A stretch of DNA of 64,000 nucleotides from Candidatus Poribacteria bacterium. Lineage in GTDB: Bacteria > Poribacteria > WGA-4E > WGA-3G. The notes beneath the pieces are model-generated. The model had not been told where the DNA came from. It did not search any database and worked only from the letters and a program-made list of their open reading frames with translations. Both the position numbers and the translations under genes were made by a program. The number at the start of each line of letters is the position of its first letter. The first letter of the stretch is position 1. Shown one piece after another: positions 1 through 64,000 of the stretch. The stretch covers positions 1,696,001 through 1,760,000 of the forward strand of contig CAXXUA010000005.1 in assembly GCA_963663765.2 (NCBI GenBank), given 5' to 3'.

Positions 1-30
1 ATGGGTTAACTGGCACAAGTCGTTATATTA

Positions 31-183
31 TACCATTTCATGTGATAATGTCTCATAAGCAGCGGAAATCTGGTAGGAGCAACCTCCCGGTCGCGACAGT
101 GAGGGCGCTCATACCGAAGAGAGTAACCCACTGCCAGTAAACAGTAGAATTCCTTAATCAGACAAGATTTATTTGAATTGGTA
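31..183. mobile_element. TACC-family MITE carrying a REP-A palindrome
   Basis: Ends TACCATTTCA...TGAATTGGTA. Near-identical copies at 687-838, 26465-26768, 38700-38853, 50368-50521 and 51246-51398, most flanked by TAA/TAA or TTA/TTA. Confidence 0.75.
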
Positions 184-184
184 T

Positions 185-677
185 CAATACCTTCGCCAAT
201 AAAAGACATTCTGCTAGATTGCAGGGTTATTTAGTTTTAAGAGTTTTCCATTATTAAGGTTTACTTAAAGTTAATATCCAAGGCCGGTAGGTGCGGTTTC
301 CTAACCGCACCGCATCCTACAGAGCAAGTCATTATGAAGGTTTTTGATCCAAATTCGGTGCGGTTAGGAAACCGCACCTACCGGCCTGGGTATAGCAGGT
401 GTTAAAAATTCGCAAGAATAATCGAAAACTGAATAACCCTGGCCAGATTGTGCGGGTAGTTGTAGCACATTCTGCCAGATTGTGCATATAAATTATTCTG
501 TCAGATTGCTGATATAGTCATTTCTATTGTCAAATTAGACGCTATGATAATTAAAAATACTTCAACGAAAACCTGAAGTTATTTTTATTTATGTAATCCT
601 AACAATATCACAGAGCAATGGTAGATCAACACTATATACTCATTCAACTGAAGCATTCAAAAATGGCGAAGGTATTG
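185..677. mobile_element. CAATACC-family MITE (copy 1) with a nested CAGGG MITE
   Basis: 14-bp TIR CAATACCTTCGCCA/TGGCGAAGGTATTG, 7-bp TSD TTGGTAT. Inverted copy at 2657-3286. Confidence 0.8.
222..441. mobile_element. CAGGG-family MITE with REP-B doublet
   Basis: TIR CAGGGTTATTTAGTTTT/AAAACTGAATAACCCTG, 9-bp TSD GCTAGATTG/GCCAGATTG. Near-identical to 31888-32107. Confidence 0.8.
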
Positions 678-686
678 TTGGTATAA

Positions 687-838
687 TACCATTTTCATGT
701 GATAATGTCTCATAAGCAGCGGAAATCTGGTAGGAGCAACCTCCCGGTCGCGACAGTGAGGGCGCTCATACCGAAGAGTAACCCACTGCCAGTAAACAGT
801 CGAATTCCTTAATCAGACAAGATTTATTTGAATTGGGA
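687..838. mobile_element. TACC-family MITE with REP-A
   Basis: Direct copy of 31-183. Confidence 0.7.
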
Positions 839-1027
839 TTATAGTGGATTTTAGAATTAATTTTACACTTTCAGGTGTAGGAGGGAACTCCGATTCCCGA
901 CTATCAAGACGTTCAGTTCTGGAAATCATGAAAATCCTGGTTCAGATAAAACGAAAATGTTTTCTTATGAAAACATGTAAGAAAATCTTCCTGAAAATCC
1001 ACACCATAGATAACGGAGACACCACAA

Positions 1028-2656
1028 ATGCAATCACCACACGGTTCAGCATTCCGTCCATCGGTCATGGGCAGCAACGGCATGGTTACATCAGGACACG
1101 TACTCGCTTCACAAGCTGGCATACAGACAATGATGGCTGGTGGCAACGCTGTTGACGCCGCAATCGCAACCGCCGCTGCACTCAATGCTGTGGAACCTGC
1201 GGGGTCCGGTGTCGGTGGAGACGGATTTATCCTCATCTATTGGGCAGAGACAGGACAGGTCGCAGCTGTAAACGCTACTGGACCCGCACCACGCGCCGCA
1301 ACCCGAGAAACCTATCTCAAAAATGGGGGTATTCCAATGAAAGGGATGCGAACCGTCTCTGTTCCAGGGCTCGTTGACGGATGGCTACTTGCACATGAAC
1401 GTTACGGGACCCTCAAATTAGATGAAGTTTTCGCACCAGCAATTTCTCTCTGTGAAGAAGGATTCCCCGTCAGCCACAGACTCGCAGGCAGTTTGCGTGG
1501 ACAAAACACAAACTTCGCTGCTGACCCACATACGCGCGCTATTTTCACAAACGAAGGCAACCCAATCCCCGCAGGTGAACGACTTGCAAATCCCAATCTC
1601 GGCACAACCCTACGCAAAATTGCAAAAGATGGTAGAGACATATTCTACGAAGGTAATATTGCTAAAGCCATAGATAAATTCAGCCACGCTCATACCGGGC
1701 TACTAACAGCAGAAGACCTCGCAAACTATCATGCACACTGGGACGATCCAATACACGTCAGCTACCGCGATTATGAAGTATACGAAATGCCTCCAAACTC
1801 AAGCGGACATATCTTATTGCAAGAATTAAACGTCGTAGAATTATTTGATCTGCAAACGTTGGGATACAACACTGCCGAAAGTGTGCATCTAATGGTTGAA
1901 GCGAAAAAACTCGCATTCGCCGATAGGGAAAAATATATGGCAGACCCAAATTGGGTGGATGTTCCAATAGAAGGACTGCTATCAAAATCTTATGCCGCAG
2001 AACAAGCAAAACGAATTGATTTGGAAAAGGCGGCATTTGATATTCCCGCAGGCGGTGCAGAAGCACATCAAGATACGACCTGCTTCTGCACCGCTGACCG
2101 CGCAGGAAATCTTGTTTGCATGCTACAGAGTATCCAATCAGGATTTGGCTCCGGTCTAATAGCAGGTGACACAGGCATTCTGCTAAACAACCGAATGACC
2201 TACTGGCATCTGGAAGAAGACCATCCGAATTGTCTGATACCCGGCAAACGTGTCCGCCATACAATGAATCCCGTCATCGTCACAAAAGATGGCAAACCCG
2301 TGTTAGCATGTGGTACACCGGGAGCAGATACACAAGTCCAAACAAACCTACAATTGGTCACACATGTCCTTGACTTCGGCATGACTCCACAAGAAGCAGT
2401 CTCCGCTCCGCGTTGGCGAAGTCTTCAAAACCCAATGGAATCCACTATCCCACACACATGTTCCAACCACCTACAGTTAGAAAAGCGATTCCCCTCAGAT
2501 ACTCAAGAAGGTTTAGCACAGAAAGGACATGAACTCCAACTTATAGGGGATTGGGGCGGTCCGGGCAGCGCACAAATGATACAGATCCATCACGAATCTG
2601 GTGCACTCATCGGCGGCTCCGACCCACGAACTGATGGATATGCTGTCACATATTAA
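1028..2656 (+). CDS. ggt: gamma-glutamyltransferase family protein
   Basis: GGNAVDAA, EP..SG.GGD, nucleophile Thr in DTTCFC, GILLNNRM and DPR motifs. Confidence 0.92.
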   Translation: MQSPHGSAFRPSVMGSNGMVTSGHVLASQAGIQTMMAGGNAVDAAIATAAALNAVEPAGSGVGGDGFILIYWAETGQVAAVNATGPAPRAATRETYLKNGGIPMKGMRTVSVPGLVDGWLLAHERYGTLKLDEVFAPAISLCEEGFPVSHRLAGSLRGQNTNFAADPHTRAIFTNEGNPIPAGERLANPNLGTTLRKIAKDGRDIFYEGNIAKAIDKFSHAHTGLLTAEDLANYHAHWDDPIHVSYRDYEVYEMPPNSSGHILLQELNVVELFDLQTLGYNTAESVHLMVEAKKLAFADREKYMADPNWVDVPIEGLLSKSYAAEQAKRIDLEKAAFDIPAGGAEAHQDTTCFCTADRAGNLVCMLQSIQSGFGSGLIAGDTGILLNNRMTYWHLEEDHPNCLIPGKRVRHTMNPVIVTKDGKPVLACGTPGADTQVQTNLQLVTHVLDFGMTPQEAVSAPRWRSLQNPMESTIPHTCSNHLQLEKRFPSDTQEGLAQKGHELQLIGDWGGPGSAQMIQIHHESGALIGGSDPRTDGYAVTY

Positions 2657-3286
2657 CAATACCTTCGCCATTTTTGAGTGCTTCAGTTGAATGAGTATAT
2701 AGTGTTGATCTACCATTGCTCTGTGATATTGTTAGGATTATATAAATAAAAATAACTTCAGGTTTTCGTTGAAGTATTTTTTATCATAGCAGGGTTATTT
2801 AGTTTTAAGAGTTTTCTGTTATTGAGATTTACTGAAAGTTAATACCCAGGTTTGGTTTCCTAACCGAACTTTCTGCATCAGTTTTAGATTATTGAAAAAT
2901 GAATATCGCTCTTTAGTCCCGTAGGGACGATATGTTTATAGAAAACGAATACCCTCCCCAGTTCTTTAGTCCCGTAGGGACGATATGTTTATTTTTCTAT
3001 GTCGTTCCTACGGAACTCAAGAGGGATAGATAACATGTTTCTATAAACATATCGTCCCTACGGGACTAAAGACATGGACAAGATGGCAACACATAATATT
3101 AACGACATAGCAAAATATTATCAATAATATTGAAAACTGAATAACCCTGTTATCACATCCTCTAATTTGACAATAGAAATGACTATATCAGCAATCCGAC
3201 AGAATAATTTATAGGCACAATCTGGCAGAATGTGCTACAACTGCCCGCACAATCTGGAAGAATGTCTATTATTGGCGAAGGTATTG
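2657..3286. mobile_element. CAATACC-family MITE (copy 2, inverted) with a nested CAGGG MITE
   Basis: Same 14-bp TIR. Its 7-bp TSD ATATTAA includes the ggt stop codon. Confidence 0.8.
2790..3149. mobile_element. CAGGG-family MITE with REP-C cargo
   Basis: 17-bp TIRs, diverged TSD TTATCATAG/TTATCACAT. The empty site is visible in copy 185-677. Confidence 0.75.
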
Positions 3287-3329
3287 ATATTAACTATAGT
3301 AGAATATACAATTAATTCTACATCATGGA

Positions 3330-3477
3330 GGTAGGAGTGACCTCCCGGTCGCGACCGTTGTCATTCCTACAGTGGTGGTAGGTGCGACCTCCTGGTCGTG
3401 ACTGTGGTCATTCCTACAGTGGTAGGAGCAACCTCCCAGTCGCGACCGTGGTAGGAGCGACCTCCTGGTCGCGACCG
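3330..3477 (+). repeat. REP-A cluster (GTAGGAGCGACCTCCYGGTCGCGACC)
   Basis: Four GTAG-headed hairpin units. Confidence 0.8.
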
Positions 3478-3526
3478 TTAATTCACCATAATAACTCTGG
3501 ATATACACTGAATACGGAGAGACACA

Positions 3527-4585
3527 ATGAAAATCTTAGTCACAGGCGGCACAGGACGCATCGGTTCAAACCTCACAAAAAAACTATTAGAAAAGGGACA
3601 CAAAATCCGATGTTTTACATATCCCGGCGATGCTAACCGTGTTGACAGATGGAAAGATACTGAAAACGTTGAAACCGTCCTCGGCGATCTTCGCGAATAC
3701 GAAGATGTCAAAAGTGCCGTTGAAGACGTTGATGCTATATATCATATCGCAGCAGCCTTCGGCGGTCCGTTCAATCACCGCGACTATTTAGCCATCAACG
3801 GAATGGGAACGCTCAATATATTAGAATGTGTCCGTGAATTCAACCCAAACATTCACCGTCTCGTCTATGCATGCACAGAAGCAATCTATTGGCGAATGAC
3901 CGAAAAAGGCAGACTCTTCAATGAACACATCACAGAGGATATGGTCGCAAAATATCACCACATGCCATACTTCCTAACAAAATGGATCGGCGAAGAACTC
4001 TGTATGTCATATCACCATCAGTTTAAAGTACCATCCACTGTGTTTCGGTTCACCACTGTCATTGAACCCAGTGAATTCCTCAATCAAGACGGACTCCCAA
4101 AAAACTTCGTTTTTAGTCAGATACACAACAGATACAAAAACTACAAAGGCAACGATCCCGCAGAATTAGAAACCGCCGAAGTAGTCAAAAAAGCGTGGAA
4201 TGGAGAAGAAAAGTTCATACTCAAACGTAACCCTGACGGTAGACCCTACAAAGAACATTTCACCGATATTCGAGATATTGTGCAGGGATTGCTTTTAGGA
4301 ATTGAAAAAGATACTGCTACCGGGCAAGAGTTCACACTCGGTGGTAAAGGTGTTTTCAAACACGAAGAGGTAATACCATATCTATGCAAACGCTACAAAA
4401 TGGATTTCGCTGATATAAAACTCACAAACCCAAATTATTTTGAGTTTGACCTCACAAAAATCAAAACACTTCTTGACTTTGAACCGCAGCACGACATAGC
4501 AAGCATCATTGATGCAACAGAAGCAATGCAACGCGGTGAAGATGTCGGCATCATACCAACAGGCATCCGATGGGAAAAACGCTAA
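3527..4585 (+). CDS. NAD(P)-dependent epimerase/dehydratase
   Basis: TGGTGRIG Rossmann motif and YFLTK (YxxxK). Confidence 0.85.
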   Translation: MKILVTGGTGRIGSNLTKKLLEKGHKIRCFTYPGDANRVDRWKDTENVETVLGDLREYEDVKSAVEDVDAIYHIAAAFGGPFNHRDYLAINGMGTLNILECVREFNPNIHRLVYACTEAIYWRMTEKGRLFNEHITEDMVAKYHHMPYFLTKWIGEELCMSYHHQFKVPSTVFRFTTVIEPSEFLNQDGLPKNFVFSQIHNRYKNYKGNDPAELETAEVVKKAWNGEEKFILKRNPDGRPYKEHFTDIRDIVQGLLLGIEKDTATGQEFTLGGKGVFKHEEVIPYLCKRYKMDFADIKLTNPNYFEFDLTKIKTLLDFEPQHDIASIIDATEAMQRGEDVGIIPTGIRWEKR

Positions 4586-4677
4586 TTTCCCTTGAAAAAT
4601 AACAAAAAATGCGTTAAACTTAATACATTACACCACACCTTTGACCACAAGCATTGATAATGTATAGGAGAACACCA

Positions 4678-6342
4678 ATGAAAACAACATTTTGGACAAC
4701 ATATAGGTACGGGGCAATCCTACTGCTCCTCGCCTTTTTCGTAGCAAGTTGTGCAACAGTCACAACAATGACAAGAACCGATACACACGTCCCCTCAAGC
4801 ACAAAACACTTGGACAGACACATCAATGCTGTCCTAAAACGAGAAGGACTACAACCCTCAAGACAAACAACCGATGCCGAATTTCTTAGACGCATCTATT
4901 TGGATATGACAGGAAAAATACCCACACGAGATCAAGTGTTAGATTTTGTTGATGACGGCGCATCAAACAAACGCGCAAAACTCATTGACGAACTTATCGG
5001 CAGCGAAGATTCTGTTAAATTCTGGACAAACAAATGGGTGAACTGGCTCATCGGAAGACGCGACGATGGCGATGACAGACGCGTCGGTCTAAATACATGG
5101 GTAGAAGAAGCCATCCAAACCAACATCCCTTACAACGAATTTGTCCGAGAACTTGTCGCCGCTGATGGAGAAATAAAGGATAACCCCGCAGGAAACTACG
5201 TCCTACGATATGAACGGTCACCAGTCGTCTTAACCTCTCATACCTCACGCCTCTTCCTCGGACTCCCAATGCAATGCGCTGAATGCCACGACCATAAAAC
5301 TGAAGCATGGCTACAAGAAGATTTCTACGGAGTCGCCGCATTCTTCACAGGTATTCAAAGTGAGGAAAGAGGAAACATCGAAACCACAGATATGATCGGC
5401 GATATGAAAACAATGGAGAATTACTACATCTTCTATAACCCAAAACAGAATAAGGATATCTATGTTGAAAGTATGAATGAATCTGTCTCACCACGGTTCC
5501 TTGACGGCACAGATTATGATGGGGAACTCAACAATAAACGAGAAGCACTCGCAGATTGGATAACAGCCGACACAAACCCATACTTCAGCAAAGCCATCGT
5601 AAACCGTATCTGGAAACACTTTATGGGACGCGGTTTCGTTGAACCCATCGACGGCTTCGGAGAAGAATATCCCGCATCCAATCCTGAACTCCTCGCATGG
5701 TTAGCAGAAGATTTCGTCATTCACAGATACGACCTGCAACACCTGATGCGCATCATCCTAAATTCAAACACATATCAACGAAGCTCTGAAACAAATAAAA
5801 GCAACGAAGATGATGAATTCTACTACTCGCACGCATATATGAAACCTTTGAGTGCTGAACAATTCTTCTACTCTTTGATTCAAGCAACAGATTTTGACAG
5901 ACGCCAACACTTAGATATGGGTGGATTAGGCAACAAAAGTGGAGATGAACGCATGGACAAGTTACGAGGCTTTGAGCGAGAAAAACGCGAACATCTCAAA
6001 AAATTCCTATTCCTACTTGACAACGGAGAAATGGAAGAAATTGAAGCATTCAACGGTACCGTACCACAAGCTCTCATGATGATAAACGGTGATATGGTAA
6101 CTGAAAGTTCCAACTACAAAAAACGCGGAAGTTTCATAAACTACGTCCTTCAAAACTGGAGAGAAACACCCGAAAGGGTTGAATACATATATCTCTCCGT
6201 CCTCTCACGCAAACCAACTGCTAAAGAACAAACCTTTTTCAAACGCTACTTAGATAGAAGTAATTACAGAGAGAAAAGTTTGGCTTACGAAGACCTCTAT
6301 TGGGTACTTCTGAACTCAGCAGAGTTCTCGCTAAACCATTAG
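4678..6342 (+). CDS. DUF1549/DUF1553 (PSD1-type) lipoprotein with CxxCH motif
   Basis: FLRRIYLD.TG..P, FLG..MQCAECHDHK, VNRIW.H.MGRG.V.P.D and S.TYQ.SS motifs; lipobox VASC. Start moved to the ATG after RBS AGGAG. Confidence 0.85.
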   Translation: MKTTFWTTYRYGAILLLLAFFVASCATVTTMTRTDTHVPSSTKHLDRHINAVLKREGLQPSRQTTDAEFLRRIYLDMTGKIPTRDQVLDFVDDGASNKRAKLIDELIGSEDSVKFWTNKWVNWLIGRRDDGDDRRVGLNTWVEEAIQTNIPYNEFVRELVAADGEIKDNPAGNYVLRYERSPVVLTSHTSRLFLGLPMQCAECHDHKTEAWLQEDFYGVAAFFTGIQSEERGNIETTDMIGDMKTMENYYIFYNPKQNKDIYVESMNESVSPRFLDGTDYDGELNNKREALADWITADTNPYFSKAIVNRIWKHFMGRGFVEPIDGFGEEYPASNPELLAWLAEDFVIHRYDLQHLMRIILNSNTYQRSSETNKSNEDDEFYYSHAYMKPLSAEQFFYSLIQATDFDRRQHLDMGGLGNKSGDERMDKLRGFEREKREHLKKFLFLLDNGEMEEIEAFNGTVPQALMMINGDMVTESSNYKKRGSFINYVLQNWRETPERVEYIYLSVLSRKPTAKEQTFFKRYLDRSNYREKSLAYEDLYWVLLNSAEFSLNH

Positions 6343-6351
6343 AACCAATGC

Positions 6352-6382
6352 AGACGGTTCGTCTATAAACGAACCGTCTTTC
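6352..6382 (+). terminator. probable intrinsic terminator
   Basis: AGACGGTTCGT...ACGAACCGTCT hairpin followed by a short T run. Confidence 0.5.
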
Positions 6383-6403
6383 TATATATAGGAGAATTAC
6401 CAA

Positions 6404-7129
6404 ATGAAAAAACTTAGCATATTAATCCTCTTATGTTGTTTCACCCTTAGTTTTACAACGATTACCTCATCTCAAATCTACTTTGAAGATGACTTTGACA
6501 ACGTCAATGAATCTCAAGAGAAGTGGACTCCCTTGTGGGGAACCTGGGAATTCAAAGATAAGGAATACCATCAACTCCTAAATGATTCCAATTGCATGAG
6601 CATTGTAACAGACAAATATTGGGAAGAAGATTGGAACGATTACACATTTGAAGTACGCGGCAATAAAATCAGTGGCGCCGAAGGTTTCTTGATTATGTTC
6701 AGGTGTCAAGGCACAATGAATCCCCGTGGGAAAAACCTTGAAACACATCCGCCACGCATGCAAAACCAAGATCAATTAGAATACTGGTGGAACCTTGGCG
6801 GGTGGAATAATACTCGTTCACAAATTGAAACTTGGGGCGTCAGTGCCGGTCAAGCTGGTGCAAATAGCAGCCACACCATTGACACTGATGAATGGTATAA
6901 CATCAAAATCGTCAATACCCCCACAAGTTATACGCTAATTATCAATGATGAAGAGGTACACGAAATTAGCGATAATAGCAGAGACGGTGTCGGTAGAATC
7001 GGTGTCGCAACATGGAATACCACGGCAAGATTCGAAGATGTCCTCGTCTATGGTCCCAAAGGGGCTTTACCTGTTGACCCCAACGGCAAAATCGCTACAA
7101 GTTGGGGACTCATCAAAGCCGGAAGATAG
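6404..7129 (+). CDS. secreted concanavalin-like (DUF1080/LamG-like) protein with C-terminal VDPxGKIATSWGLIK motif
   Basis: Signal peptide; beta-sandwich motifs FEDDFD, WYNIKI, GRIGV and FEDVLVY. Confidence 0.65.
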   Translation: MKKLSILILLCCFTLSFTTITSSQIYFEDDFDNVNESQEKWTPLWGTWEFKDKEYHQLLNDSNCMSIVTDKYWEEDWNDYTFEVRGNKISGAEGFLIMFRCQGTMNPRGKNLETHPPRMQNQDQLEYWWNLGGWNNTRSQIETWGVSAGQAGANSSHTIDTDEWYNIKIVNTPTSYTLIINDEEVHEISDNSRDGVGRIGVATWNTTARFEDVLVYGPKGALPVDPNGKIATSWGLIKAGR

Positions 7130-7230
7130 TATATTGTTGGAGGGGTTTCTAACCTCGTTTTGATTACCACACCAACACTATATATATATAGTAATATAGT
7201 AACCTTTACTACAAAAAAGGAGCATACAAT

Positions 7231-7947
7231 ATGAAAAGGTTGAGTACGTTTATTCTCTTATGTTGTTTAACTTTCGGACTTGTAACTACCGCAATGTCAC
7301 AAGTCTACTTTCAAGATGATTTTGAGCAACCAAGTGAATCTGAAATGAAATGGGTGCCACTCTTCGGAAACTGGCAAATCGCAGATGGCGTATATAAACA
7401 ATCCGCAAATAGTGTCAATTGTATCAGCCTCGTCGCAGACGAATACTGGGACGAAAGTTGGAACAGCTACACCTATGAAGTCCGAGGCAGCAAAGTCGGT
7501 GGTGCTGAAGGATTCTTGATATTATACAGATGCATGGGACTCATGCAAGACAGAGGACAATCACTCGCTGCACATCCACCACGTATGATAGACCAACCAC
7601 GTTTAGAATACTGGTGGAACATCGGCGGCTGGGGAAACACACAGTCAACAGTAGAATCCTGGGGCGGCACTGGCACCGGTTTTACCACGCACAAAGTCGT
7701 TACTGGAGACTGGTACAATATCAAAATCGTAAACACACCTACAAGTTATACGCTCTACTATAATGATGAAATGGTAGAAGAAGTAAGTGATTCCGCCCAA
7801 GATGGGCACGGACGCATCGGTCTCGGAACCTGGGCAACTATGGCAAACTATGATGACGTCCTCGTCTACGGACCCGATGGTCCCACACCCGTTGACCCAA
7901 AAGGCAAAATCGCTACAAGTTGGGGACTCATCAAAGCCGGAAGATAA
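7231..7947 (+). CDS. secreted concanavalin-like protein, paralogue of 6404-7129
   Basis: Colinear motifs and an almost identical C-terminal tail. Confidence 0.65.
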   Translation: MKRLSTFILLCCLTFGLVTTAMSQVYFQDDFEQPSESEMKWVPLFGNWQIADGVYKQSANSVNCISLVADEYWDESWNSYTYEVRGSKVGGAEGFLILYRCMGLMQDRGQSLAAHPPRMIDQPRLEYWWNIGGWGNTQSTVESWGGTGTGFTTHKVVTGDWYNIKIVNTPTSYTLYYNDEMVEEVSDSAQDGHGRIGLGTWATMANYDDVLVYGPDGPTPVDPKGKIATSWGLIKAGR

Positions 7948-7972
7948 GTTCTCCCGCAACTAACATTTAATG

Positions 7973-8009
7973 GAGGTAGCGTCATCACAGATGGCACTAC
8001 CTCTTTTTT
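7973..8009 (+). terminator. intrinsic terminator
   Basis: GAGGTAG..CATC/GATG..CTACCTC hairpin plus TTTTTT. Confidence 0.65.
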
Positions 8010-8039
8010 AGTAAATAAAAACAAATCAAAGGCAAAAAA

Positions 8040-8435
8040 ATGGAAGAACATTCAAAATACGACGAATTACAAACACATATAAGACAACTAAAAACACTAC
8101 CAATAGAAACATGGGAGAACAAATACAGCGACAAAGACTATACAATAGAAATAACCAACCTTGAATTTACTGCTGTCTGCCCCAAAACAGGTCTACCCGA
8201 TTACGCAACAATCCGCATCACCTATGTCCCAGACAAACACTGCGTTGAACTCAAGTCCCTCAAAGAATACTTTGTCTTCTATCGGGATATCGGCATATTC
8301 CATGAGCATCTCGTCAACAAAGTACTTGAAGACTTCGTCGCAGCCTGCCAACCACGCTCCGCAGAAGTCGTCGGCGATTTCAACATCCGCGGCGGCATCA
8401 AAACCATCGTCACCGCAAACTATCAAATGAAATAA
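8040..8435 (+). CDS. queF: NADPH-dependent preQ0 reductase (unimodular QueF)
   Basis: EFTAVCPKTGLPD, ELKSLK, FHE and RGGI motifs. Confidence 0.93.
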   Translation: MEEHSKYDELQTHIRQLKTLPIETWENKYSDKDYTIEITNLEFTAVCPKTGLPDYATIRITYVPDKHCVELKSLKEYFVFYRDIGIFHEHLVNKVLEDFVAACQPRSAEVVGDFNIRGGIKTIVTANYQMK

Positions 8436-8568
8436 TTCAAACCAAACCCACAACCTCCTCCCTGGTAGGAGCGACCTCCCGGTCGCGACCGTCACGCAAA
8501 ACACCGTCACGACCAGGCGGCCCCTCCTACGAACAACCAACAGATCATTACATACAATGGAGGAAACC

Positions 8569-8673
8569 ATGCGAAAAAGATCCCAACCAAGACACAATCA
8601 ATTACGAAAAGGTCGACGCTCAATTCCTGGTGCATATTATTCTATAACCTTGTCAACACAAAATCGAGACCCA
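8569..8673 (+). pseudogene. truncated REP-associated tyrosine transposase (RAYT) N-terminus
   Basis: RBS GGAGG then MRKRSQPRHNQLRKGRRSIPGAYYSITLSTQNRDP, resembling RAYT N-termini. Cut by the MITE at 8674 and flanked by REP-A units. Confidence 0.65.
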
Positions 8674-9192
8674 CAGGGTAATTCAGTTTTAGGAGTTTTC
8701 TGTTATTGAGATTTACTGAAAGTTAATACCCAAATGAGGTTTTCTAAATGCACGTTATACATCAATTTTAGATTATTGAAACATGAACATCGCTCTTTAG
8801 TCCCGTAGGGACGATATGTTTATAGAAAACGAGTGCCCTTCCCAGTTCTTTAGTCCCGTAGGGACGATATGTTTATAGAAAACGAGTGCCCTTCCCAGTT
8901 CTTTAGTCCCGTAGGGACGAAATGTTTATAGAAAACGAGTGCCCTTCCCAGTTCTTTAGTCCCGTAGGGACGAAATGTTTATAGAAAACGAGTGCCCTTC
9001 CCAGTTCTTTAGTCCCGTAGGGACGAAATGTTTATTCTTCTATGCCGTTCCTACGGAACTCAAGAGGAGTAGATAACATTTTACTATAAACATATCGTCC
9101 CTACGGGACTAAAGACATGGACAAGATAGTAACACATATAATTAACGTTATAGCAAATAATCATCAAAAAAACCTAAAACTGAATAACCCTG
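8674..9192. mobile_element. CAGGG-family MITE with REP-C tandem array (53-bp period, 5 units)
   Basis: TIRs present but no matching TSD, which suggests an adjacent deletion. Confidence 0.75.
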
Positions 9193-9201
9193 CTCCCCCC
9201 C

Positions 9202-10490
9202 GTAGGAGCGACCTCCCGGTCACGAACGTTTTACACAAAATCCGCGATACAAACACACACAGGTCACGACCGTCACACAATACACAGTCGCGACCAGGAG
9301 GTTGCTCCTACCAGATCGCTACTGTCATACAAACACGCACAGCTCGCAAACGTCATGCAAAACACAGTCGCAAACGTAAACCCAAAGTCACAACCTCCTC
9401 CCTGGTAGGAGCGACCTCCCGGTCGGGACCGTTTTACACAAAATCCGCGATACAAACACGCACAGGTCACGAACGTCATACAACCTCCCGGTCGCTAACG
9501 TCACACAATACAAGATCGCGAACGTCAAACCAAACCCACAACCTCCCCGGTCGCAAACGTCAAACCAAACACTCAACAACCTCTCTGGTAGGAGCGACCT
9601 CCTGTTCGCGAACGTTTTACCCAAAATCCACGATACAAACACGCACAGGTCGAGAACATCACACATTATACCAAATTAACTTGAACTGTCTCGTTCAAGG
9701 CGCGGTTAGGAAACAGCACCATAGGCGTCAATTAAAGAAAAGATGTTGGTGTTTCTCGTGTGGGTGGGTTTTCAACCCCGATTTGGCAATTTGAAACCTG
9801 TATAATCGGGGTTGAAAACCCCTCACATATTGGTGTAAACTTAAGAATACGCTTGTATTACTATGACTCCATGTCAATACCTAATGTTATTGGGATTGTC
9901 TTATATACAGTCCCGTAGGGACGATATGTTTATAGATCACACACGAACAACCGTCCGTTAGTCCCGTAGGGACGATATGTTTATAGATCACACACGAACA
10001 ACCGTCCGTTAGTCCCGTAGGGACGATATGTTTGTACGAACCCCATCTTATAAACATATCGTCCCTACGGGACTAAAGAGGGTGGTGGCATCGTTTATCT
10101 ATAAACATATCGTCCCTACGGGACTAAATATAGGACAGTTCAATCCCGATAAGGGTTAAGAAGCACTCATAAACACATAAACGTATTCTTAAGTTTACAC
10201 CTATGGGGTTGAAAACCCCTCCCACAATACGTCAAAATCCTTAATTTGACGCCTATGATTCGGTTAGGAAACAACATCTACCATCGGAAAAAGATAAATT
10301 CCGTTAATTTGGTATTACACGTTCGCGACCGTCAACCCAAACCCACAACCTCCCGATCGCAAACGTCAAACCAAACCCACAACCTCCCCCGGTAGGAGCG
10401 ACCTCCCGGTCGCGACCGTTTTACCCAAAATCCGCGATACAAACACTCAACGCCCCCGGTAGGAGCGACCTCCCGGTCACGACCGTCACG
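9202..10490 (+). repeat. degenerate REP-A array interrupted by a nested MITE stack
   Basis: Repeated GTAGGAGCGACCTCC..GGTC units with recurring linkers CAAAATCCGCGATACAAACAC. Confidence 0.7.
9669..10314. mobile_element. three-level nested MITE stack: TACC shell containing CAT MITE 9720-10257, which contains CAT MITE 9828-10205
   Basis: Outer TIR TACCAAATTAAC/GTTAATTTGGTA with TTA TSD. Inner TIRs CATAGGCGTCAA and (T/C)AT(T/A)GGTGTAAACTTAAGAA with ~19-20 bp duplications. Confidence 0.7.
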
Positions 10491-10537
10491 AAAAAAGAAA
10501 AGAGTAGAGAATTTGCTGGCACAAACTCTCTACTCTT
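10491..10537 (-). terminator. intrinsic terminator downstream of the large surface-protein gene
   Basis: AAGAGTAGAGA..TCTCTACTCTT hairpin with U tail on the minus strand. Confidence 0.6.
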
Positions 10538-10712
10538 ATTAGGTTAGTTAGATAGGTAAGGTTAGTAATAGCACCAATAGGAAACCGCTGCAACGGCAAT
10601 TTACATCAGTCCCCTAAAGGTGTATTATGTATTAGATGAAATTCCTTCTATAAGGATACTGCAGTGTCCTTATATATAAGGAGAACTTGGTTAAATATCC
10701 CTGAATTTAACC

Positions 10713-13700
10713 CTATTGTACCTTCTTAATTTCGCCCCACTTCGTCGTCAACTTGTTCTCGGCAGAGATCAAACCTCTCAACTTAGTAGTAGCAAGCATT
10801 TGACGCTCGCCTGCGAAAGATACGTCTTCAATTTGATAATAATATACTTGACCAGGTTTCGCTGAAGCATCTACCCAATCATACGCATTACGTTCACCGG
10901 TCGTACCAGCACCTTGAATCATCTCGGCGTTGACCTGCTTATATTCACCATCACGAGACTCACTACGATAGACATTAAATCCAGCGTTGTCAAGCTCAGA
11001 TTCGGTTGTCCAACGGACTACGATTTTACCGTTTTCCAATGCTGGACGGAAGGAGGACAACTGAACTGGCAGCACCTGACCTTTAATCGCACCAGGTGTT
11101 CCATAATCATCTTCACTACCATACCAAGTATGTCTCACATAAATCGTATCAAAGTTGAACGCTGCAGCTTGGATCCACGCATATTGCGAAGGAACCACAC
11201 TGTCAAAGTCATTGAGGTCAATTGAACCCTGATCCACTGCGCCGGAACCAACAGCACCAAGAGTAAGGACATCAACAGCAGCAGCACCAAGGGCTGAACG
11301 TGCATTGCCTTCATCATAGAGACGAACGAACGAGGTGCGGTCACCCTCTTTAGTAAGGCCACTCGGGTAATCCCATGCAGCTGTATCGTTTGTGCGGGCT
11401 CTACCATCAAGGTTACCTATGACGTCTGCCGTATTTCCTTTACCGTCTTTCAACGCTATATGGAAATGTATCGGATTCAAGAAACGGTAACGATCATTCT
11501 TCACTCTGGCACCATCAACTTCAAATTCACTAAATTTGTCTCCATACTCTCTGATAACATTGAAGACACGGTCAGATTTGAAGATTATATCTGACCGAAG
11601 ATTATCACTGCCTGCTTGCGCATTGCGGGTAGGACTACCAGCAACAATCAGGATGGTCTGCTTCGGATAAATATACTTAACCTGACCTTTAGCTTTAAAG
11701 TTAAGGGTTCTGATTTCATCACCTGGTGTTTCAATCACCAATTCCCAACCATTATCGGCATCAAGATTCACGGTTTTGGTAGCAGAATTATTTGCGATTT
11801 CAATCCACTGTGGCAGTCTACGGCTAGCAGAACTACCAATAGAAAGCATTAACTCACTAATAACTACGTCGCCAGTGAAATCTGCGGCAAGATTCTTTTG
11901 CGGATTATGATAACCGGGATCACCACCGTGTATTGCAGCATTAGCCACATCACGTCTATATCCAATACCAGTAAAACCAGCATCTACAAATACAGGTCTA
12001 CCGTTATTATTTTCAATTCTACCTGTGCCAAATCGGTCGCCATCTTTGTTGTCTTTATCAACTGACCGACGATGCACTTTGTTTTCCGTAAGGTTATTCC
12101 CGGAAACTGGTCCTGGGAAATTATCCAAGGGCCACAAACCTGTGCTGGAAACTGGATTCGGATACGGATTGGCAGATAAGTTAGCATAGCCTGCCATATC
12201 AACGATCTTATCAAAATCATTCCTACCGGTTTCTGATATATCATTCTTACCAGCATTATCTGGACGGCGCAGCACTAACACAAAGTTACCATTCGGGATA
12301 CCGTTGCTTCCAAAACTTACGACCTTATACCTTGGCACATGATCGCCTTTGAAACCCGGCACCTGATCTTCCACTGCCTTATCAATGTCGTAACCAATAG
12401 CTATCGGATGATCATTGTCATCTGCTGGGTTTGAAGCAAGCAAGAGCAACACACCATTTGCCGCAATATTAGTAGTTTCATTTGGGAAACGATACAGAAT
12501 GGATTCTGCATTCACTCCCGTTATCGTAGTTATAATGTATGCACGCAAATCCACAGCAGAACCTGTTCTATTCCGAAGTTCAATCCATTCATAAGCTTTA
12601 TCGGCAGTGGAACGGTTCCCAATCTCATTGAACACAACAGCAAGACTATCACTAAGATTCGTCCTTCCTGCTTTCGTGTGAAGTGTTATACCTGTACGGT
12701 TATTCACATCACCAGGTGTGCCTCTGTAATCAAAAAGAACTGGAATGTTGGAAATGCCACCTGATGTATGGGTTGTCTGTCCGCGGACATAAGCACCTAT
12801 GGACGTAGCCCAATGTGAGTCTTTTGTACCCTTGCGTTTCGTGTAATTCTGAGAAGCACTAAAAGCAGGCTGCTTATCCGGAAGGATACGGTGCATTGAG
12901 GCGAAAGGTACACCTTCTACACTGTTACCATCCTGACCTTTACCGACAACATCCCATCCATTGTTAGCTTGATTGCCATCATTTCGAATGTTTTGGATAG
13001 CATCAACAACCATAGTACCAGAATGGTCAAGGTTACCAAGAAGATTGTCACCAGCAGCTGTATTGACAAGGATTCCACCACTGATAAGTCCATCTCCACC
13101 TTTTTGTGCATAGATCAGAACTACAACGGGTTTACTATTGAGATTTTGGAGTTCAATCCACTGTCCTGCTGCTTGTTCGTCTGCAGTTCCTTGTCGCAGA
13201 TCACGCGCCCACATAATTTCACTGATACCTACACTACCGCGAGCTGGTGTGGCAAGTCTTCCTACCAGATTTCCGTCTTCGTCTGTCATATCGTTTTCAT
13301 GAGCATTAACAGACCTTCTCACGACGAGTGCACCACCATGATTCTGAGCACTTCTCAGGAAAAGATCGTGTAAATCCGGCATATCTCCCCAGACTTCGAC
13401 ATTAACATCTGTGCCGTTAACCGGCGGAACTTGCGGAAATTCCAATGCGCCTTCAGTTTCGCTCATCGATCTAACGAGAACAACATAAGATTCTGCTGGA
13501 ATCTCTAACTTCATTATGTTTGATGGTGAAGTCGGATTGTTATCAGCTGGCGGTACAATGACTGTATAAGTAAGCATCTGAGAACCAGCTTGGTGACCAG
13601 TCTTGGTCCATGAAACCGTAATTGTCACCGCACCTGCTGCCTGAGCAGCTGGAATCGTGAGAGTGCGTGTTGTGCCAGTACCACTAATGGCACCTACACT

Positions 13701-15155
13701 TGCAGTTACAGTACCAGGATCTGCAGCAAAGGTTAAAGTGATTTCTGTACCTCGCATGACATTACCACTTGCTGGAGCCGCTGACGTAAACGCCACTGCA
13801 GCATCAGGAGGAATTACAACTGTGTAATTAAGTACCTGCCGTCCGCCTTTATCCCATGTAAGCACGATTTCCTGTGCACCAGCAGTACTTCCAACCGTGA
13901 CAGTGCGTGTGTTGCCAGTGCCGGTGACGGTAGCATTTGTAGCATTTACAGTGCCAGGATCTTTATCAAAGGTCACTGTGATTGTGCCACCAGGTCCTAC
14001 ATTACCACTTGCTGGAGACGCACGTGTAAACGCAGCAGCAGGTGATTGACTCGCCGCCAACTTCACTGAAACAACACCGCTACCTTCGTTACCGGCTTTA
14101 TCAACAGGAACTATAGTGATAGTAACATTTTCTCCTGCTGTTGTATCACGACCTGCCTTCGGTGTAATTCTAACAAGATACTCCGTGTCTGTCTCAGTAT
14201 TATCTGCTGTGCCTAATCCTATAGCTTCAACTTCAAGCTTATCATTGTCTGTTTCAATGCTGACAGGATTTACATCTGGTAATCCACTACCACCATCTTC
14301 ATCTCCAACAGAGAAGGTGAGAAGGAAAGTGCTATTCCATACACCGTCAGAGGGTGTGGGGAAACCAGCAGGTGCAGCTACGGTAATAGCATTATTAGTT
14401 ATTGTCGGTGCTGTATCATCAAAAGTAACCATTGCCTGACCGTCTGCTGCTACAGTAGCCTGCGTGGCGTAAGAAGCACTGAGGTCCACTGTGCTACTAC
14501 CTGAGGTGCCACTAACACCCAAAGTTGAACGAAATGTTACTCGGTTAGTTCCGCTAACACTTACAATTTGTAAGCCAGCACTATTAGTACCATCTACCGT
14601 TACATCACTTACATGGAGCGGAGCAACCGGGGCACCATTCGTATCAGCAACCGCAGCTGCAAAATTAAATGTCACAGTTACTGTTCCATTAAAGGATACA
14701 TAGTATTCAGAAACGGCAAGTTCTGCTAACTTTGGAAGCAAAGTCAAGGTCGTTGATGCAAGTGTTGCACCAGGACCACCTGCTGGAAAGGTTACACGCT
14801 GATACGTATTAGCGGCTATTACGACTTGCACTGCAATGACATCACCAATGCCAGCAGCGATCGTGCCTTCAGACATAAGAACTGTTGCTGTTGCTGCATC
14901 AAAACCTGTTTGGGTGCCTTGTGCAGCTGCTGTAGTCCCAGCAGGATCCAAATATGTAACGTCCGGGTCATTGGTATCAGCAAGACCACCAATAGTAACA
15001 TCCCAGCCTGGATCGTCTGCTGTGTTGTCATCATTTAAATCATCAGTCCATGTAGCTGCAATTGTCTGTGCCATCACGGTTGGGGCAAAGATCATCCCAA
15101 CAGCAAGCAACACAGAAAAAACTAAGTAAAATGTCAATTTATTTGACAAGTACAT
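10713..15155 (-). CDS. 1480-aa secreted surface protein: Ig-like repeats, three lamin-tail-like domains, C-terminal LPVQLSSF domain and KLTTKWGEIK tail
   Basis: Signal peptide; duplicated AFT.A.PASGNV..G..IT.TF..DPGTV repeat; ISEIM..WIELQN, FNEIG..WIELRN and ISELM..WIEIAN motifs. Confidence 0.75.
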   Translation of the reverse strand: MYLSNKLTFYLVFSVLLAVGMIFAPTVMAQTIAATWTDDLNDDNTADDPGWDVTIGGLADTNDPDVTYLDPAGTTAAAQGTQTGFDAATATVLMSEGTIAAGIGDVIAVQVVIAANTYQRVTFPAGGPGATLASTTLTLLPKLAELAVSEYYVSFNGTVTVTFNFAAAVADTNGAPVAPLHVSDVTVDGTNSAGLQIVSVSGTNRVTFRSTLGVSGTSGSSTVDLSASYATQATVAADGQAMVTFDDTAPTITNNAITVAAPAGFPTPSDGVWNSTFLLTFSVGDEDGGSGLPDVNPVSIETDNDKLEVEAIGLGTADNTETDTEYLVRITPKAGRDTTAGENVTITIVPVDKAGNEGSGVVSVKLAASQSPAAAFTRASPASGNVGPGGTITVTFDKDPGTVNATNATVTGTGNTRTVTVGSTAGAQEIVLTWDKGGRQVLNYTVVIPPDAAVAFTSAAPASGNVMRGTEITLTFAADPGTVTASVGAISGTGTTRTLTIPAAQAAGAVTITVSWTKTGHQAGSQMLTYTVIVPPADNNPTSPSNIMKLEIPAESYVVLVRSMSETEGALEFPQVPPVNGTDVNVEVWGDMPDLHDLFLRSAQNHGGALVVRRSVNAHENDMTDEDGNLVGRLATPARGSVGISEIMWARDLRQGTADEQAAGQWIELQNLNSKPVVVLIYAQKGGDGLISGGILVNTAAGDNLLGNLDHSGTMVVDAIQNIRNDGNQANNGWDVVGKGQDGNSVEGVPFASMHRILPDKQPAFSASQNYTKRKGTKDSHWATSIGAYVRGQTTHTSGGISNIPVLFDYRGTPGDVNNRTGITLHTKAGRTNLSDSLAVVFNEIGNRSTADKAYEWIELRNRTGSAVDLRAYIITTITGVNAESILYRFPNETTNIAANGVLLLLASNPADDNDHPIAIGYDIDKAVEDQVPGFKGDHVPRYKVVSFGSNGIPNGNFVLVLRRPDNAGKNDISETGRNDFDKIVDMAGYANLSANPYPNPVSSTGLWPLDNFPGPVSGNNLTENKVHRRSVDKDNKDGDRFGTGRIENNNGRPVFVDAGFTGIGYRRDVANAAIHGGDPGYHNPQKNLAADFTGDVVISELMLSIGSSASRRLPQWIEIANNSATKTVNLDADNGWELVIETPGDEIRTLNFKAKGQVKYIYPKQTILIVAGSPTRNAQAGSDNLRSDIIFKSDRVFNVIREYGDKFSEFEVDGARVKNDRYRFLNPIHFHIALKDGKGNTADVIGNLDGRARTNDTAAWDYPSGLTKEGDRTSFVRLYDEGNARSALGAAAVDVLTLGAVGSGAVDQGSIDLNDFDSVVPSQYAWIQAAAFNFDTIYVRHTWYGSEDDYGTPGAIKGQVLPVQLSSFRPALENGKIVVRWTTESELDNAGFNVYRSESRDGEYKQVNAEMIQGAGTTGERNAYDWVDASAKPGQVYYYQIEDVSFAGERQMLATTKLRGLISAENKLTTKWGEIKKVQ

Positions 15156-15470
15156 TTTATACTCCTTTTAGATATATTAAATTCAAGTTAAGATTCAGGG
15201 ATCAATTCCTGTTAATCTAATCTTCCAATCTATACTATAAATATACGCATATTGTGTGAAAAAAACAGGCTTGCCTGTTTACCTATCTCAATCGGTGTCA
15301 CATTGTCGTCTGTTCTTAATAGAAGTTTCGTGTCTACCGATTGTTTTTTCTTGCATCTTGAAACTACGAAGCACTAACCTAAAACTATTAACCTTGCTCC
15401 GTTCAATCTACAAAATCTAAAAACCTCTTCCGTAGGTGTTAAGATCACCCACGTTTTCTTATGTTAGTTA

Positions 15471-15499
15471 ATTATATGACAATTTATATAAAATGTCAA
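15471..15499 (-). promoter_or_regulatory. consensus sigma70 promoter TTGACA-N17-TATAAT
   Basis: Perfect hexamers on the minus strand ~315 bp upstream of the ATG at 15155. Confidence 0.7.
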
Positions 15500-16119
15500 A
15501 TTATTTTTTCTATGTCTTACAATTTAATTATAGAAATGGTATTCCAAATAAGAAATATCATTACATCTGTATTATATATATATATATATCCAAACCAAAA
15601 CCTGCTTTTTGTATATGGTAGGTTTTAGTTGTCTATCCCATCATAACGTAGTTGCATATTGAACAGACATGTTAATAATAACATAAATATTAATTATTTG
15701 CAACTAATTTATGATACTATTTTATTTATTTTATGTCTTAATATGAATTATTAAAACATATTGTATACTAATATACGTTATAAGTCAAATAAAAATTACA
15801 AGAAAATTCACTTTTTTTGCGAAAAATCTCCATAAAATGTAAAATCCTTGAAAAATAAACGTTTTTTTGCTATTATATTAAGCAGGACTTACGCATTAAA
15901 TTGTAGGCGTGCTTTGTAAGCGCGCTGGAAAAGGTAACAAACATGGGTTGGTGCAAATCCTAAGTGTGCCGATCACTTGTTCTTAGGTTAGTTGGTACAT
16001 TCGGAAAACGAATGTTTTATATTTACACACATATATATTAAGGGCATCGGTGTCATTTTGGCAAGTTTGACACTGTGAAGGGGAGACTTTCGTTTTCCTT
16101 TGTGCCAATTTGATTTCTG

Positions 16120-16370
16120 TGAGAAAATCTCTTACGGTAGGAGCGACCTCCTGCGGGAGAATATCTCTTACGGTAGGAGCGACCTCCTATGGGAGAAAAT
16201 CTCTTACGGTAGGAGCGACCTCTTGTGGAAGAAAATCTCTTACGGTAGGAGCGACCTCCTGGTCGCGACCGTACAGAGACCAGGTATCAAAACAGTCGTA
16301 ACCGGTAGGAGCAACCTCTTATGGGAGGAAATCTCTTACGGTAGGAGCGACCTCCTGGTCGCGACCGTAT
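16120..16370 (+). repeat. tandem REP-A-derived repeats (AAATCTCTTACGGTAGGAGCGACCTC)
   Basis: Five to six units. Confidence 0.75.
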
Positions 16371-16500
16371 TCAAATTTATCGCAAACAGGAATTCGCACA
16401 TACAAAATTGGGGCTGGAACATCAAAAACACAATCCGTGTAATCCGCGATTCCGAACAAACACCGTGAAATCCTGAAAATCTTGGTTCAAACAAACATCT

Positions 16501-19500
16501 ATGAATAACATACAAAAAATAATCCAAAATTGCCACGAACAGCATGCAGTCAGAGACGCACTCCGACAACGCAAAACCGTCGTAACACTCACAATGCATA
16601 AACCCCTACCATATCAAATTAAGGTACATTGTGCACGGCGTAATCCTCTGACACTTAAAGAACTGGAAAATGCAAACATCTCCTTTATGCCGATCGGACA
16701 CGCACCAGATAATGACCACGCACCACAAGATTTTGATGGACACCGGTTCAAAAGACAACAGAAATTGGGATGTTGGACTATGAGACAGTGGCGAGAATCA
16801 TGGGGTATTCAGATATATACAGGCATACCATCACAACGTGAAGGTGCATTATGGCACGACTTTGAAATCAAATATGACGCTATATGTGCTGCACCACAAG
16901 CTGTTACGACCTGCTTAGAAACACTCCTGAACCTAACAGCAAACCCACTCTTAACCATAACAAAATCCGGTGGACTGCGGTTCTCTTGCCGAATCCAAAA
17001 TTACCTACATCCAAACACGGACAAAGCAAAATATTACATCTATAAACACAAACCAACCAAAGATAAACCCAACCACCGTGTAATCTATATGGAAGTCCGG
17101 GGCGACGAAGGATACAGCCGCTGGGATATGCGGTATGAAATTCTCTTGGGCAACCTGTTAGAGCCACCCATCATATCTAAAGAAGTCGTGTTCGCACCTA
17201 TCCATCAACTCCGTGCTACACTTCACGAACCCGAACCCTCACAACAAAACATCGTAAAAACTACCGATGTGAATCTACCCGCTTTCAGTTCAGCTAATCT
17301 TGAACTTGCAAAAGAAGCATTTTTAAAACGCGGTTATGCTTACTATCAAGAATCAAACAGTATTCACTATTGGAAACACGGTGATGAGTACGTGTTAATG
17401 TGGGAGGATCAAGGGATTGTATGGATGCGGGCAGCAACGCCGAATACCGAAATACCAACAACAGCAGTGGCAATCACAGATATATGGCATGACACAAGCA
17501 TTTCAACAAAAACAGAAATTAGAGAAACATTTGATGCTATTCGAAAAGGCGACCTGAGTCCATTGGCAATAAAACGCCTGCCACCGAATCTTCACAAGTC
17601 TCAAACAACATCAAAACAGTACCTATCACTGAAAACCCAACAGACGCAACTAAGACAATTTTTGGAGCGCGATACCCGTATTCTTGCATTCACATCTTCA
17701 GATGCAAATATATTCACAAACACCGAAGTCGAAAAACTACTCCTAAAAAACAATACAACCTGTTTAAACATATCCTCTCGCAGATTAGCCGAGACAGCAG
17801 AAGAACGGTACAGAACAAATAGCCAAACCACCGTCGCACGATGGCGTTCAAGACTATACCGATGGGAAGAAGTTAAAGATATACCCACAAACACCCGCAT
17901 GGCAAATCCTTTCCAACACGGTAATATGTGTGAAGACCCCGAACGATGTAGAACCCTCGAAAAAAAAGGAGGAAATCCCGATGTTAGTTTATGTCCAAAG
18001 TGTCCTGCAAATGTCGCATGCAAAGAACGCGGTTTTCTATCACAACCCACCACATTACAAAACGCAAACGCAAAAATCTCCGCAATCGGTGAATTGTTTA
18101 TGGAGCCACGGCACGCACACTTGGTAGAGAAAATATTGCATCCTACAGACGACGCACAAGATATCTGCATCATTGATGAACGCAAAACATCAATTAAAGC
18201 ACTATTTCTCAAATGTATGTTATCAAAAAACGTTATAAAGGAGTGGCGTATCAATTGGCAAGGACATGCTTTGGGAAACTTCGCAACTGCTTTAAACAAT
18301 GCAATTGAAACACATGGAGAACCTTACAGCAATCCTATCGGACAAGTGCGCGCTGCTGTCCAAGCCTTCAAACAACACGAAGATGAGATTATAAAGCAGA
18401 TGTGTTACATTAATGTACAGGGCAGAGTTGTTGAACGCACAACTGTAGATACCGAAACTGAAACCGAATTAGCACATTACGCTATTGACTTTCAAGACAG
18501 AGGAACTGCTGTAATCCCTTTGGACGACAAGGCTGAAAATAGACTGCGCGAAATGGGGATGCCGACTTTATCAGGCAATTCCTTTACGCCTAACGAGGAT
18601 GTCTCTATACAAATAGATATAACACAAGCTATCACATTCGGCATCCTTGATCTCCAAACCTTAGAGAATATTGAGTCCTTTCCAACCGTCTGTCCAGACC
18701 CAAACTGGACGTATTGGCATCAGTTGAAGCAATTCTTCACACATTACACGCGGGATGCAGATACACCAATGTATTGGAACAATACATATCTGACCTTTTG
18801 GTTACCACCCAAGCTGCATCCAAACATCAAACGACTCATATTTTCAACACATTTTTTCACCGAACAGCAACTTCATAGGATATTCCCGAATGAAAACATG
18901 GATGTCATTCATCTTGAACCGACAACATGGATGCCAGGCAACAAGCTCTTTCAAATACGCACAAGCAGCAAATCGCAACAGACAACACTAAAATACAACA
19001 GTCATACAGATAACATGGAGTTAACGAAAATAGGTGAACGGTATATCATCGGTATCCGCGCAGAAATTGAAAAAGACATGAATATAAAGCACGGTATCTT
19101 CACACATCTGGCTATTGTGAATAAAATACAGGACATTACAGTGAAACCGAATGTCTGTTTTGTAAAGAGTTTCAAAACTATTCTGTATGAAGATATAGAT
19201 GTTGAAGCGGTACAAGTGTTATGGATAATCGGTTTACCACGATGGGAACAACGTACCATATTACAGCAAACACGTATGTTGTTTGGGAACGACGAAAAAC
19301 CAATCAATTACAATGAAGAAATATGGACAGATGACTATAAAGATGAACGTATGGGAGATGTTCATCATCAATCTATAGTGGGATTACTCACGCAAATTAT
19401 AGGACGCGCAGGTTTGAACCACAGTAGCGCCAATAACGCCAGTAACAGAAGTAAACACAAGACGGTGATGCTACTAAACAACTATGAACTGCGGGACATT

Positions 19501-19917
19501 ACAGATAGACCCCAAACGCTCCTTTTTGACTGGGAAGACTTTGAAATCGCCGGTGGAATAGATAAACTTGAGGAAACCATCCGCATACGCGAAGGATTTG
19601 AAGCCGAACGGGATAACTTCACCGCAGAAACCAGCAGAAAAGAAGTAGAACGTGTGTTAGGATGTTCCTCAAGACAAGCAAACCGTGTGTTACAGAAAAT
19701 ACGCGGTGGCAACATCCCAAGAGTTTCATACAGAGAACAGATCCTCTTTCTCCTCTCTTCCGGGCGTGAAAAAACAACAGCATCCCTCATCGCTGCCATT
19801 GATAGCAGTCCGCAGGCAATCGGAAATGAACTCAACCGCCTCTTAAATGAAGGCAAGATCATCCGTGTACGCAGAGGCGTCTACACACTCCCCGAATATC
19901 ACCGACCAAGTTCATAG
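16501..19917 (+). CDS. degenerate Prim-Pol + Cys-cluster SF2 helicase-like + C-terminal HTH protein
   Basis: Prim-Pol-like GIQIYTG, HDFEIK, TKSGGLR and EVRGDEGY; Cys cluster CEDPERC..CPKC...C; CIIDE and QIIGRAG; wHTH-like C-terminus. Confidence 0.55.
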   Translation: MNNIQKIIQNCHEQHAVRDALRQRKTVVTLTMHKPLPYQIKVHCARRNPLTLKELENANISFMPIGHAPDNDHAPQDFDGHRFKRQQKLGCWTMRQWRESWGIQIYTGIPSQREGALWHDFEIKYDAICAAPQAVTTCLETLLNLTANPLLTITKSGGLRFSCRIQNYLHPNTDKAKYYIYKHKPTKDKPNHRVIYMEVRGDEGYSRWDMRYEILLGNLLEPPIISKEVVFAPIHQLRATLHEPEPSQQNIVKTTDVNLPAFSSANLELAKEAFLKRGYAYYQESNSIHYWKHGDEYVLMWEDQGIVWMRAATPNTEIPTTAVAITDIWHDTSISTKTEIRETFDAIRKGDLSPLAIKRLPPNLHKSQTTSKQYLSLKTQQTQLRQFLERDTRILAFTSSDANIFTNTEVEKLLLKNNTTCLNISSRRLAETAEERYRTNSQTTVARWRSRLYRWEEVKDIPTNTRMANPFQHGNMCEDPERCRTLEKKGGNPDVSLCPKCPANVACKERGFLSQPTTLQNANAKISAIGELFMEPRHAHLVEKILHPTDDAQDICIIDERKTSIKALFLKCMLSKNVIKEWRINWQGHALGNFATALNNAIETHGEPYSNPIGQVRAAVQAFKQHEDEIIKQMCYINVQGRVVERTTVDTETETELAHYAIDFQDRGTAVIPLDDKAENRLREMGMPTLSGNSFTPNEDVSIQIDITQAITFGILDLQTLENIESFPTVCPDPNWTYWHQLKQFFTHYTRDADTPMYWNNTYLTFWLPPKLHPNIKRLIFSTHFFTEQQLHRIFPNENMDVIHLEPTTWMPGNKLFQIRTSSKSQQTTLKYNSHTDNMELTKIGERYIIGIRAEIEKDMNIKHGIFTHLAIVNKIQDITVKPNVCFVKSFKTILYEDIDVEAVQVLWIIGLPRWEQRTILQQTRMLFGNDEKPINYNEEIWTDDYKDERMGDVHHQSIVGLLTQIIGRAGLNHSSANNASNRSKHKTVMLLNNYELRDITDRPQTLLFDWEDFEIAGGIDKLEETIRIREGFEAERDNFTAETSRKEVERVLGCSSRQANRVLQKIRGGNIPRVSYREQILFLLSSGREKTTASLIAAIDSSPQAIGNELNRLLNEGKIIRVRRGVYTLPEYHRPSS

Positions 19918-19959
19918 ATCGGGTTTCGCAAACTCAACCGTATTGGCGTAAACTTTCTT

Positions 19960-20562
19960 GTGGGAGGGGTTTTCAACCCCGATTTCTTCGGTAGGAGCGA
20001 CCTCCTGGTCGCGACCGTTTTCAACCCCGATTTCTTCGGTAGGAGCGACCTCCTGGTCGCGACCGTCAAACCAAACCTACAACTATTGGTAGGAGCGACC
20101 TCCTGGTCGCGACCGTTTTCAACCCCGACCGTGTGTGAGGATTTGTCTGAACCAGGATTTTCAGGATTAGTAGATTTTCAGGATTTCACTCATTAGATGT
20201 TTTGATGCACATTGATGTTTTCTTTTGAATGGTGCCAAAATGCGACAGACTCACAATCCTGGAAATCTGTAAATCCTGTGAATCCTGGTTCAGACAGAAT
20301 CCGCGTAAACAGTCGGGGTTGAAAACCCCAATTTCTTCGGTAGGAGCGACCTCCTGGTCGCGACCGTTTTCAACTCCATCGCGACCATGCACCGCGCTGG
20401 TAGGAGCGACCTCCTGGTCGCGACCGTACACCGCGCTGGTAGGAGCGACCTCCTGGTCGCGACCGTTTTCAACCCCAATTTCTTCGGTAGGAGGGACGCT
20501 CTTGTGGGAGGGGTTTTCAACCCCGATTTCTTCGGTAGGAGCAACCTCCTGGTCGCGACCGT
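19960..20562. repeat. mixed REP-A/REP-E array with AATCCTG..AATCCTGGTTCAGAC inverted repeats
   Basis: Repeated GTAGGAGCGACC and GTGGGAGGGGTTTTCAACCCCGA units. Confidence 0.75.
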
Positions 20563-20635
20563 CTTTGAATACCTATGCCATACGCGCAATCACCCAATGG
20601 CATTCCCCGCGTCGCTCTTTCAAATTCATCTGCCA

Positions 20636-21451
20636 TCAAATCGTAACAACTTGCGGCTCCTGTTCTATATTCAAATTGTGTTCTGCAGCCCATGCTGCAA
20701 CCGCACCACCCCCACCACCGAGAAACTGCTTACCCATGTCATCAACATTTTTCAACACATCCGCATCCGGCTGCAGCTTGTCATTATAATACAACAGATA
20801 GCCTTCCGGTTTCAGCCAAGTATAGTGATAACCGTAAATGACAATCTTAGCCGTCTGATCCGTCCAGTTCGGTGCGGTGGTATGGTAGATACGGTTTTCA
20901 AAAAAATACGCATCACCAGCACGCAGGAGCGGTTCATCGTAAGACTCAATCGGATCAATCTTACCTTCAGGTATACCCAACGGTTCACCCGAAATATGGC
21001 TTTTTCGGACAAACAGAGTCGTCCCAGAATTCGGCACACTACAATCGGTTAGGCAATACGCTACCTTCAGTCCAACACACGGGCAATTCTTGTGACCAAG
21101 GTCCAAATGCAAACCAACATCCCGATGCCAGCCGCGATTCTCCGGCAGTTCAGACGGTTGCGGACGCTTATAAAGCAGTGCAGTATTAGTTATATGTAAA
21201 TTTGTACCAAGCAGTTGAATAACTAACGGTATCGCTTTCGTCTGTGAGGTCAATTCAGCAAACGCAGGTTCTTGCACCAACCCATCACGTTTGTGTACGT
21301 ACTGTGCATCTGTATCCATTAAGTCTACAATACGATCACCTGCTTCAGTCAAACGCGCGATCATCTCCTCATCAAGAACAGAACGCACAATGAAATATCC
21401 GTTTTCCTCAAATTCCTCACGTTGTGCATCTGTCAACTGGACAAATTCCAT
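20636..21451 (-). CDS. phytanoyl-CoA dioxygenase (PhyH) family protein
   Basis: FEENGYF, WHRD and distal His (IYHT) facial triad. Confidence 0.85.
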   Translation of the reverse strand: MEFVQLTDAQREEFEENGYFIVRSVLDEEMIARLTEAGDRIVDLMDTDAQYVHKRDGLVQEPAFAELTSQTKAIPLVIQLLGTNLHITNTALLYKRPQPSELPENRGWHRDVGLHLDLGHKNCPCVGLKVAYCLTDCSVPNSGTTLFVRKSHISGEPLGIPEGKIDPIESYDEPLLRAGDAYFFENRIYHTTAPNWTDQTAKIVIYGYHYTWLKPEGYLLYYNDKLQPDADVLKNVDDMGKQFLGGGGGAVAAWAAEHNLNIEQEPQVVTI

Positions 21452-21472
21452 GATTATTGCTCCTATACAATA

Positions 21473-21553
21473 CAGGACTTACGCACCCACGGTATGCGTG
21501 CTTTGTATGCGGGAATGCCAAAAGGCATTCATACCGTAGGTGCGTAAGTCCTA
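21473..21553. mobile_element. CAGGACTTACGCA-family MITE
   Basis: TIR CAGGACTTACGCA/TGCGTAAGTCCTA, 5-bp TSD CAATA. Lone ends also at 15883 and 43703. Confidence 0.65.
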
Positions 21554-21917
21554 CAATACTAACGGTAGAGTTTAAGAATATATTAGCAAATATTGATATT
21601 CATGTCTACTGAAATGAAACCCCGCGGTAGGAGCGACCTCCCGGTCGCGACCGTTCTGATTCATTGTCCCCTTACGGTCGCAACCGTACACCGCACTGGT
21701 AGGAGCGACCTCCCGGTCGCGACCGTTTTCATTCATTGTCCCCTTACGGTCGCGACCAGGAGGTCGCTCCTACCAAGAGGGTAATGATGAAAAAAACACA
21801 TTCCGCGTTTTCTGTGTCCTCTGTGATTCAGACATAATACGTAAGGTTCCTGTTTTATCCGAGTAAGCCGAGATTCTGACAACACATCTGCCAAGACGTT
21901 ACAACACCCATAAATCC

Positions 21918-22282
21918 CAGGGTTATTTAGTTTTAAGAATTATCAGTTAATGGGTGTTACTTAAAGTTTATATCGTAGTTCGGGTAGAGCGTATGCGAAA
22001 CCCGACATGTATTGATTTTGTCTATCATGTCGGGTTTCGCTCACGCTCTACCCATAGGTGTCAACTTAAGGATTCTGACCTCTTGTGGGAGGGGTTTGCA
22101 ACCCCGATTTTATGTTCATTTCCACTCAAATCGGGGTTACAAACCCCTCCCACAAGAGAATATGCCAACACTTTTTTCTTAAGTTGACACCTATGGGTTT
22201 CGCTCACGCTCTACCCGACCTACGATATTAAATCATGAATGTTATAAATATCTGCCAAAATATCTAAAACTGAATAACCCTG
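21918..22282. mobile_element. CAGGG MITE with REP-D doublet and nested CAT MITE (22053-22195)
   Basis: Perfect 9-bp TSD CATAAATCC; inner 20-bp duplication GGTTTCGCTCACGCTCTACC. Confidence 0.85.
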
Positions 22283-22299
22283 CATAAATCCGAATTGAC

Positions 22300-22328
22300 T
22301 TGACTTATTTTATTTCACTCCATATAAT
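22300..22328 (+). promoter_or_regulatory. sigma70 promoter TTGACT-N17-TATAAT
   Basis: Near-consensus hexamers upstream of 22369. Confidence 0.6.
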
Positions 22329-22368
22329 TGCCATCACAACCTAACAAACATACTGGAGGATTCTGCCG

Positions 22369-23577
22369 ATGGCTAAAACAGTTTGCATCGTGGGAACAAT
22401 GGATACCAAAGGCATAGAATTTGACTTCATCAAAGATCACATAGAAGCAAGCGGTGTTTCAACATGTGTTGTCAATACAGGTATCATGGGAGAACCACAG
22501 TTTACCCCTGATATTTCTGCTGATGAGGTCGCACAAGCTGCACACTCATCACTGAAGGCATTGCGGGATGAAGGCGACCGCGGCAATAGTGTCGCTGTGA
22601 TGGCACAAGGCGCAGCAACGCTTATTGCAGAAAAACATACTGCGGGTGAAATTGACGGTATAATTTCCCTGGGAGGTTCTGCAGGCACTACAATCGGCAC
22701 GACAGCCATGCAGGCATTGCCTGTCGGTGTGCCGAAACTCATGGTCTCCACTCTCGCCTCTGGTGATACAAGTCCTTATGTGCAATCCAAAGACATCTGT
22801 ATGATGTATTCTGTCGTTGACATTGCTGGCATCAATCGCCTGTCACGAGAGATACTTTCAAACGCAGCAGGAGCAATTGTCGGGATGGTCACTGCTGAAA
22901 CACCCCAAGCTACAACAGACAAACCCCTCATCGCTGCAACAATGTTTGGCGTAACCACTCCGTGTGTAACAAAAGCCCATGAAATCCTTGAAGCCGCAGG
23001 ATACGAAGTCCTCGTTTTTCATGCAACAGGCACAGGTGGACGCGCAATGGAAGACCTCGTCAAAGGTGGATTCCTTGCAGCCGTGCTTGACGTAACAACA
23101 ACTGAGCTTGCTGACGAATTGGTCGGTGGCATTCTCAGTGCCGGTCCCGAACGGTTGGATGCTGCAGCACAAGCGGGGTTACCACAAGTCATCGCTCCAG
23201 GTGCTTTAGATATGGTCAACTTCGGTCCACCAGATACCGTCCCAGAAAAGTTCAAGCAACGTCAGTTCTATCAACACAATCCAACGGTCACCCTCATGCG
23301 AACAACCCCTGAAGAAACTGCTGAGTTAGGCAAAATCATGGCACACAAACTCAACGAAGCAAAAGGTCCCACTACCGTCCTCATTCCCACACAAGGTGTT
23401 TCTGCAATTGATATGACAGGACAGCCTTTTGATTCACCCGAAGCGAGAGACGCATGGAGAGAAAACCTAAAGGCACACATCGGCAACAATGTTACGGTCA
23501 TTGAAATGGATGCGCATATCAACGATGACGAATTCGCTACTAAACTTGCTGAAACATTGTTAGAGAATTTGAAATAA
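22369..23577 (+). CDS. Tm-1-like ATP-binding protein (UPF0261)
   Basis: GTMDTKG.E, GGSAGT, SVVDIAGIN, TMFGVTTPCV, VFHATGTGG and GALDMVNFG motifs. Confidence 0.9.
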   Translation: MAKTVCIVGTMDTKGIEFDFIKDHIEASGVSTCVVNTGIMGEPQFTPDISADEVAQAAHSSLKALRDEGDRGNSVAVMAQGAATLIAEKHTAGEIDGIISLGGSAGTTIGTTAMQALPVGVPKLMVSTLASGDTSPYVQSKDICMMYSVVDIAGINRLSREILSNAAGAIVGMVTAETPQATTDKPLIAATMFGVTTPCVTKAHEILEAAGYEVLVFHATGTGGRAMEDLVKGGFLAAVLDVTTTELADELVGGILSAGPERLDAAAQAGLPQVIAPGALDMVNFGPPDTVPEKFKQRQFYQHNPTVTLMRTTPEETAELGKIMAHKLNEAKGPTTVLIPTQGVSAIDMTGQPFDSPEARDAWRENLKAHIGNNVTVIEMDAHINDDEFATKLAETLLENLK

Positions 23578-23587
23578 GAGGAATCAC

Positions 23588-24505
23588 ATGCCAAAAACCT
23601 ATAAAACACTGACAGAATCAGATGTCCAACATTTCATAAAGAAGGGACACGTTGTCCTGAAAGACTGCTTTTCGCGCGAATTAGCAGCGGAATGGCGCGC
23701 ACTCGCTTTCAAACGACTCGGCTACGACCCCGACAACCCATCAACTTGGCAGGAACCCCGCATACACATGCCATCCATGAACCGTAAACCTATTCAAGAA
23801 ATTGCTCCGAGAGCCTGGGACGCCATCTGTGACCTACTCGGTGGTGATGATAGAATTGCTAACAGAGAACCGTCATGGAGTGATGGATTCATCATAAACT
23901 TTGCCTTAGGCGCCGATAAAAAATGGATACCGCCTGAAACACATCGATGGGGTTGGCATAAAGATGGAGATTTCTTCCGACACTTTTTGGACAGTCCCGA
24001 ACAAGGACTGCTCACTATCATTGTCTGGTCTGATATTCAACCAAAAAGCGGCGGCACTTTTGTGGCATGCGATTCAGTGCAGCATGTGGCACGGCATCTG
24101 TTTGAAAATCCACAAGGACTCCGACCCGGAGATGGTTTCGGTCAGTTGGTCGAGAAGTGCAAAGACTTTGTAGAAATCACAGGGAACGCAGGGGATGTTG
24201 TGCTTTTGCATCCATTTATCTTGCACTCTGCATCCAACAACCCATCCGGCCGCGCTCGTTTCATCACAAACCCACCAGTTGCACTCAAAGAACCGATGAA
24301 TTTCAACCGTCACAACCCAGACGATTTCTCCCCTGTGGAACTGGCAGTTTTGCGGGGATTAGGTAAAAGCCGCTTAGACTTCAAAACAGAAGCACCGCGC
24401 GAACGTTTAGTACCAGAACGTATCAAACGCCAAAAGAAAATGTTGGAAGAGCAGAAGAAACGGCTTGCAGTGGTAGGAGCGAACTCCCGGTCCCGACCGT
24501 TTTAG
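23588..24505 (+). CDS. PhyH-like 2OG-Fe(II) dioxygenase
   Basis: WHKDGD, GGTF and GDVVLLHPFILHS motifs. The last ~11 codons come from a REP. Confidence 0.8.
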   Translation: MPKTYKTLTESDVQHFIKKGHVVLKDCFSRELAAEWRALAFKRLGYDPDNPSTWQEPRIHMPSMNRKPIQEIAPRAWDAICDLLGGDDRIANREPSWSDGFIINFALGADKKWIPPETHRWGWHKDGDFFRHFLDSPEQGLLTIIVWSDIQPKSGGTFVACDSVQHVARHLFENPQGLRPGDGFGQLVEKCKDFVEITGNAGDVVLLHPFILHSASNNPSGRARFITNPPVALKEPMNFNRHNPDDFSPVELAVLRGLGKSRLDFKTEAPRERLVPERIKRQKKMLEEQKKRLAVVGANSRSRPF

Positions 24506-24871
24506 AATCTTGTGGTAGGAGCGACCTCCCGGTCCCGACCGTTTTACAATCTTGTGGTAGGAGCGACCTCCCGGTCCCGACCGTTTTACAATCTTGTGGT
24601 AGGAGCGACCTCCCGGTCCCGACCGTTTTACAATCTTGTGGTAGGAGCGACCTCCCGGTCGCGACCGTATACCGCGCTGGTAGGAGCGACCTCCCGGTCG
24701 CGACCGTATACCGCGCTGGTAGGAGCGACCTCCCGGTCGCGACCGTTTTACAATCTTGTGGTAGGAGCGACCTCCCAGTCGCGACCGTATACCGCGCTGG
24801 TAGGAGCGACCTCCCGGTCGCGACTGTTGTCCTCCCCTTCAATGGTAGGAGCGACCTCCCGGTCGCGACCG
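24472..24871 (+). repeat. tandem array of 10 REP-A units with two recurring linkers
   Basis: Linkers GTTTTACAATCTTGT and GTATACCGCGCT. Confidence 0.85.
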
Positions 24872-24984
24872 TTATTTTCAACATAATTCTTGATTAAATC
24901 AAGAAAACTGCGTCCGGCCTGTTCTCTGCTCTTAATTACAATCCTTCCTATCTAATCCCCAAACATCACAGTTCATCAGTTTTA

Positions 24985-25016
24985 TGTAACCTTTTCTTAT
25001 GTTTTGCATTCTTACA
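24985..25016 (+). promoter_or_regulatory. putative ECF sigma promoter TGTAAC-N16-CATTCTTACA
   Basis: The same motif and spacing recur at 27439-27470. Confidence 0.6.
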
Positions 25017-25063
25017 TATAAATACACGCTCAAAATTGCAATCAGAAAAAAGGAGAAATAACC

Positions 25064-26377
25064 ATGAAAGAAAATAGTGTAGATGTTTGGAATGACTATC
25101 TGAATACACTTGAAAACCGTGGGCTTGCAACCGTTGATTGGGAAATTGCATCAGATGTTCAGGAAAAGTTAATAGACTTCTTCAAATCAAAAATTGATGA
25201 AGGTGTCTCTGATGGAAAAACGTCGCTTCCCCCCGATTTGACAGTGTACATCTATCGCTTCCCTAAAGAGATGCGGTGGATACTGCGAGTCTATGCTGAG
25301 GGGGCATTAGAAAGCCAGCCAGACAATGGCGCAGCAGCAAAATTCTTGGCGATAGAAACGTTGAACGTACTTAATGTAACAATTCCTTTCAATCAAAAAC
25401 GTCCACTTTTGGAAAAAGCGATGGAACAATTGGCAAAAGATATTGAAATCTGCTTCTTCGCCTTTTTGCAATATGGCTCCTACCATGAAGACGAAGATGC
25501 ACTCCAATCTTTGGAAAAAATGTTTGAGAGACTACAAGATGCTTCTCACGAGACACAAACTACGTGGGTATACCGAATATACGACTATAGTGAAGTCTGG
25601 CAAAATCCAATTGATATCCGTCAGGACCTTAATTCTGACGATCCATTCATTGAACGGTGGAATGTTATATTTAGCAAAATACAAACTATCTTGGAGAAAC
25701 AATTAGAGCAAAAACCCAAAGATTGGGATGCCTCACGGATGTTAGCTAAAATTCACGAAACATTAGGTGACCCTGAAGGGGTGAAAGCAGTTTATAAAGA
25801 AGCACAACCGGTTTTTGAGAAGGTATTGGAGAAAAAACCCAACGATTGGGATGCTCTAAACGCACTCACTAATATCCATGAGAAGTTAGGAAATACCGAA
25901 CTTTCACGCCAATATCAACTAAAGCAGGATCCGACATTAGCATGGGAAGGACAGAACTTGCCCGATTTCTCAGAAGGAACAGTTGACCTTGATGAAAATC
26001 CAATTTCACTTGCGGATTACAAAGGAAAAATCGTGTTACTCGATTTCTGGGCAGTGTGGTGCGGTCCCTGCCTCGGAGAAATACCGAATGTTAAAGAAGT
26101 CTACGAGAAATATCACCACAAAGGTTTTGATGTTATTGGTGTGAGTTTTGACAAAGACGAAGCAGTATTGCGTGAATTCATCAAGGAAAAAGAGATACCA
26201 TGGAAGCAAATTTTGGATAAAGATGGTTTTCGCGGCGTATTTGCAAAGCAGTACGGTGTGAGTGGTATTCCTGCACCATTTCTGATTGATCGTAATGGTA
26301 AGGTACTCTCAGTCAATGCAAGAAATAACCTACTTGGTGAACTCGTTAAAGCAGAGATTGAAGGTAAAAAAGGATAA
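25064..26377 (+). CDS. TlpA/redoxin-family protein with helical (TPR-like) N-terminal region
   Basis: LLDFWAVWCGPC and GIPAPFLIDRNG motifs; TPR-like PxDWDA repeats. Confidence 0.85.
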   Translation: MKENSVDVWNDYLNTLENRGLATVDWEIASDVQEKLIDFFKSKIDEGVSDGKTSLPPDLTVYIYRFPKEMRWILRVYAEGALESQPDNGAAAKFLAIETLNVLNVTIPFNQKRPLLEKAMEQLAKDIEICFFAFLQYGSYHEDEDALQSLEKMFERLQDASHETQTTWVYRIYDYSEVWQNPIDIRQDLNSDDPFIERWNVIFSKIQTILEKQLEQKPKDWDASRMLAKIHETLGDPEGVKAVYKEAQPVFEKVLEKKPNDWDALNALTNIHEKLGNTELSRQYQLKQDPTLAWEGQNLPDFSEGTVDLDENPISLADYKGKIVLLDFWAVWCGPCLGEIPNVKEVYEKYHHKGFDVIGVSFDKDEAVLREFIKEKEIPWKQILDKDGFRGVFAKQYGVSGIPAPFLIDRNGKVLSVNARNNLLGELVKAEIEGKKG

Positions 26378-26464
26378 GTAAAGGTTTTTCTGTAGGTGTG
26401 CCTTGCAAGCGCGCCTACTGCGGATGTTAAATAAATTATGAGTTTTGCAATGTCAGAGAATTAA

Positions 26465-26768
26465 TACCATTTCAAATAAATCTTGTCTCATTAAGGAAGT
26501 CTAATGTTTACTGCCAGGGGGGTACTCGCTTCGGTAGGAGCGACCTCCCGGTCGCGACCGTAAGATCACTGCTGAGATCTCTGGTAGGAGCGACCTCCCG
26601 GTCGCGACCGTCAAACCAAACCTACAACTATCGGTAGGAGCGACCTCCCGGTCGCGACCGTAAGATCACTGCTGAGATCTCTGGTAGGAGCGACCTCCCG
26701 GTCGCGACCGTGTTGTCCCACCTACCAGATTTACGCTGATAATGAGACATTATCACATGAAAATGGTA
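26465..26768. mobile_element. TACC-family MITE with four REP-A units
   Basis: TAA TSD; internal duplication of REP units. Confidence 0.75.
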
Positions 26769-26804
26769 TAATAAAACAGCGATGGACACAGAGGATAAAT
26801 ACCA

Positions 26805-27419
26805 ATGGATGAACTTCACGACGAAGAATTAATACATCAAAATATAGACGTTGATGATGACGGTGCATTTGAAATCCTTTACCACCGTTATGAAGGTCCA
26901 TTGCTCAGCTTTTTCTACAGACGCGTCGGCAACTGGGAAACCGCACAAGACCTTGTGCAGGAGACGTTCATCAAGGTGCATCAAAATCTACGGAAACTTC
27001 GGAATCCAAAAAGCTTTTCCAGTTGGTTGTATAGTATCGCGCATCAACTCATTGCAGCACATTTCCGTAAAGAGCAGAGAAAACTTGAAATCGGTTCAAT
27101 TGAAGGAAATCCAGAGGCATATTTGGTAGACCTTGAGCATCGTTCACCTATCTATCGCATCATTGCCAAAGAACAAATGGAAATTGTATATGCGCTTGCA
27201 CAACGATTGCCTATTTCCGAACAAGAAGTATTTGAACTGAAACTCGCAAATCCCAAAATGCTGTTGGATGAAATCGCTAAAAAATTGAATATCAACCTAT
27301 CGGCAACTAAAGTTCGATTTTATCGCGCTAAGAAAAGAATTCGTTCCTGGATGAAAACTGAATATCCCGGTGAATTTGATAACATCTTTGGAAAAGAAAA
27401 TGATACAAAAACAGAATGA
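26805..27419 (+). CDS. ECF RNA polymerase sigma-70 factor
   Basis: Region 2 AQDLVQETFIK..FSSWLYSIA; region 4 EIAKKLNI...KVRFYRAK. Confidence 0.88.
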   Translation: MDELHDEELIHQNIDVDDDGAFEILYHRYEGPLLSFFYRRVGNWETAQDLVQETFIKVHQNLRKLRNPKSFSSWLYSIAHQLIAAHFRKEQRKLEIGSIEGNPEAYLVDLEHRSPIYRIIAKEQMEIVYALAQRLPISEQEVFELKLANPKMLLDEIAKKLNINLSATKVRFYRAKKRIRSWMKTEYPGEFDNIFGKENDTKTE

Positions 27420-27438
27420 TATAGCAAAATGGATTTTA

Positions 27439-27470
27439 TGTAACCTTTTTAGTCTATATACATTCTTACA
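27439..27470 (+). promoter_or_regulatory. putative ECF sigma promoter TGTAAC-N16-CATTCTTACA
   Basis: Matches 24985-25016. Confidence 0.6.
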
Positions 27471-27487
27471 CTAAAAGGAGAATACAC

Positions 27488-28198
27488 ATGACACCGACTG
27501 ATGTCAAGGAATTGCTAATAACTCTAATCGCAGCACAGGAACTGCAAATCAATGTAGTTGATACAGTACTTGAACGATATCGTGGTGGTTCAGACTACAC
27601 CACCGAAGAACGTATAAAGGATGTTATCCACCAATGGAACAAAGATGGTAAAATCTACACGCGGCATCCCGGGAGAGCAGATATTATGGAGTTTTATACA
27701 AAAACTGACGCTACTTCCCCAACAAAAGAATTGTTGGATTCTTTAGAAGTTGAAGTACTTCTTGAAACCATTATCAAAGAACAAGATCTATCTCTCTCTT
27801 TCACAGACCACGGCTTCAGATTGGTCACTATGGCTGAAAATGATACGTCGCGTTACCCTGTCAAAATACTGCACGGTGGATTTCAGTTAGAGAAACAAAC
27901 AGAGGCTAAGGCTTTAATCCCACAACTAAAGGGTGTCGCGAAGAAATTTGAAATAGTACTAAAGGAGAAGTTCATCAAAGCAAAACTGTTCCACAGAGGT
28001 TTTAGATTAGAGAAAACTTCTGAATCCAACATTCCTCTCACACAGATTAGTGAGATTGCAAAACAGATAGATGATACGCTCGGTATTAACTATAGACTAA
28101 ATTCATATAGGACACCCCCATCCGAAGATGACTTCAAGTCTACCAACTGTATAAGTGCTAATATACGTCCGTCTCTTTGGCGGTTTCCACGACGTTGA
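27488..28198 (+). CDS. hypothetical protein, tandem paralogue 1 (HxGF repeat family)
   Basis: RBS AAGGAG; shares MxPxxV..LL, repeated HxGF and GIxY with the next three ORFs. Confidence 0.75.
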   Translation: MTPTDVKELLITLIAAQELQINVVDTVLERYRGGSDYTTEERIKDVIHQWNKDGKIYTRHPGRADIMEFYTKTDATSPTKELLDSLEVEVLLETIIKEQDLSLSFTDHGFRLVTMAENDTSRYPVKILHGGFQLEKQTEAKALIPQLKGVAKKFEIVLKEKFIKAKLFHRGFRLEKTSESNIPLTQISEIAKQIDDTLGINYRLNSYRTPPSEDDFKSTNCISANIRPSLWRFPRR

Positions 28199-28256
28199 AG
28201 GATTCTGTAGAACCAAACTTGACAACATTTCTATTTCAATGAAAGGAGACTGAACT

Positions 28257-28991
28257 ATGAACCCAAGCAAAGTTGAAGAAATACTAAACAGTTTAATCGA
28301 CGAACTCAATCTTCCTATCAATATCTCAGAAAGTGGACCAAAAGTGATTATTAATAGTGATAGTGCAACACGAGAACGAGCAGAAGAGATAGTAAAAGAG
28401 TGGATGGATGGAGAGCATCTGAGTCATGGAATTTCTGTCGGACGCACCGTCGCAGAAATTGATAAACTAACAACACGTCTCGCTTTAGACACGCACCGTT
28501 CATCGGAAGTAAAGACAATCCTCAAATCACTCATTACAGAGCAGGCACTGCCTTTGAAAGTGACTGATTGCGGTTTTCAATTGGAAATCCTAATAGATGA
28601 AAACGTTGACTATCGGAGTGAAGAGATGATAACGCTGGAATCAATGTATGAAAAAGAAGGTATAGACATTCCAGTACGCCATAACGGTTTCATACTACGG
28701 CATAAGGAAGACGACACCGAAGTTCAGTTTTCTGATGCCGAAACATTGGCAAAACATCTCGCGTCTTTGTTGATAGAATACGGACTACACGTAAAATTGC
28801 TCCATATAGGTTTTCAAGTGCATAAAAAGCAAGAAAACGAAATTGATATCGCAGAGGTGGAAGAGTTGACAAATCGGTTAGAAAACATGGTAGGCATCCG
28901 CTATGTCCAAGGCGGTTACGGATACATTGTGCCCGGTTTAGATACAGAAATCCACTGGACACAAGCAGATATAACTACTGCTTTGCCATAG
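28257..28991 (+). CDS. hypothetical protein, tandem paralogue 2
   Basis: RBS AAGGAG; highly similar to 29942-30688. Confidence 0.78.
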   Translation: MNPSKVEEILNSLIDELNLPINISESGPKVIINSDSATRERAEEIVKEWMDGEHLSHGISVGRTVAEIDKLTTRLALDTHRSSEVKTILKSLITEQALPLKVTDCGFQLEILIDENVDYRSEEMITLESMYEKEGIDIPVRHNGFILRHKEDDTEVQFSDAETLAKHLASLLIEYGLHVKLLHIGFQVHKKQENEIDIAEVEELTNRLENMVGIRYVQGGYGYIVPGLDTEIHWTQADITTALP

Positions 28992-29078
28992 TTGTCAACA
29001 CATAGACACAAAATTCACATACATATTAATCTGAACGAGTCAAAACCCAAAATAACAAAATTTCTTTGGAGGTAAAAT

Positions 29079-29906
29079 ATGTACCCAAACGATGTGAAAG
29101 ATCTATTGCGATCTTCAGTTACAGAGTTATCGTTGCCAGTTGCGGTTTCGGATTGCGGTCCCCTCTTAATTAGCGATGACGATTCCAATGCAACAAGAGA
29201 CCGTCTCAAAAATATCGCACAACAGTGGATGGACCTTGAAAGAGATGAATGCGACGAAATTCCTAAAATGGTACAAGAAGCAAGGGAAGCTATCGGGTTT
29301 TATGGAAAACATAGAAGCTATAGGACATCTGTAGGAATAACTGAATCTGAGATGTGCGACGAAATAGAACATCTTGCATTAGGCACGAAACGGCTTTCTG
29401 AAGTAAGAGAAATTTTGGAAACCTTGATGGCAGAAAGAAAGCTGCAATGTGATATAAACTACAGCGGCTTTGTTGTCAAAGTCCTTTCAGAAGACCCAAC
29501 AAGGTATCGCGACGCAGAAATGGTAAGACTTGAAACCTTGATAAAAGAACAGAACTTAAAAGTCCAGGTACGCCATAGCGGTTTTAGTTTACCCCGAGCA
29601 AACAAATCCACAGATATACAATTATCAGGAATGCAAGAATTAGCAAACCGCGTGCAGAATACATTAGAAAAACACGGATTGAAAGCATACTTACTCCACG
29701 ACGGTTTTGAACTAATAAAAGACCAAGAATACGAGATAGATCTCGCAGAGATCGAAGAAATAGTACTTCGCTTAAAACTTATGTCTGGAATTAATTATAG
29801 GGTAAGTCAAAACAGTATGGGAGACAATAAAAAAGTAAAACCAGAGTGGAATTTTGATATTAATTGGAACTATGTGAAGCTGTTAACAAGCAGTCCGTAT
29901 TATTAA
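29079..29906 (+). CDS. hypothetical protein, tandem paralogue 3
   Basis: RBS GGAGG; VRHSGF, LLHDGF and EIDLAE..GINY motifs. Confidence 0.78.
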   Translation: MYPNDVKDLLRSSVTELSLPVAVSDCGPLLISDDDSNATRDRLKNIAQQWMDLERDECDEIPKMVQEAREAIGFYGKHRSYRTSVGITESEMCDEIEHLALGTKRLSEVREILETLMAERKLQCDINYSGFVVKVLSEDPTRYRDAEMVRLETLIKEQNLKVQVRHSGFSLPRANKSTDIQLSGMQELANRVQNTLEKHGLKAYLLHDGFELIKDQEYEIDLAEIEEIVLRLKLMSGINYRVSQNSMGDNKKVKPEWNFDINWNYVKLLTSSPYY

Positions 29907-29941
29907 TTCAGTTTAGCAACACCCCTACCAACGGAGAATGA

Positions 29942-30688
29942 ATGATGAATCCGAATAAAGTAAAAGAATTACTCAACGCTTTGATTGACGAACTCAAATT
30001 ACCTATCCGTGTTACTGTTACTCATAGTGGACCTATTCTGGTTTTCGGTCCAGGAAGCACTGCTACACGATCACGAGCGAGAGATGTATTAACACAATGG
30101 TCAATTGAAAATAATCGTAGTTGGAACATATCTGTAGGACTACCTATAAACGAGAGGGAAAAGGCTACAACCTGTCTTGCTGTGGACACACATCGCACGA
30201 CAGAAATAAGAAATATACTGGAATCCTTAATCACTGAACAAGCTTTCCCATTGACTGTTGTTGATAGTGGTTTTCAATTGGAAATTCTAACTGATGAAGG
30301 GGTAGACTATCGTAATGAAGATATGATAAATCTGGAAGCACTGTTAGAAAAAGAGAACATAAATGTTCCAGTACGTCATAGCGGTTATAGTCTACACCAC
30401 AAGGAAAATGATGAAGAACTTCTTTTTAGCGAAGCCAATACATTGGCAAATCATCTCTCCTCTTTACTGGTAAGACACGGGTTACATGTACGACTGCTCC
30501 ATAACGGTTTTAGAATACTTAAAAACCAAGAAGACGCAATACATATTGCAGAAGTGAAGGAACTCACCAACAGATTGAAGCTTATGGTTGGTATCCGCTA
30601 TATCCAAGGTGAATATAGATATTCAAATGACGTACAAAATCCTGAAATACATTGGGAATCTGCTGATGTCAATACCGCCTTGCCATAG
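29942..30688 (+). CDS. hypothetical protein, tandem paralogue 4
   Basis: RBS GGAG; ends EIHW..AD..TALP like paralogue 2. Confidence 0.78.
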   Translation: MMNPNKVKELLNALIDELKLPIRVTVTHSGPILVFGPGSTATRSRARDVLTQWSIENNRSWNISVGLPINEREKATTCLAVDTHRTTEIRNILESLITEQAFPLTVVDSGFQLEILTDEGVDYRNEDMINLEALLEKENINVPVRHSGYSLHHKENDEELLFSEANTLANHLSSLLVRHGLHVRLLHNGFRILKNQEDAIHIAEVKELTNRLKLMVGIRYIQGEYRYSNDVQNPEIHWESADVNTALP

Positions 30689-30790
30689 TTTCAAAAAATG
30701 CACTGTATTGCGATGTGGGTTGATCCAAACAGATCAATCTCATAATAACAATACATTTAATGAATAACATACAAGATGGAGGATACTCCA

Positions 30791-31054
30791 ATGACCTACG
30801 TAATTTGCGAACCATGCATTGATGTAAAAGATCACGTTTGTGCCGATATATGTCCTGTGGATTGTATCCACCCAATGCAAAACATTGACCCAGATGGATT
30901 TGAGGAAGTAAATCAACTATACATTGACCCTGAAGAATGCATCGATTGCGGAATTTGTGAATCTGAATGTCCCGTTGAGGCGATCTTCGTTGAGGAAGAA
31001 GTACCAGAAGAATGGGAACATTTCATACAAATTAACGCAGATTATTTCAAATAA
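30791..31054 (+). CDS. dicluster (7Fe-type, FdxA-like) ferredoxin
   Basis: TYVICEPCIDVKD..C..CPVDCI and CIDCGICESECPVEAI; start placed after RBS GGAGG. Confidence 0.9.
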   Translation: MTYVICEPCIDVKDHVCADICPVDCIHPMQNIDPDGFEEVNQLYIDPEECIDCGICESECPVEAIFVEEEVPEEWEHFIQINADYFK

Positions 31055-31065
31055 CAAAACAATTC

Positions 31066-31093
31066 TTGACAAATTCATATAATAGGATATAAT
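31066..31093 (+). promoter_or_regulatory. sigma70 promoter TTGACA-N16-TATAAT
   Basis: Perfect hexamers before the second ferredoxin. Confidence 0.6.
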
Positions 31094-31111
31094 ATTAAAA
31101 GGAATAAACAG

Positions 31112-31378
31112 ATGACTTACGTAATATGTGAACCCTGCATAGACGAAAAAGACAGTTCATGTGTTGATATTTGTCCTTGCGATTCTATCCGACCGAATCC
31201 TGGATGGGAAGCCAAAGAATATGAGGCAGTAGACCAGCTTTTTATTGACCCAGTAACATGTATTGAATGTGGTGTTTGTGAACCAGAATGTCCTGTTGAA
31301 GCTATATATTTTGAGGAAGATGTACCTGAAGAATGGGAGCATTATATAGAAAAAAACGCTGATTTTTATAAAAAATAA
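31112..31378 (+). CDS. dicluster ferredoxin paralogue
   Basis: CIECGVCEPECPVEAI motif. Confidence 0.9.
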   Translation: MTYVICEPCIDEKDSSCVDICPCDSIRPNPGWEAKEYEAVDQLFIDPVTCIECGVCEPECPVEAIYFEEDVPEEWEHYIEKNADFYKK

Positions 31379-31438
31379 AAAAACAGTGTTTAAGTAGATA
31401 ATGAGTACGTTATAATATAACAGAAAGGAGATTTTATA

Positions 31439-31702
31439 ATGACCTATGTAATTTGTGAACCTTGCATTGACGAAAAAGATAGTTCATGTGTTGATGTCTG
31501 TCCAGTTGATTGCATTCACCCACATCCAACTGATGCACCAGATGACTTTGAAGAAGTCGAAATGCTATATATAGACCCAGAAGAGTGCATCGATTGTGGT
31601 GTATGTGAACCGGAATGTCCCGTAGAGGCTATCTTTATGGAAGAAGATGTACCTGAAGAATGGGAACATTTCATTGAAATCAACGCCGCATATTTTGAAT
31701 AA
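31439..31702 (+). CDS. dicluster ferredoxin paralogue
   Basis: CIDCGVCEPECPVEAI motif. Confidence 0.9.
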   Translation: MTYVICEPCIDEKDSSCVDVCPVDCIHPHPTDAPDDFEEVEMLYIDPEECIDCGVCEPECPVEAIFMEEDVPEEWEHFIEINAAYFE

Positions 31703-31887
31703 TAACCCCCTATTGACTACAAAACACTAAAAACTAAGGGTGTTGTCTAAATATTGATTGATATTGATGCAAGTTCTAACAAGAAGAACTATGATCTATC
31801 ATTCGTTAGACAATACCCTTGCTTTTTGTCAAAAGATATAAATCTTCACTGGAAAAGAATATTCCCGCAGACTAAACTATAACTGTC

Positions 31888-32107
31888 CAGGGTTATTCAG
31901 TTTTAAGAGTTTTCCATTATTAAGGTTTACTTAAAGTTAATATCCAAGGCCGGTAGGTGCGGTTTCCTAACCGCACCGCATCCTACAGAGCAAGTCATTA
32001 TGAAGGTTTTTGATCCAAATTCGGTGCGGTTAGGAAACCGCACCTATCGGCCTGGGTATAGCAGGTGTTAAAAATTCGCAAGAATAATCGAAAACTGAAT
32101 AACCCTG
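31888..32107. mobile_element. CAGGG MITE with REP-B doublet
   Basis: Perfect 9-bp TSD ATAACTGTC. Confidence 0.85.
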
Positions 32108-32221
32108 ATAACTGTCTTATCACGAATTCCTCCAATATCAAAAAAACATGCACCCGATCCTCCACATAGTCGCGTCCTTAATATAAAAAGGCAAAAATCT
32201 ATCTGTTTTTAGAGGTGACAA

Positions 32222-35200
32222 ATGAAACGCAACGATACTGTACTCATCAAACGTGTGCTTGAAGGCGATGATCACGCTTTTTCATCCCTCGTGGATAAAT
32301 ATCGGAAGCATGTTCATGCACTTGCTTGGAGAATCGTCGATGATTTTCATATCGCTGAGGAAATAACCCAAGACGCATTCCTAAAGGCATATACGGAATT
32401 GGGTTCCTTAAGGAAACCGCAACGTTTTGCAAGTTGGATGTACGTTATTACAAGACGTTGTTGCCTGGCGTGGATGCGTAAGAAACGTATACCGACAGAG
32501 TCACTTGAATATCTGCAAGAAAATCACAATGAACAATTAGAAGAGACTGTATACTCCGACTATATCGTTGAAGAAAAACAACGAACAATAGCCGAAGCAC
32601 AACATACCGTTGTGAAAAAACTGCTCGCAAAACTACAGGAAAGTGATCGCACAGTCGTCACTCTGCATTACTTCGGTGAAATGTCATGTTCAGAGATTAG
32701 TGAGTTTTTAGGTGTCTCTTCAAATACAATTAAGAGTAGACTCCGCCGTGCCAGACAAAGACTCAAGCGGGAGGAACCCATGATTAGAGAGGCATTGGAA
32801 CACTTCAAAATTTCACCCAATCTCACGAATAACATCATGCAAGAGATCTCACAAACAAAACCTGCTGCACCTTCAGTAAGCAAACCCTTCATGCCATGGT
32901 TATTCGCTGCGTCCACAGTTGTCGTAGTGTTGCTCATGTTAGGTTTTGGAAACAGCAAATTCTTGGCACGTTTTCAGCAACCCTATAGTTTTGATGCAAA
33001 CACAGAGATGACGGTTGATATTGTTAATGCCCCCGCTATGGCAAATCTTGTTTTAAACCCCAATTTACAGAAACAACTTGGCAATGTAAACGCGCAAAAG
33101 AAAGACTCTATTCTTGAGCAGGAACCAAATGAAAATTTGCCACTATCCAAAAGAACAAAAGTAGATGGAACATTTCAACATTTTTCACAATGGAATTTGC
33201 CAAAACATGCAAAAGCTCGATTGGGTAAAGGTCAAATTTATGCTGTGCAGTTCTCTCCTGATGGCAGTCAACTTGCAGTGGGAAGCGCAATTGGAATTTG
33301 GCTTTATGATGTGAACACTAGCAAGGAATTTCACCTATTTCCTGGTCCGTGTGGCTCACTTGCTTTTTCACCAGATGGACGTTACCTCGTAAATGGTGGT
33401 GGGAGTTGGTTCTGGGGAGGAGAATTCCAGATATGGGACACCACCACTTTTCAAAGAGTGCATCTTGATAAAACGCCACCTGAGACAGACGTATTGCGTT
33501 TTGAAGAAGATGGCAAAACGCTTGTGAGTATTCAAAAAGGATACTACAATGTAATCCATTCAATAAGCACTGTAGATCTTGAAACTAAACAGGTAGAGAT
33601 ATTAGATACTAAAGAGAAATTCGGACCACCAATGGAGAGTGGTCAAGTGATCGCCTTTACACAGGATAAAGTCGCAACTGCCAAAACAAGCGGTGAGGAA
33701 CGGCAAATAGAGATTTGGGATATAGTGTCTGGGAAAAAGATTTCTACACTTGCAGCTCCTGAAAAAGTAGTAAAATTTACTCATAACTTTGTTGAAGTCT
33801 TAGCATTTTCGTCTGATGGTAGACTACTTGCAAGTGGAAGTATGAACTCAATAGTGCGATTATGGCATGCCTCAACTGGAACACATTTACACACATTCCA
33901 AAAACACATGATTGATCCAAAGGACAGGAATGAAACCACAGCACTAACCTTTTCACCTGACGATAAGATGTTAGCATGTGGAAATGAAGATTCTACCGTT
34001 CAAATATGGGACATCACTACAGGTGAATCTCTTGCAGTATTCACCGAACATGCTGGTAAAATTGCTTCCCTGGCTTTTTCACCAGACAGCAGCACACTTG
34101 CCACTGCCAGTTCAGATGGAACTGTCTACTTATGGGATATTAAGACAGGACAACAATTACCGACACAGATTACTGGACACCCTTCAGGCGTATACAAAAC
34201 TGCTTTCTCTCAGGATAGTTGTACACTTGTCAGTATTGCAACTAATAGAAGTCCAACATTCTGGGATCTGACTACATTACAGCAACCAAATTTGAATTCA
34301 ACAAGTAAGTTGAAAATTGAAGGCAGACGGATAGGAGAAGGTTGGTCTTCATTTTATGCATTTTCTCCTGACGGATCAACACTTGCCAGTATCCACAGGA
34401 CAAAGAATGAACATGATCCAAAACTTACGCATCTGCTTCGTTTGACTGATTTACACACTGGCAAGGAGTTGAAAACTTATAATTGTCGATTGGAATCCAT
34501 TAAGTCTATAGAAGGAAAAGTAGTTTTCTCCCCTGATGGAAAAATGTTAGCTTTGGGTGACAACGGAGTAATCAACCTGTGGAATTTAAAAACTGATAAA
34601 CTTATGAAGATTTCGCTCATGGATCCCAAAAAATATCGTTTTTTTTATAATCAACCTAAACGTCCATTGTCAATCTCAAGGATGGTTTTTTCTCCAGATG
34701 GAAAAAAACTTGTTAGTGGAACGATGGGAGGGAAGGTTCAAATGTGGGATGTGGAATCTGGGATTGAGTTATGGACTTTTCTCGAAGGACAATGGTTTGA
34801 AGAAGCAATAAAGTTAGGAGATAATCGTATTTTTGACATTAGACTTCAAGAACGAATCCTTGATTTAACACTTTCAACAAACGGTAACTTGCTGGCAGTG
34901 ACTTCACAGAAACAAACATACTTTTTTAATTGTGATAAAAAGTCTCAGATTAATGATATGAAGTTTCCAATGACAACAAATACTTTAGCATTTTCACCTG
35001 ATGATACATTGCTAATTAATGGACGAGGTAGTGGCAATATTGAACTATGGAATTTGACAACCAGAGACAAACTCACTACCCTTGACGGCCATAGGAATGG
35101 ATTGTCCCAGTTAGCCATATCACCTGATGGCAAAACGATGACAAGCATAGGTGGTGAAGGTACGATTCTCGTGTGGGATTGGGATGGAATACAAAAAAGT

Positions 35201-35962
35201 TCACCCGAAAAGAAAGATCCTATAAAACAATTTAAGGATAAGTTAACCTCCATAACCTTAGCAAGTTCTGAGCGCGAATTATTTGCACAAGTTGCCGAAG
35301 AAATCAAAAACACCAAAGACAAAGAGAGTTACATCTCTATGTTGAATCAAATTATACAAGACATGTCGGACAAGTTGACCGTACGATTAAATGCCTCACT
35401 CGTTTTGGCTGAATTCTATCGTGAAAACGGTTTGCTGGAAAAAGCTGAAAAACTAATACAAAAAACCGGCTTCATCACTGAAGATAAGTGGTTAATCCTC
35501 GGACCTTATGATAACAAAGATGGAAACGGTTATAACACGGAATTCATTCCAGAAAACACCACAAAGGTTGATACAACCGCAAAATACGATGCCGTAAATA
35601 AACAGGTGAGTTGGCAAAAATGCACAGATGATACACTAAACGGTTATATCCATCTTGGCAAAGATGTTGATTGGTGTGTTGCTTATGCTTTTGCTACCAT
35701 TACCTCCCCTGATGAACGGGAAGTCCAATTCCGATTTGATAGTGATGATCAGGGGAAAGTCTGGCTAAACGGAGTAGAGGTATATGCACATACAAAATCG
35801 CATAGTGCAGAAATTGACAGATACACTGTTCCTGTAACGCTCAAAGCAGGCAAAAACAACGTCCTTGTCAAAGTGTGTGACGAAGAAAATGGATGGGGAT
35901 TCTATCTGCGAATTACAGACCCAAACGGACAACCTTTTGATGATCTGAAATTCGGACAATAA
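32222..35962 (+). CDS. ECF sigma factor fused to a TM helix, WD40 propeller(s) and a C-terminal beta-domain
   Basis: Sigma regions 2 and 4; hydrophobic WLFAASTVVVVLLMLGFG; many FSPDG..LA...WD repeats. Confidence 0.85.
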   Translation: MKRNDTVLIKRVLEGDDHAFSSLVDKYRKHVHALAWRIVDDFHIAEEITQDAFLKAYTELGSLRKPQRFASWMYVITRRCCLAWMRKKRIPTESLEYLQENHNEQLEETVYSDYIVEEKQRTIAEAQHTVVKKLLAKLQESDRTVVTLHYFGEMSCSEISEFLGVSSNTIKSRLRRARQRLKREEPMIREALEHFKISPNLTNNIMQEISQTKPAAPSVSKPFMPWLFAASTVVVVLLMLGFGNSKFLARFQQPYSFDANTEMTVDIVNAPAMANLVLNPNLQKQLGNVNAQKKDSILEQEPNENLPLSKRTKVDGTFQHFSQWNLPKHAKARLGKGQIYAVQFSPDGSQLAVGSAIGIWLYDVNTSKEFHLFPGPCGSLAFSPDGRYLVNGGGSWFWGGEFQIWDTTTFQRVHLDKTPPETDVLRFEEDGKTLVSIQKGYYNVIHSISTVDLETKQVEILDTKEKFGPPMESGQVIAFTQDKVATAKTSGEERQIEIWDIVSGKKISTLAAPEKVVKFTHNFVEVLAFSSDGRLLASGSMNSIVRLWHASTGTHLHTFQKHMIDPKDRNETTALTFSPDDKMLACGNEDSTVQIWDITTGESLAVFTEHAGKIASLAFSPDSSTLATASSDGTVYLWDIKTGQQLPTQITGHPSGVYKTAFSQDSCTLVSIATNRSPTFWDLTTLQQPNLNSTSKLKIEGRRIGEGWSSFYAFSPDGSTLASIHRTKNEHDPKLTHLLRLTDLHTGKELKTYNCRLESIKSIEGKVVFSPDGKMLALGDNGVINLWNLKTDKLMKISLMDPKKYRFFYNQPKRPLSISRMVFSPDGKKLVSGTMGGKVQMWDVESGIELWTFLEGQWFEEAIKLGDNRIFDIRLQERILDLTLSTNGNLLAVTSQKQTYFFNCDKKSQINDMKFPMTTNTLAFSPDDTLLINGRGSGNIELWNLTTRDKLTTLDGHRNGLSQLAISPDGKTMTSIGGEGTILVWDWDGIQKSSPEKKDPIKQFKDKLTSITLASSERELFAQVAEEIKNTKDKESYISMLNQIIQDMSDKLTVRLNASLVLAEFYRENGLLEKAEKLIQKTGFITEDKWLILGPYDNKDGNGYNTEFIPENTTKVDTTAKYDAVNKQVSWQKCTDDTLNGYIHLGKDVDWCVAYAFATITSPDEREVQFRFDSDDQGKVWLNGVEVYAHTKSHSAEIDRYTVPVTLKAGKNNVLVKVCDEENGWGFYLRITDPNGQPFDDLKFGQ

Positions 35963-36031
35963 CCTCTTTCAATATTCACTGCGATATGAAACCTACGTTC
36001 TACCGTATCAACAAGATGGAGGAGAATAATT

Positions 36032-38398
36032 ATGAATAACAAATACGATTCAACAGATTTCTGGTATACGTATCTAAAATCACTCAAAAACCGTGGACAG
36101 TTGGGTGGAAGTGAGGAATTGGAAATGGATACAGATATTCAGGACAAACTTCTCGCGTACTTCAAAACGAAAATAGAAATTGGTGCTTCTGATGGACACA
36201 CTGCACTTCCTCCTAACCTATACGATTACATTCCACGCTTTCCGAAAGAAATACTATCCAAACTACGAGTATTAGCCGGCAGGGAACTTGAGGAAAATCC
36301 TGACAACGGAGCAGCAGTCATCGTTTTAGCTATCGTGGTATACCAATCGGACTATGCGGAATACGAGTCTCTTGTGGAAAAAGCAATGGTATTGGCACCG
36401 AAAGACCTTGCACTGATTTTACATCTACTTCACTGTTACACACACACAACTGGCGGCGGTCTCGAAAGGCAGGAAATTACCATCACTGCGTTGGAAAACT
36501 TGTTTGAATGGGAAAGGCAGCAAGACGATACGCCACTATATCAAGAAGTGCAGTTTTGCTATTGGGACATTGAGATAACACTTTATGACATCTATAGAGA
36601 CATTAGCTTCCACCGTTACAATGTATCAGCACTTGCGGCACAGATACGTGCTTTAGTCCCTCTGGAAAAGACAACGTTCCCAAAAGTAGTAGTCCAAAAA
36701 AACGAAACGCTGGAACTTCTGCTTCAGAAAACAACCAATGATTCAGATTTTTGGGAGGTTTATCTTGACTCTCTTGAAAACCGTGGACTCTCAACACATT
36801 CATGGGAACTCACGTCCCAGGTACAAGCGAAACTTATAGATGCTCTCAAAACGAAGATTGAAATAGGTATTTCGGAAGGATTAACCTCGCTCCCTTCTCA
36901 ACTCCCTGAGTACGTTTCTCGTTTTCCAGACTCCATGCGTTTTGAACTCCGACTTTTCGCTGAAGATATGCTAAAAACGCAGCCTGACAACGGCGCATCA
37001 GCAAAAATATTAGCAATCATTGTTTGGAATGATAAAAACATTTATTATGGAGAAAACGATGACGATCTTTTATACCTTGAACAAGCAGTGACGTTAGCTC
37101 CCAACGATACTGAAATATGTTTTTTTGCTATTAGTCGTTATCGGAGTTTCTGCGATCCTTTGTTTAAACTAACACTCACCGCGCTTGAAAGGTTATTTGA
37201 AGGGGCAAAACAACATGGCGAATCCGGATTGTATCACTGGTTGACACAACTATACAAAGAGGACGGCAGAACGCCTTGCCATATCTATCGTAAACTGATG
37301 AAAAGTCCCGAAGGAAACGCCGAACTGCTTGCAAAGTGTAAACCCTTGATTGATCAAATGCAACATGCATTTCAGCAGAAACTTGCTAAGGAACCGAATG
37401 ACTGGTACGCTTTACGTGGACTCGGTGATATTTATGAAACTTTAGGAGAAACCGCATTAGCACAAAAATATCCTTGGACAGGTCATCAAGATACATTAAA
37501 AGTTCGCTGGAATCAGAAAGCATGGGTGGGAAAACAATTCCCCGGTTTTTCCGCTGTTACTCTTGATGGAACACCGATCTCGTTTTCAGACTACCGAGGT
37601 AAATTGGTCCTTCTCGATTTCAGTGCGAAATGGTGTCCCTTCTGTGCTCCAGAAATTCCGTATATTAAAGAGGTATACAAAGAACATCACGACAAAGGAT
37701 TAGAGGTTATTGGTGTGAGCCTGGATGAAAGCGAAGCGGAACTGCGAGAATTTACTGAGGAACATGAAATTCCGTGGCTCCAGATCTTTGATGGAAAAGG
37801 ATGGAAAAGTGAACTTGCACAGTTTTTCGGTATTAACAGTGTCCCTTCACAGTGGCTTATTGACAGGAATGGAACGATCCTCTCTGTAGATACAAGAGGC
37901 GAACAACTTGGTCAACTCGTGAACTGGACTGAAGCTACGCGGGTTGGAAACGTAATCCCAGAATTCTCAGCAGTTGATGTAGAAGGAAATACTATTACTG
38001 CAGCTGCTTTACAAGGAAAAGTTGTCCTACTCCACTTTGGTTATACACATGAAGATGAACGCATAGGAATTGATACACTCTACAAAAAATATCACGAAAA
38101 GAGATTTGAGGTAATTGGTATCAATGTAGGCGGATGGGTAGATGAAAAGGCATTACGCGATGTTGTCCGAAGAAATAAATATAAAGGACACTTCATTTAT
38201 GCCGATAATGATGAAAAGCACGCTGCACTAGCTGAACAGTTCGGACTAGGACACGGTTCAGGAAGTCGCAAAGTTGACCTGCCTGCTTTGATCCTTATTG
38301 ATACCGAAGGAAAGGTCATTGAAGCACGCTCTGGAAAAGTCCATTCACCTGAAGTTTGGATAGCAAGAATGGAGAAACTCATTGCTACACACCTATAA
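36032..38398 (+). CDS. multi-domain TlpA/redoxin protein (2 helical modules, WCPFC redoxin, Cys-less redoxin)
   Basis: LDFSAKWCPFC; second thioredoxin fold GKVVLLHFG lacks CxxC. Confidence 0.82.
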   Translation: MNNKYDSTDFWYTYLKSLKNRGQLGGSEELEMDTDIQDKLLAYFKTKIEIGASDGHTALPPNLYDYIPRFPKEILSKLRVLAGRELEENPDNGAAVIVLAIVVYQSDYAEYESLVEKAMVLAPKDLALILHLLHCYTHTTGGGLERQEITITALENLFEWERQQDDTPLYQEVQFCYWDIEITLYDIYRDISFHRYNVSALAAQIRALVPLEKTTFPKVVVQKNETLELLLQKTTNDSDFWEVYLDSLENRGLSTHSWELTSQVQAKLIDALKTKIEIGISEGLTSLPSQLPEYVSRFPDSMRFELRLFAEDMLKTQPDNGASAKILAIIVWNDKNIYYGENDDDLLYLEQAVTLAPNDTEICFFAISRYRSFCDPLFKLTLTALERLFEGAKQHGESGLYHWLTQLYKEDGRTPCHIYRKLMKSPEGNAELLAKCKPLIDQMQHAFQQKLAKEPNDWYALRGLGDIYETLGETALAQKYPWTGHQDTLKVRWNQKAWVGKQFPGFSAVTLDGTPISFSDYRGKLVLLDFSAKWCPFCAPEIPYIKEVYKEHHDKGLEVIGVSLDESEAELREFTEEHEIPWLQIFDGKGWKSELAQFFGINSVPSQWLIDRNGTILSVDTRGEQLGQLVNWTEATRVGNVIPEFSAVDVEGNTITAAALQGKVVLLHFGYTHEDERIGIDTLYKKYHEKRFEVIGINVGGWVDEKALRDVVRRNKYKGHFIYADNDEKHAALAEQFGLGHGSGSRKVDLPALILIDTEGKVIEARSGKVHSPEVWIARMEKLIATHL

Positions 38399-38699
38399 AG
38401 AATGTATAGATATTTCAGATTACTCAATTTACTATAGTTTGGACAGTTTTTCCAAGCATGAGTTGATAAGAAAATGATTCACCGCTTATCTTACCAAATC
38501 AAGATACAACAAACAAAACGGAAACCCTCTTTGCTCCAGCGGAGCAATATGTTTATAGCTACATTGTCAACCGACATCTCCGCTCCAGCGGAGATGTCGG
38601 TTCCAACACATAGCACTCCGCTGAAGTGCAGTATTTTCTCCAGTTTCACGAATATGCGAAATACATAGAAAAATAGAAATACCTTTGAAAACCAACTTA

Positions 38700-38853
38700 T
38701 ACCAATTCAAATAAATCTTGTCTCATTAAGGAATTCTAATGTTTACTGGCAGGGGGTTACTCTCTTCGGTAGGAGCGACCTCCCGGTCGCGACCGTGAGA
38801 TCGCTCCTACCAGATTTCCGCTGATAATGAGACATTAGCAACGGAAAATGGTA
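38700..38853. mobile_element. TACC-family MITE with REP-A
   Basis: TTA TSD. Confidence 0.75.
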
Positions 38854-38919
38854 TTATTTAGAAATGGTATAACAAACGGAATATGTCCAAACTATTGTCA
38901 ATTTAGGAGAACAATTATA

Positions 38920-41301
38920 ATGGATAAATACGATTCAACAGATTTCTGGTATACCTTCATAAACTCACTCTATAACGAAGGTCTTTCATCGGGTATTGGG
39001 GGATTGGAGATGGACGAGGAAACGCAGGAAAAACTCCTCGCCGATTTCAAAGCAAAGATTGAAGCGGGAATTACTGACGGTGAAACAGCACTCCCCCCAA
39101 GCCTGTCAGACTATTGTTGGCGTTTCCCAAAGGAGATGTTACCAAAACTACAGGCTTTAGCTGAAGGTTTCCTTGACACTGATCCTGATAATGGACCAGC
39201 AGCCGTGCTATTGGCAACTGTTGTCTATACGGAGTTGAACGGTATTGAGTCATTACCTTTTGTAGAAAAAGCATTAACACTCGTACCGAAAGATCCATGC
39301 TTGAATTTGCTTCTGATTTACAAGTTCAGGAGAAACTACGGCGCTGCCAATCTTGTAGATATGCAACTCAGTATTCTCACTGTGCTTGAAAATGTATTTG
39401 AGTGGGGAAAAAAACAAGACAATTCGGCACGTTTTCAAGATGTAAGTTTTTTCTATTTGCGGCAGAGAGTAACTCCTTATACAGTTTATGCAAGTGTGAA
39501 AGCAATTGAAGCACGATGGAAAAAGAGAGAAAAAGTCAAAGTCGTTGAAAAATGCAAAGAAGCAATAGAAAAATGTCGTACTTTGATATACGCGGAACAG
39601 GCACTGTTTCATAAAGATGCAATTCATGCGGCAGAAGAACAACCACTCATAGTTGATGAATCACCCGATAGTGTCAATTTTTGGGAAGCATTCCTTGATT
39701 CACTGATAGACCGTGGTATCTCAACCCCAAGATGGGTACTTACCGTGAAAGTTCAAAATCAACTGCTGAAATACTTCAAAACGAGAATAGAAGAAGGTGT
39801 TACTGATGGACTAACGACATTGCCATCTGAACTTTCTGAGTATGTTGCACTCTTTCCTAAAGCAATACATTTGGAACTTCGAGAATTCGCTGAAGAAATG
39901 CTTGAAAAACAGCCTGAGAACGGTGCTGCAGCAAAAGTGTTAGCCATCATTGTGGAAAAGAATGAGAATCTACTTCAGTTAGGAAATCCATTTCTTGAAC
40001 AAGCAGTGCAGTTAGTACCGAACGACCCAGAAATCTGCTTTTTTGTGTTGAGCTGTAACAGGGATTTTGATGAGTTGTCGTTACTGGAAAAATTGTTTGA
40101 TAGGGCACAATCGCATAGTAAAACTGAATTGTCCAATTGGTTGAAAAAACTTTACAAAAATGTAGGTACAACCCCTTGTCATTTCTATCGTAATCTAATG
40201 AAAAAGCCAGATGAAAACGCTGAGTTGATTGAACGTTATAAGCTGCTGATTGACCAAGCAAAACAAGCTTTTCAGCAACGGCTTGAAGAAGAACCTGATA
40301 ATTGGTATGCATTACGCGGACTCGGTGATATTTATGAAGCTTTAGGTGAAACCGAATTAGCACAAAAATATCCGTGGGAGTGTCATGCAGATATAGAGAC
40401 TGTGTGGAATCAGAAAGCATGGGTTGGTAGAAAACTGCCCAATTTTTCAGCGGCTGCACTTGATGGTACACCAATATCTGGATCAGATTACCATGGCAAA
40501 ATGTTGGTGCTAAATTTCTGTGCAAAGTGGTGTGGTTTCTGTGCACCAGAAATCCCACATCTCAAAAATGTCTATGAGAAACATCACGACAAAGGACTAG
40601 AGGTTATTGGTGTAAGCCTTGATGAAAACGAAGCAGTACTTCAAGAATATATCAAAGAGAATGACATACCGTGGCAACAGATTTATGATGGCAAAGGCTG
40701 GAACACAAAGCTTGCCCGGTATTTCGGTATCAATGGTCTCCCATCACAGTGGCTTATTGACAGGGATGGAACGATCCTCTCTGTAGATACAAGAAAAGAA
40801 CAACTTGGTCAACTCGTGAACTGGACTGAAGCAACGCGGGTTGGAAACGTAATCCCAGAATTCTCAGCAGTTGATGTAGAAGGAAATACTATTACTGCAG
40901 CTGCTTTACAAGGAAAAGTTGTCCTACTCCACTTTGGTTATACACATGAAGATGAACGCATAGGAATTGATACACTCTACAAAAAATATCACGAAAAGAG
41001 ATTTGAGGTAATTGGTATCAATGTAGGCGGATGGGTAGATGAAAAGGCATTACGCGATGTTGTCCGAAGAAATAAATATAAAGGACACTTCATTTATGCC
41101 GATAATGATGAAAAGCACGCTGCACCAGCTGAACAGTTCGGACTGGAACACGGTTCAGGAAGTCGCAAAGTTGACCTGCCTGCCTTTATCCTTATTGATA
41201 CCGAAGGGAAGATCATTGAAACACGATCTGGACAAGTCCATTCACCTGAAGTTTGGATAGCAAGATTGGAAAAACTCATTGCTACACATCTCGGACTGTG
41301 A
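38920..41301 (+). CDS. multi-domain TlpA/redoxin protein, paralogue of 36032-38398
   Basis: LNFCAKWCGFC. Start reassigned to MDKYDSTDFW after RBS AGGAG. Confidence 0.82.
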   Translation: MDKYDSTDFWYTFINSLYNEGLSSGIGGLEMDEETQEKLLADFKAKIEAGITDGETALPPSLSDYCWRFPKEMLPKLQALAEGFLDTDPDNGPAAVLLATVVYTELNGIESLPFVEKALTLVPKDPCLNLLLIYKFRRNYGAANLVDMQLSILTVLENVFEWGKKQDNSARFQDVSFFYLRQRVTPYTVYASVKAIEARWKKREKVKVVEKCKEAIEKCRTLIYAEQALFHKDAIHAAEEQPLIVDESPDSVNFWEAFLDSLIDRGISTPRWVLTVKVQNQLLKYFKTRIEEGVTDGLTTLPSELSEYVALFPKAIHLELREFAEEMLEKQPENGAAAKVLAIIVEKNENLLQLGNPFLEQAVQLVPNDPEICFFVLSCNRDFDELSLLEKLFDRAQSHSKTELSNWLKKLYKNVGTTPCHFYRNLMKKPDENAELIERYKLLIDQAKQAFQQRLEEEPDNWYALRGLGDIYEALGETELAQKYPWECHADIETVWNQKAWVGRKLPNFSAAALDGTPISGSDYHGKMLVLNFCAKWCGFCAPEIPHLKNVYEKHHDKGLEVIGVSLDENEAVLQEYIKENDIPWQQIYDGKGWNTKLARYFGINGLPSQWLIDRDGTILSVDTRKEQLGQLVNWTEATRVGNVIPEFSAVDVEGNTITAAALQGKVVLLHFGYTHEDERIGIDTLYKKYHEKRFEVIGINVGGWVDEKALRDVVRRNKYKGHFIYADNDEKHAAPAEQFGLEHGSGSRKVDLPAFILIDTEGKIIETRSGQVHSPEVWIARLEKLIATHLGL

Positions 41302-41330
41302 TAGAATAGAAGGTAGGAGGTATAACCGTT

Positions 41331-41789
41331 ATGGCATATTTTATTACTGACGAATGCATCGGATGTATACAGTGTTTAGACAATTGTCCAGTTGATGCAA
41401 TCACTGGTGATCGCAATAAACTGCACATCATTGATCCAAACGTATGTATTGACTGTAGTGCATGTGGCATGGTGTGTCCTGTGGAAGCGATACGAGACCA
41501 GTTCGGCAAAGTGTGCAAGTTTATTCCGCGCCCCACATATCGTCCCAAAGCCGTTATCTATGAGGAACTTTGTTCTGGATGTGACTTCTGTGTGCTAATC
41601 TGTCCGTGGGATTGCCTTGAAATCGTAGACCCAATTACCAATGAACCCGCCGACAGTTTCTTTGGTGTGTGTGAACTTGTGAAACCAGCAGACTGTGTCG
41701 GTTGCTTGCTATGTGAAGAAGTTTGTATCAAAGATGCAATTCGGGTTGAATCACCTATTTTATTGGAACTCGCTGAAGCCGCAGATTGA
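41331..41789 (+). CDS. polyferredoxin with four CxxCxxCxxxC motifs
   Basis: CIGCIQCLDNCP, CIDCSACGMVCP, CSGCDFCVLICP and CVGCLLCEEVC. Confidence 0.9.
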   Translation: MAYFITDECIGCIQCLDNCPVDAITGDRNKLHIIDPNVCIDCSACGMVCPVEAIRDQFGKVCKFIPRPTYRPKAVIYEELCSGCDFCVLICPWDCLEIVDPITNEPADSFFGVCELVKPADCVGCLLCEEVCIKDAIRVESPILLELAEAAD

Positions 41790-41946
41790 GAACTGCTTTT
41801 ATTCTAATGTAGCACAATCTTTTAGATTGTGCAGGTGAGCGCGCATACTGGAAATGGACGCTACAAAATATAGACTAATTATCAGCATTTTTGATTAGAG
41901 ATGGTGTTTCTAGGTCTAAGTCTTATCCGTAGCAGCTTGGGTTATT

Positions 41947-42804
41947 CTAATCTGACTCCAGAATGGGTATAACGTTGTGTTGTACCTCATCTCCCATACC
42001 CGGATAGGTTTTACCCCGAATCCACATGGGCGGTCGTTTCTTGTTCACAGCCTCTGGACGCGTCCATTCTGCTTTTGCATTGATATAATGGGCTACGTTC
42101 GCGCGTCTGAAACGCTCACTGTGGTTATCAGTGCTTTTGTGTAGGACTTGGCTATTAAACCAGACTACTCCTCCTCCGGGGACTTCAACCGCAATACCAT
42201 CTTCATCTCGAGCCCCTTCCGCCCGTCGAAACTCTCCTTGCTGCGAACCTTCAAGTTCCAAGTGGTCACGTACTACACCTTTGTGGCTGCCAGGGATAAC
42301 ATATAAACATCCGTTTTCTTTATCCGCATCATCTATTGCTGTCCATGTAGCGACTGTCGTACCGGTTTTGTACTGATGATTGAAATACCATTTATCTTGA
42401 TGCCACGGGAATCCAAGACCAATTCTGGGTGGTTTCCAAATATACAGATTATTGAGACCGAGAATATCAGGACCGAGGATATCAACAACAGGATCAGTCA
42501 AACGCGGATCACGTGTTCGTGCAAGGAATTCTTCACAATTACAACTCACATATTGGATATTGTGCATTGCATAGATACCTTTTGCATCGGCTTTTCCATC
42601 TATAACTAACGCGTTTTTAAAGATATGATAGTCTGGGAAGGAACGTTTTTCATCAACGACGTCATCAGCAATTTGTGCTAATATATCGTTTTCTTCTTTT
42701 GAAAAAACGTTTAATCGGACAAAGTATCCATTTTCGTTCCACTGTGCCAGTTCGTCTGCAGTCAGTTTATGCGTTCGTTCCTCAGGTGTTACCGTTGTGT
42801 TCAC
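41947..42804 (-). CDS. phytanoyl-CoA dioxygenase (PhyH) family protein
   Basis: PWHQD, ENGCLYVIPGSHK and LHKS.DN.S...RR motifs. Confidence 0.9.
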   Translation of the reverse strand: MNTTVTPEERTHKLTADELAQWNENGYFVRLNVFSKEENDILAQIADDVVDEKRSFPDYHIFKNALVIDGKADAKGIYAMHNIQYVSCNCEEFLARTRDPRLTDPVVDILGPDILGLNNLYIWKPPRIGLGFPWHQDKWYFNHQYKTGTTVATWTAIDDADKENGCLYVIPGSHKGVVRDHLELEGSQQGEFRRAEGARDEDGIAVEVPGGGVVWFNSQVLHKSTDNHSERFRRANVAHYINAKAEWTRPEAVNKKRPPMWIRGKTYPGMGDEVQHNVIPILESD

Positions 42805-42839
42805 AGATTCTCCCGTTATGTTATATTGGACATGGTTTA

Positions 42840-42972
42840 TAGTAGATTTTAGAATTATTATTACACTTTCAGGTGTAGGAGGGAACTCCGATACCCGACT
42901 ATCAAGACGTTCAGTCGCGATTCGGAGATCGCTCCTACAGAAAAAGTGTAAATTTAATTGTATCTTTCACTA
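42840..42972. mobile_element. TAGT-ended MITE-like unit with REP-F doublet
   Basis: Imperfect TIRs around GTAGGAGGGAACTCCGATACCCGA and TCGCGATTCGGAGATCGCTCCTAC. Partial copies at ~840-917 and ~43390-43702. Confidence 0.55.
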
Positions 42973-43005
42973 TAACTATTCTGTGTAAGTCCTTATAAAT
43001 GAAGA

Positions 43006-43080
43006 TACCCCCGACGAGATTTGAACTCGTGTCGCCGCCGTGAAAGGGCGGTGTCCTTGGCCAGGCTAGACGACGGGGGC
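43006..43080 (-). tRNA. tRNA-Glu(TTC)
   Basis: GCCCCCGTCGTCTAGCCTGGCCAAGGACACCGCCCTTTCACGGCGG...GTTCAAATC cloverleaf; CCA not encoded. Confidence 0.95.
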
Positions 43081-43092
43081 GTAATAATTAGG

Positions 43093-43165
43093 TGAGCCGT
43101 ACAGGGATCGAACCTGTGACCCTCTGATTAAAAGTCAGATGCTCTACCAGCTGAGCTAACGGCTC
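43093..43165 (-). tRNA. tRNA-Lys(TTT)
   Basis: GAGCCGTTAGCTCAGCTGGTAGAGCATCTGACTTTTAATCAGA...GGTTCGATCCC. Confidence 0.95.
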
Positions 43166-43218
43166 AAATTCACAATATATTATAATACACGCTTTCTTGG
43201 CAAATGTCAAGTTAAAAT

Positions 43219-43339
43219 CAGGATTATTCAGTTTTCCTAATTTTTGGATTTTTCAAAAAAGAAACCCCGCGGTAGGAGCGACCTCACGGTCGCGATTTTC
43301 TCAGGAGATAGCTAAAATGCCAAAAACTGAATAACCCTG
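43219..43339. mobile_element. short CAGGG MITE with a single REP-A
   Basis: TIRs; TSD AGTTAAAAT/AATTAAAAT. Related inverted copy at 55580-55698. Confidence 0.7.
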
Positions 43340-43447
43340 AATTAAAATGCAAGAATAGGTGTGTAAAGTTTTTGTAGAAACCCTGATATTATAGTAGATT
43401 TTAGAATTATTTTTACACTTTCAGGTGTAGGAGGGAACTCCGATACC

Positions 43448-43589
43448 CATAGGCGTCAATTTAAGGATTTTGACCTCTTGTGGGAGGGGTTTTCAACCCC
43501 GAATTTATGCGCTTTTTCTCTCAAATCGGGGTTGAAAACCCCTCCCACAAGAGAAATGACAACAATATGTTCTTAAATTGACGCCTATG
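43448..43589. mobile_element. CAT (IS231-like end) MITE with REP-E doublet, inserted in a REP-F
   Basis: TIR CATAGGCGTCAATTTAAG; 19-bp duplication AGGAGGGAACTCCGATACC. Confidence 0.8.
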
Positions 43590-43721
43590 AGGAGGGAACT
43601 CCGATACCCGACTGTACGAGGGAACTCCGATACCCGACTATCAAGACGTTCAGTCGCGATTCGGAGATCGCTCCTACAGAACAAGTGTAAACTTAATTGT
43701 ATCAGGACTTACGCACCCAAC

Positions 43722-44220
43722 GGTAGGCGCGCTTTGTAGGCGGGGAATGCCAAAAGGCATTCATACCGTTGATTTCTTGATTTGGTGCTTTGTAAGCGCG
43801 CCCCGAACTCACCCGCAATCCCCTGCAGGCGGGGAATGCCATACGCGCATTCATACCGTTGATTTGGTGCTTTGTAAGCACGCCCCCCAACTGCAATCCC
43901 CTGCAGGCGGGGAATGCCATACGCGCATTCATACCGTTGATTTGGTGCTTTGTAAGCGCGCCCAAACTCACCCGCACTCACCTGCTGGCGGGGAATGCCA
44001 TACGCGCATTCATACCGTTGATTTGGTGCTTTGTAAGCGCGCCCAAACTCAGCCGCACTCACCTGCAGGCGGGGAATGCCATACGCGCATTCATACCGTT
44101 GATTTGGTGCTTTGTAAGCGCGCCGTTCCCAATAGGAGGGAAACCTTTAAATCCCGATTTTCTCACTCAAGGTAGGCGGGGAATGCCTAAATGGCATTCA
44201 TACCGTTGATTTCGCCCTAC
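43722..44220 (+). repeat. ~80-bp tandem REP-G composite repeats
   Basis: GCGGGGAATGCCATACGCGCATTCATACCGTTGATTTGGTGCTTTGTAAGCGCGCC repeated about 5 times. Confidence 0.8.
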
Positions 44221-44309
44221 AATGGAGAGTGGGATGTTTGTGCAAAAACTTTACACACCCTGCAAGAATTTGGTGCAAGTACAGCGAAATAAGCTATATT
44301 GCAATACAC

Positions 44310-45590
44310 CTACCAGAGCGGGTCACCGAGTTGTACGATCTGATCTCTATCCGGACCGACAGAGATGATTGGGATTGGCACATTAAGATAATCAGCAACG
44401 TATTTTATGTAGTCTCTTGTTCGTTGCGGAATATCATCTGCGGATCGTGCTTCAGTCAACGGTTGTTGCCAACCGGGCAGTGTTTCATATACCGGCTCAC
44501 ATTCTTCCAAAACTTTCAGGCTGCTTGGGAAGGTCGTTGTTTGATTGCCTTTATAGCGGTATGCGACACAGACCTGTAGGTCAGTAAGCGTATCAAACAC
44601 ATCAAGTTTTGTAAGAGCGATGGCGGTTAATCCGTTAATTTGCGTTGCATATCGGAGTGCCACAAGGTCAAGCCAACCGCATCTTCTCGGTCTCTGTGTA
44701 GTTGCTCCGTATTCCTTACCGATATCTCGAATATGTTCATCCAAGTCGGGTGGCATTTCAGTGGGGAATGGTCCGCCGCCAACTCGTGTTACATACGCTT
44801 TTGAAACACCCATTACATTTTCTATGACCTTTGGACCTATACCGAGACCTGTGCATACTGCGCCTGCTGTGCAGTTAGACGATGTAACATAAGGGTATGT
44901 CCCGAAATCAATGTCCAGCATCGTTCCCTGTGCACCTTCAAACAAAATCCTTTTGTCTGCAGCGAGGACTTCGTGCATATATGCGACCGTGTCTGTAATG
45001 TATGGCGTAATTCGCTCCGCATATTTATAGAATGTTTCCACAAGTGAATGCCGAGTGACATCCCCAATCTTGAGTGCGTCTGCTTTGGTCTCAAGGTTGT
45101 AATCAAGTTTCTTTTGGAAATGGTCAAACTCCAGCAGATCACCGACGCGAATACCTGCATGCCTGTTCATTTTATCGGAGTAGGTCGGTCCAATGCCGCG
45201 TGATGTCGTCCCGATTTTCGTTGAACTTCCCATCTGTTCCCACTGCTCAACCATTTTGTGGTAAGGCATGATAAGGTGTGCCCGGTCACTGATCTTCAGA
45301 TTTTCGCTACTGACTTCAACACCTTGTGCTTCCAGTCCATCAATCTCGCGTAAGAGGGTTTCCAAATTGATCACCAAACCATTACCGATAACGTTCACGG
45401 TGTTTGGTCTGAGAATACCGGATGGAATCAGATGAAGAATGAAGGTTTTATCACCAAGGACGATAGTGTGTCCGGCATTATCACCGCCTTGATAACGTGC
45501 GACGACATCTGCGTGTTCAGCGAACACATCGGTGAGTTTTCCTTTGCTCTCATCGCCCCATTGTGCACCTAAGATAACAATGTTTGACAT
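44310..45590 (-). CDS. purA: adenylosuccinate synthetase
   Basis: GAQWGDESKGK, GGDNAGHT, IGTT.RGIGP.Y and RPRRCGWLD motifs. Confidence 0.97.
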   Translation of the reverse strand: MSNIVILGAQWGDESKGKLTDVFAEHADVVARYQGGDNAGHTIVLGDKTFILHLIPSGILRPNTVNVIGNGLVINLETLLREIDGLEAQGVEVSSENLKISDRAHLIMPYHKMVEQWEQMGSSTKIGTTSRGIGPTYSDKMNRHAGIRVGDLLEFDHFQKKLDYNLETKADALKIGDVTRHSLVETFYKYAERITPYITDTVAYMHEVLAADKRILFEGAQGTMLDIDFGTYPYVTSSNCTAGAVCTGLGIGPKVIENVMGVSKAYVTRVGGGPFPTEMPPDLDEHIRDIGKEYGATTQRPRRCGWLDLVALRYATQINGLTAIALTKLDVFDTLTDLQVCVAYRYKGNQTTTFPSSLKVLEECEPVYETLPGWQQPLTEARSADDIPQRTRDYIKYVADYLNVPIPIISVGPDRDQIVQLGDPLW

Positions 45591-45768
45591 ACAAATCCTA
45601 ACTGATTAAGCGTCGTGAATCGGAGAACGCTTCTACTCTGTTGTTCAAGCTTAAATATGGGTTATAGATCGCGACCGGGAGGCCGCTCCTACAGAAGAAT
45701 AAGTCCTGATTCGGAGGTAGTTCCTAATAAAAAGGTCGCGATACGGAGATTGTTCTTGCAGAAGAGCA

Positions 45769-46164
45769 TTAACGTTTTGAGAATTGGAAACGTGCGCGTG
45801 CACCTTTTTGTCCAAATTTCTTTCGCTCAACCATCCGTGAGTCGCGTGTTAGAAATCCGCCCTTTTTCAATGGCGGTTTCAACGACTCGTCTGCTTTCAC
45901 GAGCGCGCGTGCAAGACCATGCGAAATAGCACCAGCTTGCCCTGTATTGCCACCGCCACGGACATTCACATGGACAGCGAATTCACCTGTACGCTCAACG
46001 TGCTCAATTGGACGGCGTGCAACCTGTATATGGTCAGAACGGTCGAAATAATCCTCAATAGGTTTCTTGTTGACAACAATGCCGCCTTCACCTCCGGGTA
46101 TGATTCGTACGCGTGCGACTGATGTTTTACGTCTACCGGTTCCCCAATATTGTTCAATTGCCAT
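45769..46164 (-). CDS. rpsI: 30S ribosomal protein S9
   Basis: [22 protein letters not shown] and QFSKR. Start placed after RBS GAGG. Confidence 0.97.
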
Positions 46165-46179
46165 ATTATTCCTCAACTG

Positions 46180-46617
46180 TTAGAAAGTTAAAACTTCTGG
46201 TTCTTGTGCTTGGTGCGGATGGTTCGGACCTTTGTAAACTCGTAACCCCTTCATCAACTTTGCGCCGAGACTGTTCTTGGGTATCATGCCTTTGACAGCA
46301 GCAGTGATAATAAACGCTGGGTTGCGCTCCATCTGTTCGTTATAGGTTCTATATCTATCACCACCGGGATACCCACTATAACGGAAATATGTTTTCTGTT
46401 CACCCTTATTTCCAGTGACAACGACCTTCTCTGCGTTAATCACAGCAACACGGTACCCTAAATCGGCATGCGGTGTGAAACTGGGGTCGTGTTTTCCTCT
46501 GAGTACTTGTGCAATTCGGGACGCTAAACGTCCAAGCACCTGTCCTTCCGCATCTACGATATACCACTTAACCTGTTTATCGTCTTTAGGGAAGTAGGTT
46601 TTTGTTTTCAATACCAT
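46180..46617 (-). CDS. rplM: 50S ribosomal protein L13
   Basis: WYIVDAEGQVLGRLAS and HPHQAQ.P motifs. Confidence 0.97.
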   Translation of the reverse strand: MVLKTKTYFPKDDKQVKWYIVDAEGQVLGRLASRIAQVLRGKHDPSFTPHADLGYRVAVINAEKVVVTGNKGEQKTYFRYSGYPGGDRYRTYNEQMERNPAFIITAAVKGMIPKNSLGAKLMKGLRVYKGPNHPHQAQEPEVLTF

Positions 46618-46680
46618 AATTCTTGACCTTCTCTGAAAATACTTGTATTCCTGATGTTTTCTGTTTTCACGTATAATTGT

Positions 46681-46709
46681 ATTATACTATATAAAGTTTG
46701 TGTTGTCAA
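46681..46709 (-). promoter_or_regulatory. rplM-rpsI promoter TTGACA-N17-TATAAT
   Basis: Perfect consensus hexamers. Confidence 0.75.
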
Positions 46710-46721
46710 AATTAATTAAGG

Positions 46722-47666
46722 TAAAGTTATTTTCTTTTAGTAGCTTTTGCAGATATTTATAACATTCGTGAATTAGATGCGTAGGTCGGGTAGAGCGATA
46801 GCGAAACCCATAGGTGTCAACTTAAGAAAATATTGTTGGCATATTCTCTTGTGGGAGGGGTTTGTAACCCCGATTTGATAGGTGTCAACTTAAGAAAATA
46901 TTGTTGGCATATTCTCTTGTGGGAGGGGTTTGTAACCCCGATTTGATAGGTGTCAACTTAAGAAAATATTGTTGGCATATTCTCTTGTGGGAGGGGTTTG
47001 TAACCCCGATTTGATAGGTGTCAACTTAAGAAAATATTGTTGGCATATTCTCTTGTGGGAGGGGTTTGTAACCCCGATTTGAGTGGAAATGAACATAAAA
47101 TCGGGGTTGAAAACCCCTCCCACAAGAGGTCAGAATCCTTAAGTTGACACCTATGGGTAGAGCGATAGCGAAACCCGACATGTATTGATTGTAGTTGTCA
47201 TGTCGGGTTTCGCTATCGCTCTACCCATAGGTGTCAACTTAGCGATTCATATTATTGTAGGAGGGAAACCTTGAAATCCCGATTTTCTCACTCAAGGTAG
47301 ACGTGCTTTGTAAGCGCGCCCCCTAACTGCACTCACCTGCAGGCGTGTTTTGTAAGCGCGCCCCGCACTCACCCGCACTCAACTGCAGGCGTGCTTTGTA
47401 AGCGCGCCCCGCAACTGCAGACGTGCTTTGTAAGCGCGCACCTCAACTGCAGGCGTGCTTTGTAAGCGCGCCGTTGCCAATCCTGTGTTTATCGGCGCAC
47501 TTACAAAGCACGCCTACCGAGATGGGGTATTTAGCACTTGACTTTTTCTTAAGTTGACACCTATGGGTTTCGCTATCGCTCTACCCGATCTTCGATATAA
47601 ACTCTAAGTAACACCCATCAACTGTAACACCCATCAACTGATAATTCTTAAAACTGAATAACCCTG
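46722..47666. mobile_element. CAGGG MITE (degenerate left TIR) with REP-D doublet; each REP is hit by a CAT MITE (46809-47155, 47226-47565)
   Basis: 9-bp TSD TAATTAAGG; two 20-bp inner duplications; a 68-bp unit repeated 4 times at 46810-47081. Confidence 0.8.
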
Positions 47667-47669
47667 TAA

Positions 47670-48422
47670 TTAAGGTATGAGGATACGTCCTCCACTGGCA
47701 ATTATTGTCGCACCAGTTATATAACTGGCTTCCTCACTCAATAGGAATGCAATCACATTCGCCATCTCATCGGGGTTTCCGAGTCTACCAAGAGGTGTCG
47801 TAGAACGGAGTTGCTCCACCATGTCTGGTGATACCTCGCTTAGCATATCTGTGTCAATTGCCCCTGGTGCTACAGAATTGATGCGGATGTTGTGTTTTGC
47901 AAGCGGTTCACAACACGATTTTGTCAGTGAAATTATCCCTGCTTTTGCAGCTGCATAAGGCAATTGATCGGGACGTACTGCTAACGCTGCTATTGACGAC
48001 ACATTGACAATCCGTCCGAACTTCCTTTCTATCATGCCATCCTTCACTGCCCATAGTACATTGAACGGTCCTGTAAGATTGATAGAGATGATTCGGTCCC
48101 AGTGTTCTGGTTTCAGTTCATCAAAGGTCACATCACCGACATTCCCCGCATTATTGACTAATAGATCAATTCTACCAAATTCTTTGTTCACCTCTGAAAC
48201 CATTTTCTTTACAGCGTCTCTGTCCGCGATTTCGGCTTGGATAGGTAATGCTTTTTGTTGGTATTCACGTTTAATTTCAGCGCAGACATTCTCTGCCTTA
48301 TCAGATGCTCTGGAATAATGCACAGCAACTGATGCCCCTTCGCTTGCAAGTTTAAATGCAGTTGCTTTACCAATTCCGCGGCTTGCCCCGGTTACCAGAG
48401 CAACCTTTTTCTGAAATCGCAT
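47670..48422 (-). CDS. SDR family oxidoreductase (FabG-like)
   Basis: TGASRGIG, NNAG, YAAAK and PG..DT motifs. Confidence 0.9.
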   Translation of the reverse strand: MRFQKKVALVTGASRGIGKATAFKLASEGASVAVHYSRASDKAENVCAEIKREYQQKALPIQAEIADRDAVKKMVSEVNKEFGRIDLLVNNAGNVGDVTFDELKPEHWDRIISINLTGPFNVLWAVKDGMIERKFGRIVNVSSIAALAVRPDQLPYAAAKAGIISLTKSCCEPLAKHNIRINSVAPGAIDTDMLSEVSPDMVEQLRSTTPLGRLGNPDEMANVIAFLLSEEASYITGATIIASGGRILIP

Positions 48423-48481
48423 TCGTATTTTCTCCTATATTCCAAAGCGAATTTTGCCTTCCTGTAGAGAATATTTATTAA

Positions 48482-49273
48482 CTAATCATTTTCGGGGATG
48501 CTTTCATCTACATCAGGTGTAACAGGATCGTCAATCTCAAGCATTCTGTACCATGATTCAAAATTGAGTTCGGATTGTCCCCACTGAAAATTGTAGTGAA
48601 ATGAATATGGAACTGCATATCGAGTTTCAAAGAGTTTTTCTGAAACGGCGATTCTTTTACCATTGATGTGAAGATAGACATCAGCAACCGTTCGTTCTGC
48701 GTAGGTTCCGAAATCAGGATTCCGGATTTCTATTGTGAGTGGAAATTGGTCAATCTTAGATTGTTCAACGAGACTTCTTAGAAAATCCCTTGCTTCCAAT
48801 CCTCGTTCCTTTGCCCGATCGCGTTCTTCTTCGGGATACTTACTCGATCTTCTTACTTCTGATGCATCAACATCTCTAAAACGAATATTTGTTAGGATAT
48901 AGATTCCATCTTCACGTTTTTGTAGACCTGGCCAAGCATCAAAATCTGCAGGCATCGGTCCGGATTTATATTCGTGAAATAAGATCAACACTCTGTTTAT
49001 CGTATCAGCATCGTAGACATCATCTATGTGAGCAATGCTTCCATAGTAGATAGGTTCACCTTCTTCGTATTCAATTTTTGAGAAGGTTTTACATGTGAAA
49101 TAGATTGCAGTTTCATCTTCAGTGAGTGTACACTGATTATTGTTGTAATAGATTTTTTTGCCATAAACGTTTGCTTCGTCACAACTAATGAGTAATACGG
49201 CACAGAATATTGTGATGATTAACATTAGGTGATGACTAAAATGTTTTCGTTTATGGTAGATTCTATTCTTCAT
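48482..49273 (-). CDS. lipoprotein with thermonuclease (SNase)-like domain
   Basis: Lipobox LISC; VYDADTI, IRFRDVDASE, GLEARDFL and YAERTVADV motifs. Confidence 0.55.
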   Translation of the reverse strand: MKNRIYHKRKHFSHHLMLIITIFCAVLLISCDEANVYGKKIYYNNNQCTLTEDETAIYFTCKTFSKIEYEEGEPIYYGSIAHIDDVYDADTINRVLILFHEYKSGPMPADFDAWPGLQKREDGIYILTNIRFRDVDASEVRRSSKYPEEERDRAKERGLEARDFLRSLVEQSKIDQFPLTIEIRNPDFGTYAERTVADVYLHINGKRIAVSEKLFETRYAVPYSFHYNFQWGQSELNFESWYRMLEIDDPVTPDVDESIPEND

Positions 49274-49394
49274 CGGTTATGTTTCCTCTACCGATACCCG
49301 CGCCTCCCATACCGAGGTAGGTGACTTGCAGTACTGTTCGTCCTAATCTACGTTTTGGTAGCGGACCAGTTTGTATTGACATAAGTTATACTCT

Positions 49395-49530
49395 TGCTTA
49401 GTCAACATACTATTGTAGGTTGAGATTCGGAGATCGCTCCTACAGAAGTCTTGTGTATTGTGTGTATTGTAGGAGGGAACTCCGATTCCCGACTACTTTT
49501 TAGACCCATCAATAAATACTTGACTAAGCA
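49395..49530. mobile_element. TGCTTAGTCAA-ended MITE with REP-F units
   Basis: 11-bp TIR and 4-bp TSD CTCT. Confidence 0.6.
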
Positions 49531-49555
49531 CTCTTCACTTCAACGCACAAACTCG

Positions 49556-50317
49556 TTAGATGACACCGATGTCTTTTAAATGCTGCAACGAATTTGCGAC
49601 CCGTGCCTTTGCACCTGCTTCATCAAGGTTTTCACCCTCAATTCCTTCCAATTCCATCGTGAAGGGACCATAGAAACCGACATCGTTCAATGTTTGGAAT
49701 ACTGCTTTGTAATCAACGACTCCTTCACCGAGTGCGGGAAAATGCCATGTCCGATAACCTCCGTTAGTATCCTTGAGATGAACAGCACCGACATAATCAA
49801 CAATCTTCTGTACCTCTGTGACAGCGTCAATATTGTGATTATAGAAATAGACGTTACCAGTATCAAAGTTAACACGGATATTCGGATGGTTGACAGCTTT
49901 CATCGTTTCAAGGGCAATATCCCCATTGTGAATCAGATCTGGGTGTGTTTCTAAACAGACATTTACATCCAAAGGTTCGGCATTTTCTCCGATAGCGCGT
50001 AGTCGATCGTATACTGCGTTTCGGTCTGTTTCTCCCGCATGAACACTGGCAAAGATTACTTTCACGCCCATTTCATTTGCAACATTTAATGTTGGTTGGA
50101 AGTCCTCAACGACTGTCTCTGATTGGATGTCACACCTACCGAGTAGACTGGTAGCAGTAAGTCCATGCGATTTCAATTCGGCTTGTAACGCTTCAACACC
50201 GTCAGTCGAAGGGACACCGATTTCAACATTCGTCAAACCGATTTCGGCTAAGTGTGCATAAGCAGTCGCACCAAACTGTCTATAACTTCCTAAATTACAT
50301 GCTATGATATTTTTCAT
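49556..50317 (-). CDS. sugar phosphate isomerase/epimerase (xylose isomerase-like TIM barrel)
   Basis: CLETH, NFDTGN, VHLKD and TMELE motifs. Confidence 0.88.
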   Translation of the reverse strand: MKNIIACNLGSYRQFGATAYAHLAEIGLTNVEIGVPSTDGVEALQAELKSHGLTATSLLGRCDIQSETVVEDFQPTLNVANEMGVKVIFASVHAGETDRNAVYDRLRAIGENAEPLDVNVCLETHPDLIHNGDIALETMKAVNHPNIRVNFDTGNVYFYNHNIDAVTEVQKIVDYVGAVHLKDTNGGYRTWHFPALGEGVVDYKAVFQTLNDVGFYGPFTMELEGIEGENLDEAGAKARVANSLQHLKDIGVI

Positions 50318-50367
50318 TTAATCCTCCCGAGAATGATTGTAATAATCGTTTTGTTGATTCAAAATTA

Positions 50368-50521
50368 TACCAATTCAAATAAATCTTGTCTCATTAAGGA
50401 ATTCTAATGTTTACTGGCAGGGGGTTACTCTCTTCGGTAGGAGCGACCTCCCGGTCGCGAACGGGAGGTCGCTCCTACAAGATTTCCGCTGCTAATGAGA
50501 CATTATCACATGAAAATGGTA
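50368..50521. mobile_element. TACC-family MITE with REP-A
   Basis: TTA TSD. Confidence 0.75.
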
Positions 50522-50613
50522 TTACTTTTCTAAAGACTGACAAATTTCAGACATACCGCTCCGCTGGAGCGGAATTAAGGAACTATTTTTTCTATAAACA
50601 TATCGCTCTGCTG

Positions 50614-51517
50614 CAGGGTTATTCAGTTTTAGGAGCTTTCTGTTATTGAGATTTACTGAAAGTTAATACCCAAAAGAGGTTTCCTAACTGCACCTTATAC
50701 ATCAATTTTAGATTCTTGAAACATGAACATCGCTCTTTAGTCCCGACAAATGCCATACGGGGAATGCCTAAATGGCATTCATACCGTTGATTTGGCGCAT
50801 TTGGCGTTGATTTGGTAGGGACGATATGTTTATAGAAAACGAATACACTCCACAACTCTTTAGTCCCGTAGGGACGATATGTTTATAGAAAACGAATACA
50901 CTCCACAACTCTTTAGTCCCGTAGGGACGATATGTTTATAGAAAACGAATACACTCCACAACTCTTTAGTCCCGTAGGGACGATATGTTTATAGAAAACG
51001 AATACACTCCACAACTCTTTAGTCCCGTAGGGACGATATGTTTATAGAAAACGAATACACTCCACAACTCTTTAGTCCCGTAGGGACGATATGTTTATAG
51101 AAAACGAATACACTCCACAACTCTTTAGTCCCGTAGGGACGATATGTTTATAGAAAACGAATACACTCCACAACTCTTTAGTCCCGTAGGGACGATATGT
51201 TTTTTCTTCTATGCCGTTCCTACTGAACTCAAGAGAGTTAGATAATACCAATTCAAATAAATCTTGTCTCATTAAGGAATTCTAATGTTTACTGGCAGGG
51301 GGTTACTCTCTTCGGTAGGAGCGACCTCCCGGTCGCGACCGAGAGTCACTCCTACAAGATTTCCGCTGCTAATGAGACATTATCACATGAAAATGGTATA
51401 ACATTTTTCTATAAACATGTCGTCCCTACGGGACTAAAGACACGGACAAGATGGCAACATATAAAATTAACGTCATAGCAAAAAATCATCAAAAATACCT
51501 AAAACAAAATAATCTTG
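50614..51517. mobile_element. CAGGG MITE with REP-C array and nested TACC MITE (51246-51398)
   Basis: TSD GCTCTGCTG/GCTCCGCTG; degenerate right TIR. Confidence 0.75.
50815..51201 (+). repeat. perfect 53-bp tandem repeat (7 full copies plus a partial)
   Basis: Unit GTAGGGACGATATGTTTATAGAAAACGAATACACTCCACAACTCTTTAGTCCC. Confidence 0.9.
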
Positions 51518-51570
51518 GCTCCGCTGGAGCGAAAAAGAAGGTATTTTGAATACATGGTAGATTATAGATT

Positions 51571-52572
51571 TTACGGAATTTTACGTAGTATTGTATTACC
51601 TAAAAGGATTTCAAGTCCTAATAGCAGGGCAGCGGGAATTAGAAAATATGCTGCTAATTCCGTGTGTTCCGTATAGGTAATAACCTTAAATTTCGTTTTT
51701 TCAAGTTGGTCAATTTCTGCATAGACGTGTTTCAACGATTGCGAGTCTGTTGCGCGAAAATAACGTGCTTCCGTTGTATTTGAAATCAGTTTGAGTGTTG
51801 CTTCATCCAGATATGTTAGAATATCTGTATACCGTTTCCCGAAAGTTGTATCTTCGTAGGGGATGCGTGTTCCGCCTTCCTTTCCTAACCCGATAGTATA
51901 AACCCGAATATTGAAGGACTTAGCCAACATTGCAGCAGTTTCGGGGTCAATTGTTCCTGCGTTGTTTTCACCATCAGTCAACAAGATGACGATCTTGGTT
52001 TTGGTGTCTGATGTTCGCAAGCGGTGCGTTGTCGTAGCGATTGCGTCACCGATAGCAGTGCCTTGTTGCAGCTGCCCACCCATTTCAACTTCAACATTTT
52101 CGAGTAATCCAATTAAGACCGAATAATCCATTGTAAGTGGACATAAAGTGAAACTTTCACCAGAGAATACGACCAATCCAATTCGGTCATTTTGTCGCAG
52201 TTTTAGAAAATCACGAATAACCGATTTTGCTGTTTGTAGCCGGTTTGTATCTTTTGCATCTTCCGCTCGCATGCTATCAGAGACATCCAGTGCTAAGAAG
52301 ATATTGATACCTTCGGCAAAGCGGTGTTGTTGACTTTGAGAGAGTTGTGGTCGTGCAAGAACAAAAATGAGAAGTGCTATGACGACGAATCTTGTTATCT
52401 TCAGCATCGGTAGCAGCTTAACAGCATAAGTTCGCGGTAGTTGTCGGACAGCATCAATATTTGAGAAGCGGATGACAGGTAGTTTACCCCGTTTATGTTG
52501 ACTCCATAGATATATTGCTAATAGCGGTAAGAGTATATATAGACTGAGGAAAATTGGAGATGCAAGAAACAT
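51571..52572 (-). CDS. VWA domain membrane protein (BatA-like)
   Basis: LARPQ, MIDAS DVSDS, PLTMD, GTAIGDAI and LLTDGENN motifs. Confidence 0.88.
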   Translation of the reverse strand: MFLASPIFLSLYILLPLLAIYLWSQHKRGKLPVIRFSNIDAVRQLPRTYAVKLLPMLKITRFVVIALLIFVLARPQLSQSQQHRFAEGINIFLALDVSDSMRAEDAKDTNRLQTAKSVIRDFLKLRQNDRIGLVVFSGESFTLCPLTMDYSVLIGLLENVEVEMGGQLQQGTAIGDAIATTTHRLRTSDTKTKIVILLTDGENNAGTIDPETAAMLAKSFNIRVYTIGLGKEGGTRIPYEDTTFGKRYTDILTYLDEATLKLISNTTEARYFRATDSQSLKHVYAEIDQLEKTKFKVITYTEHTELAAYFLIPAALLLGLEILLGNTILRKIP

Positions 52573-53687
52573 TATTGTAGTATCCTATCAGACCAATGCA
52601 AAGATTTGCCTTTATTTTGTGAAGCCGTTATACTTAATGCCCAGTATATACAAATGCCGATACCGACTGTATTGAAGAGTAGGAACGTTACCCAGTCAAC
52701 GTGTGGTATTTCGGTTGCCATATAATAGGGAACAAAACCGAATATGACAGCAAGCGGTCTTAGTCTACCAGCAAGGAGTGTACTTCCAAGCGTATAAAAG
52801 ATTGCTGCCTTACCGCATAACGCCACCGGCACTATTAGGCACAGACTCAGTATCAATAACGGAAATCCTACGATTGAAAGTATCATCACCCAGAAAAATA
52901 CTGGAATAAGAACAAACATGAGGAGACTGAATAGGATGCTACTGATTGGTCGGGTTGTCAACATGGTACTGATTGCATTTATTGGTCTTGGAAATGCCAA
53001 TGCGATCAGCAGATATACGACTAATAACAACCCGAATTTTATGGATGTTAATTGAAAGTTTCTATGTTTACTGATGTCCCATATTGTCTGCGGGTGCATT
53101 AGCACGTGTGCTGCGGCGGGTAGGATTCTCCAGTGATTGCTGACACGGTAGTTTTCAAGTGATTCAAGGTTTCCTGAGATATTCCCTCCGATGACATGTA
53201 TCATCCCTTTGACATGTGCGTTCGGTCCGAGTTCAACATCTCCTCCGATGATGAGAACGTTCCCAGTGACTGTGCCTTGTATCTTAGCATCACCAGCAAG
53301 CATGATGAGCGTAGTAACGACCTCATCCGTATGCAACTGATGATCGTTTACGAGTTTGAAAATCCTGCGTTTACCTTTCCACTTTGAAGGTGTTTGTTCG
53401 GTAGAATCATTTTGTTGTTCAACTTCTGTTCCATTTTGTTGTGGATTTGCATCATCTGTAGTAGTGACTTCAGGGTTAATAGGGGAATGTTCTTCGGTAT
53501 CCTGGTTTTCAGTGTCTACGGTTTCTTCATCTTGTGCTGATGGAGTAACAGGATCAGGATTTTGTTTGGTGTTATCTTCTTGTATAGCAGGCGATTGCTG
53601 CGGCGCAAGCGGATCTTCTAACTGTGCAAACACCGGCTGTACCGTCAATACTAATATTATAATTAATGCTATTTGCTTTATGTTCAT
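52572..53687 (-). CDS. secreted/membrane protein with a bactofilin-like beta-helix segment and C-terminal TM helices
   Basis: Signal peptide, acidic linker, GDAKIQGTVTGNVLIIGGDV repeats and multiple TM segments. Confidence 0.6.
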   Translation of the reverse strand: MNIKQIALIIILVLTVQPVFAQLEDPLAPQQSPAIQEDNTKQNPDPVTPSAQDEETVDTENQDTEEHSPINPEVTTTDDANPQQNGTEVEQQNDSTEQTPSKWKGKRRIFKLVNDHQLHTDEVVTTLIMLAGDAKIQGTVTGNVLIIGGDVELGPNAHVKGMIHVIGGNISGNLESLENYRVSNHWRILPAAAHVLMHPQTIWDISKHRNFQLTSIKFGLLLVVYLLIALAFPRPINAISTMLTTRPISSILFSLLMFVLIPVFFWVMILSIVGFPLLILSLCLIVPVALCGKAAIFYTLGSTLLAGRLRPLAVIFGFVPYYMATEIPHVDWVTFLLFNTVGIGICIYWALSITASQNKGKSLHWSDRILQ

Positions 53688-55059
53688 CAATCTTCGGGCA
53701 TTCCTCCCAATCCTTTAGGTTTGGGAGGAATGCCCGCTCTTTTTTTCTTGACAAATATATGTCAATATCTTAAACTACTATCAGCATAGGTGGTAGAGAA
53801 TACGATCCACGTCTCCTGACGTGGTCTCTACCACAACCAAATCGTATTGGGAACTATGCTGGAGTAAACTATGCGAACCTATAAATATAAGATACGCAAC
53901 CATTCTAAAAACAAACGCTTGGGCAACCTGCTTGACGATCTCGCTGATGTCCACAACCACTTTCTGCGTTTGGAAAAACGTTATTACCGCAGATATGGTA
54001 AATATGCTGGCAGGTATAGACTGCAACCGCATCTTACCAAGTTGTTGAAACGGACTAAAAAACACTGGGCATGGATACCACGTGACACTTTGGATGCTGC
54101 GATTATCCGTATCCATGACGCATACCAACGTTTCTTTGCGTGTCAAGGCGGACTTCCTAAATTCAAGCGCAAACATCGTTATCGTTCTGCCAAATTCCAA
54201 ACAGGCTATAAACTTGAAAATGGACGTGTGCGTATCTCCTTTAAATCGTGGGACGAACCCACACAATCTCTGAAGTTTGACAAACGCAGGTTTTCTTTTT
54301 ACCAACACCGACACTGGCACGGAAATGTCCGCTATATCCAGATACTCCGTGATAGTGCAGGTGAATACTGGCTTTATATCGTCACAGATGATACTTCTAC
54401 CGAACCTATGCAACAAACAGGTGAGAGCGTGGGTATAGACTTCGGACTGAAAACATTTTTGACTTTGAGTAATGGTGAAAAAATAACCGCACCTGAATTC
54501 TTGAAAAAAACCTTGAAACACCTCCGCAAACTGAATAAAGCCGTGAGTCGTAAAATCAAAGGTTCTAATAACTGGTATCGTGCTATCAGAATACTCGCAA
54601 GGCTCCACATCAAAATCAATAACCAACGGCTTGATTGGCAATGGAAAATCGCTACAGACCTTTGCAGACGTTTTGATACTATCGTCACTGAAACGTTGAA
54701 CCTTGATGGTATGAAGCGACTCTGGGGACGAAAAATTAGTGACCTTGCGTTTTATCAGTTTATTCAAGTGTTGGAATTCAAGTGTTTCAAACATACTAAA
54801 ACTTTCCTTCAAGTCCGGCAATGGACACCTACAACAAAAACATGTAGCACCTGCGGACACTCTAATAAAAACCTTTGTCTCAATGATAGACAGTGGATAT
54901 GTCAAAACTGCAATGCTGAACACGATAGAGACATAAACGCTGCTATCAATATCTTGCGGGCTGCTTATGATCCCGTTGTGGAGCAGATGTAAGACCTTAG
55001 AAATAAGGCTAACTGCTACGAAGCACAAGTCCCTACCTTTAGGTAGTGGGTGCTATGAC
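53688..55059 (+). mobile_element. IS200/IS605-family tnpB-only element
   Basis: TTCAT|CAA left junction, left hairpin CGGGCATTCCTCCCAA..TTGGGAGGAATGCCCG, right hairpin CCCTACCTTTAGGTAGTGGG..TGAC. Ends are inferred. Confidence 0.65.
53871..54992 (+). CDS. tnpB: RNA-guided endonuclease TnpB
   Basis: RuvC motifs GIDFGLK, VTETL and HDRDINAA; Zn finger CSTC..CQNC. Confidence 0.92.
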   Translation: MRTYKYKIRNHSKNKRLGNLLDDLADVHNHFLRLEKRYYRRYGKYAGRYRLQPHLTKLLKRTKKHWAWIPRDTLDAAIIRIHDAYQRFFACQGGLPKFKRKHRYRSAKFQTGYKLENGRVRISFKSWDEPTQSLKFDKRRFSFYQHRHWHGNVRYIQILRDSAGEYWLYIVTDDTSTEPMQQTGESVGIDFGLKTFLTLSNGEKITAPEFLKKTLKHLRKLNKAVSRKIKGSNNWYRAIRILARLHIKINNQRLDWQWKIATDLCRRFDTIVTETLNLDGMKRLWGRKISDLAFYQFIQVLEFKCFKHTKTFLQVRQWTPTTKTCSTCGHSNKNLCLNDRQWICQNCNAEHDRDINAAINILRAAYDPVVEQM

Positions 55060-55579
55060 TGTCTCGTATTTATTGAAAGGGTCTACCCTTAGTATTTTGA
55101 TATTATTTCCATCTATTATAGACAGAATGATGGCTAATGTCAATTCTTTTTGGCGTTCTCCGGAATTCGAGGGTTACAAGGTTTTTTGTCTGAACCAGGA
55201 TTTACATGATTTACAGATTTTCAGGATAAGACATTTGCATTAGGTTTTGTTCAAAGTATAAGCGTTTTTTGTATTGCGATTTTTTTGTCTGAAGCAGGAT
55301 TTACAAATCAAGAAATCAACGGTATGAATGCTATATAGCATTCCCCGGGTATGAATCATGGCGAATGCCACACGCGCATTCCCCGGGATTACCAGATTTT
55401 CAGGATTTACCTCATCAAGGGTTTTTGATGTGTGCATTTCGAGCCATACATGATTCAGAAATCGGGGTTGAAAACCCCTCCCACAAGAGAGTTGTATCGA
55501 GGTTGGAAACCCCCTCCCACAAGAGATACCTTTCCCACAAGAAATGTAAGTGACAATTGAATGCCTCTGGTGCATTTAG

Positions 55580-56071
55580 CAGGGTTATTCAGTTGCTGGC
55601 ATCTTAGTTGTTTCCTGAGAAAATCGCAACCGGGAGGTCGCTTCTACCGTGTGGTTTCTTTTTTAAGAATCCAAAAATTTGGAAACTAAATAACCCTGTG
55701 CATTTGCAGGGTTATTTAGTTTTAAGTATTATCAGTTAATGGGTGTTACTTAAAGTTTATATCGTAGGTCGGGCAGAGCGTATGCGAAACCCAACATGTA
55801 TTGATTTTGTCTATCATGTCGGGTTTCGCATACGCTCTACCCATAGGTGTCAACTTAAGGATTCTGACCTCTTGTGGGAGGGGTTTGCAACCCCGATTTT
55901 ATGTTCATTTCCACTCAAATCGGGGTTACAAACCCCTCCCACAAGAGAATATGCCAACACTTTTTTCTTAAGTTGACACCTATGGGTTTCGCATACGCTC
56001 TACCCGACCTACGATATAAAATCACGAATGTTATAAATATCTGCCAAAATATCTAAAACTGAATAACCCTG
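55580..56071. mobile_element. two tandem CAGGG MITEs (55580-55698, 55707-56071); the second has a nested CAT MITE (55842-55984)
   Basis: Target TGCATTT(A)G present three times. The second element is nearly identical to 21918-22282. Confidence 0.8.
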
Positions 56072-56088
56072 TGCATTTAGGGTTTTAC

Positions 56089-56117
56089 TTGACATATATG
56101 CCAAGATTTGTTAAGAT
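56089..56117 (+). promoter_or_regulatory. sigma70 promoter TTGACA-N17-TAAGAT with extended TG
   Basis: Upstream of 56187. Confidence 0.55.
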
Positions 56118-56186
56118 ATAAGCATATTTGACGCATATAACTTGCGATGTATCGCACAAAATCACAACTGATGAGGAGAAGAAATT

Positions 56187-56795
56187 ATGAATTTCAAACT
56201 TGAAGAAATAGATGGTTTGGAGGAAGAAACACCGTTAGAACTTGAAGAAGAAAAGGACGACGATCTCACTGACGATGATGAGATGGATCCCCTCGGTGTG
56301 GAAGCAAGTGATGACGATGAATCTCCTGATGCACCTTCTTATGAACCTGATGAGCCTGATGAACCTGATGAACCTGATGAGCCTGATGAACCTGTAGATA
56401 CAGCCTACGATTATGATGAAGAGGATGAAGATTCTGGGTTGTTAGTTTTAGAGCCGCAGCGTGTAGAAGTGCCAGCATTTAACGCACAAGAAGAGAATAA
56501 TTTCGCTTATTCGGAAGCTGTTAGAGCCTACTATGAAGAGAGAAACTATGAACAGGCAATCGAAAAATTTGATGAAGCTATAAAAAACGAGAAAAAGCAA
56601 AGGAAGGGTAAAAAGTCTGGGCCAAACGAAATCATTGCGAAATCAATGTATTGGCAGGGAGAGTCTTACGTCAAAACTCACGATTTTTCAAAAGCAATTA
56701 AGACTTTTGAATCACTTGTAAAAACATGTAAAGAACATTACTTGACTGTATCAGCGCAACGTCGCGCGGAAATCTTGAAAGCGAAACACTCTTAA
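56187..56795 (+). CDS. acidic low-complexity N-terminus plus TPR domain protein
   Basis: (EPD)n repeat; YEQAIEKF and SMYWQGESY...FSKAIKTF TPR motifs. Confidence 0.75.
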   Translation: MNFKLEEIDGLEEETPLELEEEKDDDLTDDDEMDPLGVEASDDDESPDAPSYEPDEPDEPDEPDEPDEPVDTAYDYDEEDEDSGLLVLEPQRVEVPAFNAQEENNFAYSEAVRAYYEERNYEQAIEKFDEAIKNEKKQRKGKKSGPNEIIAKSMYWQGESYVKTHDFSKAIKTFESLVKTCKEHYLTVSAQRRAEILKAKHS

Positions 56796-56799
56796 TCTA

Positions 56800-56949
56800 A
56801 CCCGAATTGATACCTATTATTTGTTGGTGGGGTATCTAATCCGATTGACAACAGAAACATAAAAACAACGAGTTCTGAAGTCAATATTCATAAATCGGGG
56901 TTAGAAACCCTCCCACAAAAGTATTCTGAAAGTAGGTGGCAACTTAGGT
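56800..56949. mobile_element. ACC-ended MITE with degenerate REP-E doublet
   Basis: Imperfect TIR ACCCGAATTGATACCTA/TAGGTGGCAACTTAGGT; 7-bp TSD TAATCTA. Confidence 0.55.
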
Positions 56950-56977
56950 TAATCTATAGAAAGGAAAAACGAAATTT

Positions 56978-58816
56978 GTGGATACATTGAAAAATCATCT
57001 TTTACAGAAAGCGACAAACTTACGAATTCATTCTATACTTTCAACATCAGAAGCGGGATCTGGACATCCAACGACCTGTCTTTCAGCAGCGGATATTGTC
57101 TCTGCTCTGTTTTTTCATGCAATGCGTTACGACACGGAAAATGCGCAAAATCCAAACAACGATAGGTTTATCTTATCAAAAGGACACGCTGCTCCGCTTC
57201 TCTATGCTGCGTATGCCGAAGCAGGTATTATTCCAGTAGACGATCTGAAGACATTACGAGAAATTGACAGCATTCTTGAGGGACATCCAACGCCACGTTT
57301 TGAGTGGACTGAGGTAGCAACCGGTTCGTTAGGACAAGGACTATCCCTCGGTTTAGGGATGGCACTCAATGGCAAATACTTGGACAAATCGGACTATCGT
57401 GTGTATGTGCTACTTGGTGATGGTGAAACCGCTGAGGGCGGAGTCTGGGAAGCAGCTGCGCTTGCATCACATTATCAGTTGAACAACCTTATCGGAATTG
57501 TAGATGTAAATGGACTTGGACAGAGTCAACGCACTATGTATGATTTTGATATTGACACCTATTGCGAGCGTTTTGAGGCGTTCGGATGGCAGACGATTGG
57601 TATTGATGGGCATGACTTTGATGAAATCCTACCTGCATTGGAACAAGCAAAAAGTTCAACCGACAAACCCACAATGATTGTTGCGAAGACATACAAAGGG
57701 AAGGGTGTTTCGTTCTTGGCAAATGAAGATAATTGGCACGGCAAGGCGATACCCAAGGGTGAGGAACTTGACAAAGCATTAGCCGAACTCGGTCCCTTGA
57801 CCACAGATGATTCTGTTCAGATAGCCGTGCCGAAACCGATTGACATTCAGTCTGCGACACCGACAGCATGTGAACCTCCGAATTATCAGTCTGATGATGA
57901 GGTAGCGACGCGCGGGGGTTATGGTATTGGTCTTGCGAAACTCGGTACGGCGAATCCGAATGTCGTTGCTTTGGATGGTGATACCAAGAATTCTACTTAT
58001 GCGGAACAGTTTATGCACCTGCATCCAGACCGATTTTTTGAGATGTTCATTGCAGAACAGAACTTGGTCGGTGCGGGAATCGGTTTGTCAAAACGTGGTA
58101 AGATACCATTTGTTTCTACGTTTGCTGCCTTTTTATCACGCGCTTATGATCATATACGTATGTCAGCGATTTCACAAGCGAATATAAAATATGCGGGGTC
58201 ACACTGCGGTGTATCTATTGGCGAAGATGGTCCTTCGCAGATGGGTTTGGAAGACCTTGCTATGTTCAGAGCGATTCCTGGTTCTGTGGTGCTGTATCCG
58301 AGTGATGCTGTTTCAGCGGAACGTCTCGTTGCTGTAGCTGCTGCCCATGAAGGCATTGTCTATATCCGCACTTCGCGTCCAAAAACTGCAATACTCTATG
58401 ATACAGATGATGAGTTTCCCATCGGTGGAAGCAAGGTTGTGAAAAAGAGTGATGAAGATAGTGTGACTGTTGTTACGGCGGGTGTTACTCTTCATGAAGC
58501 TTTAAAAGCACATGAGATTCTTACCAACGAAGGTATCGCTATCCGTATTATTGACCTATATTCCATCAAACCGGTTGATGCTGAAGCACTGATTTCCGCT
58601 GCTGCCGAAACAAATAACACGATCATCACCGTTGAAGACCATTATCCTGAAGGGGGATTAGGTGATGCGGTGTTGGATGCTGTTGCGACGGGGGGTGTTC
58701 ATGTCCATAAACTTGCAGTTACGGGAATTCCTCGTTCTGGTAAACCGGATGAATTGTTGGAACTTCACGGTATTAGCACAAACGCAATTGTGCAGAAGGT
58801 GAAGGAAGTTGTTTGA
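56978..58816 (+). CDS. tkt: transketolase
   Basis: SGHP, LSKGHA, GSLGQG, GDGE..EG..WEA, IAEQN and GEDGPSQ motifs. Confidence 0.95.
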   Translation: MDTLKNHLLQKATNLRIHSILSTSEAGSGHPTTCLSAADIVSALFFHAMRYDTENAQNPNNDRFILSKGHAAPLLYAAYAEAGIIPVDDLKTLREIDSILEGHPTPRFEWTEVATGSLGQGLSLGLGMALNGKYLDKSDYRVYVLLGDGETAEGGVWEAAALASHYQLNNLIGIVDVNGLGQSQRTMYDFDIDTYCERFEAFGWQTIGIDGHDFDEILPALEQAKSSTDKPTMIVAKTYKGKGVSFLANEDNWHGKAIPKGEELDKALAELGPLTTDDSVQIAVPKPIDIQSATPTACEPPNYQSDDEVATRGGYGIGLAKLGTANPNVVALDGDTKNSTYAEQFMHLHPDRFFEMFIAEQNLVGAGIGLSKRGKIPFVSTFAAFLSRAYDHIRMSAISQANIKYAGSHCGVSIGEDGPSQMGLEDLAMFRAIPGSVVLYPSDAVSAERLVAVAAAHEGIVYIRTSRPKTAILYDTDDEFPIGGSKVVKKSDEDSVTVVTAGVTLHEALKAHEILTNEGIAIRIIDLYSIKPVDAEALISAAAETNNTIITVEDHYPEGGLGDAVLDAVATGGVHVHKLAVTGIPRSGKPDELLELHGISTNAIVQKVKEVV

Positions 58817-58917
58817 TTTTTTGGAGCGGATGAATTTATATTATTTGGATTTAGGTTGAACATATTAGTTAATGTTGACTTTATAGGTTCTGTTCAGGTG
58901 ATTTTAAGGGATGTGAT

Positions 58918-59793
58918 ATGGCAAGTTTTGATATTGCCTCAAAGAAGCAGATTGAAACAAATCCACTTGATTTTGTAAATCTCTGCTTTAGATTCAATAC
59001 ATCGGACATCACCGTTTTGGAGCTTGTTAACCCAGAACAACCAACCGTAGAAATACACCAGGCAGATACACTCATTAAAGTCCTATACAATGGAAATGAG
59101 GTTCTCGTACATTTTGAATTTCAAACTTCTGATAGTTATGACCCGGCAATGCCGCTACGGATGGCAGGTTATATTGTAAGAACAATAGAAGTGTATCGTT
59201 TACCAGTTTATTCAAATGTAATCTATCTACGACCGGATGCGGGCAAAAACGATCCAGGAAAATTTGAACAAAAACTTGAAAACCATAATATTTCAATTGA
59301 ATACCAAGTGTTACGTTTAATTGATCTTGATGGACAAAAGATTCTTGATCAAAGGCATGTGGGTTTAATTCCCTTCACACCACTGATGAGACATCAGGTA
59401 GATAGTGTACAGTGGCTTCGTCAATGTGTTAGGGTCGCTGATAGTATTGATGTGCCGAACAAGGCAGCCTATCTGGGCAGCCTTGCTATATTGGGGAATT
59501 TAATCTACGATCCGCAAATTATTAAGGATATCATTATGGAGGAAACCATGCAACAACCTTCAATCGTTGAGTATATGGCACCACAAGCACATGAACAAGG
59601 TGTCATGAAAAGCACTCGCAAACATATTCTTGATGCATTGTCATTAAGATTCGGTGATGACATTGCGCAAATATATAAAGACAATATAGAGTCAATTAAT
59701 GACTTGCAATATCTTGAATTGTTATTTCACGCTGCGATTCAAGTAGAAAAAATCGACGAATTCAAACAAGCACTGCATGAAAACGATGAATAA
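58918..59793 (+). CDS. Rpn-family PD-(D/E)xK nuclease / putative transposase
   Basis: ADTL, HFEFQT, MPLRM..Y, VIYL and C-terminal L.LRFG motifs. Confidence 0.75.
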   Translation: MASFDIASKKQIETNPLDFVNLCFRFNTSDITVLELVNPEQPTVEIHQADTLIKVLYNGNEVLVHFEFQTSDSYDPAMPLRMAGYIVRTIEVYRLPVYSNVIYLRPDAGKNDPGKFEQKLENHNISIEYQVLRLIDLDGQKILDQRHVGLIPFTPLMRHQVDSVQWLRQCVRVADSIDVPNKAAYLGSLAILGNLIYDPQIIKDIIMEETMQQPSIVEYMAPQAHEQGVMKSTRKHILDALSLRFGDDIAQIYKDNIESINDLQYLELLFHAAIQVEKIDEFKQALHENDE

Positions 59794-59824
59794 GATGATA
59801 AATTACTGTAAGGATTACTAAAGC

Positions 59825-60193
59825 ATGCAACAAGCAATAGTTTGGATTGTTGTATTTGGTGTTATCGTTCTGGTAGGCATCGGCATGTTTTTTGCATTAC
59901 GTGCTCAGCGCACTGCTCCTAAGACATATCCCGCTGACAAGGGACTAAAATATATTGATGTCTCCGAGTATCCACAGGAAATGCAAACACTTTACGACCT
60001 TTTTGCTAAGAAATGTAGCAAATGCCATACCGTTGCGCGTCCAATTAACTCTGTCTTTGCACCCGAAGAATGGCGAAAATATGTGCGTAAAATGATGCGA
60101 AAACCGGGTTCTGGACTCACCCCTAAAACAGCTGAACAGATAATCAAATTCTTAGTCTACGATGCACAACATCGGGAGAGAAAAACACCATGA
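59825..60193 (+). CDS. membrane-anchored monoheme cytochrome c
   Basis: N-terminal TM segment, CSKCH and distal KMM. Confidence 0.8.
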   Translation: MQQAIVWIVVFGVIVLVGIGMFFALRAQRTAPKTYPADKGLKYIDVSEYPQEMQTLYDLFAKKCSKCHTVARPINSVFAPEEWRKYVRKMMRKPGSGLTPKTAEQIIKFLVYDAQHRERKTP

Positions 60194-61272
60194 TGAAACT
60201 GATTCTGACTTCTTGTGTCCTATTGTCTCTTGTTGCCAGTTCACATGCGGTACCTGTCAAAAAACTTCAAATATTGATTGATAGTCAACCTATCGGATTC
60301 GACTCCGCACCAATACTCAAAAACAGCGATTGGCTTGTGCCAATAGAACCTATTTGCAAACAGTTGGAATTAAAGGTTGAGTATCCAGCTGGGGAAGATA
60401 TGGTAGTTATCTGTGGCGGCGCAGCGTCTGAGTTGTGCGTACCACTACTGCTTGAAAAGGACGTATTCAACATTGATAACGTCACTTATGCTAAACTTGA
60501 AAACATCACTGAACCGTTCGGTTTTGGCATTTACAAAGCATCAAAAAACCAATTTGAGATTATCCGCCCTGAGCAATTCCCTCCTCAATTTACGCTTCCT
60601 GATCTTGATGATACCCCCAGACGTTTGCAGGATTTTCGTGGTAAGAAGACGCTTTTCTATATATGGGGATCGTGGTGAGGCTGTCGTGGACAACTGCCAG
60701 GATGGCAGAAGTTTTACGCAAAACATCGTGATAAACTCAACCTTGTTACTGTTGCAATTGATGCGCAAGGTGCGTCTGTAGTCCGACCTTGGCACGAAAA
60801 AGCCAACGCAGAATTCGTCACACTCGTCGATTCACAGAATATACTGGGTAACCTATACGACCTGAAAGCGATTCCCTTCGGTATGATGGTTGACGAAGCA
60901 GGACGAATGGTAAAACCGCCTTTCAGCATAAATGTTGCTAAGAAAGAGACAATTGCAATGCTGGAAAAATGGTTATCCGATCCCACCTATAACGCCATTT
61001 TACTCGGTAATGTTAAACCGAGAAAGAAATCCAAAAACCCAAAGATTGTTGAAGCCAATGCTCGCTTTCAACTCGGTCGGACCTTGTTAGAAATAGGGAA
61101 AACGGCGGAGGCGATGAAGGAGTGGCGAAAAGCTTTGGCTTTAGACCCGAAGAACTGGATTATCCACAAGCAGATTTGGGCAGTTGAACATCCCGATAAG
61201 TTTTATGATGGAAATGTTGACTACGGATGGCAAAAGACACAGTTAGAAGCAGAAAAAGAGAACGGAAATTAA
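60190..61272 (+). CDS. probable selenoprotein: secreted redoxin (AhpC/TlpA-like, W-U-G-C) plus TPR
   Basis: In-frame TGA at 60676-60678 joins ORFs 60190-60678 and 60883-61272 through an open thioredoxin-fold sequence, with a SECIS-like hairpin downstream. Confidence 0.8.
60694..60708 (+). promoter_or_regulatory. bacterial SECIS-like hairpin
   Basis: CTGCCA-GGA-TGGCAG, 15 nt after the UGA, with G at the first loop position. Confidence 0.55.
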
Positions 61273-61366
61273 ATGTCAGTTTAGAGGAAGTCCGACTCAT
61301 GCCGTCTGCACATCCTAGTTTGACGTGGAAAATGTCTCCAGATCCAGATTCAACGTATTTTTTTAT

Positions 61367-62788
61367 CAAGAATCACGACAAAACCCCTACCTTTAGGTAG
61401 TGGGATGTAGTCGTGCTAAGTGCTTGTGTCAAGAAAAAACTTGATTTTTGGTTTAAACCATGAGATACTCATTATACCAGTTCAGTGTAGGTGCTACTAA
61501 CACCTACACACCTTTAGTAGAGGGAACTGACGTCTTCATAGGACTGGAATATCATCATGCTAAAAACACATAAGATTGCATTGAATCCAAATAACAATCA
61601 ACGCAAATGGTTTGCACAACAGTGTGGCTATGCGAGATTTGCATATAATCATGCATTAGCAGATTTCAAGTCTGCATTGGCAAATGATGAGTTCTTATCC
61701 GCTGCGAAGTTAAACACTCGATTTAATATTGCTAAGAAAGCACATGCTTGGACTAAAGATATGGATCAGGTTGTAACCAATAAAAGCATATTTGGTAACT
61801 TGTCTGCTGCGCTTGCGAATTGGGTTGGTAAGCGTGCAAGATTTCCGAAGTTCAAGAAGCGTGGCAAAAAGGACGCATTCACCACAAATAATCAATCTGT
61901 AGAAGTTGAAGGTAAGCGTATCAAACTTCCTAAGATTGGTTGGATTAGAATGTTTGAATCATTGCGTTTTGTGGGTAAGATTATGAAAGTGACGATCTCA
62001 AGGACAGCACATCGTTGGTTTGTATCTATCACCATAGAAACAGAGGACACCGAAGCAGTTGATAACTCAACGCACCCTGTGATTGGTATAGATGTAGGCA
62101 TAAACACACTTGCCACATTGAGTGATGGCACGAAATATGATAATCCAAGACCCCTGAAACGATATGAAAAGAAGTTAGCAAGAGAACAACGTAGATTAAG
62201 TAGAAAAGTTTTCAAGTCTAACAACTGGTTCAAACAAAAACACAAGTTAGAACGTATCTACTATCGTATCGCTTGTATCCGAAACGATGCACATCATAAA
62301 GCAACTACAGAGATTGTCAACCTCGCATCTGTGATCGGTATTGAGACACTCAAGGTTACTAATATGCTGAAGAACAGAAACCTCGCAAAAGCATTGTCAG
62401 ATACAGCATTAGGCAGTTTCCTGCTAAAACTCAAGACAAAAGCAGAAGTGCGCGGTATACCTGTCAAAGAAGCAGATATGTTCTTTGCAAGTAGTAAAAC
62501 CTGTTCCGGTTGTGGACACAAAAAGAAAGACCTAACACTTTCAGAAAGAATGTATCACTGCAGTCAATGTGATATGTCTATAGATAGAGATGTCAACGCT
62601 GCAATAAACTTGAAACCAACTACGGTGGGACACACCGAAAGTCACGCCTGTGGAGTGCAAATAAGACCCAACGCTGTTCAGGAAAGGGCACGAGACACGG
62701 AAGCAGGAAAAGTCGTTTGGAAACAACTCAAACCGTTTCCAATATAAGAACTAAGAACCCCCATGCTTTAGCTTGGGGAGTATGTCAG
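61367..62788 (+). mobile_element. IS200/IS605-family tnpB-only element
   Basis: TTTAT|CAA left junction, left hairpin CCCTACCTTTAGGTAGTGGG, right end CCCCCATGCTTTAGCTTGGGGAGTATGTCA. Ends are inferred. Confidence 0.65.
61557..62747 (+). CDS. tnpB: RNA-guided endonuclease TnpB
   Basis: GIDVGI, GIETL, SSKTCSGCG..CSQC and DRDVNAA motifs. Confidence 0.92.
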   Translation: MLKTHKIALNPNNNQRKWFAQQCGYARFAYNHALADFKSALANDEFLSAAKLNTRFNIAKKAHAWTKDMDQVVTNKSIFGNLSAALANWVGKRARFPKFKKRGKKDAFTTNNQSVEVEGKRIKLPKIGWIRMFESLRFVGKIMKVTISRTAHRWFVSITIETEDTEAVDNSTHPVIGIDVGINTLATLSDGTKYDNPRPLKRYEKKLAREQRRLSRKVFKSNNWFKQKHKLERIYYRIACIRNDAHHKATTEIVNLASVIGIETLKVTNMLKNRNLAKALSDTALGSFLLKLKTKAEVRGIPVKEADMFFASSKTCSGCGHKKKDLTLSERMYHCSQCDMSIDRDVNAAINLKPTTVGHTESHACGVQIRPNAVQERARDTEAGKVVWKQLKPFPI

Positions 62789-62876
62789 TTGTAGTTCTGA
62801 CTAACAGAATAAAAATTGTTATGCCATATAAGGAATGTGTAATTTCGTTTCAAACACTACAATGAGGAGAATCACG

Positions 62877-63146
62877 ATGCAACACACTGATTATACTTCC
62901 GAAGTTGTTGCTATCCGAGGCAAAGAGATTTATCAGCAGCAGATTCGGGAAAAGGTTGAAGCAGAACACAAAGGTAAGTTCTTGTCCGTTGATATTGAGA
63001 CTGGTGACTATGAAATTGATACAGATGATTTATCTCCAACAATGCGCCTGCTTGCTAAACGTCCTAATGCTCCTATTTACAGTTTACGGATTGGGTTCCG
63101 AGCTGCACATCGTATTGGTTCTAAAATTCCATCTACCACAAAATGA
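62877..63146 (+). CDS. small hypothetical protein (DUF5678-like)
   Basis: RGKEIY, GKFLSVDIETGDYE and LRIG motifs; start placed after RBS GAGGAG. Confidence 0.6.
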   Translation: MQHTDYTSEVVAIRGKEIYQQQIREKVEAEHKGKFLSVDIETGDYEIDTDDLSPTMRLLAKRPNAPIYSLRIGFRAAHRIGSKIPSTTK

Positions 63147-63520
63147 TTACTGGAAAAGTTACAAATAATCTTGAAGTTGTTGTGGAATTGGTAATCATTG
63201 GTCTAAATCACAAAGAAACGATAGAATGTATTGTTGATACAGGATTCTCTGGTTATTTAGCTCTACCGAGTAGTTTAATTCAGCGTCTCAATCTCAGAAA
63301 AATTGATGACCAAGAGGTGGTCCTCGCTGATGGATCTACAGCAATCATGGAAAAATATCTTGTAAAAGTATTATGGCATGGAGAAGAACGTAGTGTATCA
63401 GCGTTAAGAGCAGACGGTGGTCCAATTTCTGGTATGTTTCTGCTTCATGGAAGTCGCGTAATTTTAGATGTTGTGGAAGATGGCGATGTGAGTATTGACG
63501 CGCTACCACAAATAAGCTGA
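63143..63520 (+). CDS. clan AA aspartic protease (AF_0612-like)
   Basis: IVDTGFSGYLALP, LADG and GM..L motifs; ATGA overlap with the upstream gene. Confidence 0.8.
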   Translation: MITGKVTNNLEVVVELVIIGLNHKETIECIVDTGFSGYLALPSSLIQRLNLRKIDDQEVVLADGSTAIMEKYLVKVLWHGEERSVSALRADGGPISGMFLLHGSRVILDVVEDGDVSIDALPQIS

Positions 63521-63546
63521 TTAATTACTGTAAGGATTACTAAGGC

Positions 63547-63915
63547 ATGCAGCAAACAATAGTTTGGATTGTTGTATTAGGTGTTATCGTTCTGGTAGGC
63601 ATCGGCATGTTTTTGTTATTACGTGCTCAGCGCACTGCTCCTAAGACATATCCCGCTGACAAGGGACTAAGCTATATTGATGTCTCCGAGTATCCACAGG
63701 AAATGCAAACACTTTACGACCTTTTTGCTAAGAAATGTAGCAAATGCCATACCGTTGCACGTCCAATTAACTCTGTCTTTGCACCCGAAGAATGGCGAAA
63801 ATATGTGCGTAAAATGATGCGAAAACCTGGTTCTGGCCTCAACCCTAAAACTGCTGAACAGATAATCAAATTCTTAGTCTACGATGCACAACATCGGGAG
63901 AGAAAAACACCATGA
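63547..63915 (+). CDS. membrane-anchored cytochrome c, near-identical copy of 59825-60193
   Basis: Only about 6 aa differences. Confidence 0.8.
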   Translation: MQQTIVWIVVLGVIVLVGIGMFLLLRAQRTAPKTYPADKGLSYIDVSEYPQEMQTLYDLFAKKCSKCHTVARPINSVFAPEEWRKYVRKMMRKPGSGLNPKTAEQIIKFLVYDAQHRERKTP

Positions 63916-64000
63916 TGAAACTGATTCTGACTTCTTGTGTCCTATTGTCTCTTGTTGCCAGTTCCCATGCGGTACCTGTCAAAAAACTTCAAATATTGAT
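63912..64000 (+). CDS. 5' part of a second copy of the selenoprotein gene (runs off the window)
   Basis: MMKLILTSCVLLSLVASSHAVPVKKLQIL, identical to the 60190 start. Confidence 0.75.
   Translation, partial: MMKLILTSCVLLSLVASSHAVPVKKLQIL

Follow-up and report, generated by a model that had tools for sequence, protein, structure and literature searches.

The window, the 64,000-nucleotide stretch analysed here, comes from the genome of a sponge-associated Candidatus Poribacteria bacterium and holds 23 paired shells, short elements bounded by common terminal inverted repeats (TIRs). Together they cover 5,077 bp, and 17 of them are flanked by a target site duplication (TSD). The original prediction held that most long intergenic regions resolve into such elements. 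Of the 18 intergenic stretches that reach 250 bp, 12 do contain a paired shell, but the claim was overstated: shells take up no more than about half of the 10,075 bp of high-copy repeat in the intergenic regions of the window, the rest being REP arrays and solo ends.

The window opens with a TACC-type MITE of a ~153-bp family (31..182; 183 matches over 120 bp in the genome), with an R1 REP doublet at its centre. The next element, a 493-bp CAATACC-type MITE (185..677; 7-bp TSD TTGGTAT), has targeted the 3' end of this MITE. Within the CAATACC element sits a 220-bp MITE of the ISAs1 type, with CAGGG ends (222..441; 9-bp TSD matching at 8 of 9 positions; fold z -10.96), in whose interior (284-392) a GTAGG-headed REP forms an inverted doublet. 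A second TACC-type MITE lies at 687..838. Further on, a 630-bp CAATACC-type MITE (2657..3286; TSD ATATTAA) encloses a 360-bp ISAs1-type MITE with R2 REPs of the GTAGGGAC type (2790..3149), at a different site of the outer element than in the nest at 222..441. Four R1 REPs of the GTAGGAGCGACC type form an array outside shells (3326..3487, plus strand).

An inverted pair of R1-type REPs (8460..8540) lies just upstream of a 35-aa N-terminal RAYT remnant (8569..8673, plus strand), which is 66% identical to the intact RAYT of this genome. The remnant stops where a 519-bp ISAs1-type MITE with an expanded 53-bp R2 tandem array starts (8674..9192; no TSD found). Free R1 REPs follow (9197..9624, with more copies at 10387-10495), and CATAGG-type ends surround an R2 array in a broken or composite arrangement at 9720..10257, again with no TSD found. 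The next features are a solo IS701-type TIR with an R3 REP (15883..15931, plus strand), arrays outside a shell in which R4 REPs (GTGGGAGGGG type) alternate with R1 REPs (19921..20611, plus strand) and a truncated, 81-bp IS701-type MITE (21473..21553; TSD CAATA) that independent contigs cover without mismatch. The 365-bp ISAs1-type MITE at 21918..22282 (TSD CATAAATCC) is a member of a 202-bp subfamily with an R12 REP doublet plus a nested 143-bp CATAGG MITE (22053..22195). The CATAGG MITE has an inverted R4 doublet inside (fold z -11.65), and its 20-bp TSD duplicates one REP arm. Nesting up to three deep was correctly predicted: at both 185-677 and 21918-22282 a MITE lies within a MITE, and the inner one contains a REP doublet.

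Farther along, an R1 REP tandem array with a 39-42 bp period lies outside a shell (24468..24903, plus strand), and a TACC-type MITE has reached 304 bp via R1 repeat expansion (26465..26768; TSD TAA). Then come a 220-bp ISAs1-type MITE with a REP doublet inside (31888..32107; TSD ATAACTGTC), a TACC-type MITE (38700..38853; TSD TTA; fold z -4.48) and a 121-bp ISAs1-type MITE with one central R1 REP (43219..43339; TSD 8 of 9 bp). A 142-bp CATAGG MITE (43448..43589; 19-bp TSD) sits in an R10 REP, a RAYT-flanking type, and an IS701-type TIR is followed by R3 REPs with a 36-bp R5 hairpin insert (43703..44230, plus strand). Two CATAGG MITEs occupy 47013..47565, one at 47013-47155 and the other, with an R3 array inside and a 20-bp TSD, at 47226-47565. 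The interior of a 136-bp TGCTTAG-type MITE (49395..49530; TSD CTCT) contains two inverted REPs of RAYT-flanking types. TACC MITEs (50368-50521 and 51246-51398) surround an ISAs1 TIR and a 53-bp R2 array at 50368..51398. The last cluster (55580..56071) comprises a 119-bp ISAs1-type MITE (55580-55698) and a 365-bp composite (55707-56071) that holds a CATAGG MITE at 55842-55984 with a 20-bp TSD.

Six of the seven TIR/TSD families predicted from the window are present genome-wide with the duplications described for them; the remaining "ACC" family, with a 7-bp TSD, could not be located, and a further search added nothing. Each family has between 6 and 266 paired shells, all short copies with common TIRs. 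With mismatched partners of shell ends as controls, TSDs of 8-10 bp flank 152 of 253 CAGGG shells (9 bp in 120; control 0/253), and a direct repeat flanks 177 of 266 CAGGAC (CAGGACTTACGCA) shells (5 bp in 156; control 5/266). CAATACC shells have TSDs of 6-8 bp in 54 of 71 cases (control 1/71; 7 bp in both window copies), and CATAGG shells have TSDs of 18-21 bp in 114 of 169 (19 bp in 63, 20 bp in 48; control 7/169). All six TGCTTAG (TGCTTAGTCAA) shells show a 4-bp TSD, and TAA or TTA stands at both sides of 138 of 166 TACC shells. Shells make up 4.18% of the genome, or roughly 40% of all high-copy DNA, which itself amounts to 10.5%; their calling relied on seed words, with mismatches allowed, and on a stack pairing, and wrong pairs are possible among them.

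DDE transposases were proposed to move the shells, and for three families this parentage is borne out by full-length IS elements with the same TIRs. ISAs1 family elements have TSDs of about 8-10 bp and ends that start with CAGGG. The CAGGG parent is a 1315-bp ISAs1 element with these traits, including perfect 9-bp TSDs in 11 of 11 full copies; in profile searches its transposase scores 234.3 bits on NF033564 (cut-off 70) and also matches PF13808 and PF01609. The CAGGAC parent is a 1091-bp IS701 element (NF049921, the IS701 model, 376.5 bits against a cut-off of 250) with 5-bp TSDs in 8 of 8 copies. The CAATACC parent, present in four copies of 1457-1458 bp with a DDE_5 transposase (E 7.7e-41), is best called IS701-like, its score on NF049999 (119 bits) falling below the cut-off of 170. 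According to the available text of De Palmenaer et al. (2008), almost all IS701 members have a TSD of exactly 4 bp, whereas here it is 5 bp for the 1091-bp element and the MITEs derived from it, and 6-8 bp for the 1457-bp element. For the CATAGG, TACC and TGCTTAG ends no autonomous element turned up in this genome, and a DDE enzyme is an assumption for these three families. One candidate CATAGG parent (L087) was rejected: it is an unrelated IS4-family element of 1660 bp that has ends of its own, is flanked by a 6-7 bp TSD and lies inside a CATAGG MITE. It is the sole IS4-type case between CATAGG ends. Like other IS-derived MITEs, the ISAs1 and IS701 shells share identical TIRs with complete IS copies of this genome, have TSDs of fixed length, measure 80-630 bp and are present in tens to hundreds of copies. 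Unlike them, their interiors past the ~17-26 bp TIR are unrelated to the parent IS and consist of REP/REPIN-like hairpins instead, and a single TIR pair (ISAs1) encloses four different interiors.

REPs and REPINs, which are associated with HUH tyrosine transposases, and MITEs, which are moved by DDE transposases, are treated as separate classes. In this genome they are physically fused at large scale. As predicted, shell interiors are REP hairpins, with at least one listed REP in 657 of 870 shells under 900 bp, in the form of GTAGG/GTGGG-headed singlets or inverted doublets. At least ten families of such hairpins exist, and GTAGG ranks 4th of 512 pentamers by enrichment in repeat DNA. Single REPs fold modestly (z -1.4 to -2.0) and doublets very strongly (z down to -11.65). 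That REPs ride in shells also holds, for they belong to the MITE consensus of several subfamilies: the 120-, 202-, 220- and 360-bp CAGGG, 122-bp CAGGAC, 143-bp CATAGG and 153-bp TACC elements. Six REP families have 39-70% of their copies within shells, each tied to one shell family. Such ties are seen for R1 (251 of 612 copies in shells, 189 in TACC shells), R2 (265 of 641; 254 in ISAs1 shells), R3 (186 of 403; 148 in IS701 shells) and R4 (190 of 271; 186 in CATAGG shells), and 30 of 34 exact R12 copies are in ISAs1 shells. Given the share of shells in high-copy DNA, a bare in-shell fraction is no enrichment; the signal is the family-specific pairing. The 30-60% of copies of these six families that lie outside paired shells, in arrays, mean either that shells are not the sole route or that pairing misses decayed shells. 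The MITEs probably originated when REP-containing DNA was captured between TIRs.

An intact RAYT gene was sought and one is present (NF047646, 122.5 bits against a cut-off of 80), with REP arrays at both sides. A second RAYT adjoins R3 arrays. In all, RAYT genes or remains beside REPs comprise one intact gene, one frameshifted gene, the window remnant and a further clade in congeners that has the R12 REP type at its flanks; NF047646 exceeds its cut-off in 19 of 31 genomes searched. RAYT may still be able to move some of these REPs. The 36-bp R5 hairpin inserts in REP heads without a TSD, including REPs inside MITEs, where it lengthens one element from 122 bp first to 158 and then to 193 bp; a single-strand route of the HUH type is its probable mode of movement. 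Among the small dispersed repeats of cyanobacteria, very small elements reportedly sit within other repeats and lack obvious duplications. R5 is likewise a tiny insert in repeats with no TSD, but it differs in phylum and sequence.

Shells were also expected to land in REPs, and this is so for CATAGG. Among its reconstructed empty sites, 52 of 114 carry a GTAGG head, compared with 5% of random 40-mers, whereas the other four of the five families tested show REP heads in 0-6% of empty sites and no preference. CATAGG is thus the only MITE that lands in REPs among these five. Because its 19-20 bp duplication spans the hairpin, the REP is copied at both sides rather than broken. The CATAGG MITE is present in 17 of 18 congeners, and among 20 copies from four of them, 15 have a TSD of 17-20 bp and all 20 the R4 doublet. 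IS elements that target REPs have been described (ISPsy8, ISPa11, ISPpu9/10 and ISRm22; Tobes and Pareja, 2006). CATAGG resembles these elements in inserting at a fixed site of the REP palindrome and in having a symmetric target. The published elements split the REP, with direct repeats of 0-6 bp (Tobes and Pareja, 2006), a trait that CATAGG lacks: its 19-20 bp repeats span the hairpin and leave an intact copy at both sides, and it is a MITE with no known parent. In the available account of the IS1202 family, target duplications are long, at 5-6, 15-17 and 27-28 bp. The CATAGG TSD is also fixed and unusually long, but it belongs to a 19-20 bp class, the ends begin with CAT rather than TGT, and no transposase is linked to it. 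This duplication represents a distinct transposition geometry.

Empty and filled sites are seen as paralogues within the genome, and they prove both nesting and re-mobilisation of composites. Five copies of 202-204 bp stand beside seven of 365-366 bp, the difference being 143 + 20 bp, and CATAGG has inserted in two different arms of the 202-bp subfamily, in either orientation. Outer TSDs that are perfect yet different flank two identical composites; composites have been re-mobilised as units with new TSDs. One CAGGG insertion junction is common to 9 of 61 CAATACC MITEs. That the nests are mis-joined repeats from assembly is a reading to which we give almost no credence. Independent public short-read contigs end at every repeat and hence neither confirm nor refute the exact nests, which is the one point in its favour. 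However, nests of these types recur at many loci where the TSDs are perfect but different and the flanks are unique, the unique flanks of the listed pieces show no mismatch to contigs from four runs in two studies, and congeners hold the same MITE, flanked by TSDs of equal length.

We think it likely that this is an ordinary Poribacteria chromosome whose intergenic DNA has been colonised by two entangled kinds of non-autonomous element, through hitch-hiking of REPs and REP targeting by CATAGG. At least six MITE families with fixed TIRs and fixed-length TSDs, three with an intact parent IS here and three orphans, are involved. Each abundant subfamily has a REP singlet or REPIN-like inverted doublet built into its consensus, so that each DDE-type transposition of the shell copies the REP too. 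Such copying is passive hitch-hiking, evidenced by TSD-flanked copies. Conversely, the orphan CATAGG MITE enters REP hairpins by a 19-20 bp staggered cut (GG...CC ends) and duplicates the hairpin, and nested composites move again as units. The original prediction went further, proposing that REPs and MITEs spread each other. REPs do ride in shells and CATAGG does enter REPs, but reciprocity is not needed, as hitch-hiking and one REP-targeting MITE suffice.

In its strong form, reciprocity would mean that RAYT-driven REP insertion and DDE-driven MITE transposition boost each other as one co-adapted unit, which we consider rather improbable. There is traffic in both directions, and R5 enters REPs inside MITEs. 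REP types seldom lie in shells when their cognate RAYT is intact (R10 12/247, R11 2/64), and those for which this genome yielded a RAYT remnant, a frameshifted RAYT or none are often shell-borne (R1 41%, R3 46%, R12 as above). Yet this contrast comes from just four or five REP families, and REP targeting is confined to one MITE family. Moreover, two congeners (G006 and G012) have both the RAYT clade and shell-borne R12, showing that shells also occur where RAYT has not been lost; a third (G013) gives 50 matches to CATAGG and none to RAYT, in a genome that is only 81% complete. It is also unlikely, in our judgement, that the hairpins are working parts of the MITEs, either subterminal transposition structures or selected terminators, with a REP likeness that reflects origin only and no present role for RAYT. 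Their position is invariant within each subfamily, the doublets are strongly folded, and the CATAGG MITE has kept its hairpins across congeners with compensatory stem variants. Set against this, the ISAs1 TIR pair encloses four unrelated REP interiors (120, 202, 220 and 360 bp) and the parent ISAs1 has none of them, which indicates that the transposase requires no particular hairpin, and REPs of these types are also present outside shells and beside RAYT genes.

Many features match known REP/REPIN-RAYT systems as the available portions of the literature describe them (Nunvar, 2010; Bertels and Rainey, 2011; Di Nocera, 2013): a GTAG-type head on a short GC-rich hairpin, singlets, inverted doublets and arrays, and REPs flanking both sides of RAYT. 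A large share of REP copies here is inside TIR/TSD shells, in contrast to those systems. In the same portions REPs and MITEs are kept as distinct classes, and REPINs as building blocks of more complex repeats appear in Bertels and Rainey as speculation only. More tentatively, and with the odds somewhat against it, hitch-hiking and REP targeting could together be read more broadly: MITE transposition by DDE enzymes would be a second route of REP replication, by which REP families persist and increase after decay of the cognate RAYT, accompanied by a genus-wide orphan MITE specialised to REP hairpins, with a staggered cut of two helical turns (19-20 bp) that duplicates the hairpin. If true, this would be cross-class hyperparasitism between two kinds of non-autonomous element, of which we found no description in the literature. 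The fusion of REPs and MITEs offers a concrete way for REP populations to expand without a transposase of their own, and a natural test of ideas on the persistence of REPIN populations. High-copy repeat at about 10% of a symbiont genome also affects assembly and annotation, as spurious ORFs cross REP arrays.

Repetitive DNA loads this Candidatus Poribacteria genome (6.35 Mb, 15 contigs, about 41% G+C; window at C5:1696001-1760000) unusually heavily, with 14-mers of at least 10 copies taking up 10.5% of it. The genes of the window are ordinary chromosomal ones (gamma-glutamyltranspeptidase, adenylosuccinate synthetase, a WD40 protein, a PhyH dioxygenase and two tRNAs), and the 80 loci that match its conserved 1138-aa protein all belong to Candidatus Poribacteria or uncultured MAGs, with a top identity of 70%. 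We searched the genome with each TIR word of the original prediction, paired inverted ends into shells (MITE or IS) and compared their flanks; the control set one element's left flank against the right flank of another of its family. Six of the seven proposed families occur genome-wide with target duplications (TSDs), and the seventh, ACC with 7 bp, was not located in the genome-wide search. TSDs of 8-10 bp flank 152 of 253 CAGGG shells (120 at 9 bp; control 0/253), and those of the CAGGACTTACGCA family, which is CAGGAC-type, flank 177 of 266 (156 at 5 bp; control 5/266). CAATACC shells have TSDs of 6-8 bp in 54 of 71 cases (control 1/71), both window copies having 7 bp, and CATAGG shells have TSDs of 18-21 bp in 114 of 169 (63 at 19 bp, 48 at 20 bp; control 7/169). 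All six shells of the TGCTTAGTCAA family (TGCTTAG-type) carry 4-bp TSDs. TAA or TTA stands on both flanks of 138 of 166 TACC shells; here the plain 3-bp control, matching in 66 of 166, is uninformative, since the target is a fixed sequence.

In the window, 23 paired shells take up 5,077 bp; a TSD flanks 17 of these, and 12 of the 18 intergenic stretches that reach 250 bp contain at least one paired shell. Paired shells account for only about half of the window's 10,075 bp of high-copy intergenic DNA, the remainder being REP arrays and solo ends. The description of most long intergenic regions as TIR/TSD elements thus identifies the right kind of structure but somewhat overstates how much of the DNA it covers. 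REP arrays are crossed by ORFs of 100-220 aa at window positions 16100-16468, 20229-21052, 24423-24886 and 43709-44579; they are likely spurious and pose a risk of gene miscalls. At 30764-31705, a unit of about 320 bp is repeated three times in tandem (66-74% alike) in intergenic DNA with few high-copy words.

That REPs ride in shells is clear from the MITE consensuses, since every abundant subfamily includes a REP. Numbering the REP hairpin families R1 to R12, the CAGGG MITEs of 120, 202, 220 and 360 bp carry one R1, an inverted pair (doublet) of R12, an R8 doublet and several R2, respectively; R3 lies in the 122-bp CAGGAC MITE, an R4 doublet in the 143-bp CATAGG MITE and an R1 doublet in the 153-bp TACC MITE. 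A listed REP is present in 657 of the 870 shells shorter than 900 bp. Copies inside shells number 251/612 for R1, 265/641 for R2, 186/403 for R3, 190/271 for R4, 156/398 for R5, 48/105 for R6, 12/247 for R10 and 2/64 for R11. Because shells account for about 40% of all high-copy DNA (4.18% of the genome), an in-shell fraction by itself is no signal; the signal lies in the one-to-one match between REP family and shell family: CATAGG shells, 0.6% of the genome, hold 186 of the 190 shell-borne R4 copies.

If a REP is defined by its place beside a RAYT, the HUH tyrosine transposase of REPs, then at least four of the shell-borne hairpin types qualify, in this genome or its congeners. The one intact RAYT of the genome (C4:621598-622074; NF047646, 122.5 bits against a cut-off of 80) has R10 and R11 arrays on its two sides. 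A second, frameshifted and truncated by a contig end, adjoins arrays of R3, the hairpin that the 122-bp CAGGAC MITE contains. Within the window, an N-terminal remnant (8569-8673, + strand) matches the intact RAYT at 66% over 35 residues; R1 REPs lie upstream of it, its 3' limit falls exactly at the start of a CAGGG MITE, and the whole looks like a decayed REP-RAYT unit. Congeners encode an additional RAYT clade (about 200 bits), not found in our genome, that is flanked by R12, the doublet-forming hairpin type of the 202-bp CAGGG MITE. Counting every pentamer without bias places GTAGG fourth of 512 by its enrichment in repeat DNA (5.8-fold). Folding is weak for single REPs (z -1.4 to -2.0) and very strong for doublets (z -4.5 to -11.65).

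Full-length IS elements sharing the MITE TIRs exist for three shell families. Eleven 1315-bp elements with CAGGG ends, all with perfect 9-bp TSDs, encode a 387-aa ISAs1 transposase (NF033564, 234 bits against a cut-off of 70); eight 1091-bp elements with CAGGAC ends and 5-bp TSDs encode an IS701 transposase (NF049921, 376 bits against 250); and four CAATACC-ended elements of 1457-1458 bp encode a DDE_5/IS701-like transposase. None was found in this genome for CATAGG, TACC or TGCTTAG, either among unpaired ends with nearby ORFs (a noisy search), multi-copy ORF families and long shells, or at the 38 checked places of 76 PF01609 (DDE_Tnp_1) matches. An 1807-bp element at C4:1180654-1182460, with CATAGG ends and a 19-bp TSD, had been a candidate IS4-family parent of the CATAGG MITE. 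Alignment of its transposase region with three further copies (C6:430133-431359, C6:355626-356852 and C5:1130470-1131696) ruled this out. The common core is only 1660 bp and has ends of its own and a 6-7 bp TSD; the candidate is this IS4-family IS sitting within a CATAGG MITE. The 1660-bp IS carries a dimerisation domain of Tn5 type. Three of the four copies lie at or in an R4-type REP head, two of these within CATAGG MITEs. Further multi-copy families include a 1458-bp IS (8-bp TSD) that has a CATAGG target as its TIR word, a 1723-bp IS1634-like IS, an 883-bp IS5-like IS and two others of 20 and 16 copies.

The idea that shells land in REPs applies to the CATAGG MITE only. A GTAGG head is present in 52 of 114 reconstructed CATAGG empty sites, compared with 5% of random 40-mers and 0-6% of the empty sites of the other four shell families tested; a 12-mer of at least 10 copies is present in 85 of 114, compared with 21% of random sites. 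The duplications open with GG and close with CC, many of them being palindromic stems of REPs. Whereas known REP-targeting IS, as described by Tobes and Pareja (2006), split the REP and leave repeats of 0-6 bp, the CATAGG MITE duplicates the whole hairpin. Its 19-20 bp duplications and CAT ends fit none of the patterns given for IS4 (about 10 bp), IS701, ISH3 and IS1634 (about 5 bp; De Palmenaer et al., 2008) or IS1202 (5-6, 15-17 or 27-28 bp; TGT ends). The CATAGG MITE is old: it was found in 17 of 18 congeners and in 1 of 12 genomes from other genera. Among 20 copies fetched from four congeners, 15 have TSDs of 17-20 bp, and all keep the R4 doublet, with compensatory stem variants.

Nesting is real and the composites are mobile, as paralogous copies attest; paralogous rather than orthologous empty sites were compared because the closest named relatives share just 60-70% identity in the conserved protein. 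The CAGGG MITE of 202-204 bp occurs in five empty copies and, filled, in seven copies of 365-366 bp, the difference being exactly a 143-bp CATAGG MITE and a 20-bp repeat. Both REP arms and both orientations are represented among the inserts, which implies at least three separate insertions. In two identical 365-366-bp composites the outer 9-bp TSDs are perfect but differ from each other, showing that the nest has moved again as a unit. Likewise, 9 of 61 CAATACC MITEs have one CAGGG insertion junction in common and differ in their outer flanks. Many loci with different perfect TSDs rule out assembly artefact as the source of the nests. Four public runs from two studies contain unique parts of 6001-26000, with 0 mismatches in the listed pieces; their contigs end at every repeat, so that the match covers unique flanks and neither nests nor empty alleles, and joints within these contigs fall in repeats and may derive from other copies.

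The 122-bp CAGGAC MITE also exists in forms of 158 and 193 bp, which have gained one or two R5, a 36-bp hairpin, after the R3 word GTA[A/G]GCG and with no TSD. Genome-wide, C at one fixed position precedes 88% of R5 copies. R5 has about 400 copies, whose tails comprise one to four units of 8 bp (for example, window 43725-43790), and it is inserted without TSD into several different REP types and into R5 itself. IS605 ends, considered as a source of the R5 hairpin, gave no match.

These data are most simply read as an ecosystem of selfish elements in which REPs hitch-hike and one MITE targets them. MITEs would have been built around captured REP DNA, and DDE transposition of such REP-cored MITEs would then copy the REPs; the orphan CATAGG MITE favours REP hairpins as targets and duplicates them, and repeated nesting would account for the remaining structure. 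The original prediction went further, proposing that REPs and MITEs spread each other, and mutual spread is not shown. There is a hint, from four or five families only, that a REP type hardly ever occurs in shells if its cognate RAYT is intact, but does so often if the RAYT is a remnant, frameshifted or missing. Two congeners, G006 and G012, have both the RAYT and shell-borne R12, which weakens the idea that REPs become shell-borne only upon loss of the RAYT. MITEs, REP/RAYT systems, nested repeats and REP-targeting IS are each known already, and the REP and MITE literature consulted treats the two as separate classes. We found no account of REP-cored MITE families or of a MITE that duplicates a hairpin through a 19-20 bp TSD in PMC3733652, PMC3184786, PMC2266710, PMC10969869, PMC3116915, PMC1525189 or bioRxiv 10.1101/2022.12.17.520857, supplements aside, which does not prove its absence.

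The window also encodes a TnpB (61557-62747, + strand; OrfB_IS605 plus a Cas12f1-like TNB domain) from a 27-copy genome family, with no TnpA adjoining. A 300-bp direct repeat, 96% identical, lies on either side of this region, at 59789-60088 and 63511-63810.

Follow-up and report, generated by a model that had tools for sequence, protein, structure and literature searches.

An IS231-like MITE family of Candidatus Poribacteria with 19-20 bp target duplications at symmetric, G-rich sites

Background

Each family of insertion sequences (IS) is regarded as having a constant length of target duplication, which mirrors the geometry of the transpososome. In the review of the IS4 family, a duplication of about one helical turn is a hallmark of the family, the ends of the IS231 subgroup carry the signature CAT-------AA--TAA (Table 1), and the IS4-related DDE elements IS1634 and IS1549 have repeats ranging from 8 to 514 bp between copies (PMC2266710). 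An annotated copy of IS231A, an element of Bacillus thuringiensis, has ends CATGCCCATCAACTTAAGAA and an 11-bp duplication, in agreement with what an earlier sequence-only reading of the present DNA had stated for IS231A (about 11 bp). IS231A reportedly favours the target GGG(N)5CCC. Preference for repeated extragenic palindromes (REP) is a property of IS1397/ISKpn1 and of members of IS110/IS1111, which enter the palindrome at one set position, make short or no duplications and use other types of transposase. Derivatives without a transposase occur as well: the MIC231 cassettes are presented, in the relevant passages of PMC6199540, as being mobilised in trans via common inverted repeats, and Nezha of Anabaena/Nostoc appears in part of PMC3184786 as a 130-170 bp MITE with inverted and direct repeats, the direct repeat being 10 bp long (e.g. 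CATTATCTAC; PMC6042816).

Elements in the window

The 64-kb stretch of DNA analysed here (the window) was searched for the end pattern CATAGGYGTMAAYTTAAG, allowing up to 3 mismatches. Seventeen matches were found against 0.31 expected by chance, a number reached in none of 100 shuffles, and they make up the following seven elements:

9720..10257, outer MITE copy of 538 bp, a length due to the second element nested inside it; flanked by diverged 20-bp repeats (9700-9719 and 10258-10277, 15/20)
9828..10205, nested element of 378 bp with ends as in the outer MITE, in the inner hairpin of which it sits; 19-bp duplication (9809-9827 and 10206-10224, 18/19); interior with ~53-bp tandem repeats containing GTCCCGTAGGGAC hairpins
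22053..22195, MITE of 143 bp with perfect 18-bp terminal inverted repeats; 20-bp target duplication GGTTTCGCTCACGCTCTACC (22033-22052 and 22196-22215, 20/20), the target being the 3' arm of a larger repeated hairpin with paralogous empty sites
43448..43589, MITE of 142 bp with the CATAGGCGTCAATTTAAG end subtype; 19-bp target duplication AGGAGGGAACTCCGATACC (43429-43447 and 43590-43608, 19/19)
46809..47155, MITE of 347 bp, the left half of which (68 bp) is present four times in tandem; 20-bp target duplication GGTAGAGCGATAGCGAAACC (46789-46808 and 47156-47175, 20/20) of the 5' arm of a repeated hairpin
47226..47565, element of 340 bp with the family ends (2 mismatches in the left one) and a minisatellite of GTGCTTTGTAAGCGCGCC-type units; 20-bp duplication GGTTTCGCTATCGCTCTACC (47206-47225 and 47566-47585, 20/20) of the opposite arm of the hairpin hit by the MITE at 46809
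55842..55984, MITE of 143 bp; 20-bp target duplication GGTTTCGCATACGCTCTACC (55822-55841 and 55985-56004, 20/20)

With AA at positions 11-12 and TAA at 15-17, the end CATAGGTGTCAACTTAAG carries the IS231-subgroup signature. All seven copies with IS231-type ends listed in the sequence-only reading exist, the duplication sequences quoted there are correct, and the 19-20 bp duplications are perfect in five copies (four at 20/20 and one at 19/19), nearly so in the nested one and diverged at 9720, as had been stated. The four target classes distinguished there are also real: i) both arms of the GGTAGAGCG..GCGAAACC repeat, ii) AGGAGGGAACTCCGATACC, iii) the GGTTAGGAAAC hairpin, and iv) the inner hairpin of the MITE itself. 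The copies at 22053 and 55842 lie in near-identical contexts, and at each locus the two copies of the duplication agree with each other. Since the central three bases of the duplications differ between the two loci (TCA versus ATA), seven independent insertions are more likely than the six that had been thought probable. Over positions 41500-48500 of the window, contigs of four public runs break at the repeats and speak neither for nor against empty alleles, and hence neither for nor against present mobility.

Copies in the genome and length of the duplication

The genome to which the window belongs contains 541 end matches and 193 paired elements, mostly of 142-143 bp. With a 142-143 bp core, perfect 18-bp inverted repeats and no coding capacity, these elements are non-autonomous MITEs; they matched no Rfam family and no DNA in a plasmid collection. 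A clear direct repeat flanks 122 of the 193, its best length being mostly 19 bp (64 elements) or 20 bp (55), with 18 bp in one element and 21 bp in two. None is of 9-12 bp, so that the conventional 10-12 bp never occurs among the clear repeats, and the unusual length claimed from the window holds for the genome. The repeat score stayed below 8 in the remaining 71 elements, where nothing clear was seen at 4-17 bp either. The 126 core copies have a median nearest-neighbour identity of 98.6%, with 56 having a neighbour at 99% or more and 54 having perfect duplications, which indicates that amplification of the MITE was recent. Arrays, 20 in number, account for 48 of the 193 elements; their spacers are of 19 bp (17) or 20 bp (11), and in some of them forms of 143 bp and of 177 bp occur together, which speaks for separate insertion events.

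For 94 of the 193 elements, the left and right flanks both map to paralogous sites, where the two mappings overlap by 18 bp (23), 19 bp (1190), 20 bp (278) or 21 bp (5) and by no other value between -5 and 45. In addition, the insertion at 1114697-1114839 (contig C5 of genome G000) is empty in three related species (genomes G017, G014 and G006), each of which has the 19-bp target, the unique and non-palindromic GGGATTCAATCTTTTTCAC, in single copy at the orthologous site. The orthologous empty sites of two other insertions (L212 and L209) are not clean, the intergenic DNA being rearranged in the relatives. Given overlaps of only 18-21 bp and orthologous empty sites, the 18-21 bp repeats are genuine target-site duplications, as had been claimed.

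Autonomous partners and their transposase

Genomes of the same genus carry IS4-family elements of 1.45-1.49 kb with MITE-type ends and 19-20 bp duplications, which have in common with the MITEs only 18-24 terminal bases. Examples are L043 (1884-3353; 1470 bp, encoding a 442-aa protein, 20-bp duplication) and L088 (2380-3830; 19-bp duplication). Twelve loci of relatives (L197 to L208) were compared; the window's own genus supplied 10, a sister genus 1 and another family of the order 1. The repeats are perfect at 19-20 bp in 8, diverged in 3 and absent in 1. In one of these loci, from the same genus (L206), the terminal 24 and 22 bases agree with those of the window MITE, and the interiors have nothing in common.

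The transposase of these partners is a DDE enzyme of the IS4 family, in line with the DDE transposase that had been proposed. It matches Pfam DDE_Tnp_1 (PF01609; E 6e-24 and 1e-21) and the NCBIfam IS4 equivalog NF033592 (201 and 210 bits, cut-off 115), and the five best matches of a moderate structural model (mean pLDDT 65.5) in a Foldseek search were all Tn5 transposase (E 8e-7 to 1e-5, probability 1.00, TM 0.32-0.39). No transposase was among the matches when PDB sequences were searched with a profile. Against the IS1634 model NF033559 it scores 36-44 bits (cut-off 100) and is thus not of the IS1634 family.

In the transposase tree, all elements with 19-21 bp duplications form one clade (19 rows, 100/100 support) with hosts among Poribacteria, Methylobacter, Planctomycetota and Isosphaerales. 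IS231A (11 bp) is excluded from this clade, as are six further elements with repeats of 9-11 bp, and groups with Clostridiaceae elements having 10-bp repeats. The one-turn duplication of 7-13 bp, a trait of the IS4 family, is not found in the 19-row clade, where 19-21 bp is the rule. The last three residues of the Y-(2)-R-(3)-E-(6)-K motif are kept in all rows but L191, the frame of which breaks down just ahead of them; the rows L160 and L163 also have the Y, in place of which the Poribacteria and Herpetosiphon rows have I, V, A or L.

No transposase copy was found in the window's own genome by a single-protein search at E 0.001 or by a profile search at E 1e-10, the best tblastn match having E 0.43. 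This assembly is 97.8% complete in 15 contigs, and 12 of 39 same-genus genomes likewise yielded no transposase in the profile search. The genome has 76 matches to PF01609; none of the 38 places examined has CATAGG-type ends. A paired element of 1807 bp (C4 1180654), considered as an autonomous copy, is actually a MITE with an unrelated Tn5-like IS nested inside. The expected IS4-family transposase with these ends is therefore present in same-genus genomes and missing from the genome that holds the window. This being so, the case for mobilisation in trans rests on common ends, duplication length and target classes, which suggest that the MITEs would be moved by a transposase of the type found in the same genus.

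Comparison with known elements

The family resembles the IS231 subgroup in its 5'-CAT ends, in the single-ORF DDE transposase of its partners, which has IS231A and IS231C among its nearest named relatives (about 28% identity), and in the symmetric G...C target that it shares with IS231A. It differs in i) duplications of 19-21 bp versus 10-12 bp, ii) partner transposases that form a clade separate from IS231A (100/100), iii) replacement of the Y of the YREK motif in the Poribacteria copies, iv) hosts, which are Poribacteria, Planctomycetota and Methylobacter as against the Bacillus cereus group, and v) derivatives, which are gene-less 142-bp MITEs as against the gene-carrying cassettes of MIC231. 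Direct repeats well over one helical turn are also seen in IS1634/IS1549, but here the length is fixed at 19-20 bp. Unlike the REP-targeting elements, this family duplicates a whole 19-20 bp unit and also uses non-REP targets. Identity with Nezha/ISNpu3 was considered and rejected, since the repeat of Nezha is 10 bp long whereas the targets here are of 19-20 bp with G/C ends. Nezha is also said to prefer A+T-rich sites.

MITEs with an identical 18-bp end (CATAGGYGTCAAYTTAAG) were found in the cyanobacteria Nostoc, Tychonema, Microcoleus and Oscillatoriales. They are like the window MITE in their terminal inverted repeat, small size and symmetric GGC..GCC targets, but their duplications, of the GGCAnTGCC type, are of 9 bp (perfect 9/9 at 11 named loci) rather than 19-20 bp. 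The same end with 9-bp duplications suggests that the length is set by the enzyme lineage and not by the ends. Searches of the literature by phrase for 19-20 bp duplications in bacterial IS, and further ones with the end sequence as text and on Poribacteria transposases, returned nothing relevant; the additional files of PMC2266710, which list individual elements, may bear on novelty.

Target choice

The targets fall into 39 classes, only 5 of which are at least 70% palindromic. Together with the non-palindromic GGGATTCAATCTTTTTCAC and its orthologous empty sites, this leaves the statement that the element inserts only into REP hairpins unsupported. Among the 78 half-sites of these classes, G is found at -1 in 57, at +1 in 65 and at +2 in 61, G (37) or T (31) at +3, T at -3 in 51 and G at -4 in 44. 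When hairpins with 7-bp stems are compared, an element end abuts 38 of the 138 19-bp ones of the GGG type as against 0 of the 262 of the GAA type; for hairpin lengths of 16-18 or 21-26 bp the figure is only 3 of 8,075. Elements with the two end subtypes use different target classes (18/18 versus 19/24). The use of GGG-type and not GAA-type hairpins, and the prediction of target class by end subtype, do not support the proposal that hairpin structure is recognised rather than sequence. Of the window's targets the commonest, GGTAGAGCG..GCGAAACC with 18 elements, itself pairs at 6 of 10 positions and forms a single arm of a larger hairpin. We conclude that the targets are symmetric and rich in G, and that many of them, though not all, are repeated hairpins. 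With a loose consensus, about 20,000 sites of each length qualify and less than 1% are used, so the half-site logo is not a full explanation of target choice.

Proposed mechanism and alternatives

We consider the best explanation, with a probability of roughly 0.8, to be a symmetric, sequence-reading transpososome that makes two strand transfers two helical turns apart; this two-turn geometry we infer from the duplication length alone. A transposase of the distinct clade adjoining the IS231 subgroup would bind the CATAGG..TCAA.TTAAG ends, and the element would be inserted by one strand transfer on each strand of the target, with 19-20 bp between the two (18 or 21 in rare cases) and so a spacing of two helical turns where the IS4 family normally has one. 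Gap repair would then duplicate the whole 19-20 bp. The target would be read symmetrically by sequence, each cut site favouring G|GG(G/T) with G at -4 and T at -3. Two good half-sites come together in a palindrome of suitable length, so that repeated hairpins would become hot spots; these would be hairpins of 19-20 bp starting with GGG/GTG and ending with CCC/CAC. Non-palindromic sites with such ends are used too. The terminal C and G of the element mimic the favoured flanking bases, so that each insertion would leave two intact targets and arrays would arise that are spaced by exactly one duplication length. For the same reason, the true stagger could be 1-2 bp longer. In evolutionary terms, it seems slightly better than an even bet that a monophyletic IS231-like branch of the IS4 family has moved its strand-transfer points one extra helical turn apart (from 9-11 to 19-21 bp) while keeping the same ends and the symmetric G..C target, and that a bent or partly extruded hairpin may serve at palindromic REP targets.

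Recognition of an extruded hairpin or cruciform whatever its sequence, with cuts on both strands at the stem base and duplication of the whole hairpin, appears unlikely. It would account for the many targets that are perfect hairpins duplicated from base to base, for a hairpin family whose duplications are of 19 bp with a loop of 3 bases and of 20 bp with a loop of 4, and for the full-length copies in Poribacteria, most of which lie within GTGCGGTT..AACCGCAC hairpins. Use of 19-bp consensus sites also climbs with interior palindromy, from 0.3-0.8% at 0-3 pairs to 16% at 5 and 59% at 6 (13/22), but the trend is absent for 20-bp sites and the table is confounded with one or two repeat families, so that it is at most a weak hint. 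Against such recognition stand the few palindromic classes, the unique non-palindromic target with its orthologous empty sites, the commonest window target, which is not itself a hairpin, the disuse, complete or almost so, of GAA-type hairpins and those of other lengths, and the dependence of target class on end subtype. The data leave room for a structural contribution of the DNA at palindromic targets, alongside sequence.

Far less probable, and largely refuted, is an origin of the repeats outside transposition, either as pre-existing tandem copies or through spread of a repeat-plus-element unit by recombination or replication slippage. Some targets do lie within tandem short-repeat regions (e.g. 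after 43590), and unequal crossing-over could enlarge element-plus-spacer arrays. However, one and the same element is flanked by 39 unrelated repeat sequences, the paralogous and orthologous empty sites have the sequence once, the length of 18-21 bp is fixed regardless of sequence, full-length IS of other phyla show the same lengths, and arrays contain element forms of different lengths. A further view, which we hold only tentatively at a little under even odds, is that the MITEs are now immobile relics, amplified beside a former autonomous element in an ancestor or in lost or unassembled DNA. It fits the lack of any transposase or fragment in a nearly complete assembly and in 12 of 39 same-genus genomes, as well as the loss of a clear duplication in 71 of 193 elements; the near-identical neighbours and perfect duplications of many core copies speak instead for recent amplification, and multi-copy IS can drop out of binned assemblies. 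As it concerns present activity and not the identity of the element, this view is compatible with the sequence-reading, two-turn transpososome.

Implications

A clade with two-turn duplications beside one-turn relatives with the same ends is a clean comparative system for locating the part of a Tn5-like transposase that determines how far apart the strand transfers fall, and for asking how the target DNA is shaped. If the proposed shift by one extra turn is real, nature would have supplied in the two groups a matched pair for learning how a DDE transpososome fixes the length of its duplication, and the family would exemplify hot spots that renew themselves and so give rise to arrays of elements. 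Programs that find IS and MITEs by duplications of 2-15 bp will miss these elements or place their boundaries wrongly. Insertions that regenerate their own targets may also explain the dense repeat arrays of sponge-symbiont genomes.

Elements in the window

The window contains 17 matches to the 18-base CATAGG-type end pattern of the transposase-less MITE, against 0.31 expected by chance (none of 100 shuffles reached 17), and on reading through the sequence these resolve to seven elements:

9720-10257, outer MITE copy; flanking direct repeat 15/20
9828-10205, nested element, inside the outer copy's own inner hairpin; flanking repeat 18/19
22053-22195, element; flanking repeat 20/20
43448-43589, element; flanking repeat 19/19
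46809-47155, element with its left half present as four repeats; flanking repeat 20/20
47226-47565, element, longer form with minisatellite; flanking repeat 20/20
55842-55984, element; flanking repeat 20/20

The repeat sequences quoted in the sequence-only reading were correct when the window was re-read, but its estimate of probably six independent events is revised. The copies at 22053 and 55842 have near-identical surroundings and duplicated targets with different central triplets, the two repeats agreeing within each locus; seven insertions are therefore counted.

Several elements have repetitive interiors. In the nested element, positions 9905-10130 consist of ~53-bp tandem repeats, each a GTCCCGTAGGGAC hairpin followed by GATATGTTTAT, and a related sequence, GGACGAAATGTTTATATACC, serves MITEs as a target class at other places in the host genome (G000). 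At 46809-47080 the left 68 bp of the MITE occurs in tandem as 4 units, each beginning GATAGG rather than CATAGG; contig C10 of G000 has nine end matches of this GATAGG type in a row at 12297-12992 (8 at most spaced 68 bp). The minisatellite at 47290-47480, within the 340-bp element, has units holding GTGCTTTGTAAGCGCGCC, and more units of this type occur in paired elements of 340-1148 bp elsewhere in G000. The MITE at 43448 has two adjoining tRNA genes ~280 bp away (43006-43165, minus strand; Rfam 56.9 and 74.3 bits), and the composite element at 9720-10257 is ~450 bp from the start of a 1480-aa open reading frame (10713-15155, minus strand). Sequencing runs containing this stretch are labelled sponge metagenomes.

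Genome-wide copies and the length of the duplication

The end pattern has 541 matches with three or fewer mismatches in the G000 assembly (6.35 Mb, 15 contigs), of which 193 are exact. Simple nesting-aware pairing of these ends gave 193 elements, with a modal length of 142-143 bp, and left 155 single ends. Every flank offset from 4 to 40 bp was tried for each pair. The highest-scoring one was 19 bp for 64 pairs and 20 bp for 55, with 21 bp for 2 and 18 bp for 1; in the remaining 71 pairs no offset scored at least 8. No clear repeat of 4-17 bp was found in any of the 193, so that this tabulation, which the sequence-only reading had proposed as a check, yielded clear repeats of 18-21 bp only and none of the conventional 10-12 bp. 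The 126 copies of 138-146 bp have a median nearest-neighbour identity of 98.6%; for 56 of them a neighbour reaches at least 99%, and the duplications of 54 are perfect. No Rfam family matched the elements.

A variant end, CATAGGTGTCAATATAAG, occurs at 14 places in G000 (e.g. C5 396238, C5 1149262 and C4 38181). Since 12 of these are preceded by the same ~30 bases (..gagattgcgggcacagagacc), it is part of a larger repeated unit; pairing of the G000 end matches yielded no partner end for it. In several copies (at loci L116, L121, L131, L146, L155 and L170, and at C4 1043296 of G000), the stems of the left and right hairpin repeats agree but their loops are reverse complements (e.g. AGGA versus TCCT), as recombination between copies lying in different members of a hairpin family would produce.

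Two tests with empty sites indicate that the flanking repeats are true target duplications. Searching 70 bases to the left and 70 to the right of every element separately against G000, we found that both flanks match the same genomic place for 94 of the 193 elements; the two matches overlap by 18 (23 cases), 19 (1190), 20 (278) or 21 (5) bases and, between -5 and 45, by no other value. Part of these matches are neighbours within arrays; others are clean, and the element at C15 154864-155006, for example, matches two empty paralogues (97-100% identity). For the insertion at C5 1114697-1114839 the target is GGGATTCAATCTTTTTCAC, a unique sequence that is not palindromic, and three other species of the genus (G017, G014 and G006) have collinear flanks at this site with a single copy of the 19 bases. 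Two further loci examined for orthologous empty sites were rearranged in the relatives. The claimed duplications of 19-20 bp are thus real.

Target choice

The sequence-only reading had the element inserting only into REP hairpins, by a transposase that recognises hairpin structure rather than sequence. A repeat score of at least 7 was reached by 128 elements in 39 target classes, and the representatives of only 5 of these are at least 70% palindromic; this result and the unique GGGATTCAATCTTTTTCAC target do not support a restriction to REP hairpins. Counted over 78 symmetrised half-sites, the favoured bases outside the target are G at -4 (44), T at -3 (51) and G at -1 (57); inside it they are G at +1 (65) and +2 (61), then G (37) or T (31) at +3.

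As a control, all G000 hairpins of 16-26 bp overall whose terminal 7-bp stem is perfectly paired were collected. Those of 19 bp adjoin an element end in 39 of 1155 cases, and 38 of these 39 begin with GGG (from 138 GGG-type hairpins), whereas none of the 262 copies of the commonest 19-bp hairpin, a family starting with GAA, does so. Those of 20 bp adjoin an element in 7 of 948 cases (GTG, 4/61; GTT, 3/49), and those of other lengths in 3 of 8,075; GGT-type hairpins of 17 bp (63) and 22 bp (34) gave none. The ends of the elements also vary with the target: the T..C end subtype is carried by every one of the 18 elements of the GGTAGAGCG.. class, and the C..T subtype by 19 of the 24 with GGGCGGGG.. 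targets and by all 6 with GTTCGGTT.. targets, a split repeated in the full-length elements. Recognition of structure rather than sequence is not supported by these observations. The hairpin control, the half-site bases and the end-subtype split instead lead us to conclude that target choice depends on terminal sequence and a 19-20 bp ruler, and that a palindrome favours insertion because it supplies both half-sites at once. Sites fitting a loose consensus number ~20,000 per length, of which <1% are used, and use of 19-bp sites rises with interior palindromy, a trend confounded with one or two repeat families; DNA structure may have a residual role.

Forty-eight of the 193 elements lie in 20 head-to-tail arrays, with spacers of 19 bp (17) or 20 bp (11); only one other gap below 60 bp, of 22 bp, was found. 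Some arrays combine the 143-bp form with 177-bp or longer forms, an indication of repeated insertion and not only of slippage. Since the first base (C) and last base (G) of the element are the bases preferred just outside the target, each insertion leaves two complete targets.

The transposase and its clade

None of 38 examined DDE_Tnp_1 places (of 76 matches in G000) has CATAGG-type ends. The sole long paired element in G000 was considered as an autonomous copy and rejected, being a MITE (C4 1180654-1182460, in locus L001, G000:C4:1180400-1182700) with an unrelated Tn5/IS50-like IS nested in it. This IS has ends CTTACTTTTACCCATAAG, a 416-436 aa open frame with a weak PF01609 match, and 8 bases, CTTGTGGG, on each side as a conventional short duplication, compared with 19 bp for its host MITE. 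A scan of public genomes found the exact end in many phyla and full-length elements in two records:

L043, 1884-3353, full-length element of 1470 bp with a 442-aa ORF; 20-bp duplication, a perfect hairpin
L088, 2380-3830, full-length element; 19-bp duplication GGTAGAGCGAAGCGAAACC, of the same repeat class as used by four window copies

The transposase protein matches DDE_Tnp_1 (E 6e-24) and passes the NCBI IS4 equivalog model (201 bits versus a cut-off of 115), and the five best fold matches of its AlphaFold model, of moderate quality (mean pLDDT 65.5), are all Tn5 transposase. Profile searching detected it in 27 of the 39 other genomes from the genus and, across the order, in 55 of 159; in G000, neither profile nor single-protein search found the transposase (best tblastn E 0.43). 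Twelve loci were kept from the order-wide search, ten of the same genus and two of other genera, with 19-20 bp duplications that are perfect in 8, diverged in 3 and absent in 1. The IS4-family transposase that the sequence-only reading had proposed to identify for these ends is thus present in other genomes (L043, L088 and the order-wide loci) and not in G000. The order-wide locus L206 and the window MITE have 24 and 22 terminal bases in common and no shared interior sequence, and therefore the MITE is not a deletion derivative; what it has in common with the IS is just the ends, which the enzyme has to bind.

Scoring of 70 candidate end pairings from 79 related loci gave 32 with a clear repeat, of 19 bp (16), 20 bp (11), 21 bp (1), 10 bp (3) or 9 bp (1); three more came from de novo end finding (L191, 20 bp; L184, 11 bp; L185, 10 bp). 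The repeat of an annotated IS231A copy, whose ends are CATGCCCATCAACTTAAGAA, is 11 bp long. In a maximum-likelihood tree of 35 transposases, every 19-21 bp element (hosts: Poribacteria, Methylobacter, Planctomycetota and Isosphaerales) falls within one clade of 19 rows with 100/100 support, which includes four rows without an assigned duplication (Herpetosiphon, Fimbriimonas, Planctomycetaceae L164 and Poribacteria L153); the 9-11 bp elements, IS231A among them, are all placed outside this clade. In an alignment, five residues after the helix following the catalytic E are present in the short-duplication rows and absent from all long-duplication rows; a tie between this indel and strand-transfer spacing is speculation. 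The Poribacteria and Herpetosiphon rows have another residue in place of the Y of the YREK motif, but since L160 and L163 keep the Y and yet give 20-21 bp, its loss does not explain the duplication length.

Proposed mechanism and comparison with known systems

Alongside the observed duplication length, empty sites, clade and target rules, we propose that a transposase dimer would attach one 3' end to each target strand, at points 19-20 bp or two turns apart on the same helix face, and that gap filling by repair after strand joining would then produce the duplication. A tolerance of one base either way would follow half-site position; within one hairpin family, loops of 3 and 4 bases go with duplications of 19 and 20 bp, respectively.

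A review of the IS4 family (PMC2266710) gives the hallmark duplication of the family as 7-13 bp, 'approximately one DNA helix turn', and that of IS231 as 10-12 bp. Long repeats are known for IS1634 and IS1549, which by family-model scores belong to another family than the present transposase; these repeats are variable (8-514 bp), whereas the length is fixed in the present elements. The searchable literature, a scope that leaves out ISfinder and supplementary files, contained no description of a fixed 19-20 bp duplication in an IS4-family element, and we consider with moderate confidence that it is new among them. Cyanobacterial MITEs (~115-205 bp; roughly 197 bp for those of Nostoc, Tychonema, Microcoleus and Oscillatoriales) have an identical 18-base end but, unlike the elements described here, 9-bp duplications, mostly of the GGCAnTGCC type, which are perfect (9/9) at 11 loci (L010, L014, L024, L027, L031, L037, L038, L045, L053, L057 and L068). 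Since the same end is accompanied by 9-bp duplications in cyanobacteria, duplication length follows the lineage of the enzyme and not the ends.
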